Origin: an uncultured Verrucomicrobiota bacterium
GTDB taxonomy: Bacteria > Verrucomicrobiota > Verrucomicrobiia > Limisphaerales > CAIMTB01
Assembly (NCBI GenBank): GCA_964389135.1
Contig: CAYMDA010000019.1
Span: 9,103-73,102, forward strand
Direction: 5' to 3'
DNA: 64,000 bases
Position numbers and translations under genes: made by a program. The notes below the pieces were generated by a model that was not told the DNA's origin, ran no database searches, and worked only from the letters and a program-made list of their open reading frames with translations. Of this stretch, positions 1 through 64,000 are shown in pieces; the first letter of the stretch is position 1, and the number at the start of each line of letters is the position of its first letter.

Positions 1-1071
1 GTGGCTCCGCATGTCCTGGAGCGGTACGTGAGCGGGGCGCTCGGCGAGCGGCTTGCCGCGAAGGGCTGGCAGGTGACGTTCACGTCGCGGATGCGGGCGC
101 GGCTGCCCCGGGTCCTGGACATGCTGCGGACGACGTTCCGGTCGAGGAGCCGGTATGACGTCGCGCAGGTGGAGGTGTACAGCGGCTCGGCGTTCATCTG
201 GGCGGAGCTGGTCTGTGCGCTGCTGAAACGGCTGGAGAAGCCGGTGATCCTGAGTCTTCACGGCGGCAGCCTGCCGGCCTTCGCCCGGGCGCATCCGTCC
301 CGCGTTCGGAAGCTCCTCGCATGCGCGCGCCATGTTACCAGCCCGTCGGGATACCTTGCCGAGGCGATCGGGGCGTACGGCGTTCCCGTGCGTGTGGTGC
401 CGAATCCGATCGAGATCGGGCGCTACCCGTGGCGCCGGAGGGAACGGCCGGAGCCGAAGCTCGTGTGGCTCCGGGCCTTTCACCGCACCTACGACCCCGA
501 GGCGATGCCCCGGGTGATGGCGGATCTCGCGGTCGACGTGCCGGACGCCGAGGTCACGATGATCGGTCCCGACAAGGACGGGAGCCTTTCGAGGACGAGG
601 TCGCTGGCCGATAAGCTCTCGGTGGGCAGCCGGATGCATTTCCCGGGCGCCGTGGCCAAGCAGGACGTCGTCGGGTGGCTGGACCGGGCCGATGTCTTCG
701 TGAACTCCACGACGCAGGACAACACGCCCGTGAGCGTTCTCGAGGCGATGGCATGCGGGCTGCCCGTGGTGAGCACAAACGTCGGGGGCCTGCCATGGCT
801 CCTGGAGGATGGTGTCAGCGGGCTCCTGGTGCCTCCGCGCCGGCCGGATCTGCTCGCCAACGCGATTCGCCGGGTGCTTCGCGAGGATGGGCTCGCGGCA
901 CGTCTCTCGGAAGGCGCGCGCAGGCGGGCCGGCGAGTGTGACTGGAGCCGCGTGCTGCCTGCCTGGGAAACACTGCTGAGGGAGGCGGCGATGGGCGGCC
1001 GGGCGGCGGGGACGGGGCGGGGGCGCCCGCGATGCGCCGAGGCGGCCTGTGCCGCTGTTTCCACGAAATAG
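1..1071 (+). CDS. GT4 (GT-B) glycosyltransferase; 5' end may lie outside the window
   Basis: C-terminal GT4 signature 'ADVFVNSTTQDNTPVSVLEAMACGLPVVSTNVGG...GLLVPP'; N-terminal 'LHGG' and 'VVPNPI' motifs. Confidence 0.9.
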   Translation: MAPHVLERYVSGALGERLAAKGWQVTFTSRMRARLPRVLDMLRTTFRSRSRYDVAQVEVYSGSAFIWAELVCALLKRLEKPVILSLHGGSLPAFARAHPSRVRKLLACARHVTSPSGYLAEAIGAYGVPVRVVPNPIEIGRYPWRRRERPEPKLVWLRAFHRTYDPEAMPRVMADLAVDVPDAEVTMIGPDKDGSLSRTRSLADKLSVGSRMHFPGAVAKQDVVGWLDRADVFVNSTTQDNTPVSVLEAMACGLPVVSTNVGGLPWLLEDGVSGLLVPPRRPDLLANAIRRVLREDGLAARLSEGARRRAGECDWSRVLPAWETLLREAAMGGRAAGTGRGRPRCAEAACAAVSTK

Positions 1072-1078
1072 GGATGCC

Positions 1079-2257
1079 GTGCGTTTCCTGATCGCAACGC
1101 AGATCAACGACGGCGCCGTTTCGCGGCATTTCACGGCCCTGGCCAGGGAACTCGCGGGCCGGGGCCATTCCGTCGTGCTGGTGAGTTCGAGATCACCGGG
1201 AAAGCTGGAACAACCGAAGGGTGTTCCGGCTGTTTGCGTCTGGCCCTCCCGTCGTCCCACCCGGCTGCGGGATGCCCTGTTCCTGCGCAGGCTGATCCGC
1301 GACCAGGAGATCGAGTGCGTGATCGGGAATTTCGCGGCTGTGAACTGGATGTGCGTCGTCGGCGCGCTGCTTGGCGTGCGTCACCGGCTCGCATGGTATC
1401 ACACGCTGAGTTCGCAGATCCGCCTCGACTCCGTCGCGTCCCGGATCCGGGCGCACTGGCAGTGGCCCCGGAAGCGGTTCGTGTACGCGCTCGCGACGGG
1501 CGTCCTCACGAGCTCCGAGGCGGCCGCGGCCGACGTGATGCGGGTATACGGGGTTGCGCGCTCGAAGTGCCGGGTGCTGGGCTGGTCCCTGCCCGACCTC
1601 GCGGGCGGGGGAGAAACGGCGCGCTCGGGGATCGTGTGTGCCGGGCGAATGCACGCGTCGAAGGGGCAGGACACGCTGATCCGCGCCCTGGCCGTGGTGA
1701 GGTCGAGGCGTCCGGACGCCGTGGTGAGGTTCCTCGGAAACGGCCCCATGCGGGCGGACTGGGAGAAGCTGGCGCGTGAGCTCGGAGTGGCGGACCAGTG
1801 CCGCTTCGAGGGTGGCGTGAGTCACGCGGATGTCCTGCGGGCGATGCAGAGCGCGTGGTTCACCGTGGTGCCAAGCCGATCGGAGGCCTTCGGGCTTGTG
1901 AACATCGAGTCAATGTCGGCCGGCGCCCCCGTGATCGCCTCCCGTGTCGGGGGGATTGCCGAGATCGTGCGTGATGGCCTGGACGGCCGGCTGTTCGAGC
2001 CCGGCGACGCGGCCGGACTCGCGGACCGGATGCTGGAGCTCCTCGAGCAGCCGGACATCCGGGAACGGATGGGACGCAACGCGAGGGATCGGTTCCTCGC
2101 CAAGTACGCGCAACCGGCCGCCATCGAGCGGCAGGCGGATCTGCTCGAGTCGATGCTGGGTATCGGCGGCCGACCGGCGGGGGATCGTCGGCGCACGGAG
2201 GAGCGGGAGACAGCGAAGAGGTCTGTGGACCACCCGGAATTCACCAGGATGCGATGA
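1079..2257 (+). CDS. GT4 glycosyltransferase
   Basis: 'GRMHASKGQD' and 'PSRSEAFGLVNIESMSAGAPVIASRVGGIAEIVRDG' (Ex7E motif). Start placed at GTG 1079 (MRFLIATQ) after AGGGA; the ORF track starts at 1049. Confidence 0.9.
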   Translation: MRFLIATQINDGAVSRHFTALARELAGRGHSVVLVSSRSPGKLEQPKGVPAVCVWPSRRPTRLRDALFLRRLIRDQEIECVIGNFAAVNWMCVVGALLGVRHRLAWYHTLSSQIRLDSVASRIRAHWQWPRKRFVYALATGVLTSSEAAAADVMRVYGVARSKCRVLGWSLPDLAGGGETARSGIVCAGRMHASKGQDTLIRALAVVRSRRPDAVVRFLGNGPMRADWEKLARELGVADQCRFEGGVSHADVLRAMQSAWFTVVPSRSEAFGLVNIESMSAGAPVIASRVGGIAEIVRDGLDGRLFEPGDAAGLADRMLELLEQPDIRERMGRNARDRFLAKYAQPAAIERQADLLESMLGIGGRPAGDRRRTEERETAKRSVDHPEFTRMR

Positions 2258-3576
2258 GATCGTGGTTTCTCAGGAATGTTGTGTTCAGGACGGGTGACCG
2301 CCTGCGAGGGCATCCGATGATCCGCTGGCTCACCGAGCTGGAGCGCTGGCAGTGGCAGGAGCCGGACGCGATCCGGAAGCGGCAGGATGAGATGCTGCGC
2401 ACGCTGATCCGCACGGTGCATGCCGAGGTTCCGTTCTATCGGGAGTTGATGGACAGGGCCGGGGTTGCCCCCGGCGACGTGGCCGGGCGCGAGGACCTCA
2501 ACCGCCTTCCGATCGTCACGAAGGACATGCTGCGCGCCGCGTTCCCGGAGCGTTGTGTCCGGCCCACCGGCCAGCCGACGTACGTCGCGAGCACGTCCGG
2601 TTCGACCGGGAAGAACTTCCGCGTGCTGGAGGATCGCGAGACCGCGGGGCTTTACAGGGCGGCGTTCCTCCTCGCGCTGGAATGGGCGGACTGGCGCTTT
2701 GGTGAACCGCACGTCCAGATGGGCATGACCGTCGAGCGCTCGGTGGACAGGCGCATGAAGGATGCGCTGCTCGGCTGTCACTATTTCTCGGCGTACGACC
2801 TCAGCGACACGGCGCTCGATCGCGTCCTTGACCGGATCGACCGGGGCCGGATCGGGCACGTGTGGGGCTATCCGGGCAGCATCCACTGCCTTGCGCGGCG
2901 GGCGGTTCAGGCCGGATGGAACCGGCCCCTGCGTTCCGTGGTGACCTGGGGCGACATGCTTCTGCCGGCGCAGCGCCGGCTCATCGAGCTGGCCTTCCGG
3001 ACGCGCGTCAGTGACACCTACGGTTGTGGCGAGGGCATCCAGGTGGCGGCGCAGTGCGGCGAGTCGGACGGCTACCATGTGCACGACCTCAACACCATCG
3101 TGGAGTACGTCGACGGTGACGGCGCGCCGGTGGCGGAGGGCGACCGCGGTGAGATCGTCCTGACACGCCTGCATCCCGGGCCGATGCCGCTCATTCGATA
3201 CCGGGTGGGCGATCTAGGGATTGGCGGCTCCGGCACCTGCCGGTGCGGCCGGGGCTTCAGCCGGCTTCAGTCCGTGGAGGGAAGGGCGGCGAGCACGATC
3301 AAGACCCCGGGCGGCAACCGTCTGATCGTGCACTTCTTCACCGGGATCCTGGAACACTTCCCGGAGGTGGACCAGTTCCAGGTCGTTCAGGAGAACCTGG
3401 CGAGCATCACGGTCAGGGTCGTGCCCACGCCGGCGTTCAGCCTGCAGGTCGCGGAGCGGGTGAAGGCGGCGCTTCAGGAGAAGGGGCTTCGCGACATGGA
3501 CATTCACGTGGATGTCGTGGACGAACTTCCCCTGACGCCGGGAGGGAAGAGGCAGTTCGTGATCAGCGCATGCTGA
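2254..3576 (+). CDS. Phenylacetate-CoA ligase family / CapK-like adenylate-forming enzyme
   Basis: 'VPFYR', 'LPIVTK', P-loop 'STSGSTG', 'YGCGE', 'MPLIRYRVGD', 'VEGR', C-terminal 'TPGGK'; ATGA overlap with the upstream gene. Confidence 0.85.
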   Translation: MRSWFLRNVVFRTGDRLRGHPMIRWLTELERWQWQEPDAIRKRQDEMLRTLIRTVHAEVPFYRELMDRAGVAPGDVAGREDLNRLPIVTKDMLRAAFPERCVRPTGQPTYVASTSGSTGKNFRVLEDRETAGLYRAAFLLALEWADWRFGEPHVQMGMTVERSVDRRMKDALLGCHYFSAYDLSDTALDRVLDRIDRGRIGHVWGYPGSIHCLARRAVQAGWNRPLRSVVTWGDMLLPAQRRLIELAFRTRVSDTYGCGEGIQVAAQCGESDGYHVHDLNTIVEYVDGDGAPVAEGDRGEIVLTRLHPGPMPLIRYRVGDLGIGGSGTCRCGRGFSRLQSVEGRAASTIKTPGGNRLIVHFFTGILEHFPEVDQFQVVQENLASITVRVVPTPAFSLQVAERVKAALQEKGLRDMDIHVDVVDELPLTPGGKRQFVISAC

Positions 3577-4283
3577 AGACTCCGCCGAGGCAATCCATGG
3601 ACCCACGATACAACCAGCGCATCGGACGACTCACACCCTCGGATCTGACAGCGCTCGCGAGGGTGCACCGGGCGGCGTTCCCCGCATCGGCCCTCACCGT
3701 CCTGGGTGCTGGTTCGGTGCGGCGCTATTACGAGTGGCTGATGACCGGCCCGCACAACGCGGTTTATCTCGGGCTGTGGGCGGACGATATACTCTCCGGG
3801 TTCTGCATCTGCGGTCGGTTCCGCGGCGCACTGACGGGTTTCGTGCGAAGGAATGCAGGATACCTGACCATGCAGATGCTGCTGCACCCATCGCTCTGGA
3901 TCCGGCCGAAGGTGAGGCGGGGAGTCCGCCTCGCCCTGCGCCTGATCGGATTGCGGCGGAAACGCCGGGGAAACGCGCCGAAGCCGTCGCGCGGGGAACC
4001 GAGCTTCGGCGTGCTTGCACTCGGGGTGCTGCCTGAAAAGCAGGGGAGAGGAATCGGGAGGAGGCTGATGGAGGAGGCGACCCACGTCGCTCGTGCGAGG
4101 GGCTTTCGCCGGATGCATCTCACGGTTGCGGCGTCGAACGAACGGGCGATCCGGCTCTACAGCTCTCAGGGGTGGAGGATCGAGAATCGCGAGAACGAGA
4201 ACCTCTACATGACCCGGACGCTTGGGGCGGAGGAGGCTCCGCGTCCCGGGGCCGAAGGCAATGAATGCGGCGCCCGCTCATGA
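3570..4283 (+). CDS. GNAT-family N-acetyl/acyltransferase
   Basis: Acetyl-CoA motif A 'LGVLPEKQGRGIGRRLM' and 'LTVAASNERAIRLYSSQGW'. Start at ATG 3570 (overlaps the ligase stop) or 3597; the ORF-track start at 3243 lies inside the upstream gene. Confidence 0.85.
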   Translation: MLKTPPRQSMDPRYNQRIGRLTPSDLTALARVHRAAFPASALTVLGAGSVRRYYEWLMTGPHNAVYLGLWADDILSGFCICGRFRGALTGFVRRNAGYLTMQMLLHPSLWIRPKVRRGVRLALRLIGLRRKRRGNAPKPSRGEPSFGVLALGVLPEKQGRGIGRRLMEEATHVARARGFRRMHLTVAASNERAIRLYSSQGWRIENRENENLYMTRTLGAEEAPRPGAEGNECGARS

Positions 4284-4286
4284 GAA

Positions 4287-4320
4287 CCCATGGCGCGGCC
4301 GGAACCGCGCCATGGGCTTT
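4287..4320. terminator. Probable intrinsic terminator between convergent genes, possibly bidirectional
   Basis: Perfect 12-bp stem CCCATGGCGCGG-(CCGGAA)-CCGCGCCATGGG, 3 nt after the GNAT stop, followed by CTTT (weak U tract). Confidence 0.65.
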
Positions 4321-4407
4321 GGATTCGGCGGTGCCGCGGCCGGCGGCGGGGGGGAGATCGTCAGGCCGACGTTCTCCACGGGCCCCGCCGGCGGTCCGCG
4401 CGTCGGA

Positions 4408-7400
4408 TTACCAGAGTGCGCCCTCGGGCGTGTACGTGCTGTCGGTGGTCACGAGGAGCTGATCGAACCCGGCGCCCGCCTCGCGGCCCCGGAAGGTGAG
4501 CTGGTGCAGCCCGGGTTCCAGGTGGAACGTGCGCGGGTTGATGCTCCGCGGCTGGCCTCCACCCCTGCCGTTGAGCAGCACCCACCGCCATCCCGACGAC
4601 CCGCGGTCCTCGCCGGTGTCGAAGATGTCCTCCGGCCCGTCATCGATCGAGACGTGGAAGGAATCGGCATGCGCGGCGGGCGCCTTCACGCGGCACCACA
4701 CGTAGTATTCCGCGGCACGATCGATCTGGAGGAGGAAGGTGGCGCGGCCTTCCTCGGACACGGCGGAGGCGATGTACGCGCCTCCGGACGCGGTGTCATC
4801 CGGGATCGCGACCATCGGAGCGGTGAGCTCCGCGGCCTCGGCCTCGGTGAAGAGGTACGCCTGCTGCCCGGCGGGCGCCGCAGTGGAGGCGAGCCGGATG
4901 GTGGGACGCCCGGAGCTGCCGGACGGCGCATCCGCCACGACCGTGACGTCGAACGAGCGCTGCGCGATGAGCGAGCCGTCGGACACCGACACGGTGACCG
5001 TCGAGACGCCCTGCTGGCCGGCGGGCGCCATCACCTGGATGGTCCGGTAGGTGCCGATGCCGCTGAGCCGCGTGAGCAGCGCGAGGCTCGGATTCGAGGT
5101 GGTGACCGTCACGTCGAGGTCGCCCGCGCGGGTTTCGCGGTCGGAGATGGCGAACACCTGCCGCGGCACGGTGAGGCCCGCGACGACCGTGACATCCGCC
5201 AGCTGGCTGATCGTGGGCGGAGTGTTGATCAGCTCCTCCGGAATGATGTCGGGGCTGACGTCGGGCGGCACGAACGACAGGTCGGTCGTCAGGACGATCA
5301 GGTCGAGACGGGCGTCCGTCTCGCGTCCGCGGAAGCGGATGAAATGCGGTCCCGCCTCCAGCCGGAAGACACGCGGATTGAGGGCGAGCGGGGACCCGCC
5401 GTTCCGCCCGTTGATGACGCTCCAGTTCCATCTTCCCGGAACGAAGGTTCCCGTGATGTCAAAGATGTCCTCGGGACCGTCGTCGACCGAGACGTAGTAG
5501 GAATCCGACTGGGTGTTCGGCGCCTGAACGCGGCACCAGATCACGTAGTTCCCGGTCTTCGGGACCTCGAAGTGAAGGACGGCCTCGCCCTGGTCCGGGG
5601 ACGTCGTGACGAGGTAGCGTCCGCCAAAGGCCGAGGGATCTCCGCGCGTCGTCATGGGAGCCGAGATCGTCGCGAACTCCGCCTCGACCGCGAAATACAC
5701 GGGATCCTCGTCGTCCTCCTCGGTGCTCGGGGCCACGGTGACGGTGAAGGTCGTGCTCGCGCTGAGGGTGCCGTCGGAAACCAGGAGGGTGATCACGGCG
5801 GAGCCAGCCTGGCCCGCCGCCGGCGTGACGGTCACGGTACGATTGGCGCCGCTGCCGCCGAGGACGATGCTCCCCTGCGGGACGAGCGACGGATTGGATG
5901 TCGCCGCGCTGACGATGAGGCTGCCGGCCGGCGTCTCTGCGTCGCCGACCGTGAACGCGATCGGGCCGCTGGACTGACCCTGGCTCAGCGTCCGGTTCGC
6001 CACCGGCGAGATCGTGGGCGGCGTGTTGGAGGGAGCGGGCGGGTTCACCGTGACGGTGAAGCTCACCCGGGCGCTGAGTGATCCGTCCGAGACCGTGAGC
6101 GTGATGGTCGCCGATCCCGACTGGCCCGCGGCCGGCGTGACGGTGACGGTCCGGTTCGCGCCGCTGCCCCCGAGAACGATGTTGTTCAGCGGAACGAGCG
6201 AGGCATTCGACGTGGCCCGGGTGACGACAAGGTTCGCGGGCACCGTTTCCGCATCGCTCACCGTGAACGAGATCGGCCCCGTGGACTCGCCCGGGTTCAG
6301 GGTGCGGCTGGCGATGTTGGAGATGGTCGGCGGCGTGTTGACCGGCGCCGGCGGGTTGACGGTGACCACGAAGCTCGTGCTCGCCGTCAGGGAACCGTCC
6401 GAGACGGTGAGGGTGATCGTCGCGGTCCCGGACTGGCCCGCAACCGGGTTCACCGTGACGGTGCGGCTGGCGCCGCTGCCCCCGAGCACGATGTTCGACA
6501 CGGGCACGAGCGCGGTGTTCGACGAGGAGCGGCTGATCGTGAGGCTGCCGGCCGCGGTCTGTGCGTCCGCGACGGTGAAGGAGATCGGGCCGGTGGACTC
6601 GCCGGAGTTCACGACCCGATCGGTGATCGGGGAGATCGTGGGCGCGGTGTTCGCGGGCGTCTCGGGGGCGGTGTCACCGGTCGAGGCCGCCTGCACGACG
6701 AAGACGTTGAAGTCCGGGGGCGTGTGAACGTTCTCGAAGTGATGGACATCACCGATGATCGGCGAGACCGCGGTGAGATTCAGCGGGATGCTGATCGGCT
6801 GGCCGGAGTATCGGCCGGAAGCGACGGGCTGGCCGAAGTAGTTCTGGACGTCGCGAATGACGTAGGAATCGCCGACCGCCAGTCCCGCGGCCGCGAGGTC
6901 GTAGGAGATGGAGGAGGCGCGGCCGTGATTGATGACCGCCACCGTCGCCCGCTTGGCCGTGTGCGGGTTCCTGCGGGTGATCGCGTAGGGCGCGGTGGGA
7001 GCGGAGGACGAGAAGCGGCTTTGTGAGTCGAGGCGGGTGCCTTCCTGCCACTCGGAGAACGTGCGCGTCCTCGGCACGCCGGCGTAACTGAACACCGTCT
7101 GATCCGAAAGACTGTAGTAGGTGTTGTTGTTCACCTGGTACTGGTTCGGGTTCGGGGATGGCGCATCCTGGATCAGCATCAGGTAGGGATCACTGCCTCC
7201 GGGAAGGTCCGTGAAGAGTGTGTTCCCGGTGAACCGCAGGTTCAGGAAGTTCCGGAGATGAAACACGTAGTTGCCGCCGATCAGGTGATTGCCGGTGACC
7301 TCGGCGAGCACGCAGTTCTGCGCCTCGTACCCGATCCGGAGATTGGTTCCCGTGCGACCGGGACGGACATAGCAGACATTGCTGATGGCCTGCACGTGCT

Positions 7401-8433
7401 CGATCGGGAGCTTGATCGCGGCGGCCTGGATGTTCGGCTCATTGTTGTCGAAGGCGAAGTTGCCGATGAACCGGAATCCCTCGGCGCGAACCTCGGTCCC
7501 ATACGCCTTCATCCCGGTCGTGAAGTTGCGGAAGGAGATCGTGTCACGGATCAGGATGGTCCCGGTCTGGTTCTGGGCGTAGATCGCCGATCCGCGGATC
7601 AGTCCGGTGCCCATGTCGTAGGCGCCGTTGCCCCAGAGAATGCATCCGGAGATCTCACCGCCCTCGCCCTGGTCCCAGAAGCCGATGCCCGGGTGACCCA
7701 CGTTGTGAATGACGAGGTTGATCGCCTTGTTGCCGTGTCCCGGCGCGGAGAAGTTGATGCCCGGCCCCTTCCACCAGCCCGGCGCCTGGCGTTCCGTGCG
7801 GAGGCTCGTGATCTCGAGGTCCATCCATCGGACATAGCTGCCGGTGTGCTCGACGACGGATCCGGCCTTGGTGACGGGGGATCCGGCGGAATGCTCGGTC
7901 GGTGTGGTGCCGTTCCAGCCGCGGGCGACCCACCATTCATCGGTGCCCGTGCGGTTGAGCAGCTTCATGAGCTCCGTGTTGACGAGGATGAGGGTGCCCG
8001 GGGCCCACGTGCCCGATCCGGCGATCACGACGGTCGAGCCCGCCTCCCGCGCGGCGGTGGGCAGGTTGTTCCGGAGGGTGGAGGTCCCCTGATCATCGAT
8101 GCGGGCCCACTCTCCGGGGTAGGAACGAATTGTGATATACTGCGAGCTGGTGCCGGAGAGGGAGGCGACGAACGGCCCGTTGTAGGTGCCGCCGCGCAGC
8201 CAGAGGGTGTCGCCGGGCCGGATGCCCGCCTCGCCGCTCAGGGCGTACTGCAGGTCCCACGGGCTGGCGAGCGTTCCCCTGCCGGACGAGCCGGCATTCG
8301 GGGCGGCATACCAGTCGGCCGCGCGCAGGGGCGCCGCGGCCAGCACGGCGAGCAGGAAGGCGCCCGTCAGCCGGAGCACGGCGCCGCCCCGGGCGGTCGC
8401 TCGGTTGAGTGTCAGGAGGGTCGATCGGTTCAT
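4408..8433 (-). CDS. Large secreted protein: signal peptide + right-handed beta-helix (pectin-lyase-like) domain + 4 Ig/cadherin-like repeats + 2 CBM/galactose-binding-like domains
   Basis: Start ATG 8433; signal peptide ending 'LLAVLAAAPLRA/ADWY'; 'YAAPNAGSSGRGTLASPWDL...PGDTLWLRGGTY...ITIRSYPGE' typical of secreted beta-helix enzymes; N/G/I-rich coils; 'NTPPTIS...TVSDG' repeats; two 'EAE...SxxGGxY...YxxWCRV...DSF/Y' domains. Confidence 0.8.
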   Translation of the reverse strand: MNRSTLLTLNRATARGGAVLRLTGAFLLAVLAAAPLRAADWYAAPNAGSSGRGTLASPWDLQYALSGEAGIRPGDTLWLRGGTYNGPFVASLSGTSSQYITIRSYPGEWARIDDQGTSTLRNNLPTAAREAGSTVVIAGSGTWAPGTLILVNTELMKLLNRTGTDEWWVARGWNGTTPTEHSAGSPVTKAGSVVEHTGSYVRWMDLEITSLRTERQAPGWWKGPGINFSAPGHGNKAINLVIHNVGHPGIGFWDQGEGGEISGCILWGNGAYDMGTGLIRGSAIYAQNQTGTILIRDTISFRNFTTGMKAYGTEVRAEGFRFIGNFAFDNNEPNIQAAAIKLPIEHVQAISNVCYVRPGRTGTNLRIGYEAQNCVLAEVTGNHLIGGNYVFHLRNFLNLRFTGNTLFTDLPGGSDPYLMLIQDAPSPNPNQYQVNNNTYYSLSDQTVFSYAGVPRTRTFSEWQEGTRLDSQSRFSSSAPTAPYAITRRNPHTAKRATVAVINHGRASSISYDLAAAGLAVGDSYVIRDVQNYFGQPVASGRYSGQPISIPLNLTAVSPIIGDVHHFENVHTPPDFNVFVVQAASTGDTAPETPANTAPTISPITDRVVNSGESTGPISFTVADAQTAAGSLTISRSSSNTALVPVSNIVLGGSGASRTVTVNPVAGQSGTATITLTVSDGSLTASTSFVVTVNPPAPVNTPPTISNIASRTLNPGESTGPISFTVSDAETVPANLVVTRATSNASLVPLNNIVLGGSGANRTVTVTPAAGQSGSATITLTVSDGSLSARVSFTVTVNPPAPSNTPPTISPVANRTLSQGQSSGPIAFTVGDAETPAGSLIVSAATSNPSLVPQGSIVLGGSGANRTVTVTPAAGQAGSAVITLLVSDGTLSASTTFTVTVAPSTEEDDEDPVYFAVEAEFATISAPMTTRGDPSAFGGRYLVTTSPDQGEAVLHFEVPKTGNYVIWCRVQAPNTQSDSYYVSVDDGPEDIFDITGTFVPGRWNWSVINGRNGGSPLALNPRVFRLEAGPHFIRFRGRETDARLDLIVLTTDLSFVPPDVSPDIIPEELINTPPTISQLADVTVVAGLTVPRQVFAISDRETRAGDLDVTVTTSNPSLALLTRLSGIGTYRTIQVMAPAGQQGVSTVTVSVSDGSLIAQRSFDVTVVADAPSGSSGRPTIRLASTAAPAGQQAYLFTEAEAAELTAPMVAIPDDTASGGAYIASAVSEEGRATFLLQIDRAAEYYVWCRVKAPAAHADSFHVSIDDGPEDIFDTGEDRGSSGWRWVLLNGRGGGQPRSINPRTFHLEPGLHQLTFRGREAGAGFDQLLVTTDSTYTPEGALW
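5728..6651 (-). repeat. Three tandem 312-bp (104-aa) Ig/cadherin-like repeats; a fourth diverged copy at about 4935-5226
   Basis: N codons of 'NT(A/P)PTIS' at 6651, 6339 and 6027 (spacing 312) and at 5226; shared 'GPI(S/A)FTV.DA.T...SN..LVP...IVLGGSGA.RTVTV.P.AGQ.G.A.IT..VSDG'. Confidence 0.9.
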
Positions 8434-8905
8434 TGATGGATCATTGCTGTTTCCGAGTGCACAAGGGCCGCCCGGATCCACATCGGCACGAATGCGCGAA
8501 AGGTTGAGCGGCCCACGAAGGCGCCGGCGGGAGGCAGCGAAACACAACGCTGGCACGGCGCAGTTTAGAGTGGGGACTAAAGGTAGTTCTTAGAGAACTG
8601 TAACTTCCCGTCAGTTGGCGGACGAGGTGCCGAACACCTGCGGACCACCGGGCCCATGAAGTCATGCAAAAGACAGCATGCACTGCGACGGGTCCGGGAG
8701 AACCCCAGCCACAGACGGATTCCCGGCCCATGAAGGGACCGGACGAGACAGCTCTTCCGCCTGGGTGGGATGGAAGGGGAGCCCCCGAAGGGCTCCAGGA
8801 CGTTGGTTGGACGCCCTGTGTGCGGGTGAGCATCCGGATGAGAATCGAAGGGTCAAGAATGAATTACTCCGGGGAAGTGAATCCCCCGGAAAAACCTCGC
8901 TGGAA
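8434..8905. promoter_or_regulatory. Divergent intergenic region (promoters and long leader of the glycan-PKS/NRPS operon)
   Basis: About 470 nt between divergent starts, AT-richer than the flanks, with several short inverted repeats; no canonical -35/-10 could be assigned. Confidence 0.45.
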
Positions 8906-10066
8906 ATGAAGCCATCGAATCGAGAACCGACCGCCGGACAAGAGTCCTGCGGCACAGGGGATACTCCCGCCGTCTCTATTGTCATTCCCTGCCGTAATGA
9001 AGTGGATGCAATCAGCGCATGCATGACCTCGATCCTCGCGCAGGCGAGGCCGGAGGGCGGCATCGAGGTGATCGTGGCCGACGGCATGTCGGACGACGGC
9101 ACGCGCGAGGTCCTCGCCGAGATCGCGGCGAGCCATCCCGAGGTCCGGGTCATCGACAATCCGGGCCGGATCGTCTCGAAGGGGCTCAACCTCGCGATCG
9201 CGGCGGCGCGCGGCGCGGTGATCGTGCGCATGGACGTCCACTGCGAGTACGCGCCGGACTACGTCCTCGAGTGCCTCCGCGCCCTCGAGGCCAGCGGCGC
9301 GGACAACGTCGGCGGCCCGTGTGTCGCCGTGGGCCGCGGCTACATCGGGCGGGCCATCGCCGCGGCGTTCCACTCCGCCTTCTGCGTGGGGGGAGCGCGC
9401 TGGCACAGGACGGACTACGAGGGCCCCGTGGACACGATCTGCTTCGGCGCCTGGCGGAGGGACTCCTTCCGGCGGTTCGGACCCTTCGACGAGGAACTGG
9501 TCCGCAACCAGGACGACGAGCACAACCTCCGGATCCTCCGCGGCGGCGGGCGCGTCTGGCAGTCGCCCCGCATCCGGAGCACGTACCATCCGCGCGGGTC
9601 CCTTCCCGCCCTGTTCCGGCAGTACATGCAGTACGGCTACTGGAAGGTGCGCGTCATCCGGAAACACCGGCTGCCCGCATCGTGGCGGCACCTCGTTCCC
9701 GGAGCGTTCGTCGCGTGGATGCTCGTGACGGCCCTCCTGACGGCGCTCTGCGCGCTCGGCGCGTTCGCCCTCGGGGGCGACGCGGCGCGGGTCTCCGGCA
9801 CGATCGCGCTCTGGACCGGTGGCGCGTTCGCCGGTGCCGCCGCGGCGTACGCGGTGGCTGCGGGCCTCGCCGCCATCGTGTCCGGACGCCGGGCCGGATG
9901 GGATCTGGCACCGGTCCTGCCTCTCGTCTTCCTGACGTACCACGCCGGTTACGGCTGGGGCTTCCTCCGGGGACTGCTGGACGCGTGCCGCGGCGCGGGC
10001 GTGCCGGCGGAGTTCACGGCGCTCACGAGGGGCGCGCGAAGCCGGGCGACGGACGCGGCGATCTGA
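8906..10066 (+). CDS. GT2 glycosyltransferase, ExoA (succinoglycan)-like
   Basis: 'VSIVIPCRNE', 'VADGMSDDGT', 'IVRMDVH', 'FDEELVRNQDDEHNLR', 'LFRQYMQYGYWK', C-terminal TM helices and 'YGWGFLRG'; start at ATG 8906. Confidence 0.88.
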   Translation: MKPSNREPTAGQESCGTGDTPAVSIVIPCRNEVDAISACMTSILAQARPEGGIEVIVADGMSDDGTREVLAEIAASHPEVRVIDNPGRIVSKGLNLAIAAARGAVIVRMDVHCEYAPDYVLECLRALEASGADNVGGPCVAVGRGYIGRAIAAAFHSAFCVGGARWHRTDYEGPVDTICFGAWRRDSFRRFGPFDEELVRNQDDEHNLRILRGGGRVWQSPRIRSTYHPRGSLPALFRQYMQYGYWKVRVIRKHRLPASWRHLVPGAFVAWMLVTALLTALCALGAFALGGDAARVSGTIALWTGGAFAGAAAAYAVAAGLAAIVSGRRAGWDLAPVLPLVFLTYHAGYGWGFLRGLLDACRGAGVPAEFTALTRGARSRATDAAI

Positions 10067-10096
10067 TCGGGCGGTCAACGAATCGGGACGACGGCT

Positions 10097-11290
10097 ATGG
10101 ACAGGATTCCCTTCTACAAGGCGGAGCTCGGCGAGGCGGAGATCGCCGAGGTGGTGGACACCCTGCGCGGCGGCTGGCTCACCACCGGCGCGCGAACGCG
10201 CGAGTTCGAGCGTCTCTTTTCGGAGAGGCTCGGGCACCGGCACTCCGTGGCGCTCAACTCCTGCACGGCCGCGCTGCACCTCGCGCTCGAGGCGATCGGA
10301 TTGAAGCCAGGGGAGGGGGTCCTCGTGCCCACCATGACCTTCGCGGCCACCGCGGAGGTCGTGCGCTATTTCAACGCGATCCCCGTGCTCGTCGATTGCC
10401 GTGAGTCGGACTTCAACATCGACGTCGCCGACGCGGAGCGCCGCCTGAGGAAGGCCCAGGCCAGGGGCGTGAAGGTGGCCGCCATCATCCCTGTCCATTA
10501 CGGCGGTCAGATCGGCGACATGGCCGGCGTGAACCGGCTTGCCGCAGAGCACGGCCTCAAGGTCATCGCCGACGCGGCGCATTGCTGCCCCGCCTTCACC
10601 CGCGCGAACGCGGAGGCGCCGTGGGAGCCCGTCGGCCGGTCGGCGGACATCACGTGTTACTCCTTCTACGCCAACAAGTGCATCACGACCGGGGAGGGCG
10701 GGATGGCGTGCACCGAGAACGAGGAGTACGCGGACCGCATCCGGCACCTGTCCCTGCACGGCATCTCCAGGGACGCATGGCGGCGCTACACCGCGGAGGG
10801 AAGCTGGTACTACGAGATCACCGCGCCGGGCTACAAGTACAACCTCACGGACATCGCCGCGGCCATCGGCATTCACCAGCTCGCGCGAATGGACGAGCTG
10901 CACCGCAGGCGTGCGGGCATCGCCTCCCTGTACCACGAGAAGCTCCGGGATCTCGACGAGGTGATCCTGCCCGTGGCGCACCCGGACCGGATCCACTCAT
11001 GGCACCTGTATGTCATCCGGCTGCGTCCGGACCGGCTCGGCATCGGGCGCAATGAGGTCATCGACGAGCTGAAGCGGGCGGGGATCTCCACGAGCGTGCA
11101 TTACATGCCATTGCATATGCATCCCTATTACCGCGAGACGTTCGGCTACGCTCCGGAGGATCTGCCGTGCATGGCGCGGGTCTATTCCGAGATCATCAGC
11201 CTTCCGCTGTATCCCGGGCTCGCCGAGCCCCAGGTGGAGCATGTGTGCCGGACACTCCGCGAGATCATCGCGGCCAACCGGAGGCGTTGA
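10097..11290 (+). CDS. DegT/DnrJ/EryC1/StrS PLP-dependent nucleotide-sugar aminotransferase (ArnB/SpsC/PglE-like)
   Basis: 'GWLTTG', 'NSCTAALHLAL', 'PTMTFAAT', 'PVHYGG', 'DAAH', 'SFYANKCITTGEGGM' (catalytic Lys), 'GYKYN', 'ISLPLYP'. Confidence 0.93.
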   Translation: MDRIPFYKAELGEAEIAEVVDTLRGGWLTTGARTREFERLFSERLGHRHSVALNSCTAALHLALEAIGLKPGEGVLVPTMTFAATAEVVRYFNAIPVLVDCRESDFNIDVADAERRLRKAQARGVKVAAIIPVHYGGQIGDMAGVNRLAAEHGLKVIADAAHCCPAFTRANAEAPWEPVGRSADITCYSFYANKCITTGEGGMACTENEEYADRIRHLSLHGISRDAWRRYTAEGSWYYEITAPGYKYNLTDIAAAIGIHQLARMDELHRRRAGIASLYHEKLRDLDEVILPVAHPDRIHSWHLYVIRLRPDRLGIGRNEVIDELKRAGISTSVHYMPLHMHPYYRETFGYAPEDLPCMARVYSEIISLPLYPGLAEPQVEHVCRTLREIIAANRRR

Positions 11291-11297
11291 GGAAACG

Positions 11298-12665
11298 GTG
11301 ACCTGGCGCGGAGACATCGGAGCCTGCGGATCCGTTCCGGAGGCGGCGCTCGACGGGAGACGCGAGTTCGCGAAGCGGGCCTTCGACATCACCGCCGCCT
11401 TCGCGGGCCTCGTGGTCCTCGCCCCCGTGATGCTCGCGATCGCGGCGCTGATCCGGCTGTCGGATGGCGGAAGCGTGTTCTACCGCCAGCGACGCGTGGG
11501 AAGATACGGACGCGAGTTCGGGATCCTGAAGTTTCGCACGATGGTCCCGGACGCGGATCGCCGGGGCCCGCTCGTCACGGGCCGGACGGACCCGAGGATC
11601 ACCCGGGTGGGACGGGTTCTCCGGCGCTGGAAGCTCGACGAGCTGCCGCAGCTCTGGAACGTGCTGAGGGGGGAGATGAGTTTTGTCGGGCCGCGCCCCG
11701 AGGTCGCGAAGTATGTCGCGAGATACACGGAGGAACAGCGTTCCCTCCTGAGTCTGAAGCCGGGAGTCACGGACCTCGCCACCCTGCAGTTCCGCAACGA
11801 GGAGGAGCTTCTCGCGCGCGCGGAGAACGTGGAGGAGTTCTATGTGCGGCACTGCATCCCGCGGAAGTTCGAGCTGAACATGCGGTATGCGCGGCGCGCG
11901 ACATTCTGGACTGACCTCTGGGTGATCACGGCGACCGTGCTTCCCCGGTCGGTGCGGATGCTGCTCGGTCACGCGGGCGCGCTCGCGGCGAGTCTCTGGG
12001 CGGTGTACGCGATGAGGTCTGACTTCTCCTCGCTTCCCGGCGAGGACTTCTGGAAGGCCGCGCTGATCGCGGTGCCCGTGCAGGCGGCCTGTCTCGCCTG
12101 GAGGGGGCAGTTTCGAACCGTCCCGGACGTGTTTCACGGACCCGAGGCGCGGGAGGTCGCGATCGCGCTTGGCGCGGCCGCGCTGATTCAGGTGGCTGCG
12201 GGCCTTGCCTCGTCACGTCTGCCCGTGGCTCCGGCGGGCGTGATCGCGATGCATGTGCTGTGCGCATTTGCCTTCATCGCATGCGGCCGCCGCTGGCTGG
12301 GGCATCTGCGACGGCGGGTCGTTCGTCCTTCGCGGGGCACGGAACACTCTTCAGGGAAGCGGATTGCGATCGTGGGCGCGGGCGAGGCCGGGGCCTGGGT
12401 CGCGCGGCAGTTGATCCGCGGCCGGCGACACGGGATCGAGGCGTTCTTCGACGATGACCCGGGGCGCTGGCAGAGGCGGCTGCACGGAGTTGCCGTGGTC
12501 GGCATGCCGGAATGCCTGCTCGAGGGATGGTCGGGACGGGTCGAGGAAGTCGTGATTGCCACCCCGGAGTCAGGATCGGAGCGCAGATCCGAGGTGGGCG
12601 CGATGCTGAGGGGGGCGGGGATACGGGTGCGGACGCTGGGTGAGCTGGAGGACGAACTCTGCTGA
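11298..12665 (+). CDS. Undecaprenyl-phosphate phosphoglycosyl (sugar) transferase with a C-terminal TM + CoA-binding-like extension
   Basis: 'KRAFDI', 'FYRQRRVG', 'KFRTM', 'DPRITRVG', 'KLDELPQLWNVLRGEMSFVGPRPE'; then hydrophobic helices and 'IVGAGEAG...FFDDD...LHGVAVVG'. Start GTG 11298 after GAGGA. Confidence 0.88.
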   Translation: MTWRGDIGACGSVPEAALDGRREFAKRAFDITAAFAGLVVLAPVMLAIAALIRLSDGGSVFYRQRRVGRYGREFGILKFRTMVPDADRRGPLVTGRTDPRITRVGRVLRRWKLDELPQLWNVLRGEMSFVGPRPEVAKYVARYTEEQRSLLSLKPGVTDLATLQFRNEEELLARAENVEEFYVRHCIPRKFELNMRYARRATFWTDLWVITATVLPRSVRMLLGHAGALAASLWAVYAMRSDFSSLPGEDFWKAALIAVPVQAACLAWRGQFRTVPDVFHGPEAREVAIALGAAALIQVAAGLASSRLPVAPAGVIAMHVLCAFAFIACGRRWLGHLRRRVVRPSRGTEHSSGKRIAIVGAGEAGAWVARQLIRGRRHGIEAFFDDDPGRWQRRLHGVAVVGMPECLLEGWSGRVEEVVIATPESGSERRSEVGAMLRGAGIRVRTLGELEDELC

Positions 12666-12736
12666 GCCAGGGCCGCGGGCCTGCCATTGGGTAACGGGGA
12701 GGGACGGGACGAAGACGGGATTCTTCGGGAAATCGG

Positions 12737-14713
12737 ATGGATGTCATGAGCTTATTCGGAACACGCGGTGTCACCGCCGCGTTGAGGTTTGCGAAGCGGC
12801 TGACCGGGCCGTACTACCAGTCCGCCCGGTTCGGAGTGCTTGTGGTGACCTACGCGACGGTTCTGATGGCGAGCCGCTGGCTCGCCTATCAGTTCAGGTT
12901 CGAGTTCTCGGTGCCGGAAGGGATGTGGAGACAGCTGCTGTGGGGCGCCCTGTGGGCGATCCCGATGAAGCTGGTGCTTCTCTGGATCTTCGGACAGTTC
13001 TCCAATCTTCTGAGTTACTTCAGCGTCCCGGACCTGAACCGGATTCTGCAGTCGATGGGAATCGGGACGCTCGTCCTGCTCGCCACGCGACCGCTGGAGC
13101 CGGGCGAGTCGCTCATGCCCCTGAGCGTGATCGCGATGGACTTCGTCTTCTCGTGCGCCGCGGTCGGCGCGGTGCGCCTTGGCTTCCGGACCCTTCGGGA
13201 GCGTTATGTGACGAAGCCCCACACCGGCGGACCCGTGCGCAGGGTCGGAATCATCGGGGCCGGGGACGCCGGGGCGATGCTGACGCGCGAACTGAAGGCG
13301 AACCGCCGCCTCGGCCTCGTGCCCGTCGCGTTCTTCGATGACGACGCGACGAAATGGAAGTCGCGCGTGCACGGCGTGCCGGTGATCGGAAAACCGGAGC
13401 GCCTTCTCGAGCCGAAGATCCGCGCGCGGCTCGATGACGTCATCATCGCGATGCCGTCGGCGCCCGCGAGCCGGATCCGGGAGATCATCCGCCAGCTCTC
13501 GAGCGTGAAGCTGAAGGTGGAGACCGTTCCGTCGCTCGGCCAGCTCGCGACGGGACAGGTGAGGGTGAGCCAGTTGAGGAAGGTCGAGCTCGAGGACCTT
13601 CTCGGGCGCGAGCCGGTGCAACTGCATACGGAGGACATTCGTGCGGTGCTGAAGGGCAGGTCGGTTCTGGTCACCGGGGCCGGCGGAAGCATCGGGAGCG
13701 AGCTGTGCCGGCAGATCGCGGCCTACGGCCCGGCCCGGCTGGTGCTCGTCGAGCGATCCGAGGGCAGCCTGTTCCAGATCGAGCAGGAGCTCCGGGAGGC
13801 GGGCTATGGCGACCTCGTCGAACCCATCGTGGCCAACATCCTCGATGAGGCCCGGATGTGGACCGTGTTTGACCGCTTCAAGCCCCAGGTCGTCTTTCAC
13901 GCCGCGGCGCACAAGCACGTGCCGATGATGGAGAGCCAGCCGGACGAGGCGTTCATGAACAACACCGTCGGGACCGTGCGCGTCGCCGAGCTGTCGGTCG
14001 TCACCGGAGTGGAGCGCCTCGTCATGATCTCCACCGACAAGGCGATCAACCCGACCAATGTCATGGGCACGACGAAGCGCCTTGCGGAGATCTATCTGCA
14101 GGCGCTGAGCGCGGAGAACCCGGGCCGGACCCGCATCATGGCCGTGCGGTTCGGCAACGTGCTCGGGTCCTCCGGCAGCGTGGTGCCGACCTTCACCCGG
14201 CAGATCGCCGCGGGCGGCCCCGTCAAGGTGACGCACCCCGATGTGACGCGCTACTTCATGACCATCCCCGAGGCGGTCGGACTCGTCCTGCAGAGCGCGG
14301 CGCAGGGAACGGGCGGGGAGATCTTCGTCCTGGACATGGGCAAGCCCATGAAGATCGTGGATCTGGCCCGCCAGATGATCGAGCTGAACGGCCTCAGGCC
14401 GGACCTCGACATCGAGATCGAGTTCACCGGCCTGCGCCCCGGCGAGAAGCTCTACGAGGAGCTCAGCTACGAGGGCGAGAACATCACCGCGACCCGGCAC
14501 CCGAAGATTCACCGGCTTCTGTGCGAGCCGGAGCCGCTCGGCAGGGTCCGCCAGCAGATCGATGAGATCGAGGACCGTCTCCTCGCCGCCGGGCCGAACG
14601 AATTGAAGCGCCTGCTCGAACGGGTCGTCCCCGAATACCGGCCATTCATCCCGGCGCAGGAGGTGCATGACGGGCGTCACGCGGCCGGTGAGCGGATGCT
14701 CGCCGCGACCTGA
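12737..14713 (+). CDS. CapD/PglF/WbpM-type membrane-anchored UDP-GlcNAc 4,6-dehydratase
   Basis: N-terminal TMs, 'IIGAGDAG', 'EDLLGREP', 'VTGAGGSIGSELCRQ', 'HAAAHKHVP', 'ISTDKAINPTNVMGTTK', 'VRFGNVLGSSGSV', 'RYFMTIPEA', 'GLRPGEKLYEE'. Confidence 0.95.
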   Translation: MDVMSLFGTRGVTAALRFAKRLTGPYYQSARFGVLVVTYATVLMASRWLAYQFRFEFSVPEGMWRQLLWGALWAIPMKLVLLWIFGQFSNLLSYFSVPDLNRILQSMGIGTLVLLATRPLEPGESLMPLSVIAMDFVFSCAAVGAVRLGFRTLRERYVTKPHTGGPVRRVGIIGAGDAGAMLTRELKANRRLGLVPVAFFDDDATKWKSRVHGVPVIGKPERLLEPKIRARLDDVIIAMPSAPASRIREIIRQLSSVKLKVETVPSLGQLATGQVRVSQLRKVELEDLLGREPVQLHTEDIRAVLKGRSVLVTGAGGSIGSELCRQIAAYGPARLVLVERSEGSLFQIEQELREAGYGDLVEPIVANILDEARMWTVFDRFKPQVVFHAAAHKHVPMMESQPDEAFMNNTVGTVRVAELSVVTGVERLVMISTDKAINPTNVMGTTKRLAEIYLQALSAENPGRTRIMAVRFGNVLGSSGSVVPTFTRQIAAGGPVKVTHPDVTRYFMTIPEAVGLVLQSAAQGTGGEIFVLDMGKPMKIVDLARQMIELNGLRPDLDIEIEFTGLRPGEKLYEELSYEGENITATRHPKIHRLLCEPEPLGRVRQQIDEIEDRLLAAGPNELKRLLERVVPEYRPFIPAQEVHDGRHAAGERMLAAT

Positions 14714-14720
14714 ATCCCAC

Positions 14721-15464
14721 ATGATGGAGGATCTGGATTTGCCGGCCCCCGAACCCGGGAGGCCGGTTTTCTGGCTGGTGCGGATGGATGCCGCGCCGCG
14801 GGTGATCCGCACCTATGAGCCGGTGCTGTCACGCGAGGAGGCATGGCAGGCGTCGCGCTTCCGCGAGGATCGCGCGCGCATGCGGTCGGTCCTCACGCGG
14901 GGTGTCCTTCGACTCCTGCTGAGCCGCTATCAGGGCATGAACGCCGCGGACCTCGCGTTCGAGCGCGGTCCCCACGGCAAGCCCCGGCTGATTCACGGCG
15001 ACGAACGCCTGCGCTTCAACGTGGCTCATTCGGGCGAGTTCGGCCTTATCGGAGTGAGCGTGGATGCCGATATCGGCGTGGACCTCGAGCGGATCCGGCC
15101 GGAGACCGTGACGCGGGATCTCGCGCGCGCGTGCCTCACGCCGCGGGAGGCGGAGGTCCTTTGCGCGCTCGAACCGCGGGAGATGGCGCAGCGCCTGCAC
15201 TGGTGCTGGGCGCGCAAGGAGGCGCTGGTGAAAGGACACGGGGCCGGCGGCTCCCTGGATCCGCGGGAGGTTTCGGTGCCGCTCGGCGGGCCGGGCGCCG
15301 CCGCGGGCTGGATCAGCAGGCACCCGGACGGGCGGCGGTGGTCCCTGTGGGACATCGCGGCGCCGGAGGGTTATGCGGCGGCAACAGCGGTCGATGGCGA
15401 ATGCCGGGGGGCGCCATTGTTCGCATGGGAACATCCCGGCGTGGAATTTGTGGAGATTGGATGA
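14721..15464 (+). CDS. Sfp-type 4'-phosphopantetheinyl transferase
   Basis: 'RGVLRLLLSRY', 'HGKP', 'FNVAHSG', 'IGVDLE', 'WARKEALVKG'; ATG 7 nt after the CapD stop. Confidence 0.92.
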   Translation: MMEDLDLPAPEPGRPVFWLVRMDAAPRVIRTYEPVLSREEAWQASRFREDRARMRSVLTRGVLRLLLSRYQGMNAADLAFERGPHGKPRLIHGDERLRFNVAHSGEFGLIGVSVDADIGVDLERIRPETVTRDLARACLTPREAEVLCALEPREMAQRLHWCWARKEALVKGHGAGGSLDPREVSVPLGGPGAAAGWISRHPDGRRWSLWDIAAPEGYAAATAVDGECRGAPLFAWEHPGVEFVEIG

Positions 15465-16216
15465 ATTGGCTTTACTGGCCGCGAAGAAATGCCGATGCAC
15501 TCTGGCGGGGATTCTGCTTTCCCTATGCAGGATCCGGCGCGAGTGCCTACAGTGGATGGGCAGACCGACTGAATCCAAGTGCGGAGCTCTGCCTTGTTGT
15601 CCCGCCGGGTAGGGAAACCCGCCACCGGGAAAAGCCTCTCACAACGCTCGAACCGATGGTTTCCGCGGTCGTTCGGGCGATGCAGCCATTCACGGAACGC
15701 CCGTACTTCCTGTTCGGACACAGTTTCGGCGCGCTGGTCGCCTTTGAGGTGGCCCGCGCCCTGAGACGGAGCGGCTCGAGAACCCCGGATCACCTGTTTG
15801 TTTCGGCGGCGCCCGCGCCCCAGCGAGGATGGCCGCACCGGCAATTGCATTGCATGCACGATGCCGCGCTGTTGCAGGAGCTGCAGGCGCTGTACGGCGG
15901 AATTCCAAGGACGGTCTTCGAGGACGACGAACTGAGGCGGCTCATGCTGCCGGTGCTGCGCGGGGATCTTACCGTGATCGAAACGTACCGATACGAGGCG
16001 GAGGAGCCCCTGTCGTGTCCGATCACGGTGTTCAGTGGAGACCGGGACCGGGCGGTCCCTGGCGACGCCCTCGAGGAATGGCGACACCAGACGACGGCGG
16101 GCTTTCAGCATGTGCGTGTGAACGGGGACCACTTCTTCCTTCGCAGTGCGCGGGATGTGGTGACGGCAAGGGTCAGGACGGAACTGGAAGGAGCGATTGA
16201 ACATGTCGAGCGGTGA
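15461..16216 (+). CDS. Type II thioesterase (GrsT/SrfAD-like)
   Basis: 'FCFPYAGSGASAY', 'PPGRE', 'FGHSFGA', 'LPVLRGD', 'GDHFF'; ATGA overlap with the PPTase. Confidence 0.93.
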   Translation: MNWLYWPRRNADALWRGFCFPYAGSGASAYSGWADRLNPSAELCLVVPPGRETRHREKPLTTLEPMVSAVVRAMQPFTERPYFLFGHSFGALVAFEVARALRRSGSRTPDHLFVSAAPAPQRGWPHRQLHCMHDAALLQELQALYGGIPRTVFEDDELRRLMLPVLRGDLTVIETYRYEAEEPLSCPITVFSGDRDRAVPGDALEEWRHQTTAGFQHVRVNGDHFFLRSARDVVTARVRTELEGAIEHVER

Positions 16217-19200
16217 AAGGAATCAGGATTGCGGGCGGCGGCAGCGTGACCCCATCGCCATCGTGGGCATGGCGTGCCGCTTCCCGGGGGCGCCGAACAC
16301 GGAGGAGTTCTGGAAGCTGCTGAACGAGGGGAGGGAGGCGATCGCCCCGTACTCGGAACGGCGGGGGCCCTTTCTCGATCCGGTGATGACGCCGGAGATA
16401 GAACGGCGGGGAGCCATCGCGTCGCTCCGCGGCGGATTCCTCCCGGGCATCGACGGCTTCGACGCCGAATTCTTCGGGTTGTCGCCCCGCGAGGCGCAGC
16501 TCATGGACCCGCAGCACCGGATGCTGCTCGAGCTGAGCTGGGAGGCGCTCGAATCGGCGGGCATCGTTCCGGGCTCGGTCCGCGGCTCGCGCACCGGCGT
16601 GTACGTCGCGCAGTGGACGAGCGACTATGAGGCCTGCCTCAGCGAGACGCTGGACCAGGTGGAGTTCCACGCGACCACCGGAACCGGTCGCTACGCCGCC
16701 TCCGGCCGGATCTCGTTCACGTTCGATTTCCGCGGACCCGCGCTGACGCTGGACACCGGCTGCTCTTCCTCGCTGGTGGCCGTGCACCTCGCGAGCCGTG
16801 CCCTGTGGAATGGGGATTGCGAAATGGCGCTCGTCGGCGCCGCCAACCTGATCCTGCGTCCCGACGTGACGCTCGCCTATTCGGCGGCGGGCATTCTCTC
16901 CAGGGACGGACGCTGCAAATTCGGGGACGCGGCCGCGGACGGCTACGTGCGCAGCGAGGGCGGCGCGGTCCTTGTTCTCAAGCGGCTCTCACGCGCGCTC
17001 GCCGACCATGATCCGATCGAGGCGGTGATCCTCGGATCGGCGGTGACCAGCCACGGCCAGGGAAGCGGCCTCATGATCCGTCCCGGGCAGGAGGGACTCG
17101 AGGCGATGCTCGCCGCCGCATGGGAGGACGCCGGAATCGACCCCGCCGAAGTCGCCTACATCGAGGCGCACGGGCCGGGGACGGCGGCGGGAGATCCCGT
17201 CGAGCTCGGCGCCATCCGGCGCATGCTCGGGGACAAGCCGCGGTCATGGCCGTGTCTTGTCGGCTCGGTGAAGACGAACATCGGCCATCTCGAGGGCGCG
17301 GCGGGACTCGCCGGCCTGGTGAAGACGGTGCTCGCGCTGAAGCGTCGCCGCATTCCCGCGAGCCTGCACCTGCAGACCGCCAACCCCGCGATCGCGTGGG
17401 AGCCCGGCATCTTCCAGATCCCGGTGTCGCCCGTCCCATGGCCGTCCGGCACCGGCCCGGCGACGGCTGGCGTGAGTTCCTTCGGCATCACGGGCACGAC
17501 GGCGCACGTCGTCGTTCGCGAGGCGCCCGCGCACTGCGCGCCCCGGGGATCCGGGCAGCGCGGCGGATTCGAAGGGCATCAGTTGCTGCTCCTCTCGGCG
17601 AAGTCGCCCACGGCGCTGCGCGCGGTCGTCCAGGCGCACCTCGACCAGGCGTTGCAGCCGGGGGTGTCGCTGCGCGACGTGTGCTACACGGCGGCCGTCC
17701 GCCGTACGCACCACGAGTTCCGCGCCGCGTTCGTAGCGCGGGACGTGGAGGGCATGCGGGCGGAACTCGAGGCCTTCCTTGCCGGCGAGGACAGCAGGCT
17801 GCGCGCGACGGGGCGGGCCGAGGTCGGGTTGGAAACGCGGGTCGCCTTCGTGTTTCCCGGACAGGGTTCGCAATGGGCTGGAATGGGACGCGATCTGCTG
17901 CGATCCGAGCCGGTCTTTCGCGAGGCCTTTGAAGCCGCCGACCGGGCCGTGGGCCGATGCGCGGGCTGGTCGCTGATGCGGCTGCTGCAGTCGGACGAGG
18001 AAGTGGCCGAGATCGACAGGATCCAGCCGCTGCTCTTCGGCCTTCAGGTGGCCCTGCACGCAATGTGGAAGTCCTGGGGCGTCGAGGCTTCCGCCGTGGT
18101 CGGTCACAGCATGGGCGAGGTGGCCGCGGCCTACGCCGCGGGAGCACTCTCGCTCGATGACGCGGCGCGCGTCGTCGTTTCCCGCAGCCGGCTCATGCGG
18201 GAGGTCAGCGGACGCGGGGGAATGGCCGTGCTCGGCCTGAGCGCCGAGGAGGCCGCGGAGCGGCTCCTGCCGTTCGGCGACAGGATCTCCGTCGCGGCGA
18301 TGAACAGCCCGACATCGACGGTGGTCTCCGGCGATGCCGACGCCATCGCGGAACTCGTGCGGTCCCTGCAGGGAACGGAAGTGTTCTGCCGGGCCGTCAA
18401 CGTGGACGTGGCCTCGCACAGCAGTCACATGGAGCCGTTGAAGGTCCGGCTCGCGGCGGAACTGGAGGGAATCGACCCGCGCGCGCCCGGCGTGCCGCTG
18501 TGCTCGACCGTGACCGGGCGGATCGAGGACGGACGGATGGATCCCGCCTACTGGGGCAGGAACCTTCGCGAACCGGTGCAGTTCGCGCGCGCGGCGGACG
18601 TCCTGCTGAGGCAGGGCTGCAATCTGTTCATCGAGCTCAGCCCGCATCCGGTGCTGCTGAACGGGCTCAACGAGGTCATCGCGGGAAGCGGGCGGCCCGC
18701 GAGGGCCATCGGATCGCTGCGCCGCAATGAACCGGAGCGCGCTCAGATGCTTCGCGGGCTCGGCGATCTCTTCGCGACCGGCTGTCCTGTGGACTGGTCA
18801 CGGCTCTATCCGGAGGGGAACCTCGTTCCGCTCCCGGCGTATCCATGGCAGCGGGAGCGCTTCTGGTTCGAGGAGGGCGCTCGCCGTCACGGGGTCCGGG
18901 CCGGGACGGGAGGCGGACTCGGGGAGCGCATCGAGATCGCCAGTGAACCCGGCCTGAGCGTCTGGTCCATCGACCTGCGCAGGCGCGATGCGCTCGTCGT
19001 CAAGGGCGTGCGGCGGTGCCCCGTCTCCATGTGCCTCGAGCTCGTCATGGAGGGGGTGAAATCCGTCTGGGGCCTCGAACCCGTCGTGCTCGCGGACGTG
19101 GTCGTCGGCACGGAGATGGATCCGGCCGCGGAGACGGAGGTGCAGCTTTCCGTGCGGCGCGAGGACACGCGCGGGCGGTTCGAGTTGCGCGCCCGGCAGT

Positions 19201-21512
19201 CCGGCGCGCCATGGCGCCAGGTGCTTCACGGCAGGATCCGGCAGGGCGAGCCGGACGCCGAGGTCATCCCTGCCGCGGAGGATCCGCACGCGCCTGCCAG
19301 CCTCTACGAGGAGGCGGCGGAACTTGGTGTCGTCTTTGATTCTGAACTGCGCGTTCTCGAGCGCGTCGAGGAGGGGCGCTGGACCAGCCGTGCGGAGCTC
19401 CGGCACGACGGCAGCGCAGGGACTTGCTTCGAGGGGATGACGCAGCTCGTGCGCATCGCCGCGGGCAAGGTTTTCCGAATCCGGCGGATCGGCGAAGTCG
19501 CGGTCGCGGGTTCCTCGGGCGGCTCCGCGCGCGTCGAAACCAGCGCGACATGGCGAGATGCCGTGGCCTGGGACGAGTGGATCGCGAACGCGGCGGTGCG
19601 CGGCGCCGCGGGTGAGCTGCTCGCGTGCATGCGCGGGATCGAACTGGAGCTCGAGGACGAGAACGTCGATGCGCCGGTGACACAGTGCGCGTGGGAGGAA
19701 ACCTGGAGGGCCGAGCCGCTCCCCGCGAAGGAGGTCGCGCCCGCAGGGCGGCGCTGGATCATCCTGGGTGATTCGCAGGGCGCCGCCGAGGAACTCGCGA
19801 GGCGGATGGAGCTCCGGGGCGCGACGGCGCGCCTCGTGGCGGAGGGGCAGGCGGTGGAATGGAATCCCGGGGACCGGTGGGACGGCGTGATCGTGATCGC
19901 GCAGGCCGGGGACTCCGCGGGTGGCCATGTGGCAGCCCGGGCGCGGGAGCGATTCGAACGCGCGCTGTCGCTGGTTCAGCCGCTGGTGCGGGTGGGATTC
20001 CATGAATCGCCACGCCTGTGGATGGTGACGTGCGGGGCCGAGCAGGTTCTCGAGAATGCGCCGTCGGAGGCGGCCCTCGAACTCAGCGGCATCCGTCCGC
20101 TGGGGCGGGTGGTCGCGCGGGAGCATCCCGAGCTGCGCTGCACCAACGTGGACCTCGGCCCGCGGGCGCAGGTCGCGGAGATCGAGGCGCTGATCGACTC
20201 CGTGTTGGGTGACGATCCCGAGGACGTGCTCGCGATCCGGGGGGGCGATCGTCTCGTGTGTCGGCTGGGGCCCGCCCAGACAAGGAACGAACCGGAGTGG
20301 CCCGTTCGGACGAACGGCGCCTACCTGATCACGGGCGGGCTCGGCGGACTCGGCCTCGGCATCGCTGCAAGACTCATTGAGCGAGGTGCGGGCAAGGTCG
20401 TGCTCGTCGGGCGGCGTGCGCCGGGCGCGGCTGCATGGAAAATCCTGCGGGAGCTGCAGGACGTGGCCGGGGAACGTGTCGAGGTTCGGTCGTGCGACGT
20501 GAGCGATCCCGCCCAGGTGCGCGAGCTTGTCTCGACCATTCACACCAGTGACCTGCCGCTCGTGGGCGTCATCCACGCCGCGGCTGTCAACGACGACCAG
20601 CTCGTTCGCGACATCACGCCGGATTGCACGGAACGCGTGTACGGCGGAAAGGCGTCGGGTGCATGGAACCTGCACGAGGCGACCCTGACCAAGCCGCTCG
20701 AGTGGTTCGTCCTCTTCTCGTCCATCGCGAGCGTGGTCCCGCAGCCGGGACACGGCAGCTACAGCGCGGCCAACGGGTTCCTCGACGCGCTCGCCGAGCA
20801 TCGGCGGGCGGCAGGCCTTCCGGCGGTCGCATTGCGGTGGGGGGTCTGGACCGCCACGGGATTGTGGAGCGAGGGATTACGCAAGACGGCGCGCGCCTAT
20901 CGCGCGCAGGGGATCGACCGTGTTCCGTCGCGGCTCGGCCATCGGGCGCTGGGGCTGGCAACGGCGTGGGAGGCCGCCCGCGTGGTGATCGCGCCATGGG
21001 ACCGGAGCCGGCTCGGCCGGTATGCGGCCGGCGGAGCGCCGGCGTCGCTGCTGCGTGGGCTGATGCCGGTTTCAGACGCGGCCGCGTCAGCGGGCGCACC
21101 GCCGCAGGGGATGCTCTCGACGCTCTTCGAGGTCGCCCCGGCGGACCGGGCGGGCGTGCTCGAGGAGCACGTGCGACAGACGCTGGGAAGGATTCTCAAG
21201 GTGAGACCGGAGCGGATCGATCCGACCCGTCCGATGGGCCAGCTCGGGCTGGATTCGGTGATGGGCCTCGAGCTTGTCCGGCGCCTGAGCGCGGACCTCG
21301 AGATGCGGCTGCCTGCCTCGCTCGTGTACAACCATCCGACGATCCGGCGGATCTCGACGCACCTCCTCGAGCGGCTGGAAGGCAATGCCCCGGCGACGGC
21401 GAGCCAGGCCTCGCCGGCTCCAGCCGTGCCGGTCGCTCCCGTCGGCGCGCAAGCGGCTCCCGATGTCTCGGACGCGGAGGCGCTGGCCGAACTCATGGGC
21501 GGCAGGGGCTGA
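16203..21512 (+). CDS. Type I PKS module 1: KS-AT-DH(degenerate)-KR-ACP
   Basis: KS 'DTGCSSS', 'HGPGT', 'NIGHLE'; AT 'GHSMG', 'VDVASH'; DH lacks HxxxGxxxxP His; KR 'TGGLGGLG', 'GHGSYSAAN'; ACP 'GLDSV'. Confidence 0.95.
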   Translation: MSSGERNQDCGRRQRDPIAIVGMACRFPGAPNTEEFWKLLNEGREAIAPYSERRGPFLDPVMTPEIERRGAIASLRGGFLPGIDGFDAEFFGLSPREAQLMDPQHRMLLELSWEALESAGIVPGSVRGSRTGVYVAQWTSDYEACLSETLDQVEFHATTGTGRYAASGRISFTFDFRGPALTLDTGCSSSLVAVHLASRALWNGDCEMALVGAANLILRPDVTLAYSAAGILSRDGRCKFGDAAADGYVRSEGGAVLVLKRLSRALADHDPIEAVILGSAVTSHGQGSGLMIRPGQEGLEAMLAAAWEDAGIDPAEVAYIEAHGPGTAAGDPVELGAIRRMLGDKPRSWPCLVGSVKTNIGHLEGAAGLAGLVKTVLALKRRRIPASLHLQTANPAIAWEPGIFQIPVSPVPWPSGTGPATAGVSSFGITGTTAHVVVREAPAHCAPRGSGQRGGFEGHQLLLLSAKSPTALRAVVQAHLDQALQPGVSLRDVCYTAAVRRTHHEFRAAFVARDVEGMRAELEAFLAGEDSRLRATGRAEVGLETRVAFVFPGQGSQWAGMGRDLLRSEPVFREAFEAADRAVGRCAGWSLMRLLQSDEEVAEIDRIQPLLFGLQVALHAMWKSWGVEASAVVGHSMGEVAAAYAAGALSLDDAARVVVSRSRLMREVSGRGGMAVLGLSAEEAAERLLPFGDRISVAAMNSPTSTVVSGDADAIAELVRSLQGTEVFCRAVNVDVASHSSHMEPLKVRLAAELEGIDPRAPGVPLCSTVTGRIEDGRMDPAYWGRNLREPVQFARAADVLLRQGCNLFIELSPHPVLLNGLNEVIAGSGRPARAIGSLRRNEPERAQMLRGLGDLFATGCPVDWSRLYPEGNLVPLPAYPWQRERFWFEEGARRHGVRAGTGGGLGERIEIASEPGLSVWSIDLRRRDALVVKGVRRCPVSMCLELVMEGVKSVWGLEPVVLADVVVGTEMDPAAETEVQLSVRREDTRGRFELRARQSGAPWRQVLHGRIRQGEPDAEVIPAAEDPHAPASLYEEAAELGVVFDSELRVLERVEEGRWTSRAELRHDGSAGTCFEGMTQLVRIAAGKVFRIRRIGEVAVAGSSGGSARVETSATWRDAVAWDEWIANAAVRGAAGELLACMRGIELELEDENVDAPVTQCAWEETWRAEPLPAKEVAPAGRRWIILGDSQGAAEELARRMELRGATARLVAEGQAVEWNPGDRWDGVIVIAQAGDSAGGHVAARARERFERALSLVQPLVRVGFHESPRLWMVTCGAEQVLENAPSEAALELSGIRPLGRVVAREHPELRCTNVDLGPRAQVAEIEALIDSVLGDDPEDVLAIRGGDRLVCRLGPAQTRNEPEWPVRTNGAYLITGGLGGLGLGIAARLIERGAGKVVLVGRRAPGAAAWKILRELQDVAGERVEVRSCDVSDPAQVRELVSTIHTSDLPLVGVIHAAAVNDDQLVRDITPDCTERVYGGKASGAWNLHEATLTKPLEWFVLFSSIASVVPQPGHGSYSAANGFLDALAEHRRAAGLPAVALRWGVWTATGLWSEGLRKTARAYRAQGIDRVPSRLGHRALGLATAWEAARVVIAPWDRSRLGRYAAGGAPASLLRGLMPVSDAAASAGAPPQGMLSTLFEVAPADRAGVLEEHVRQTLGRILKVRPERIDPTRPMGQLGLDSVMGLELVRRLSADLEMRLPASLVYNHPTIRRISTHLLERLEGNAPATASQASPAPAVPVAPVGAQAAPDVSDAEALAELMGGRG

Positions 21513-21536
21513 CATGTCGGTGGAGTTCTTCCTGAA

Positions 21537-27877
<6,341 letters not shown>

Positions 27878-27881
<4 letters not shown>

Positions 27882-30800
27882 ATTCAGGAGATTCGGTGGT
27901 GAAACGGGCGCTGGCCGAAATCCGCCAGCTCAAGGCGCGACTCGCGGAAGCGGAGCGCGGCGGGCGTGAGCCGGTGGCGATTGTCGGAATGGGCATGCGT
28001 TTCCCCGGTGGATGCGAGAGCCCTGAGGCATTCTGGGACCTGCTCGAGAACGGGCGCTGCGCGATCGGGCCGATCCCGCCGGAGCGCTGGGATGTCGATG
28101 CGTACTACCACGCCGATCCGGATGCCCCGGGGCGCATGACCGTGCGCGAAGGCGGCTTCCTTCCGGATGTCGATGCCTTCGACGCGGAGCTCTTCGGCAT
28201 CTCACCGCGCGAGGCGGCCAGCATGGACCCGCAGCAGCGGATGCTGCTCGAGGTTTCGTGGGAGGCGCTCGAGCACGCGGGATTCAATCCGCACGGCCTT
28301 GATCAGTCCGAGAGCGGCGTCTTCTTCGGGCTGAGCAACAGCGACTACGCCCGGCTCGCCCTGCGCGACGTTGAACGGGTGGATGCCTATTCGAGCACGG
28401 GCAACCTGCTGTGCGTCGCGGCGGGACGCCTTTCGTACGTGCTCGGCCTGCAGGGGCCGAGCCTCGTGGTGGACACCGCGTGCTCCTCGTCCTTGGTCGC
28501 ACTGCACCTCGCGGTGCAGTCCCTCCGGAGATCCGAGTGCAACCTCGCGATCGCCGGCGGCGTGAGCCTGATGCTGACGCCGGAGATCCACGTCAATTTC
28601 TCGAAGGCGCGCATGCTCTCGGCGAGCGGGCGTTGCCGGAGCTTCGATGCCTCGGCGGACGGCTACGTGCGCTCGGAGGGATGCGGGGTCGTGGTGCTGA
28701 AGAGGCTTTCGGACGCGCTGCGGTCTGGCGACAGGATCTGGGCCGTGGTGCGTGGCTCGGCCGTCAACCAGGACGGCCGCAGCGGCGGCCTGACCGTTCC
28801 CAACGGCCGCGCCCAGGAAGCGGTCGTCCGCCGCGCGCTCGCCGATGCCGGCATCGAACCTGCCTCCGTGGACTACATCGAGGCCCACGGCACAGGAACC
28901 TCGCTCGGAGATCCGATCGAGATGCACGCGTTGAGCGCGGTCTTCAGCCCGCGCGCGCGGCCGCTTCTCGTCGGTTCCGTGAAATCGAACCTCGGACACA
29001 CGGAATCGGCAGCGGGCATCGCGGGCGTCATCAAGACCGTGCTCGCGATGCATCACGGACGAGTGCCCGCCAGCCTGCATTTCGAGCGCCTGAACCCGCG
29101 GATCGAGCTGAACGGGGCGCCGATCGAGGTGCCGGCCTCGCGGCGCGACTGGATTCCCGCGGAGGGTGTCCGTCGTGCCGGCGTGAGCGCGTTCGGCTTC
29201 AGTGGCACGAATGCGCACGTGGTTCTCGAGCAGGCGCCCGCGCCGGAACCGCGTGAGGGCCGTCCCGAATGGCCCGCCCATCTTCTTTGTCTGTCCGCCC
29301 GGACCCCCGAGATGCTGGATGTCCTCAGGGACCGGCACGCGCGATTCCTTGCCGAACATCCGGAAACCGATCCGGCGGATTACTGCTTCACGATCAATGC
29401 CGGGCGCGCGGCGCACGCGCATCGCCTCGCGGTGATCGGGGCCGACACTGCCGGGCTGCGGCAGGCCCTCGAACGCTCGGAGTCGGGCGCAGCGTCTGTC
29501 GCCACCGGAGAGCCGCGGGTGGCCTTCCTTTTTCCCGGCGAGTCGGCCGGGTGCTCCGCGATGGGTCGGCAGCTCCACGAGGCGCACCCGGTCTTCGGCA
29601 AGACAATCGACGAATGCGCGACGGCGCTGGGACGGATCCACCGTGCCGACCTCAAGACTGCGGTCTTCGAGGGGGCCGGCGCGGATGTGCCGCTGGCGCA
29701 TGCCGCGGCCTTCGCGGTCGAGCTCGGGCTGGCGCGTCTGTGGCAGGCGTGGGGGGTGAAGCCCGCCTGGGTTTCGGGTGCCGGCATCGGCGGTTACGTG
29801 GCGGCGTGCATCGCCGGCATCTGGAGCGTGGACGTGGCGCTCGAACTGGTGATCCGCCGGGCAGCGATGATCGCGGCGTCCGGAGATGCGGATGCAGACT
29901 CGCGCATTGCATCCGCTGCGGACCAGGCCGGCTTCGGTTCGATGGACACGGGATGGGTCTGCGCGACTTCAGGACAGGTGCTGACGCGTGAACAGGTCGC
30001 CGGGGGCGCCTACTGGGCGCGGGCGGCGGGCGCCGGAAGCGGGCAGCCCGCGAACTGGAGCGCGGTCGTGGAGGCGCTCCGCGCCGCGGGGTGCACCGCG
30101 ATTGTCGTGGTTGGCCCGCGCCTTCCGGAATGCGAGCCGGCCGCTGCCGCCGAGGCGCTGGCCTGCGCGCGGGGAATCGATCGGCAGGAAGGTGAGTGGA
30201 TGGGATTGCTCCGCGGCCTTCGCGAACTCTGGACGCGCGGTGCGACCGTGGACTGGGAGGCGTTCGCGGCGCCCGTGATGCCGCGGCGGATTCCCGCTCC
30301 CGTCTCCGTGTTCGAGCGCGGGCGGTACTGGCTCGAGGGCGTCGGTCCGGTGAAGTCCGCGCGCGTCGCGGATCGCTGGGAGATCATGGTCCGGGAGGCC
30401 GCCGTCGAGGCGCGGCGGTCCATCGACGGTCGGGATGTCGCCGGGTACGGGCTCCTCTGGGACGGTCTGAGGGGAATCGCGCGCGCCGCCATCCGGCAAA
30501 CCCTGCACGCGTGCGGCCTGTTCCGCAGCGCGGGAGAGCGGCGCACTGCCGCGGAAGTGCTCGAGGACGGGGCTTTCGCGCCCAACTACGGAAAGCTCGT
30601 TCGCCGCTGGCTGCAGACGCTGACCGAGGCCGGGGATCTGGTCGCGGAGCCCGACGGAACGTACCGATCCGTCGAGGCCTTCGACTCCGGCCCGTCGCCG
30701 GAGAAGCTGCTCGAGGCGGCCGAGGGCCTGTTCTCGAACGAACCCGGCATGCGCGAATACGTGGGCGCCTGCGTGTCGGCGCTGAGGTCGGTCGTCACGG

Positions 30801-32011
30801 GACGCCTGAGCGCGCTCGAGACGCTGTTCCCTGGAGGGAGCTTCGCACGCGCGGAGGGCATCTATCAGCACTCGCCCCTCGCGCGCTACTTCCATCAAAT
30901 CGCGGGCGGGGTCGTGCGGGGCCTCGTGAGCGGACGTGGGGGATCGCTGTGCGCCCTCGAGGTGGGCGGCGGCACGGGCGCGATCACCGCATCCGTGCTC
31001 AATGAATTGCCCGCGGGCAGGACGATCTATCACTTCACCGACGTCTCGAAGCTCTTCCTGCAGAAGACGGCGGCCAAGTATGCCGCGCACGGCTTCGTCC
31101 GCTACGGCCTGTTCGATCTCGAACGCGATCCGGCGGAGCAGGGTTTCCGGGAGGAATCGATGGACCTCGTGGTCGCGTCGAACGTGCTCCACGCGGTGCG
31201 CGATCTTCGCCAGGCGCTGGAGCGCGTGCGGCGTCTCCTGCGTCCGGGCGGAGTGCTGCTGATCCACGAGGCCACCCGCTACCTTGCCTGGTACGACGTC
31301 ACGGTCGCGCTGATCGAGGCATGGGACGCCTTCGATGACGGCATCCGCGGAGTGCATCCGCTGCTGCCGCCCGCGCGGTGGGAGGAGTTGCTGCTCGAGG
31401 CCGGTTTCGCGCGCGCCACGTCGCTCCCCGGGGCGGGCGAGGAGGGTTCGCTGCTCGGCCAGCACATCATCGTGGGATGCGCCCCCGGAATTACCGTGGA
31501 GGCCAGTCCCATCCCGGTGGGTCAGGCGGCCGCGCCCTCGAGCGTGCCGGTGCTCGACACCCGCGCGAAGGAGGTTGACGACCTGCGCGGGAGGCTGGAG
31601 CAGGCCTCGCAGGTTGAACGGCGCGAGATGCTCGTGGATGTCGTCCGCACGGAAGTGGCGGCGATTCTTCAGTTGCCTCCCGACAAGAGGGTCGATCGCG
31701 CCGCGCGGCTGATGGACCTCGGGCTGGATTCCCTGATGGCACTGGAACTGCGTACACGGCTGCAGCGCGCGGTCGGTGTCGACGGGTTGAGCGCCACCAT
31801 GGTCTTCGATCATCCGACGGTGGACGCCGTGGCGCGGTATCTCGAGGGCGAGCTGTGGGAAGGAGAGGCGCCGGCCGCGCCGGAGACCGCGCCCCCGGAC
31901 TGGCGCGCGGGCCGTGGCGCAGCGACGGCGGCACCGTCGATCGTCGAACGGGTCTCGGGAATGTCAGAGGACGAGGCGGAAGCCGAGCTTCTGAAACGGC
32001 TCGGGGTGTAG
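27878..32011 (+). CDS. Type I PKS module 3: KS-AT(inactive, internally deleted)-C-MT-ACP
   Basis: Intact KS triad; AT GHSxG replaced by 'GAGIG' and the HAFH region missing; MT 'LEVGGGTG...YHFTDVS...SNVLHA'; ACP 'GLDSL'. Confidence 0.93.
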
Positions 32012-32025
32012 CGAATCGGAAGCGA

Positions 32026-39543
<7,518 letters not shown>

Positions 39544-39549
39544 AATCGC

Positions 39550-42500
39550 ATGAGCGAGTTGCTGCAGAGACTGGAGAAGCTGTCGCCCCGCCGCCTGGCG
39601 CTGATGGTGGCGGAGTTGCAGGGGCGCCTGGAGAAGGCGGCCGCAATCAGCGAACCGATCGCGGTCATCGGAATCGGGTGCCGCCTTCCGGGCGGGGTGA
39701 CCGGGCCGGACTCCTTCTGGCGCCTGCTGATCGAGGGCCGCGACGCGATTCGCGAAGTGCCCCCGGATCGCTGGGACATCGACGCGTACTACGATCCGGA
39801 CCCGGATGCTCCCGGCAAGATGGCCACGCGCTGGGGCGGCTTCATCGAGGGGCTCGAAGGATTCGACGCCGCATTCTTCGGCATCTCTCCGCGGGAGGCA
39901 TCCGGGATGGATCCCCAGCAGCGGCACCTGCTGGAGGTTTGCTGGGAGGCTCTCGAGCACGCCGGCCAGTCACCCGAGCGCCTGAGCGGCAGTTCGACCG
40001 CCGTTTACGTCGGGATGAGCACGGCGGACTACCACCAGATGCTCCTGTCGCGCGGCATCGAGGCGGTGGATGCGTACCTCGCGACCGGCAGCGCGCACAG
40101 CATCGCCGCCGGGCGCGTGGCGTACTGCCTCGGCCTGCACGGTCCGAACCTCGCGGTGGACACCGCGTGCTCGTCCTCGCTCGTCGCGATTCATCTCGCC
40201 TGCCAGGCGCTGCGGAACCGGGAGTGCAACCTCGCGCTGGCCGGCGGCGTGAACGCGCTGCTGAGTCCCGCGACCACGGTGACATTGTCGAAGGCCCGCA
40301 TGATGGCGCCGGACGGACGCTGCAAGGCGTTCGACGAGGCCGCGGACGGGTTCGTGCGCGCCGAGGGCTGCGGCGTCGTGGCGTTGAAGCGCCTCTCGGA
40401 CGCCCTCGCCAGCGGGGATCCGATCCTCTGCGTGATCCGGGGTTCCGCGGTCAACCAGGACGGCCGCAGCAGCGGCATCACCGCTCCGAACGGCGCCGCC
40501 CAGGAAAGGGTCATCCGCCATGCGCTCGCGGCGGCGGGCGCACGTCCGGACGACGTCGGCTACGTGGAGACGCACGGCACGGGAACCTCGCTGGGCGATC
40601 CCATCGAGGCGCACGCCCTCGCCGCCGTGTTCCGCGGAAGCCGCGAGAAGTCGGGGCCGCTGGTCATCGGATCGGCCAAGACGAATGTCGGCCACCTCGA
40701 ATCCGCGGCCGGCGTGGTCGGATTCATCAAGGCCGCGCTCTGCGTGGCCCACGGGGAAATCCCGCCCCAGCTTCATTTCCGACGGCTGAATCCGCACATC
40801 ATGCTCGACGGCGCCCGCATCGAGGTGGCCGACAGGCTCCGGCCGTGGACGGGAGCCGCGCGTCTCGCGGGTGTGAGTTCGTTCGGGTTCAGCGGAACGA
40901 ACGCCCACATCATCCTCGGACCGGCGCCGGAGCGGGAAGCGCCGGTGAACGCGGTCGAACGTCCGCAGCATCTGCTCGCGCTCTCCGCGCGCAGCGAGTC
41001 CGCGCTCCGCGCCCTGGTGGATCGCTACCGACAGGATCTCGCGGCGCATCCCGGGCTCGCCGCCGCCGACGTTTGCCACACGGCAGGTGCGGGTCGCTCG
41101 CACTTCGCGTTCCGGACGACGGTGACCGGCCGGAACGTCGAGGAGCTTCTTTCCGGTCTTGCCTCCTGCCAGGTCTCGGAAGGGCCCGGGCGCGCGGAGG
41201 TCGTGTTCCTGTTCCCCGGGCAGGGAGCGGCGTATCGCGGCATGGGGCGCGAACTGCACGAGACGCAGCCGGTGTTCCGCGCCGCCCTTGAGCGGTGCGC
41301 GGCACTCTTCGAGGCGCAGGGAATCGGCGGGCTCCTGAGGGGCATCATCGGCGACGGCGAGCCGAATCCGCGGCATGCGCAGGCGGAGCTGTTCGCGATC
41401 GAACATGCCCTCGCCGAGCTGTGGATGAGCTGGGGAGTGCGTCCCGCGGCGGTCGCGGGTCACAGCCTCGGTGAGTACGCCGCGGCGTGCGTCGCGGGTG
41501 TCCTGAGTCTCGAGGACGCCTGCGCCCTCGTGGCCCTGCGCGGTGAGCGGATGGCCGCGCTGACGGGCAGCGGCACGATGAGCGCCATCCTCGCCGACGA
41601 GGCGACGGTGCGCGCCGCGGTCGAACGACTCGGATTGGGTGTGGAGATCGCGGCGTTGAACGCGCCCCGCAACACGGTCGTCAGCGGAGACGCGGGCGAG
41701 ATCGTGGCGCTCGAGCGCGACATGACGGACTCGGGCTTCGCCGTGCGACGGCTGGACGTGACCGGCGCGTTTCACTCGCGGCTGGTGGAACCGATGCTCG
41801 AGGAGTTCGAGCGGAGGGCGGCCGCGGTGACCTACTCCGCGCCGGAGATCCCGTTCTTCTCGACGGTGACAGGCGCCGAGATCGGACTCGAGGAGATCGG
41901 CACCGGCCGGTACTGGGCCCGTCAGATCCGGCACACGGTGCGATTCGCCCCGGCGATGAGCGCCCTGCTCCAGGCGGGTCAGCGGGTGTTCCTCGAGGTG
42001 GGCCCCGGCACGACCCTGTGCGGCCTTGGCCGCGAGGTCTCCGGCGGAGCATCCGCCGTCTTCCATGCCTCGATCCGGCGTGGGCGCGGGGACTGGACCC
42101 AGTTGCTCGACGCGCTCGCCGGCCTCTACCGCGCGGGCTTCAGGATCGACTGGGAAGGCTTCGATCGCCCCTACCGCCGCCGCAAGGTTGCGCTGCCCAC
42201 CTACCCGTTCGAGCACCGGACCTTCCCTCTGCCCGCCCCATGCGAGGTGGCGCGTGCCACGGGAACGCCGTCACGGACATCGCGCGCCCTGGGCGTGCGC
42301 CTGCCGACCGCCGTGCCCACCTTCGAGGTCTCGCTCGGCGGCGCCGAGTTCGCCTACCTCCGCCAGCACAAGGTCCAGGGTCGCGCCGTGGTGGCGGGAT
42401 CGTTCTTTCTTGAGATGGCGCTGGGCGCGGCGAGCGAGCTCGCCGGACCGACCGATGTCCGGGAAGTCCAGTGGCACGCACCGCTCGTGTTCGCTTCCGA

Positions 42501-45500
42501 GGATGCGGCTCCGACCGTTCAGCTCGTCGTTCCGGACGCGGCGCGCCGCGAGTTTCGCATTCTTTCGCGCACGGACTCGGAGTGGCGGCTGCACGTCACG
42601 GGAAGGTTTGCCGACGCGACCGCCGCCCTTGAGTCCGCGGGCGCGCACGTGTCATGGAACGATGGCGCCGACCTCCGGGATGCCGGTGCCGAAGCCTTCT
42701 TCGAGACGCTGGCTGAGAACGGAATCGAGCTCGGGCCCGATTTTCGCGCGATGCGGACGCTCGCGCTCGGGACGGACGTCGCGCGCCTTGAGGTCGAGAC
42801 GGACCTGCGTGAGGCGGATCACGTCGTTCATCCCGTGGTGCTCGATGCAGTGCTGCAGGGTTTCGGAGCGCTGCTCGCGCGGGACGCCAGCGCGGCTGCA
42901 TCTCTCCTTTCGCATGTGGGCGGGCTGCGCGTGACGCGGCCGCTGCGCGGCCGCGTGATCGTCACCGTCCGGACCCGGCGGGACGGAGGAGCTGTCGTCG
43001 GGGACGCGCGCGTCACCGACGCCTCGGGCGAGGTGGTCATGGAGCTCCGGGACATCCGGGTCAGCCGTTCGCCGATCGCCGCCGGGAGGGGCGGAATGGA
43101 ACACCTCCGAATGGCGTGGCTTCCGCGTCCTCGTCCGAACAAGGGCACCGGCGGGCTCCCGAAGCTGCCGGACCCCGCGGAGCTGGCTTCGCCGCTGGAC
43201 GAGATCGGGGCCCGACTCAGCGTCGAGACGGGTTTCGCGACCTATCCCGAGTTCTCGGCGCGCCTCGACCGGGTCTGCTCGGTCCATGTGGCGCGTGCAC
43301 TCACGGAGCTCGGCATCGAATTCGTGCCGGGTCGGCGGATCTCCCGCGAGGCATGGATCGCGGCCGGAATCGTGGAACGGCATGCGCGTCTCGTGCCGCG
43401 GCTGTTCGAGATCCTGGCCGAGGACGGATTCCTTCGTGTCGAGGGCGATGGCTGGGTCGTGCAGCGCGCACCGGAGCTCGATGCGCCCGAACTGTCGGGC
43501 GGCCCGTTCGACGCCGAGGCGGTGCTGGCACAGCGGTGCGGCTCGCGCCTGGCCGACGTGCTCCGGGGCGTCGCCGATCCGTTGACACTGCTCTTCCCCG
43601 CCGGCGCGGTGGGCGAGGCGGACCGGCTGTACACCGATTCACCGAGCGCCCGCGTCTTCAACACGCTGGCCACGCGCGCGGTGCAGGAAGCCCTGAACAG
43701 CGCACCGGACCGTGCCGACTGGCGGGTGCTCGAGATCGGAGCGGGGACGGGCGGCACCACCGCCTACGTTCTGCCGGCAATTGCCGGTCGGGTCCGCGAG
43801 TACGTGTTCACCGATGTCTCGCCCGCCTTCCTTTCCCGCGCGCAGGAGCGCTTCGGCGCGCATTCCTGCCTGCGCACCGAGCTCCTTAACGTCGAGGACT
43901 CGCCCTCCGTGGAAGCCGATGGGGTGGGGGGCGACTTCGATGTCGTCATCGCGGCCAATGTGCTGCACGCCACGGCCGACCTGCGGGAGGCTGTGAGGCA
44001 CGCGGCCGCGCGAGTGCGGCCCGGCGGCTGGCTCGTGCTTCTCGAGGGCACGCGGCCCGAGCGGTGGGTCGATCTGACGTTCGGCCTCACCGAAGGCTGG
44101 TGGCGCTTCCGGGATCCGGACCTTCGCGCGAGCGGACCCCTGGTGGGGCCTGATGTCTGGGAACGGGTCCTCCGCGAGTGCGGCTTCGAGCGCACGCTCG
44201 CACTGCGTGTCGGCGACAGCCAGCAGGTGCTGCTCGTCGCGAGGGCGCCGGAGCGTGCGGCGGACGCCGGCGCATGGTGGATCATTCCCGACACCGGCGG
44301 GATCGCGCACAAGGCGCTCGCGGAGTTTCGTCGCCGCGGCGTCCGCTGCGAGATCCGTTCCGGCCCGGTCGCCGCGGACGGGGCGGAACCGCCATTCGGA
44401 CTGCTCGATTTCCGCCCGCTCGATCTGCGCGGCTGGCCTGAAGCGGCCGGCGTGCAGGAGGCGGGAAGACTCGCGTGCGAATCCCTGCTCGAGGACGTGA
44501 GGGAGCTCAGTCGCCGGCCGGAAACCTCCACGCGCCTCTGGATGGTGACACGAGGCGCCGTCGCGGCCACGGACGATGAACCCGGGCTCTCACCCGCGCA
44601 GGCGATGACGTGGGGCCTGGCGAAGTCCGTCGCGCTCGAAGCGCCCGGGTGCTGGGGCGGCATCATCGATCTCGATCCGGGGGATCCGGATGCCGCCTGC
44701 GTCGGGGACCTGGTCGACGAGGTATTGCATCCGGACCCCGATTACGAGGTCGCGTTCCGCGGCGGGCGAAGGCTCGTTCCAAGGCTCGTGCGCGATGCGG
44801 CCCCGCCTCCCGGGGCGCCGGTGATCGCGGCCTCGGGCGCATACGTCGTGACCGGGGGACTCGGGGCGCTCGGTCTCAAGGTGGCCCGCTGGCTCGTGGA
44901 ACGCGGTGCCCGGCAGCTGGTCCTTGCGGGACGCACGGGCCTGCCCGATCGGAATCGCTGGGCCGGCCTCGACGGCGACGGCCGGGAGGCGCGACGCGTT
45001 CGCGCCGTCCAGGAGATCGAGGCCATGGGGGCGCAGGTGCGTGTACTCACGCTCGACCTCGGAGACGCCAGCGCCGTCACCGAGGCGCTGGGCGAGCTCG
45101 AACGCGAGGGCCTCCGGATTCGCGGGATCGTTCACGCCGCGGCGCACCTTGCCTCCGCGGACGTGCTCGCGATGAGCACGTCTGAACTGCGCGCGATGCT
45201 TGCCCCGAAGGTCGCGGGCTCGCTTGCGCTCGCGGAATACGCGGCCGCGCGGCCGCTCGACTTCGTGGTCTTCTTCTCCTCCACGACGGCCCTGCTGGGC
45301 GCGCGCGGTCTCGGGCACTACGCGGCGGCGAACCAGTTCATGGACGTCCTTGCCGAGGCGGGCCGTCGGAGGGGCATGCCGCTGCTGTCGGTCAACTGGG
45401 GAATCTGGGATGACATGTCGGCCGCATCCGATGCGAGCCGGGCGGAAACGCTGCGGTCAGGGCTCGTGCCGATCGCATCCGCGGAGGCCCTGGAGGCGAT

Positions 45501-46107
45501 GGGATCGCTGCTTGGCGCGGGCCGATCGCGCGGGATCGTCGCCGCGGCCGACTGGAACGTTCTCGGCGGCTGGTACGAGGCACGCCGGCGCCGGCCGATC
45601 CTCGACGAACTGCGGCAACCCGTGAACGCGGCCGCCGTCGGAGGTGAGTCAAAGCGCGCTTCCGGCCCGGCGGGAGGCCTCGCGGAGGAGCTTCGAAACG
45701 CGCCGGTGAGCGAGCATTCGCGGATTGTCGAGTTCCGCGTCGCGTCGGAGGTCGGCGCCGTGCTCGGCATGGCGCCTGACCAGGTTCCGATGAACGCGGG
45801 GCTTTTCGATCTCGGGATGGATTCCCTGATGTCGGTCGAATTGAGGTCCCGGCTGGAGAAGGTCGCGGGACGCAGTCTGCCGGCAACGCTCACGTTCGAC
45901 CACCCGAGCGCGGGTGCACTGAGCCGGTACCTGCTCGAGGCGATGGGACCCGGCACGCCCGCGGATGCGCCGGGCGAATCGGAGAACGGCTCGGTCACGG
46001 CACCGACACGGAGCCAGCCCGCGCCGGTCGCGCCCGACGACGACCTGTCGGAGGAAGAGATGGAAGACCTGCTGGCGGCGCGGCTGGACGCGCTGTCGCG
46101 ATCATAG
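39550..46107 (+). CDS. Type I PKS module 5: KS-AT-DH-C-MT-KR-ACP
   Basis: AT 'GHSLG', 'GAFH'; DH 'QHKVQGRAVVA'; MT 'LEIGAGTGG', 'ANVLHAT'; KR 'GLGHYAAAN'; ACP 'GMDSL'. Confidence 0.95.
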   Translation: MSELLQRLEKLSPRRLALMVAELQGRLEKAAAISEPIAVIGIGCRLPGGVTGPDSFWRLLIEGRDAIREVPPDRWDIDAYYDPDPDAPGKMATRWGGFIEGLEGFDAAFFGISPREASGMDPQQRHLLEVCWEALEHAGQSPERLSGSSTAVYVGMSTADYHQMLLSRGIEAVDAYLATGSAHSIAAGRVAYCLGLHGPNLAVDTACSSSLVAIHLACQALRNRECNLALAGGVNALLSPATTVTLSKARMMAPDGRCKAFDEAADGFVRAEGCGVVALKRLSDALASGDPILCVIRGSAVNQDGRSSGITAPNGAAQERVIRHALAAAGARPDDVGYVETHGTGTSLGDPIEAHALAAVFRGSREKSGPLVIGSAKTNVGHLESAAGVVGFIKAALCVAHGEIPPQLHFRRLNPHIMLDGARIEVADRLRPWTGAARLAGVSSFGFSGTNAHIILGPAPEREAPVNAVERPQHLLALSARSESALRALVDRYRQDLAAHPGLAAADVCHTAGAGRSHFAFRTTVTGRNVEELLSGLASCQVSEGPGRAEVVFLFPGQGAAYRGMGRELHETQPVFRAALERCAALFEAQGIGGLLRGIIGDGEPNPRHAQAELFAIEHALAELWMSWGVRPAAVAGHSLGEYAAACVAGVLSLEDACALVALRGERMAALTGSGTMSAILADEATVRAAVERLGLGVEIAALNAPRNTVVSGDAGEIVALERDMTDSGFAVRRLDVTGAFHSRLVEPMLEEFERRAAAVTYSAPEIPFFSTVTGAEIGLEEIGTGRYWARQIRHTVRFAPAMSALLQAGQRVFLEVGPGTTLCGLGREVSGGASAVFHASIRRGRGDWTQLLDALAGLYRAGFRIDWEGFDRPYRRRKVALPTYPFEHRTFPLPAPCEVARATGTPSRTSRALGVRLPTAVPTFEVSLGGAEFAYLRQHKVQGRAVVAGSFFLEMALGAASELAGPTDVREVQWHAPLVFASEDAAPTVQLVVPDAARREFRILSRTDSEWRLHVTGRFADATAALESAGAHVSWNDGADLRDAGAEAFFETLAENGIELGPDFRAMRTLALGTDVARLEVETDLREADHVVHPVVLDAVLQGFGALLARDASAAASLLSHVGGLRVTRPLRGRVIVTVRTRRDGGAVVGDARVTDASGEVVMELRDIRVSRSPIAAGRGGMEHLRMAWLPRPRPNKGTGGLPKLPDPAELASPLDEIGARLSVETGFATYPEFSARLDRVCSVHVARALTELGIEFVPGRRISREAWIAAGIVERHARLVPRLFEILAEDGFLRVEGDGWVVQRAPELDAPELSGGPFDAEAVLAQRCGSRLADVLRGVADPLTLLFPAGAVGEADRLYTDSPSARVFNTLATRAVQEALNSAPDRADWRVLEIGAGTGGTTAYVLPAIAGRVREYVFTDVSPAFLSRAQERFGAHSCLRTELLNVEDSPSVEADGVGGDFDVVIAANVLHATADLREAVRHAAARVRPGGWLVLLEGTRPERWVDLTFGLTEGWWRFRDPDLRASGPLVGPDVWERVLRECGFERTLALRVGDSQQVLLVARAPERAADAGAWWIIPDTGGIAHKALAEFRRRGVRCEIRSGPVAADGAEPPFGLLDFRPLDLRGWPEAAGVQEAGRLACESLLEDVRELSRRPETSTRLWMVTRGAVAATDDEPGLSPAQAMTWGLAKSVALEAPGCWGGIIDLDPGDPDAACVGDLVDEVLHPDPDYEVAFRGGRRLVPRLVRDAAPPPGAPVIAASGAYVVTGGLGALGLKVARWLVERGARQLVLAGRTGLPDRNRWAGLDGDGREARRVRAVQEIEAMGAQVRVLTLDLGDASAVTEALGELEREGLRIRGIVHAAAHLASADVLAMSTSELRAMLAPKVAGSLALAEYAAARPLDFVVFFSSTTALLGARGLGHYAAANQFMDVLAEAGRRRGMPLLSVNWGIWDDMSAASDASRAETLRSGLVPIASAEALEAMGSLLGAGRSRGIVAAADWNVLGGWYEARRRRPILDELRQPVNAAAVGGESKRASGPAGGLAEELRNAPVSEHSRIVEFRVASEVGAVLGMAPDQVPMNAGLFDLGMDSLMSVELRSRLEKVAGRSLPATLTFDHPSAGALSRYLLEAMGPGTPADAPGESENGSVTAPTRSQPAPVAPDDDLSEEEMEDLLAARLDALSRS

Positions 46108-46120
46108 AGGCGAAGGGTTC

Positions 46121-49100
46121 ATGGATCCGAAGAGCAACCAGCGGAAAGAGCTTCTCAGAAACGCGCTCGCGCTGATCGACGATCTGCAGGCGAAGGTCGC
46201 GGCCCATGAGGCAGCGGCGGCGGAGCCAGTCGCGATCGTCGGTCTCGGCTGCCGCTACCCCGGGAGCGTGCGGTCCGCGGAGGACTTCTGGAAGCTGCTG
46301 GATTCGGAGCGGTGCGTGGTCTCGCCGGTGCCGGACGAGCGCTGGCGCATGTCCGGGTTCGAGCCGCCGGACGTCGGCGGCAGGACGGTGCACGCGGGCC
46401 TCCTGGACGCGCTCGATCAGTTCGACCCGGCATTCTTCGGGATCTCGGCGCGCGAGGCCGTCACGATGGATCCGCAGCAGCGGCTGATCCTCGAGACGGC
46501 GTGGGAGGCGCTGGAGAACGCCGGATGCGCGCCGGATCGACTGGCCGGTTCGCCAACCGGCGTGTTCATCGGGATCACCACAAGCGATTACGCGGAGGTC
46601 GTGCGGGCGGCCTCCGCGTTCGATGTGTATGCAGCGACCGGCGGCGCCCACAACGCGGCCGCGGGCCGGCTGTCGTACGTGCTCGGACTCGAGGGGCCCT
46701 CGATCTCGATCGACACGGCGTGCTCGTCGTCGCTCGTGGCGCTGCACCTCGCGGTGAACAGCCTGCGCAGCCGCCAGTGCGATCTCGCGCTCGCGGGCGG
46801 GGTCAACGTGACGCTGACACCCGGCAACTTCGTCTGCTTCTCGAACTGGGGAATGATGGCGCCGGACGGCCGGTGCAAGGCATTCGACGCGGCGGCCGAC
46901 GGATTCGTGCGGGCGGAAGGGTGCGGGATCCTCGTGCTCAAGCGTCTCTCGGACGCGCTGAAATCCCGTGACCCGATCCATGCGCTGATCCGCGGCACCG
47001 CCGTGAACCAGGACGGGCGGAGCGGCGGCCTGACCGTGCCGAATGGCCGGGCCCAGGAGGCGGTGGTCCGGCGCGCGCTCGCGAACGCGCGCGTGGAACC
47101 GCGCGCCATCAGCTATCTCGAGGCGCACGGCACAGGAACGTCGCTGGGCGATCCCATCGAGCTGAACGCGCTGGCGTCCGTCTTCCGGGGTCGGCGCGAT
47201 CCGCTCCCGGTCGGATCCGTGAAGACGAACATCGGCCACGCCGAATCCGCCGCGGGCGTGGCGGGGGTCATCAAGACCGTGCTCGCCCTGCGTCACCGCC
47301 GGATCCCCGCCAGCCTGCACTTCGAGCGGCTGAATCCACGCATCGAGCTGGGCGGAACGCCGATCGAAGTCGCCCGGCAGGCGCGGGACTGGGAGCGCGG
47401 GGACACGCCGCGGCTGGCGGGCGTCAGCTCGTTCGGCTTCAGCGGAACCAACGCGCATGTCGTGATCGAGGAGGCCCCGCCGCCGGCGACGTCCCCGGCG
47501 GCATGGCATCGTCCGCGTCACGTCGTTTGCCTTTCCGGCCGCAGTGATGACGCCCTTGAGCAGACAAGAATCCATGTGGCGCACGCGGCGGCCGGGCTCC
47601 CGCCCGCCGAGATCCGACATGCCGCGCACACGCTGAACACGGGACGTCCCGCATGGCAGGCGCGCAGCGCATGGATCGCGGGCGAGGGCGACGACCTGCA
47701 GAACGTGCTGAACAACCCGCCGGTCGCGCGAGGAACCGTGCGCGCGCCGGTGCGCGTCGCATTCCTGTTCCCGGGCCAGGGCGCGCAGTTCCATGGCATG
47801 GGACGCGACCTCTACGAGTCGCACCCGGTGTTCCGGGCGGTCATCAATGAATGCCGCGAGGCGGCCGCGGGCCTGCTCGATCGCGATCTGATGGATGTGC
47901 TGACCGGCACGGACGAGCGGCTCGTCGGTCTCACGCGGTACACGCAGCCCGCGTTGTTCGCCATCGAGATCGCGCTCGCGCGCCTCTGGCAGGACTGGGG
48001 CGTCGAACCCGCATGGGTGCTCGGCCACAGCCTTGGGGAGTACGCGGCGGCGTGCGTCGCGGGGCTCTGGCCGGTTCGCGAGGCGATGGCGCTTGTCGTC
48101 GAGCGCGGCCGGCTGATGGAGGAACACGGGCGCGGCGGCGCCATGCTCGCGCTCGAGGGCACGGCCGACTGGGCGCGCTCGCTGATCCATGCGGATCCGG
48201 CCTTGAGCCTCGCGGCGGAGAACGCACCGGAACGAGTCGTCGTCTCGGGGGACACCGACGCGATCGAGCGCCTCGAGGCCCGGCTTGCCGCGGAGGGCCG
48301 GCGCACGAAGCGCCTCGATGTCTCCGAGGGGTTTCACTCGCGCCGGATGGACGAGGTGAGCCGCCTGCTGAGCGACCGAGCGCGCGCAGTCGCCCGGGGG
48401 AGGCTTGCGAAGGGCTTCGTCTCGACTCTCACCGGGACCGTCGTCACCGAGCGCGAGCTCGCCGACGGCGCGTACTGGGGACGCCAGGCCAGGGAACCGG
48501 TCCTGTTCCGGAAGGCGCTCGCCACGCTCCTCGCCCAGGGCTGCACGGCTTTCGTCGAGGTCGGCCCGGGCTCGGTGCTCACCGGCCTGGCGCGCGAGTG
48601 CGGCGGCGCGGAGGAAGCCTTGTGGCTGCCCGGCATCGGACGGCAGCGCTGCGCGTGGACCGGTCTGCTGCGGAACGCCGCCGAACTCTGGGTCCGTGGA
48701 GTGCCCGTGGACTGGCAGCGCCACGATCAGCCCTACGAGCAGCGGCGCATCGCGCTGCCGGGCTCCGTCTTCGAACGCCAGAGCTACTGGGTGAAACCGG
48801 CGCGGGCGTCCTCCGGGGGACAGGGTGCGCTCCACCCGATGCTCGCGAGCCGGACCGAAATGGCGTCCGCCCCGGGAACCCATGTGTTCGAGGGCGAGAT
48901 CTCGGTCGAATCGCATCCGTTCATCGCGGATCACGTCGTGCAGGGCCGCGTGATCGTGCCGGCGACCGCGTACCTCGAACTGGCCGGGGCTTCCGCGCGC
49001 GCGCTCGGGCTCGAGGCGCCGCTCCTTCACGGCATCGAGTACCGTCAGCCGATGCACCTCGAGGCCGGCGAGGCCCGGGTCGTGCAGGTGGTGCTCGAGG

Positions 49101-51622
49101 GGCTCCCCCACAGCGGAAGCTTCCGCGTGTACAGCCGGCCCAAAGGCGAAGCCGGTGAGTGGACGCTCCATGCCGTGGGCGGCGTGGACGGCCGATCGGC
49201 CGGCGATCCCGACCGGGCGATGGATGCCGCGTCCCTCGGGCGCGCTCAGGCCGACGGACGCGAGCTGTCCGGCGCGCAATTCTACGAGGCCTCCCGGGTC
49301 ATGGGGAACGAGTGGGGCCCGGCCTTTCAGGCGCTCCAGCGCGTGTGGATCCTCGGGAATGAGGCGTGGGCTGACGTCCGCGTGCCCGAGTCGATCCGCG
49401 AGGGTTTCGAGCGTCACGTGCTGCACCCGGCCCTTGCCGATGCGGGCGGTCACGCACTTGCGGCGCTGCTCGCGGCGCAGCCTGGCGCGGGCGCGTTCGT
49501 GGGCGCCGCGATCGATGGCGTCCGCACCTATCGCACACCCGAGCCCGGAGACCTGCTGCGCACGCACGCGCGGCTCCGTGAGACCCGCGGCGACGGCCGC
49601 GAGGTCATCGGCGACGTGGACCTCTTCGACTCCGCGGGCCGCCTGGTCTCGGAACTGCGCGGCGCCCACCTGTGGATCCTCGAGTCGTCGAAGCGCGCTC
49701 CCCGGCAGTGGTACTACGCCGTGAAATGGGAACCGGCCCCGCGGATCGCCGTGATGCCCGGCACGCCGGAGAGATCATGGCTCGTGTTCGCGGATCGCGC
49801 CGGCCTCGGAACGGACGTCGCCCGATCGCTGCGCGCCCGCGGTGCTCGATGCCGCGTGGTGGAACCCGGCGAGGAACTTCAGCTTGGACCCGACCGCGGG
49901 ACATGGCGGATCCGGGTCGATTCCGCGGAGGACTATCGCGCGCTGCTTTCCGAGATGCCGGACGGCGACGTGGGCATCCTCCACGCCTGGGCTTGTGACG
50001 CGCCTTCCGGCGAGGACGTCTCGGACGCCGAGGTGGCGCTGCGCAGCGGGTGCGGATCGATACTGGACCTGCTGCGGGCGCTGAAGGCGGCGCGGCGCTC
50101 CGGCGATACGAGGCTCTGGGTGATCACCCGCGGGGCGCACCGGCTGGCGAGCGAGCCGGTTTCCGTTCTGCAGGCGCCCGTGTGGGGAATCTGCCGGTCG
50201 CTGGCTGCGGAACATGCGGAGATCTGGGGCGGCCTCGTGGATCTCGAGCCCGGAGCCGATCCCGCCGGCGAGGCGGGGCATGTGCTCGACACCATTGTCT
50301 TCGCGGACGGCGAGGACCAGGTGGCGTGGCGCGGCGGTGTGCGTCACGTGGCCCGGATCACCCCGGCCGCGCCCGCGGAGGATGAAGCCTTCGAGCCGGT
50401 GATCCGGCCCGATCGGAGCTACTGGATCACGGGCGGTCTGGGAGGCCTTGGCCTCGCGGCCGCACGCTGGCTTGCTGAGCGCGGGGCCCGGCACCTCGTG
50501 CTGATGGCGCGCACGCCGCTTCGTCGCGATGACGGGGGAACGGGGAACGATCCGCGGGCCGAAGCCGTTGGGAATCTGGCGGCCATGGGATGCCGTGTGG
50601 AGGTGTGCGCGGCTGACGTCGCGAACGAGCCGGAGCTGCGCGCCGCGATGGCGGATCTCGAGTCGCGCGGCATGCCCGAGGTTGCGGGTGTGATCCACGC
50701 CGCCGGAATCATGCGGCACAAGGCGCTCGCGGAGACGACGTGGAGGGATCTTGTGGAGGTTGGCCGCGCGAAGATCGCGGGCGCCCTCGCACTGGATCGC
50801 GTGCTGCGCGGGCGCGACCTGGATTTCGTCGTGCTGTACTCGTCGGCCTCGGCCGTGCTGCCGTCGCCGTTCCTCGGGGCATACGCGGCGGCCAACGCGA
50901 TGCTGGATGCGATCGCGCACCAGTGGTCCGCCCGGGGCCGGCGCACGCTCAGCGTGAACTGGGGAATGTGGGGCGAAGCGGGGATGGCCACCGGATTCGC
51001 GTCCGACGACATCGCGCGGCTCGCGGAGCGCGGGATGGGAGTGATGTCCCTGGCCCAGGGCCTCGACGCCCTCGGAACCCTTCTCGGGTCGCGCGCGGTT
51101 CATGCGGCGGTGCTGCCCGTGGAATGGCGGAAATGGCAGGCGCATGCGCCCGCCTATGCGCGCGCGCCGGTGTTCTCTCGTGTCTGTCGGCCGGCCGATG
51201 CGGTCCCGGTGCGGGTCTCCGCGCGGGACGAAGGGAAGCGCGACCTCAGGGCCGCGCTCAGGGAGGGAGGCGAATGCGCGCGCAGGGCGGTCGCCGCGGT
51301 CATCGCGGAGGTGGTCGGCTTCCCTCCCGAGACGATCGATGCCGAGGCGCCGCTGACCTCGCTCGGGGTGGATTCGCTGATGGCGCTCGAGTTGAAGAAT
51401 CGGTTCGAACGGGAGGCGGCCGTTTCGATTCCGGTGGTGTGGCTGCTCGAGGGGCCGACCCTGCTGAAGGTGGTGGAACGCCTTCAGACGGGCGGTGGCG
51501 AATCGAACGGGTCGGGGGCGGAGGGGCAGTCCGCCGAGGTCGAGTCGGCGGATGGTTCGCTCGATGTGGACCAGCTTTCCGATCGCGAGGTGGACGCCCT
51601 GCTGGCGCGCCTGACGGGCTGA
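46121..51622 (+). CDS. Type I PKS module 6: KS-AT-DH-KR-ACP
   Basis: Start ATG 46121; AT 'GHSLG', 'EGFH'; DH 'DHVVQGRVIVP'; KR 'TGGLGGLG', 'LGAYAAAN'; ACP 'GVDSL'. Confidence 0.95.
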   Translation: MDPKSNQRKELLRNALALIDDLQAKVAAHEAAAAEPVAIVGLGCRYPGSVRSAEDFWKLLDSERCVVSPVPDERWRMSGFEPPDVGGRTVHAGLLDALDQFDPAFFGISAREAVTMDPQQRLILETAWEALENAGCAPDRLAGSPTGVFIGITTSDYAEVVRAASAFDVYAATGGAHNAAAGRLSYVLGLEGPSISIDTACSSSLVALHLAVNSLRSRQCDLALAGGVNVTLTPGNFVCFSNWGMMAPDGRCKAFDAAADGFVRAEGCGILVLKRLSDALKSRDPIHALIRGTAVNQDGRSGGLTVPNGRAQEAVVRRALANARVEPRAISYLEAHGTGTSLGDPIELNALASVFRGRRDPLPVGSVKTNIGHAESAAGVAGVIKTVLALRHRRIPASLHFERLNPRIELGGTPIEVARQARDWERGDTPRLAGVSSFGFSGTNAHVVIEEAPPPATSPAAWHRPRHVVCLSGRSDDALEQTRIHVAHAAAGLPPAEIRHAAHTLNTGRPAWQARSAWIAGEGDDLQNVLNNPPVARGTVRAPVRVAFLFPGQGAQFHGMGRDLYESHPVFRAVINECREAAAGLLDRDLMDVLTGTDERLVGLTRYTQPALFAIEIALARLWQDWGVEPAWVLGHSLGEYAAACVAGLWPVREAMALVVERGRLMEEHGRGGAMLALEGTADWARSLIHADPALSLAAENAPERVVVSGDTDAIERLEARLAAEGRRTKRLDVSEGFHSRRMDEVSRLLSDRARAVARGRLAKGFVSTLTGTVVTERELADGAYWGRQAREPVLFRKALATLLAQGCTAFVEVGPGSVLTGLARECGGAEEALWLPGIGRQRCAWTGLLRNAAELWVRGVPVDWQRHDQPYEQRRIALPGSVFERQSYWVKPARASSGGQGALHPMLASRTEMASAPGTHVFEGEISVESHPFIADHVVQGRVIVPATAYLELAGASARALGLEAPLLHGIEYRQPMHLEAGEARVVQVVLEGLPHSGSFRVYSRPKGEAGEWTLHAVGGVDGRSAGDPDRAMDAASLGRAQADGRELSGAQFYEASRVMGNEWGPAFQALQRVWILGNEAWADVRVPESIREGFERHVLHPALADAGGHALAALLAAQPGAGAFVGAAIDGVRTYRTPEPGDLLRTHARLRETRGDGREVIGDVDLFDSAGRLVSELRGAHLWILESSKRAPRQWYYAVKWEPAPRIAVMPGTPERSWLVFADRAGLGTDVARSLRARGARCRVVEPGEELQLGPDRGTWRIRVDSAEDYRALLSEMPDGDVGILHAWACDAPSGEDVSDAEVALRSGCGSILDLLRALKAARRSGDTRLWVITRGAHRLASEPVSVLQAPVWGICRSLAAEHAEIWGGLVDLEPGADPAGEAGHVLDTIVFADGEDQVAWRGGVRHVARITPAAPAEDEAFEPVIRPDRSYWITGGLGGLGLAAARWLAERGARHLVLMARTPLRRDDGGTGNDPRAEAVGNLAAMGCRVEVCAADVANEPELRAAMADLESRGMPEVAGVIHAAGIMRHKALAETTWRDLVEVGRAKIAGALALDRVLRGRDLDFVVLYSSASAVLPSPFLGAYAAANAMLDAIAHQWSARGRRTLSVNWGMWGEAGMATGFASDDIARLAERGMGVMSLAQGLDALGTLLGSRAVHAAVLPVEWRKWQAHAPAYARAPVFSRVCRPADAVPVRVSARDEGKRDLRAALREGGECARRAVAAVIAEVVGFPPETIDAEAPLTSLGVDSLMALELKNRFEREAAVSIPVVWLLEGPTLLKVVERLQTGGGESNGSGAEGQSAEVESADGSLDVDQLSDREVDALLARLTG

Positions 51623-51643
51623 GCGCGAGGACACGGCGAGGGC

Positions 51644-52582
51644 ATGCAACGCGCGAGTTTCCAGGGGCATTGCGCGTCCGACGTGGAGCGCGAATCCGGC
51701 AGGAGGACGGCGTGCCGCGCGGCGCGGCTGTGGATCCCAGGCGGATGGGCGGCCCTGTTCTGCGCGGCGTGGGTCGCGGTGGAGCACGTGGCGTCGCATG
51801 CCGGGGTGGGATCGCACCAGGTGGTCTGGACGCGGTACCTCGTCCACACGGCCATCCTGTGCGCGCTGGTGCTCCCGCGGGGCGGGGTTCGGAGGCTGGC
51901 GCGAACGTCCCGGCCGGCTCTCCAGCTCGGTTGCGGGCTGATGATGCTGGGCATGCCCCTGGGGCAGATCGCGGCCGTTCGGACGATGCCGCTGCCCTCG
52001 GTGAACGCGTTGTTCTGGCTGGTGCCGATGGTCGTGCTCGCCCTGGAGCGCACGCTGGACTGGCGTCCGTGGATGGCCGCGGTTCTGGGCTGGGCGGGTG
52101 CGGCCGCGGCGGGCGGGTGGCGGGGAACCATCGACGGGCAGGGCGCCCTGGGCGTGCTCGTCATGGGCCTCTGTTTCGCGGGTTACCTCGTGGGAATGCG
52201 GCGGCTCGCGGCGGAGCCGGCCGAACCGAAGCTGTTCTACACCGGGGTCGTGGCGCTGGCGGGGTTCAGCCTCGCGAGCGCGGGGTTCCGGTTCGACGCC
52301 GGCTGGGAGCACTGGCTCGCCATGGCGTGCGTGGGAGCACTCGGACTGGTGGGACTCTACGGGCTGGAGAAGGCCCTCGAGTCGGCGACCGCGGGTGCCG
52401 TTGCCCTGATGCTGTTCATGCAGCCCTTGTTCGGGGCCCTCGTGGAAGTCGGCACGGGTCAGAGGTCACCGGACTGGCCGCTGGTGTCCGCCATCGGATC
52501 GATCCTCGGCGGGGGTGCAGTCCTCGTCCTGTGGACGCGGGCTGGGGGCTCTCCTCTCAAGGCGGAAACGGCCGGGAACTGA
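51644..52582 (+). CDS. EamA/DMT-family membrane transporter (diverged)
   Basis: About 10 hydrophobic segments; 'QVVWTRY', 'AVRTMPL', 'ALESATAGAVALMLFMQPLFG' resemble EamA repeats. Start uncertain. Confidence 0.7.
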   Translation: MQRASFQGHCASDVERESGRRTACRAARLWIPGGWAALFCAAWVAVEHVASHAGVGSHQVVWTRYLVHTAILCALVLPRGGVRRLARTSRPALQLGCGLMMLGMPLGQIAAVRTMPLPSVNALFWLVPMVVLALERTLDWRPWMAAVLGWAGAAAAGGWRGTIDGQGALGVLVMGLCFAGYLVGMRRLAAEPAEPKLFYTGVVALAGFSLASAGFRFDAGWEHWLAMACVGALGLVGLYGLEKALESATAGAVALMLFMQPLFGALVEVGTGQRSPDWPLVSAIGSILGGGAVLVLWTRAGGSPLKAETAGN

Positions 52583-52583
52583 A

Positions 52584-54083
52584 ATGAACGCAACGATCAC
52601 TGCTTCCGACGTCGCGCGCATGAGCGCGTCGGAGAAACGCGAGCTGCTCCGGCGCCTGCTCCGGGAGAGGCGCCAGGCCGCCATCGAGTACCCGCTGTCG
52701 CACAACCAGCGGGCGATGTGGTTCCTGAGTCGTCTCGCGCCGGACGCGCATGCATACAACGTGGTCTTCTCGGCGCGGATCGAACCGGGGGTCGATTCCG
52801 ATCGCCTCCGCCGCGCGCTGGATCGGCTCGTTGCAAGGCACGCCTCCCTGCGCACGACCGTCGTGCTGCGCGACGGCGAACCGTTTCAGCGCGACGGCGA
52901 GACAACGCCGGATTTCGAGGTGCGCGACGCGCGCGGCTGGACGGAGGCCGGGCTGGAGTCCGCCCTTGCCGCGGAGGCGCGCCGGCCGTTCGAGCTGGAG
53001 CGCGACCCGCCGTTCAGGACCCGTCTCTTCGAGCTGCAGGATGGATCGCAGATCCTGCACTGCGTCTTTCATCACATCGCCTTCGACGCGGCCTCGTTTC
53101 CCGTGTTCCTCGGTGACCTCCGGGCCCTCTACGAGGCCGAGGAAACCGGGCGATCCGCCGGGCTCGCGCCCTCGGCCGCGACGTACGGCGAGTTTGTGGA
53201 GGCGCAGCTCCGCGCCATGCAGGGCGCCGAGGGCGAGCGCCTGTGGAACTACTGGCGCGGGCGGCTCCGCGAGCCGCTCCCCGTGCTGGATCTGCCCACC
53301 GACCGGCCGCGTGGAAGCGACGAGTGCTTCGAGGGTGACTCGGTGCCGTTTCGGCTGGAACCGGAACTGACCTCCGGGATCGCGGCCCTCGGCCGAACGG
53401 TCGGGGCAACGCCCTACGTGGTTCTCTGTACGGCGCTGCAATGTCTCCTTCATCGATGGACCGGGGCGACCGACATAATGGTTGGCGCGCCTGTGACCTG
53501 CCGGACCGACGCGCGCTTCAGCGCTGTGATCGGCGACTTCGTCAACCTGGTCGTGCTGCGCGGCGAGGTGCGCGCGGACGCATCCTTCATCGAATGCGTG
53601 CGCCAGGCGCGCGCGCGCGTGCTCGAGGCGCTCGACCATCGTGAATTCCCGTTCCCGCTCCTCGTGCAGAGGCTCCAGGTGCGCCGCATGCCCGGCCGAA
53701 ATCCGCTCGTTGACGTGCTGTTCAACCTGGTCAAGGCGCCCGGGAAGGGACTCGCAGAGTTCTTCGTCGGGTCAGGCGGGGAAGGGGGGCTGCCGTTCGG
53801 AAAATCCGTCCTGCGGCCGCATTCGGTCCGGCAGCAGGAGGGCCAGACGGACCTTGCGGTGATCGCGACGGAGGTGGGCGGCGCGATCACGGGCGATTTC
53901 AAGTTCCGGCGGGATCTGTTCGAACGCGCGACCGTCGAGTGGCTGGTGCGCGCCTACGAGGCCCTGCTCCGGCATGCCGTGGAGAACCCGTCGGAACGAA
54001 TCGGCGCCCTCCGATGGGAGGATCCGCCCGAGGGCGGGCGCCAGGAGGCGTCCGCGGAGGAGCGGGTGGAAGTGGAATTCTGA
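52584..54083 (+). CDS. Free-standing NRPS condensation domain protein with docking motifs at both ends
   Basis: 'YPLSHNQRAMWF', 'RHASLRT', 'HHIAFDA', 'LPTDRPR', 'IGDFVN', 'PFPLLV'; no A or T domain; ATG 52584. Confidence 0.9.
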   Translation: MNATITASDVARMSASEKRELLRRLLRERRQAAIEYPLSHNQRAMWFLSRLAPDAHAYNVVFSARIEPGVDSDRLRRALDRLVARHASLRTTVVLRDGEPFQRDGETTPDFEVRDARGWTEAGLESALAAEARRPFELERDPPFRTRLFELQDGSQILHCVFHHIAFDAASFPVFLGDLRALYEAEETGRSAGLAPSAATYGEFVEAQLRAMQGAEGERLWNYWRGRLREPLPVLDLPTDRPRGSDECFEGDSVPFRLEPELTSGIAALGRTVGATPYVVLCTALQCLLHRWTGATDIMVGAPVTCRTDARFSAVIGDFVNLVVLRGEVRADASFIECVRQARARVLEALDHREFPFPLLVQRLQVRRMPGRNPLVDVLFNLVKAPGKGLAEFFVGSGGEGGLPFGKSVLRPHSVRQQEGQTDLAVIATEVGGAITGDFKFRRDLFERATVEWLVRAYEALLRHAVENPSERIGALRWEDPPEGGRQEASAEERVEVEF

Positions 54084-54137
54084 GAATCGAACGGGCGCGG
54101 GTCGGCGCCCTCGGGGGAATCGCGAAGAACTGCATTC

Positions 54138-57100
54138 ATGACTACGAGTGAACTGCTGGACCGCCTTCGGCGGCTGGATGTCCGTCTCTGGCTGGAGAAC
54201 GGGAAACTGAAGTGCAGCGCGCCGAAGAACGTGCTGACGGCGGAGCTGCAGGCGGCGATCTCGGCAAGCAAGCCCGAGATCATGGAGCTGCTTCGGTCCG
54301 GCTCACCGGACGTGCATGGACCTGCGGGGGGATCCGACGACGGCGCGCTCTCGACCGCGCAGATGCGGATCTGGTTCCTGACGCAGATCGATCCGGAAGG
54401 GCTTGCCTACAACAACGGCGTGGGCGTGCGCATCCGCGGGCCGCTCGATGTGGCCGCGCTGTCGAACGCCTTCCGCATCCTCGTGAACCGGCATGAATCG
54501 CTGCGGACCGTGTTCCCTTCCTCGGGGGGGCAGCCGCGGGCCGTGGTGCGTCCCCCGGGGGATTTCGAGCTGCCCGTGATCGATGCGACGGACACGGCGG
54601 ACGACGAGGAGAGGCAGTTGCAGCTCCTGCGCGCCCGCATCGATCAGCCGTACAGCATCGCGGAAGGCCCGCTGTTCCGGCCCGAGCTGATTCGAATCGG
54701 TCCCGACCACCATGTGCTCCTGCTGGAGATGCATCACATGGTGTCGGACGGCTGGTCGATGAACCTGCTGTTCCAGGACCTGACCGCGGCCTACAACGCG
54801 CTCGCGCGCGGGGAGGAGGTCCTGCTGCCGGCGCTCAAGGGCAGCTACCGCGATTACGTTCGCAGCGAGCGCGCGTATCTCGAGGGCCCTGCCTACAAGG
54901 AAACCGCGGCGTACTGGCGTGAGCGCCTGGCCAACGTCCCCGTCCTCGAGCTTCCGACCGACCGCCCCCGTCCGGACATGCAGACCACGCGCGGCTCGGC
55001 CGTGACGGCGCTGCTTTCGCCTGAACTCGCCGAGCGGGTGAAGCAGATCGGACGCGCGCATTCCACGACTCCGTTCGTGGTGTTGCTCGCGGCGTACAAG
55101 GCGCTCCTCGCCCGCCACAGCGGGCAGACGGACTTCGCGGTGGGAACGCCGTTCGCCAACCGAGACAGCGAGAACACCGACGTGATCGGGCTGTTCATCA
55201 ACATGCTCGCCCTTCGGACGGACGTTTCCGGCGATCCCACCTTCAGCGAGCTGATCGGCCGCGTCCGGGAGACGAGCTCCGGCGCCATGTCGCACTCCGG
55301 GATGCCTTTCGAACGGCTGCTCGATGTGCTGTCCATCCCGCGGAGCACGCGCGTCCCGCCGGTGTTCCAGGTGATGTTCAACTATCACAGCTATCCGTTC
55401 GAGCTGCCCGGGATCCACGGCCTCGAGGCCTCGCCTGTCACGGCGCCGGGCGGAAGCTCGAAGTTCGAGATCACCCTGGAACTGCAGGAAACCCCGGATG
55501 GTCTGAGGCTCTTTTTCGAGTACAACACGGACCTGTTCGACCGCGTGACCGCCGAACGGATGGTCCGCGCCTACGAAATCCTCCTGGATCAGGTTCTCTC
55601 CCGGCCTGAACTCCCCCTTTCGAAGATCCGGCTGCTGGACGAGGCGGGGCGCGCGGAGGTCCTGCACATGGGCCGGGGCGCCGATGTGACGTGGGACGGC
55701 CCCGCGTGCGCCCACGACTGGTTCGCCGCCCGCGCTCGAATGCACCCCGACGCCGCGGCCGTGAGCATGGGCGATCGGAGGATGACCTATGCCGAGCTCG
55801 ACGCCCGCTCCTCGGCGCTGGCGCGTTCGCTCGTCGCGCGCGGCGTGCAGCGTGGAACACTCGTCGGCATCTGCATGGAGCGCGGCCCGGACATGGTGGC
55901 CGCGCTGCTCGCCGTCTGGAAGGCGGGCGCCGCGTACCTGCCGCTCGATCCGGCGTTCCCGGCGGACCGCCTGAAGTTCATGGCCGAGGACGCCCGCCTC
56001 TCGCTGGTGCTGACGCAGGCGCCGCTGCGGGAACGCGTCTCTGGAACGTTCGAAACGGTGCTGCTCGATCACGAGGACGCATGGCGTGACGACGCGCGCG
56101 CGGAACTCCCGCGGACGGATGGCGGCGATCTTGCGTACATCCTCTACACGTCCGGCTCGACCGGGCGCCCGAAGGGCACGCTGATCGAGCACAGGGCGTT
56201 CACCAATTTCCTGAAGTCGATGGAGCAGTGCCCGGGCATGCGCACCGGCGAGCGGCTGCTCTCCGTGACGACCCTGTCCTTCGACATCGCGGGCCTCGAA
56301 CTCTGGCTGCCGCTGATCGTCGGCGGCGAGGTGCTGCTGGTGAGCCGTGAAGTGGCGGCCCACGGCGCGCGCCTGCTGGAGGCCCTCGAGACGTTGAAGC
56401 CGGACATCTTTCAGGCGACCCCGGTCACATGGAAGATGCTCATCGAGGCGGGGTGGAAGGGCACCCCCGGACTGCGCGCGCTTTGCGGCGGCGAGGCGAT
56501 GAGCCGGGAGCTGGCTCGCGAGCTGACCTCGCGGTGTGCCCGGGTGTGGAACATGTACGGCCCGACCGAGACCACCGTGTGGTCCACGCTCGCCGAGATC
56601 ACACCGCAGACCGACATCATCACGATCGGGCGGCCCATCGCGAACACGCAGGTGTACGTGCTGGACGGCAACGTCGAGCCGGTGCCCGTCGGCATGAGCG
56701 GAGAGCTCTACATCGGCGGCGACGGACTCGCGCGCGCGTACTGGAACCGGCCCGACCTCACGGCGGAACGGTTCGTGCCGAATCCCTTCGGGCCCGGGCG
56801 GCTCTATCGGACGGGTGACCTTGCACGGTTCCGCTCGGACGGCGTGCTCGAGTGCCTCGGGCGCATGGATCACCAGGTGAAGGTGCGCGGCTATCGCATC
56901 GAACTCGGCGAGATCGAGTCCCGCCTGCTGGAGCATCCGGCCGTGCGCGACGCCGTCGTGGTGGCGGCGGGCGACGGGGCCGACCGGTTCCTCGCCGCGT
57001 ACATGATCCGCGCGGGCGAGGCGACGCCCGCCGTGAGCGAGCTGCGCGCGCACCTTTCGGCGCGCCTGCCGGACTACATGGTCCCGACGGCCTACGTGTT

Positions 57101-57440
57101 CATGGAGGCCTTTCCGCAGACGCCGAACGGCAAGATCGACCGGAAGGCGCTGCCCGCTCCGCAGACTTCGGCAGTGGAGGCGGGCACCGAGTTCCGCGCG
57201 GCCCAGAGCCCCACGCAGGCCATGCTCGTGGAGGTGCTGCGCGGGATCCTGAAGGTGGACCGCATCGGGGTGAGGGACAACTTCTTCGACCTCGGCGCGC
57301 ACTCGCTCACGCTCGTGCGGGCGCACGACGCCGTCAGCCAGCGCGGCGGCAGGATCTCTCTCATCGACTTCTTCCAGTATCCGACGGTGGAGGCACTCGC
57401 CGCGCGGATCGACGGCGCCGCCGCGCCGGCGAGGAGCTGA
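54138..57440 (+). CDS. NRPS module: TubC_N/beta-hairpin docking-C-A(Gly)-T
   Basis: N-terminal 'LRRLDVRLWLENGKLKCSAP'; C 'HHMVSDG'; A 'YTSGSTGRPKG', 'FDIAGLE', 'QATP', 'MYGPTETTVWS' (code read as about DILQLGMVWK, Gly-type); T 'FFDLGAHSL'. Confidence 0.94.
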   Translation: MTTSELLDRLRRLDVRLWLENGKLKCSAPKNVLTAELQAAISASKPEIMELLRSGSPDVHGPAGGSDDGALSTAQMRIWFLTQIDPEGLAYNNGVGVRIRGPLDVAALSNAFRILVNRHESLRTVFPSSGGQPRAVVRPPGDFELPVIDATDTADDEERQLQLLRARIDQPYSIAEGPLFRPELIRIGPDHHVLLLEMHHMVSDGWSMNLLFQDLTAAYNALARGEEVLLPALKGSYRDYVRSERAYLEGPAYKETAAYWRERLANVPVLELPTDRPRPDMQTTRGSAVTALLSPELAERVKQIGRAHSTTPFVVLLAAYKALLARHSGQTDFAVGTPFANRDSENTDVIGLFINMLALRTDVSGDPTFSELIGRVRETSSGAMSHSGMPFERLLDVLSIPRSTRVPPVFQVMFNYHSYPFELPGIHGLEASPVTAPGGSSKFEITLELQETPDGLRLFFEYNTDLFDRVTAERMVRAYEILLDQVLSRPELPLSKIRLLDEAGRAEVLHMGRGADVTWDGPACAHDWFAARARMHPDAAAVSMGDRRMTYAELDARSSALARSLVARGVQRGTLVGICMERGPDMVAALLAVWKAGAAYLPLDPAFPADRLKFMAEDARLSLVLTQAPLRERVSGTFETVLLDHEDAWRDDARAELPRTDGGDLAYILYTSGSTGRPKGTLIEHRAFTNFLKSMEQCPGMRTGERLLSVTTLSFDIAGLELWLPLIVGGEVLLVSREVAAHGARLLEALETLKPDIFQATPVTWKMLIEAGWKGTPGLRALCGGEAMSRELARELTSRCARVWNMYGPTETTVWSTLAEITPQTDIITIGRPIANTQVYVLDGNVEPVPVGMSGELYIGGDGLARAYWNRPDLTAERFVPNPFGPGRLYRTGDLARFRSDGVLECLGRMDHQVKVRGYRIELGEIESRLLEHPAVRDAVVVAAGDGADRFLAAYMIRAGEATPAVSELRAHLSARLPDYMVPTAYVFMEAFPQTPNGKIDRKALPAPQTSAVEAGTEFRAAQSPTQAMLVEVLRGILKVDRIGVRDNFFDLGAHSLTLVRAHDAVSQRGGRISLIDFFQYPTVEALAARIDGAAAPARS

Positions 57441-57535
57441 AGGTGCCCGATCACAGGACAACGGGACGAGAGCATCGCGGGACCTCGGCGCCAGCCGGGC
57501 GGCTGGGCGGAGGGAACGACACTTCAAGGCAGGTC

Positions 57536-60500
57536 ATGGACTCATTCATCAGACAAGGCATCGCCATCATCGGCATGGCGGGACGTTTTCCCGGGGCCGC
57601 CAACGTGCGGCAGTTCTGGGACAACCTGACGGGCGGCGTCGAATCGGTCCGGCTGTTCACGGACGACGAACTCGCCGCCGCCGGTGTCGATCCCGGCCTG
57701 AGGAACCACCCCGAATACGTCCGCTCCGGAACGGACGTGAAGGATGCCGAGGCCTTCGACGCGGCCTTCTTCGGATACACGCCGCGCGAGGCGGAGATCA
57801 TGGACCCGCAGCAGAGGGTGTTTCTCGAGTGCGTATGGCATGCCCTCGAGAACGGCGGCTACGACCCGGGCACCTACCCCGGCCGCATCGGGCTGTACGC
57901 AGGCTCCGGAATGAACAGCTACCTCGTGCGCAACCTCCTCGGCTCCGAGGAGGTGCTCCGCGAGGCCGGGTCGTACCAGTTGATGCTGGGCAACGACAAG
58001 GACCACCTGACCACGCGCGTCGCGTACAAGCTGAACCTGCGCGGGCCCGCGGTCACGGTGCAGACGGCCTGCTCGACCTCGCTCGTCGCCGTCATCCAGG
58101 CGTGCCGAAGCCTCGCGGCGGGCGAGTGCGACATGGCCCTCGCCGGCGGGGTGTCGATCTCGTTCCCGCAGACCGAGGGTTACCTGTACGTCCCGGGCAT
58201 GATCCTGTCCCCGGACGGACATTGCCGGCCGTTCGACGCGGCGGCGCGCGGAACGGTCCCGGGCAAGGGCGCCGCCGTGGTGCTGCTGAAACCCCTCCCG
58301 CAGGCGCTCAACGACGGCGACTTCATCTATGCGGTGATCCGAGGCGCGGCGGCGAACAACGACGGTTCCGGAAAGGTGGGCTACTCCGCGCCGAGCGTGC
58401 AGGGGCAGGAGGAGGTGATCGTCGCCGCCCAGGAAATGGCGGGATTCGATCCGCGCTCCATCGGCTACGTGGAGGCGCACGGCACGGGAACGGAACTCGG
58501 CGACCCGATCGAGGTTCGCGCGCTGACTTCGGCGTTCCGGCGCGGCACCGCCGACTCGGGCTTCTGCGCGCTCGGGTCCGTGAAGAGCAACATCGGCCAT
58601 CTCGACGTCGCAGCGGGGGCGGCGGGACTGATCAAGTGCGCCCTGACGGTGCATCACGGCAGGATCCCTGCGACCGTTCACTTCAAGGAGCCGAATCCCC
58701 ACCTCGAGCTTTCCTCGAGTCCGTTCTTCGTGCCGCCGCGGACCGCGGAGTGGAACGGTGGAGGGCCCCGGCGGGCGGGCGTGAGTTCCTTCGGCATCGG
58801 CGGAACCAACGCGCACGTGTGCCTCGAGTCGGCCCCCGACCCGAAGGCCACCGGTCCCACTCGCGAATGCCAGTTGCTGGTGCTGTCGGCCGCCTCTGAG
58901 ACCGCGCTTGCCGCGGCGCGCGGGAACCTCGCGGCGCACCTCGAGCGTGACCCCGGCGTCTCGATGGATGATGTGGCGTACACGCTGCAGGTGGGACGCC
59001 GCGCATTTTCGCATCGCTGGACGGCCGTGTGCCACGACGCGGGCGAAGCCGTGGAACTGCTGCGCGCGCAGGGCGACGCGCCCGCGCGGACGTCCGGTGA
59101 ACCGGAGGTCGTGTTCCTCTTTCCCGGCCAGGGTTCGCAGCATCCCGGCATGGCTCTCCCGCTGTACGAAACGCAGCCGGTGGTTCGCCGGATCGTGGAC
59201 GAGTGCGCGGAGATCCTCCACGGTCCCCTCGGGCTGGACCTGCGTGACCTCCTGTGGGGCGGCTCGCCGGATTCGGCGGAGCGCCTGAACGAGACGCGCT
59301 ACGCGCAGCCGGCGCTGTTCGTGATCGAGTACGCGCTGGCGAAGTGGTGGATCGAACTCGGAATCCGCCCCGCCGCGCTGATCGGTCACAGCGTGGGAGA
59401 GTATGTCGCGGCCTGTCTTGCCGGCGTTTTCCCGCTGCGCGATGCCCTGCATCTCGTGGCGGAGCGCGGCCGGCTGATGCAGTCCATGGCCGAGGGCGCC
59501 ATGATGTCCGTGCCGCTTTCGGAAGCGGACGTGGTGCGTCGTCTGCCGCCCGGCCTCGAGATCGCGGCGGTGAACGGCCCCGCGATGACCGTCGTGTCCG
59601 GCCCGGTCGCGGCGATCGAGGCGTTGCACGGGTTGCTGACCGCCGAGGGCGTCTCCGCCAGCCGGCTGAAGACCTCACATGCGTTCCACTCGGCGGCGAT
59701 GGAGCCGATCCTCGCCGAATTCGAGGCGCGCGTGGCCGCCGTGCAGCGTTCCGAACCGAGCATTCCGATCATCTCGAACCTCACCGGCAAGCCCATGGCG
59801 CCGGGCATGGCGACGGAGGCGGGATACTGGCGACGGCATCTGCGGCACGCGGTTCGGTTCGGAGACGGTGTCGAAGGGCTCCTCGGGACCGGGGGCCGAT
59901 GCTTTCTCGAAGTCGGTCCGGGCACTGCCCTGACGACGCTTGTCCGGCAGGCGAACAGCCGGGAGAAGGCGCAGGCGGTCGTTTCGACGTTGCCGCATCC
60001 GCGCGAGAAGAGGACCGCGCTGGAGTCGGCTCTCGCCGCGGTGGGCCGCCTGTGGACGTGCGGCGCGCGCGTGAACTGGAAGGCGCTGCACGAGGGTGCC
60101 CCGAGGCGGCGGACGCCGCTGCCCGAGTATCCGTTTCAGCGGGTGCGCCACTGGGTGGAGCCGAAGCCCGCGAGGGCGGTGACCGTCGCGAAGCCGGCGG
60201 ATCTCACGCGGAAGGAGCTGGATGACTGGTTCTACATTCCGTCATGGCGGCAGACGCCGCCGGCGCGGGTCCTCGCGAGCGACGACACTCGCGGGAAACG
60301 GGTCGTGATCCTTGCCGATGGGCTCGGTTTGTCGGACCGCCTCGCGTCGGCGCTCGCGGAGCGCGGGTGGAAGCCGGTCCTTGTGCACCAGGGCGCGGGT
60401 TTTGCGCGGCGCGACGACGGGTCCTTTGAGGTGGATCCACGCCGGCCGGAGCATTTCGACGAGGTTTGCAGCTCCGTGGGCGGCGGCATCGGGGCGATCG

Positions 60501-62122
60501 TTCAGCTCTGGGGGCTCGCGATGAACCCGGGCGCGGGTGATGCCCCGCGGCTGCGGGAGATCGGGTTTTACCCGCTGCTCTGGCTCCTGCAGGCCTGCGT
60601 GCGGCGGGATCCCGAGGAGGCCCTGCGAGTCCATGCGGTCGTGTCGGGCGCCTTCGAGGTGATGGGCGAGGGAGTCCTGAACCCGGACGCCGCGGTGACG
60701 CTCGGACTCGTGAAGGCGCTGCCGTTCGAGGTGGCCCCCTTCAGGGCTTCCCTGATCGACATCCCGGCTGCGGACAAGGTGGACGCGGACGCGCTGGCGG
60801 CCGAGCTGGAAGTTCCCGCCACGGGCGACGTGGTGGCGTACCGGGCTGGTCAGCGGTGGGTGCGCGGCTATGAACCCGTCCGCCTCGGGGCGGTGGACGG
60901 CACTTCGCCCTCATGGAAGAAGGGCGGTGTTTACCTGATCACGGGCGGCCTCGGGGGCATCGGCCTCGTGCTTGCGGAGCACCTTGCAGGCACGTGCAGT
61001 GCGCGGCTGATCCTCACGGCCCGCACGCCGCTGCCGGAGCGCGAGCGCTGGGACGCGGTGCTCGCCCAGGAGCCGGAGGATCACCCGGTGGCCCGGCGGA
61101 TCCGGGCGGTCCGGCGGCTCGAGGCGCATGGATCGACCGTCATCGTGTCCGCGACCGACGCGGCGGATCGAGCGGCCATGAGCGCCCTCGCCGCGGAGGC
61201 GCGCGCCCGCTTTGGCGGCATCGACGGCGTCCTTCACGCCGCGGGAGCGATCGGCAATGCCAGCATTCCGGACGGGCAGACCGAACCGTTCGAGGAGATG
61301 TTCCTGCCCAAGGTCGAGGGCACCCGCGTCGTTCTCGACCTGTTCGGAAACTCCGAGGCGCGGTTCATCGTGCTGTTCTCATCGATCAGCACGGCGCTCG
61401 GCGGGATGACCCTCGGAGGTCACATGGCGGGATATGTTGCGGCCAACGCGTTCCAGGACGCCGTGGCCGCCACTCACGACGCGCGGAATGCCTCGTGCCG
61501 CGTGCTCGTCACGAACTGGGATTCGTGGAGGGAGACCGGCATGGCTGTGCGCAAGGATCCGGATCTCTCCGATGCCGCGGCCCGCCGCTTCGCGGAAACG
61601 ACCAAGACATGGGTTGGATCCGCCGAGGGGGTGGAAGCGCTGGAGCGGATCATGGCGGCGGGGTTGCCGCAGGTGATCGTGTCCACGCGCGACCTGAACC
61701 AGCGGATTGCCAGCCGGCGCATGACGGAACCGGCCGCGCCCGCAGCCGGCAATGCACCCTCCTCCGCGACGCCGTCGGCTGGTGCGGCCCCCTCGGCACC
61801 CGCCGCCGGGGAAAGCCGGAACGGCAGGGCGCTTGATCCCGTCGAGGCGGGGATCATCGACATCTGGAAGGACCTGATGGGCGTGAAGTCAATCCGCGCC
61901 GAAGACGACTTCTTCGAGCTCGGCGGGCATTCGCTGCTCGGAACGCAGGTCCTCGCGCGGGTGCGCAGCCGGTTCGGCGTGGCGCTTCCCCTGCGCGCGA
62001 TCTTCGAGGCAACGACTCCCGCCGCGATGGCGGACCTGATCCGATCGAGCACCGCGGGGGGTGGGCAGGACCCCGCGGGCGCCCCCGCAGAGGAAGGCGA
62101 GCGCGAGGAGATCGAACTGTGA
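57536..62122 (+). CDS. Hybrid-type PKS module 7: KS-AT-KR-carrier (accepts an aminoacyl intermediate)
   Basis: Hybrid KS signatures 'NDKD' and 'VQTACSTS'; AT 'GHSVG', 'HAFH'; KR 'TGGLGGIG', 'GYVAAN'; carrier 'FFELGGHSL'; ends 'EREEIEL'. Start ATG 57536 (alternative GTG 57443). Confidence 0.94.
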   Translation: MDSFIRQGIAIIGMAGRFPGAANVRQFWDNLTGGVESVRLFTDDELAAAGVDPGLRNHPEYVRSGTDVKDAEAFDAAFFGYTPREAEIMDPQQRVFLECVWHALENGGYDPGTYPGRIGLYAGSGMNSYLVRNLLGSEEVLREAGSYQLMLGNDKDHLTTRVAYKLNLRGPAVTVQTACSTSLVAVIQACRSLAAGECDMALAGGVSISFPQTEGYLYVPGMILSPDGHCRPFDAAARGTVPGKGAAVVLLKPLPQALNDGDFIYAVIRGAAANNDGSGKVGYSAPSVQGQEEVIVAAQEMAGFDPRSIGYVEAHGTGTELGDPIEVRALTSAFRRGTADSGFCALGSVKSNIGHLDVAAGAAGLIKCALTVHHGRIPATVHFKEPNPHLELSSSPFFVPPRTAEWNGGGPRRAGVSSFGIGGTNAHVCLESAPDPKATGPTRECQLLVLSAASETALAAARGNLAAHLERDPGVSMDDVAYTLQVGRRAFSHRWTAVCHDAGEAVELLRAQGDAPARTSGEPEVVFLFPGQGSQHPGMALPLYETQPVVRRIVDECAEILHGPLGLDLRDLLWGGSPDSAERLNETRYAQPALFVIEYALAKWWIELGIRPAALIGHSVGEYVAACLAGVFPLRDALHLVAERGRLMQSMAEGAMMSVPLSEADVVRRLPPGLEIAAVNGPAMTVVSGPVAAIEALHGLLTAEGVSASRLKTSHAFHSAAMEPILAEFEARVAAVQRSEPSIPIISNLTGKPMAPGMATEAGYWRRHLRHAVRFGDGVEGLLGTGGRCFLEVGPGTALTTLVRQANSREKAQAVVSTLPHPREKRTALESALAAVGRLWTCGARVNWKALHEGAPRRRTPLPEYPFQRVRHWVEPKPARAVTVAKPADLTRKELDDWFYIPSWRQTPPARVLASDDTRGKRVVILADGLGLSDRLASALAERGWKPVLVHQGAGFARRDDGSFEVDPRRPEHFDEVCSSVGGGIGAIVQLWGLAMNPGAGDAPRLREIGFYPLLWLLQACVRRDPEEALRVHAVVSGAFEVMGEGVLNPDAAVTLGLVKALPFEVAPFRASLIDIPAADKVDADALAAELEVPATGDVVAYRAGQRWVRGYEPVRLGAVDGTSPSWKKGGVYLITGGLGGIGLVLAEHLAGTCSARLILTARTPLPERERWDAVLAQEPEDHPVARRIRAVRRLEAHGSTVIVSATDAADRAAMSALAAEARARFGGIDGVLHAAGAIGNASIPDGQTEPFEEMFLPKVEGTRVVLDLFGNSEARFIVLFSSISTALGGMTLGGHMAGYVAANAFQDAVAATHDARNASCRVLVTNWDSWRETGMAVRKDPDLSDAAARRFAETTKTWVGSAEGVEALERIMAAGLPQVIVSTRDLNQRIASRRMTEPAAPAAGNAPSSATPSAGAAPSAPAAGESRNGRALDPVEAGIIDIWKDLMGVKSIRAEDDFFELGGHSLLGTQVLARVRSRFGVALPLRAIFEATTPAAMADLIRSSTAGGGQDPAGAPAEEGEREEIEL

Positions 62123-62175
62123 TCGAAGCCTCAGCCACGGCCAGGACGGGCCAGAACCACAAACACTCCCCGGGC

Positions 62176-64000
62176 ATGAACCGAGAAACCATCGACCTCA
62201 TGGACGAGCTGCGCCTTGCGGGCGTCCAGTTGTCCAGCCGGGACGGCCGTCTGCGCGTGAGCGCGCCGGCCGGACGGATGACGCCGGAGCTGCAGGAACG
62301 GCTGCGCCAGCACAAGGAGTCCATCCTTGAGGCGCTCTCGCGCGGTGCGCTGCCGCCGATCCCGATCACCGACCGTGGTGCGCCGATCCCCGTCAGCCTG
62401 AGCCAGCAGCGGCTCTGGCTGATGGACCGCATGGACCCCGGCAATCCCGCCTACAATCTCGTGCAGGCCCACAGGCTTCACGCGACGCTCGACACCGCGG
62501 TTCTCGAGAAAGCCCTGGTGCTGCTCGCGGAGCGCCATGAGACGCTGCGCACGACCTTCCACGACGAGGGTGGCGTGCCGGTTCAGCGGATCCACCCGTC
62601 CATGTCCTTCCCGGTCGATGTGCTGGATCTGCGCGACCTCCCCCCGGACCAGCGCGAGGCCGCGGCGGAGGAGCGGATCCGCAGGGAATCGCTGCATTCG
62701 TTCAACCTCGAGGAGGGGCCGCTCCTGCGGGCGCTGCGGATCCGGCTGGAGGATTCGGAGGAGTACCTCGTCTTCGTGCTGCACCACATCATCGCAGACG
62801 GATGGTCCATGCAGATCCTCCGCCGCGAGGTCGGTGCGCTGTACGAGGCGGTGTACACGGGCGCACCGAGCCCGCTGCCGCCGCTCCCGGTGCAGTTCGC
62901 GGACTACGCGGCATGGCATCGCAAGGCGGTCGAGGGCGAGGTCGAGCAGGCCGACGCGGAGTACTGGAGCCGCAAGCTGAGCGGCATCGAACCGGTGCTC
63001 GAACTCCCCACGGACCGTCCGCGGCCCCAGCAGCGCAGCCACGCGGGTGCCGTCCATCGCTTCAACGTGGACGCCGGGTTGACCAGGGAGCTCAACCGTG
63101 TCGCCCGGGCGAACGACGCCACGCTCTTCATGGCTCTCCTGTCGGCGTTCGCCACGCTCCTGCATCGCTACACCGGCAGCACCGACTTCTGCATCGGCGC
63201 GCCGGTGGCCGGCCGGACCCGTCCGGAGACCGAGCCGATGATCGCGATGCTCGTCAACACGGTCGTCCTGCGGATGGAACTCGAAGGCGATCCGACCTTC
63301 CGGGAACTGCTGGTCCGAAACCGGACGACCACGCTCGAGGCGCTCGAGCACCAGGCGCTCGGCTTCGAGAAGCTCATCACTCTGCTGGACGTCCCGCGGA
63401 GCACGGCGCACACGCCCGTGTTCCAGGTGTTCTTCGGCATGGAGGAGGTCAGCGCGGAGGACGAGGCGGGCGTCGTGCGCACCCTCGAGGTCAATCTGCC
63501 CACGGCAAAGTTCGATCTGACGGTGAACGTGGAGCATTCCACGAAGGGCCTGCGCGTCACGTTCGAGTACAGCACGGACCTGTTCAACGCCGACACGATC
63601 GAGCGCATGGCGGGCCACTTCGTGGAGCTGCTCCGGAGTGTCGTCGAAAGCCCTGCGGAAAGGATCTCGCGCCTCCGCCTGATGGGTGAGGAGGAGCGTC
63701 GCATGGTCCTGGAGCGATGGAACCCCGAGCCGACGACGTGGCAGGGCCCGGCGTGCGTCCACGAGGCAATCGGGGAGGCGGCGAGGCTCCGGCCGGGCGC
63801 GGTCGCCGTGAGCATGGGCGACCGGACGCTGACCTACGGGCAACTGATCGAGCGAGCCGACTGGCTCGCGCACCGCCTCGTGCACCACGGCGTCGGACTC
63901 GAGACGCTCGTGGGTGTCTGCATGGAGCGCTCGCCCGAGATGGTCATCGCGCTGCTCGCCATCTGGAAGGCCGGCGCCGCCTACGTGCCGCTGGACCCCG
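62176..64000 (+). CDS. Second NRPS (TubC_N docking-C-A...), truncated by the window edge; absent from the ORF track
   Basis: Translated by hand from ATG 62176 (or in-frame GTG 62119): 'MNRETIDLMDELRLAGVQLSSRDGRLRVSAP...SLSQQRLW...HHIIADGWS...LPTDRPRP...IWKAGAAYVPLDP', open to the window end. Confidence 0.92.
   Translation, partial: MNRETIDLMDELRLAGVQLSSRDGRLRVSAPAGRMTPELQERLRQHKESILEALSRGALPPIPITDRGAPIPVSLSQQRLWLMDRMDPGNPAYNLVQAHRLHATLDTAVLEKALVLLAERHETLRTTFHDEGGVPVQRIHPSMSFPVDVLDLRDLPPDQREAAAEERIRRESLHSFNLEEGPLLRALRIRLEDSEEYLVFVLHHIIADGWSMQILRREVGALYEAVYTGAPSPLPPLPVQFADYAAWHRKAVEGEVEQADAEYWSRKLSGIEPVLELPTDRPRPQQRSHAGAVHRFNVDAGLTRELNRVARANDATLFMALLSAFATLLHRYTGSTDFCIGAPVAGRTRPETEPMIAMLVNTVVLRMELEGDPTFRELLVRNRTTTLEALEHQALGFEKLITLLDVPRSTAHTPVFQVFFGMEEVSAEDEAGVVRTLEVNLPTAKFDLTVNVEHSTKGLRVTFEYSTDLFNADTIERMAGHFVELLRSVVESPAERISRLRLMGEEERRMVLERWNPEPTTWQGPACVHEAIGEAARLRPGAVAVSMGDRTLTYGQLIERADWLAHRLVHHGVGLETLVGVCMERSPEMVIALLAIWKAGAAYVPLDP

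What the first reader, a model, noticed from the sequence alone, without database searches (positions are those of the whole stretch)
8906..64000. Glycan-initiation genes and a large PKS/NRPS line fused into one apparent operon: candidate polyketide-peptide-anchored or -decorated polysaccharide system
Seen: GT2, aminotransferase, phosphoglycosyl transferase and CapD run straight into PPTase (7 nt after the CapD stop), TEII (ATGA overlap) and PKS1 (overlap), then on through all PKS/NRPS genes with gaps under 100 nt, one strand and no obvious terminator. Known: single iterative PKSs in capsule loci (Sinorhizobium RkpA, Burkholderia WcbR) are thought to make lipid anchors or carriers. Inference: here a modular line of at least 9 modules with a reduced, methyl-branched tail and Gly-derived units may build a glycolipopeptide or the anchor/acyl decoration of an Und-PP-assembled surface glycan, not a diffusible antibiotic. 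I do not recognise this architecture as a characterised cluster.
Basis: partly seen in the sequence, partly recalled or inferred. Interest (0 to 1): 0.85.

Follow-up and report, generated by a model that had tools for sequence, protein, structure and literature searches.

The report
Orphan PKS-NRPS cluster inserted after capD
A 52-kb polyketide-peptide gene cluster has been inserted at the tail of a conserved surface-sugar operon in a compost bacterium, so the fusion is real, but nothing yet shows that its product is attached to the sugar polymer.

Summary
GT2, DegT, phosphoglycosyl transferase and CapD run on one strand into PPTase (7 nt after the capD stop), TEII, seven PKS modules, EamA, a free-standing C and two Gly NRPS modules. 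All gaps are 95 nt or less. The line ends just past the window in a TE plus a GNAT.

Two same-genus genomes keep Big9 | GT2-DegT-PGT-CapD-TPR without any PKS (Big9 seen only in G008). The 52.4-kb block (14721-67151) is therefore an insertion. It is also a compositional outlier, and it is the genome's only PKS/NRPS cluster. No close ortholog was found (PKS1 49% or less in 185,579 species genomes).

Most likely it is a self-contained lipopeptide cluster, predicted to make methyl-branched polyketide-Gly-(beta-hydroxy C2)-Gly. It probably rides on the glycan operon's transcription.

Three distant, colinear relatives in Chloroflexota also lie directly downstream of glycan genes (Wzx, AsnB, GT4). 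In control PKS/NRPS loci this was seen in 7 of 111. I put chemical coupling to the glycan at about 0.2.

Earlier scan notes on other DNA (e1-4408933, e1-3942493, e1-3869065, all unchecked) describe similar PKS/NRPS-in-polysaccharide-locus cases.

The parts
4287..4316 (+). Terminator-like hairpin (12 pairs) that ends the upstream EPS gene run (GT4, GT4, PaaK/F390-like ligase, GNAT)
   Evidence: It lies between the GNAT stop (4283) and the end of the convergent minus-strand gene (4408).
4408..8556 (-). 1382-aa Big_9/cadherin-like secreted protein. It is transcribed divergently from the GT2 operon.
   Evidence: GC3 0.89. Pfam Big_9 and Cadherin_5. An ortholog sits in the same position and orientation in G008.
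8557..8905 (.). 349-nt divergent intergenic region. This is the only promoter-sized gap upstream of the whole GT2-to-GNAT unit.
   Evidence: Sequence read. No sigma-70-like match was found, but that scan is uninformative for this phylum.
8906..10066 (+). GT2 glycosyltransferase
   Evidence: PF00535. 56% identical orthologs in G004 and G008.
10097..11290 (+). DegT/PseC-type sugar 4-aminotransferase
   Evidence: PF01041 at 377 bits. Best NCBIfam match is PseC at 350 bits, below its cut-off. Orthologs at 61-66% in G004 and G008.
11298..12665 (+). Small phosphoglycosyl transferase (Bac_transf) fused to a C-terminal half that resembles the N-terminal CoA_binding_3 region of CapD
   Evidence: PF02397. 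CapD residues 36-267 match window 11961-12647 at 35%. The alternative start at 11241 overlaps DegT by 50 nt.
12737..14713 (+). CapD/PglF/PseB-type membrane UDP-HexNAc 4,6-dehydratase. It is the last conserved gene before the insertion.
   Evidence: PF02719 at 384 bits. It is the only full-length copy in the genome. Full-length orthologs at 55-64% in 7 relatives, plus G008 at 63% over the C-terminal part.
14714..14720 (.). 7-nt left junction of the inserted block
   Evidence: DNA homology to G004 and G008 stops about 180-200 nt before the capD stop. No direct or inverted repeat of 9 nt or more is shared with the right junction.
14721..15464 (+). Sfp/HetI-type PPTase
   Evidence: PF01648 and PF22624. 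NCBIfam HetI at 115 bits, below its cut-off. Unique in the genome.
15461..16216 (+). Type II thioesterase
   Evidence: PF00975 at 154 bits. ATGA overlap with the PPTase.
16203..21512 (+). PKS module 1, KS-AT-KR-ACP. The KS has Cys-His-His. There is no loading module and no N-terminal docking region. The AT motif is VASH.
21537..27881 (+). PKS module 2, KS-AT-DH-ER-KR-ACP
27878..32011 (+). PKS module 3, KS-degenerate AT (no GHSxG)-cMT-ACP
32026..39543 (+). PKS module 4, KS-AT-DH-cMT-ER-KR-ACP
39550..46107 (+). PKS module 5, KS-AT-DH-cMT-KR-ACP. My regex did not find the DH HxxxGxxxxP motif.
46121..51622 (+). PKS module 6, KS-AT-DH-KR-ACP
51644..52582 (+). EamA/DMT-family membrane transporter, the likely exporter. 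It sits in the same mid-line position as the EamA of relative G218.
   Evidence: PF00892. Five hydrophobic segments. The G218 EamA is 33% identical.
52584..54083 (+). Free-standing condensation domain (motif HHIAFDA) with no docking domain
   Evidence: PF00668 at 288 bits. Motif seen. The best solved relatives are NRPS elongation C domains (Txo2, TycC, Txo1, TomB); no PapA5-type chain appeared among the 60 of 62 matches shown.
54138..57440 (+). NRPS module, TubC-type dock-C-A(Gly)-T
57443..62122 (+). PKS module 7, KS-AT-KR-ACP. It extends Gly to a 4-amino-3-hydroxybutyryl unit (inferred).
62119..64000 (+). Last NRPS module, dock-C-A(Gly)-T-TE, cut by the window end. It runs to 66324. Beyond it lie a GNAT at 66321-67151, a 59-aa PEP-CTERM-like ORF at 67245-67424, a hairpin plus T7 at about 67469-67490, and the TPR gene at 67583-69256.
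   Evidence: locus L002 = contig 71000-79967

Best explanation
A self-contained 52.4-kb hybrid cis-AT PKS-NRPS cluster was inserted between capD and a TPR gene. The site is the 3' end of a conserved surface-polysaccharide operon in an uncultured compost/manure bacterium, which earlier unchecked notes place in Verrucomicrobiota.

Cluster content: PPTase, TEII, 7 PKS modules, EamA exporter, free-standing C, 2 Gly NRPS modules, TE and a GNAT.

Shown: the gene content, the domain order, the 7-nt junction, the absence of the block from syntenic relatives, and its odd base composition.

Inferred:
(1) The block has no promoter-sized gap of its own. It is therefore probably transcribed by read-through from the GT2-DegT-PGT-CapD promoter region (8557-8905), or from a promoter inside capD.
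(2) KS1 is primed by an unknown acyl starter.
(3) Six modules build a partly reduced chain, with C-methyl branches added at modules 3-5.
(4) NRPS1 adds Gly.
(5) PKS7 adds a beta-hydroxy C2 unit, giving a 4-amino-3-hydroxybutyryl residue.
(6) NRPS2 adds a second Gly.
(7) The TE releases the chain by hydrolysis or lactonisation.
(8) EamA exports it.

The glycan genes (UDP-HexNAc 4,6-dehydratase, 4-aminotransferase, phosphoglycosyl transferase, GT2) start an Und-P-linked amino-sugar glycan, as they do in relatives that lack the cluster. The two chemistries are independent.
For: Synteny. In G008 the order is Big9 (opposite strand) | GT2-DegT-...-PGT-CapD, then 219 bp, then TPR. In G004 it is GT2-DegT-PGT-CapD, then 3.8 kb (HepT-like and others), then TPR. 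The TPR genes are reciprocal best hits.

Other CapD loci. 0 of the 7 fetched CapD-ortholog loci in relatives have any PPTase, TEII, PKS or NRPS match.

No orthologs found:
- 0 of 40 relatives have a C-domain match above 36% identity.
- PKS1 has no match above 49% in 79 loci from 185,579 species genomes.
- The PPTase has no match above 41% in metagenome contigs.

Genome content. It is the only modular PKS/NRPS and the only Sfp-type PPTase in the genome.

Composition. The block has GC 70.2% against 68.5 +/- 0.55% for the genome, and tetranucleotide distance 0.0104 against a mean of 0.0047. 0 of 95 genome windows reach either value.

Self-sufficiency. The block has its own PPTase, TEII, TE and transporter. 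The free-standing C looks like an ordinary NRPS C domain.

Transcription. The first intergenic terminator-like site comes only after the cluster. One RNA-library contig (run X17, 14430-15027, no differences) bridges the capD stop and the PPTase start.
Against: Three distant colinear relatives (G041, G042, G218) also lie directly downstream of glycan genes on the same strand. In control PKS/NRPS loci this was seen in 7 of 111. That hints the neighbourhood is not accidental.

The roles of the free-standing C and the GNAT are unexplained. The GNAT has a weak PseH-like match (29.5 bits, far below its cut-off).

No loading module is present, so the starter is unknown.

The odd composition could reflect the amino-acid make-up of PKS proteins and not foreign origin.

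The RNA-library contig may derive from DNA carried into the library.

Only 2 genomes show the empty site.
Confidence: 0.6

Rival explanations
1. Functional coupling. This family of assembly lines makes a methyl-branched acyl-glycine lipid. The lipid is joined to, or assembled together with, a surface glycan. For example, it could N-acylate the 4-amino sugar made by CapD and DegT, or serve as a lipid anchor. The free-standing C or the GNAT would be the coupling or tailoring enzyme.
For: All 4 known members of the colinear family lie directly downstream of glycan-assembly genes, on the same strand and with gaps of 140 nt or less:
- G000 lies behind GT2-DegT-PGT-CapD.
- G041 lies behind AsnB-Wzx.
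- G218 lies behind GT4-Wzx-AsnB.
- G042 lies behind a different Wzx.

The Wzx genes beside the clusters do not form one clade, so the juxtaposition arose, or was renewed, more than once.

Control loci show a glycan-gene hit in 7 of 111.

Modules 1-5 and the Gly-specific A domain are conserved across the family.

The line starts with a KS and has no loading module, which is typical of lipid-extending PKSs.

The Chloroflexota versions lack a TE and carry alpha/beta-hydrolases and a GDSL/SGNH enzyme.

The PPTase resembles HetI.
Against: The orthologous glycan operon exists in G004 and G008 without the cluster.

AsnB-Wzx-GT4 cassettes occur without any PKS in 10 of 10 further Chloroflexota loci, including a paralog in G041 itself.

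The G000 line has its own TE and exporter, and no glycosyltransferase.

The C domain is of the NRPS elongation type.

The three Chloroflexota members are kin, so they are not independent.

The control loci were centred on genes that may lie inside clusters, and the query set contained the family's own glycan genes. The 4/4 against 7/111 contrast is therefore inflated.

Glycan loci are known recombination hot spots, and G004 carries a different insert at the same site.
Confidence: 0.22
2. Ancestral unit with loss. The cluster was originally part of the locus and was deleted in G004, G008 and the other genus members.
For: Only two empty sites were seen. No repeats, integrase or tRNA mark an insertion.
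Against: 0 of 13 same-genus genomes have an ortholog-level match to the free-standing C. The block is a compositional outlier. The nearest colinear relatives are in another phylum, at 33-45% identity.
Confidence: 0.08
3. Assembly chimera. The capD-PPTase junction is a mis-join of two organisms in a metagenome bin.
For: The genome is a 98-contig assembly. Logan contigs of run X10 break at 14245-14452.
Against: The 2-kb junction stretch is held at 0.97-1.00 of its words in 15 runs. The X10 contig covers 14423-27000 and the X17 RNA-library contig covers 14430-15027, and both bridge the junction without a difference. GC3 is similar on both sides.
Confidence: 0.02

Closest known systems
Uncharacterised colinear PKS-NRPS clusters in Chloroflexota MAGs: CAYZRP010000004.1 (= G041 C4, uncultured Anaerolineales), G218 C63, and partly JAIOHM010000215.1 (= G042)
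   Same: TEII and PPTase are present. Modules 1-5 carry the same domain sets, including KS-AT-cMT-ACP at module 3. A Gly-specific C-A-T follows the PKS part. G218 has an EamA in mid-line. Protein identities are 33-45%. KS1 groups with G218 KS1 (support 92/95), and KS2 groups with G041 KS1 and KS2 (support 96/98).
   Different: They stop after one Gly module. They have no TE, no free-standing C, no PKS7 or NRPS2, and no GNAT. Instead they carry two alpha/beta-hydrolases and a GDSL enzyme, with Wzx and AsnB at the head. The other KS domains group within each genome. No product is known for any of them.
WcbR/RkpA-type PKS genes inside proteobacterial capsule clusters (Burkholderia wcb, Sinorhizobium rkp)
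   Same: A type I PKS gene lies among capsular-polysaccharide biosynthesis and export genes (PMC3908369, passages read).
   Different: Those are single type I PKS genes that are conserved parts of the capsule cluster. Here there are 7 PKS and 2 NRPS modules with a TE, and the block is absent from syntenic relatives. The best PKS1 matches to Paraburkholderia PKS loci are only 33-39% identical.
Mycobacterial surface glycolipid loci (glycopeptidolipids; PapA-dependent acyltrehaloses). This comparison is recalled, not tested by a call.
   Same: Methyl-branched polyketide chains and NRPS parts that end up on sugars at the cell surface. Stand-alone condensation-fold enzymes do the coupling.
   Different: No PapA5-type chain appeared among the 60 of 62 solved matches shown for the free-standing C. 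The block has no FAAL, no MmpL and no dedicated glycosyltransferase.
Modular cis-AT PKS-NRPS lipopeptide lines with TubC-type N-terminal docking domains (myxobacterial style)
   Same: PF18563 docking domains sit on both NRPS proteins. Domain sets are cis-AT, with cMT-bearing reducing modules, a TEII and a terminal TE. The best PKS1 matches are Sorangium at 47-49%.
   Different: No orthologous cluster was found. The phylum is different. The line has no loading module, it carries an extra free-standing C, and it is fused to a glycan operon.
Pse/Pgl-type amino-sugar initiation block (PseB/PglF dehydratase, PseC/PglE aminotransferase, PglC-type transferase)
   Same: CapD matches PseB best and DegT matches PseC best. 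A small Bac_transf transferase is present.
   Different: All scores are below the NCBIfam equivalog cut-offs. The 4-gene block has no LbH (PglD) acetyltransferase. The transferase carries an unusual C-terminal half that resembles the CapD N-terminal region.

Membership tests
Hybrid modular cis-AT type I PKS-NRPS assembly line | KS, an in-module AT, and an ACP in every PKS module | tested here: met
   7 of 7 modules have KS and ACP. 6 of 7 have an AT with GHSxG. The AT of PKS3 is degenerate.
Hybrid modular cis-AT type I PKS-NRPS assembly line | C-A-T NRPS modules and a terminal release domain | tested here: met
   NRPS1 is C-A-T. NRPS2 is C-A-T-TE. HHxxxDG is present in both C domains.
Hybrid modular cis-AT type I PKS-NRPS assembly line | A defined loading module or starter-activating enzyme | tested here: not met
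   PKS1 starts with a Cys-His-His KS 16 residues from its ATG. The block has no AT-ACP, FAAL, CoL or GNAT loader.
WcbR/RkpA-type capsule PKS | A single type I PKS gene | tested here: not met
   There are 7 distinct PKS modules plus 2 NRPS modules.
WcbR/RkpA-type capsule PKS | The PKS is a conserved component of the polysaccharide cluster in related genomes | tested here: not met
   G004 and G008 keep the glycan genes without it. 0 of 7 CapD loci in relatives carry PKS genes.
PapA-type polyketide-to-sugar acyltransferase (for the free-standing C) | Closest similarity to PapA5/WS-DGAT-like stand-alone acyltransferases, not to NRPS C domains | tested here: not met
   62 PDB sequences matched and the best 60 were shown. 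The top ones are Txo2, TycC, Txo1 and TomB C domains, and no PapA5 was listed.
Genomic insertion (island) in a conserved locus | The flanking genes are adjacent in relatives | tested here: met
   capD and TPR are 219 bp apart in G008 and 3.8 kb apart in G004.
Genomic insertion (island) in a conserved locus | Deviant base composition | tested here: met
   0 of 95 genome windows reach its GC or its tetranucleotide distance. Caveat: PKS coding bias could contribute.
Genomic insertion (island) in a conserved locus | Mobility marks (integrase, tRNA, flanking repeats) | tested here: not met
   None of the block's ORFs scanned against Pfam (the main + strand ORFs) matched an integrase or transposase family. 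The junctions share no repeat of 9 nt or more. No tRNA scan was run.
Pse/Pgl-type UDP-4-amino-4,6-dideoxy-HexNAc pathway | 4,6-dehydratase, 4-aminotransferase and N-acetyltransferase scoring above the equivalog cut-offs | tested here: inconclusive
   PseB 168 bits (cut-off 408). PseC 350 bits (cut-off 424). The GNAT scores 29.5 bits against PseH (cut-off 93). The family-level assignment is sound, but the exact sugar is not determined.
Single operon (GT2 through GNAT) | One transcript spans capD and the PPTase | tested here: inconclusive
   The gap is 7 nt and there is no terminator-like site. One RNA-library contig bridges the junction. DNA carry-over is not excluded, and a contig does not prove a single transcript.

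The most novel reading that the evidence does not exclude
A cross-phylum family of PKS-NRPS lines (Verrucomicrobiota and Chloroflexota) is habitually wired into the 3' end of surface-glycan operons. It does not make a diffusible antibiotic. It makes a methyl-branched acyl-glycine lipid that becomes an anchor or N-acyl decoration of an Und-P-assembled glycan. In this genome the acceptor would be the 4-amino sugar made by CapD and DegT. The free-standing C or the PseH-like GNAT would act at the interface.
Probability: 0.2. Interest if true: 0.8.

Novelty: new member of a known kind. Interest (0 to 1): 0.45.

Why it matters
As it stands, this is an orphan hybrid PKS-NRPS cluster in a phylum with very few characterised natural products. 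Its predicted product is a methyl-branched polyketide-Gly-(4-amino-3-hydroxybutyryl)-Gly chain. No close homolog was found in 185,579 species genomes.

It is also a clean example of a biosynthetic cluster landing promoter-less at the end of an envelope-polysaccharide operon. That would tie its expression to surface-glycan synthesis.

The organism recurs in compost and manure metagenomes, and RNA libraries contain the region, so the product could be sought in real samples.

If the recurrent glycan neighbourhood of the family proves functional, it would add a modular polyketide-peptide lipid to the short list of ways bacteria anchor or acylate surface glycans.

Tried and rejected
1. TEII as a family marker. 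33 of 401 Chloroflexota genomes have a TEII match at E <= 1e-30. I fetched 20 of the 49 listed places. 19 were unrelated NRPS/PKS clusters and 1 (G218) was a family member.

2. PPTase scan of metagenome contigs. It gave 38 loci, with a best identity of 41%. None of the 15 loci of 5 kb or more had a glycan homolog or a colinear head. No sister-species copy was found, so I could not test the adjacency in close kin.

3. RNA coverage. In run X18 the bins over DegT-CapD have no cover, while PPTase/TEII do. With contigs at this depth a hole proves nothing. The even depth in X16 could be operon-level expression or DNA carry-over.

4. Sigma-70 promoter scans. They gave 0-1 hits, at the shuffle expectation, and the model may not fit this phylum.

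5. Flanking repeats at the two junctions. None of 9 nt or more was found.

6. DNA-level boundary mapping against G004 and G008. The sequences are too diverged; homology fades about 200 nt before the capD stop.

7. KS phylogeny for positional orthology. Only modules 1 and 2 pair across genomes. The rest cluster within each genome.

8. Literature. Four searches found no paper describing this architecture, a capD-linked modular PKS-NRPS, or a matching Gly-C2-Gly lipopeptide. Only PMC3908369 was opened, and only in passages. The other papers were seen as listings and abstract starts. MIBiG and antiSMASH were not available.

9. Earlier-findings look-ups by place and by sequence returned nothing.

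10. Script slips. The script scanned only 13 of 77 control loci because of an id-format slip, and one search replaces it.

11. The upstream 494-aa ORF is not a Wzx. It has no hydrophobic segments and no phmmer match.

Full report
WHAT IS THERE

The window is contig C19:9103-73102 of a 4.87-Mb, 98-contig, 68% GC genome. Earlier scan notes place the genome in Verrucomicrobiota (I did not check this).

Pfam scans, codon-position GC and direct reading of the junctions give one co-directional run. In order:
- GT2 (8906-10066)
- DegT aminotransferase (10097-11290)
- Bac_transf phosphoglycosyl transferase (11298 or 11241 to 12665)
- CapD (12737-14713)
- Sfp-type PPTase (14721-15464)
- TEII (15461-16216)
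- PKS1 KS-AT-KR-ACP
- PKS2 KS-AT-DH-ER-KR-ACP
- PKS3 KS-degenerate AT-cMT-ACP
- PKS4 KS-AT-DH-cMT-ER-KR-ACP
- PKS5 KS-AT-DH-cMT-KR-ACP
- PKS6 KS-AT-DH-KR-ACP
- EamA transporter
- a free-standing C domain
- NRPS1 dock-C-A-T
- PKS7 KS-AT-KR-ACP
- NRPS2 dock-C-A-T-TE

NRPS2 ends 2.3 kb beyond the window, at 66324. A GNAT overlaps its stop (66321-67151). Every gap is 95 nt or less. The capD stop and the PPTase ATG are 7 nt apart.

LIMITS OF THE UNIT

Upstream, the EPS genes end at a strong hairpin (4287-4316). These genes are an Asn synthase, several GT4 and GT2 genes, Wzy, a PaaK/F390-like ligase and a GNAT.

A 1382-aa Big_9/cadherin gene then lies on the opposite strand (4408-8556). The unit therefore starts in the 349-nt divergent region before 8906.

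Downstream, the first intergenic terminator-like site is a hairpin with seven T at about 67469-67490. It follows a 59-aa PEP-CTERM-like ORF. The terminator-like matches inside the unit are intragenic and number no more than in shuffled sequence. Positions 57001-61897 were not scanned.

IS THE JUNCTION REAL, AND IS IT TRANSCRIBED?

The stretch 13700-15700 is held at 0.97-1.00 of its sampled words in 15 listed runs from compost and manure metagenomes. Fourteen are DNA? runs and one is labelled 'RNA? (probably DNA)'. Three further RNA libraries hold it at 0.70, 0.60 and 0.23.

Laid on 7001-27000:
- A contig of DNA run X10 covers 14423-27000 without a difference. X10 may be the source sample.
- A 598-nt contig of RNA library X17 covers 14430-15027, bridging the capD stop and the PPTase start.
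- RNA library X16 has contigs over GT2/DegT, PGT, PPTase/TEII, PKS1 and PKS2.

This fits co-transcription, but it does not prove it. DNA may be present in such libraries, a contig is not a transcript, and I had no call left for a silent control.

THE DECISIVE COMPARISON

CapD has full-length orthologs (55-64% identity) in seven of 40 relatives, plus a 63% match over its C-terminal part in G008 and partial matches in two more. I fetched seven of these loci. None has a match to the PPTase, the TEII or any PKS/NRPS gene.

Two same-genus genomes keep the same locus:
- G008 has Big9 (opposite strand) | GT2-DegT-(three other genes)-PGT-CapD, then 219 bp, then the TPR gene.
- G004 has GT2-DegT-PGT-CapD, then 3.8 kb holding a HepT-like gene, then the TPR gene.

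That TPR gene is the reciprocal best hit of the gene that follows the cluster here. The block 14721-67151 (52.4 kb) is therefore an insertion into a variable spot between capD and TPR.

Further support:
- The free-standing C has no match above 36% identity in any of 40 relatives, 13 of them same-genus.
- This is the genome's only modular PKS/NRPS and only Sfp-type PPTase.
- Its GC (70.2%) and tetranucleotide distance exceed all 95 genome windows of equal size. PKS coding bias may contribute to that.
- No integrase or transposase was found among the block's scanned ORFs, and the junctions share no repeat. No tRNA scan was run.

WHERE ELSE DOES THE CLUSTER OCCUR?

PKS1 against one genome for each of 185,579 species gave 79 loci with at most 49% identity. 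The PPTase against metagenome contigs gave at most 41%. So there is no close ortholog.

Two Anaerolineae MAG loci shared a TEII-PPTase head. Following them up showed a distant but colinear family.
- G041 (CAYZRP010000004.1) has TEII-PPTase-PKS1..PKS6-NRPS(C-A-T). It is 34-44% identical, protein for protein, with the same domain sets in modules 1-5, including KS-AT-cMT-ACP at module 3.
- G218 has PKS1..PKS5-EamA-PKS-NRPS(C-A-T).
- G042 is partly alike.

Their A domains also read as Gly. A KS tree pairs module 1 with G218 module 1 (support 92/95), and module 2 with G041 modules 1 and 2 (support 96/98). The other KS domains cluster within each genome. The polyketide-Gly core is thus conserved. 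The tail in the present genome (free-standing C, PKS7, second Gly, TE, GNAT) is its own.

THE RESULT THAT CUTS THE OTHER WAY

In all three Chloroflexota members, glycan-type genes sit directly upstream on the same strand:
- AsnB-Wzx in G041, 139 nt before TEII
- GT4-Wzx-AsnB in G218, 60 nt before PKS1
- a Wzx in G042, 133 nt before TEII

These are ordinary cassettes. In 10 of 10 further Chloroflexota places that I fetched (of 32 places listed), Wzx is followed by the same GT4 type, sometimes with AsnB, and no PKS is present. One of these is a paralog in G041 itself.

In a Wzx tree, the copies beside clusters pair with cluster-free copies and not with one another. So 4 of 4 family members lie behind glycan genes, in at least three different glycan contexts.

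As a rough background, 21 glycan-gene queries hit an ORF in 6 of 77, 1 of 19 and 0 of 15 control PKS/NRPS loci. That contrast is inflated for three reasons:
- Control flanks may still be inside clusters.
- The queries include the family's own neighbours.
- The Chloroflexota members are kin.

Glycan loci are also known hot spots for insertion, and G004 carries a different insert at the same site.

MECHANISM

Shown:
- KS1 has the Cys-His-His triad and no loading module.
- ATs 2 and 4-7 are malonyl-like (HAFH-type variants). AT1 is atypical (VASH). AT3 is dead.
- cMT domains sit in modules 3-5.
- Both A domains read DILQLGMVWK (the code positions are recalled).
- TubC-type docking domains head both NRPS proteins.

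Inferred:
- An unknown acyl starter is extended six times to a partly reduced, C-methylated chain.
- The chain is passed to Gly, extended by malonate and reduced to a 4-amino-3-hydroxybutyryl unit.
- It is joined to a second Gly, released by the TE and exported by EamA.

The free-standing C has HHIAFDA and resembles NRPS elongation C domains (Txo2, TycC, Txo1, TomB). It does not resemble PapA5-type acyltransferases, and its role is open. The GNAT's best matches are SpeG (35.6 bits) and PseH (29.5 bits), both far below their cut-offs.

The four glycan genes fit a PseB/PglF-PseC/PglE-PglC-type start of an Und-P-linked 4-amino sugar. That assignment is at family level only.

VERDICT

The fusion is real, and the insertion is well supported. 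The most likely reading (0.6) is a self-contained orphan lipopeptide cluster that landed, without a promoter of its own, at the end of a surface-glycan operon and is probably expressed with it. Chemical coupling to the glycan (0.22) is not supported in this genome, but the family's recurrent glycan neighbourhood keeps it open.

Four literature searches found no description of this architecture.

Earlier notes of this scan report similar PKS/NRPS-in-polysaccharide-locus cases on other DNA. I did not check them.

Noticed in passing
beyond the window: 67245-67424 in window numbering (L002:5348-5527): A 59-aa ORF made of a signal peptide plus a PEP-CTERM-like sorting tail (VPEPS, a hydrophobic stretch, then RRRRNR). 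It lies between the cluster's GNAT and the TPR gene and is followed by the hairpin plus T7. NCBIfam PEP-CTERM matches are weak (E 3e-4, below cut-off). The capD-TPR gap of G008 holds no counterpart.
   Followed up: partly
window 11298-12665: The phosphoglycosyl transferase has its catalytic Bac_transf domain first. A roughly 240-aa C-terminal half follows that is 35% identical to the N-terminal membrane/CoA_binding_3 part of the neighbouring CapD. This is the reverse of the usual WbaP/WcaJ domain order. G008 seems to share it.
   Followed up: partly
window 4408-8556 (- strand): A 1382-aa secreted protein with internally repeated Big_9/cadherin-like units is conserved divergently next to the GT2 operon in G008 (40-70% identity per repeat). 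Its function is unknown.
   Followed up: no
L028 (G004:C34) 5165-9014: The same capD-TPR site in relative G004 holds a different 3.8-kb insert, including a HepT-like (toxin-antitoxin type) gene. The site is therefore a variable spot in this genus.
   Followed up: partly
L217-L226 (Chloroflexota genomes): An AsnB-Wzx-GT4 or Wzx-GT4 cassette is widespread in Chloroflexota. A Wzx match at E <= 1e-40 occurs in 28 of 401 genomes, and 10 of 10 fetched places show the GT4 partner. G433 has two tandem copies.
   Followed up: partly
L083, L086, L088, L102 (Paraburkholderia loci): Single PKS1-like genes of about 6.3 kb with a GT4 gene about 6 kb downstream. They may be wcbR/rkpA-type capsule PKS loci.
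   Followed up: no
window 2254-4283: A PaaK/F390-synthetase-like adenylating enzyme (NCBIfam DVU_1553 family at 137 bits, below cut-off) and a GNAT end the upstream EPS gene run. This suggests an acyl or aryl decoration of that polysaccharide.
   Followed up: no
L033 (G008:C21): In G008, capD and PGT match in several frames with internal stops. These may be frameshifts from the assembly or real decay, and I cannot tell which.
   Followed up: no
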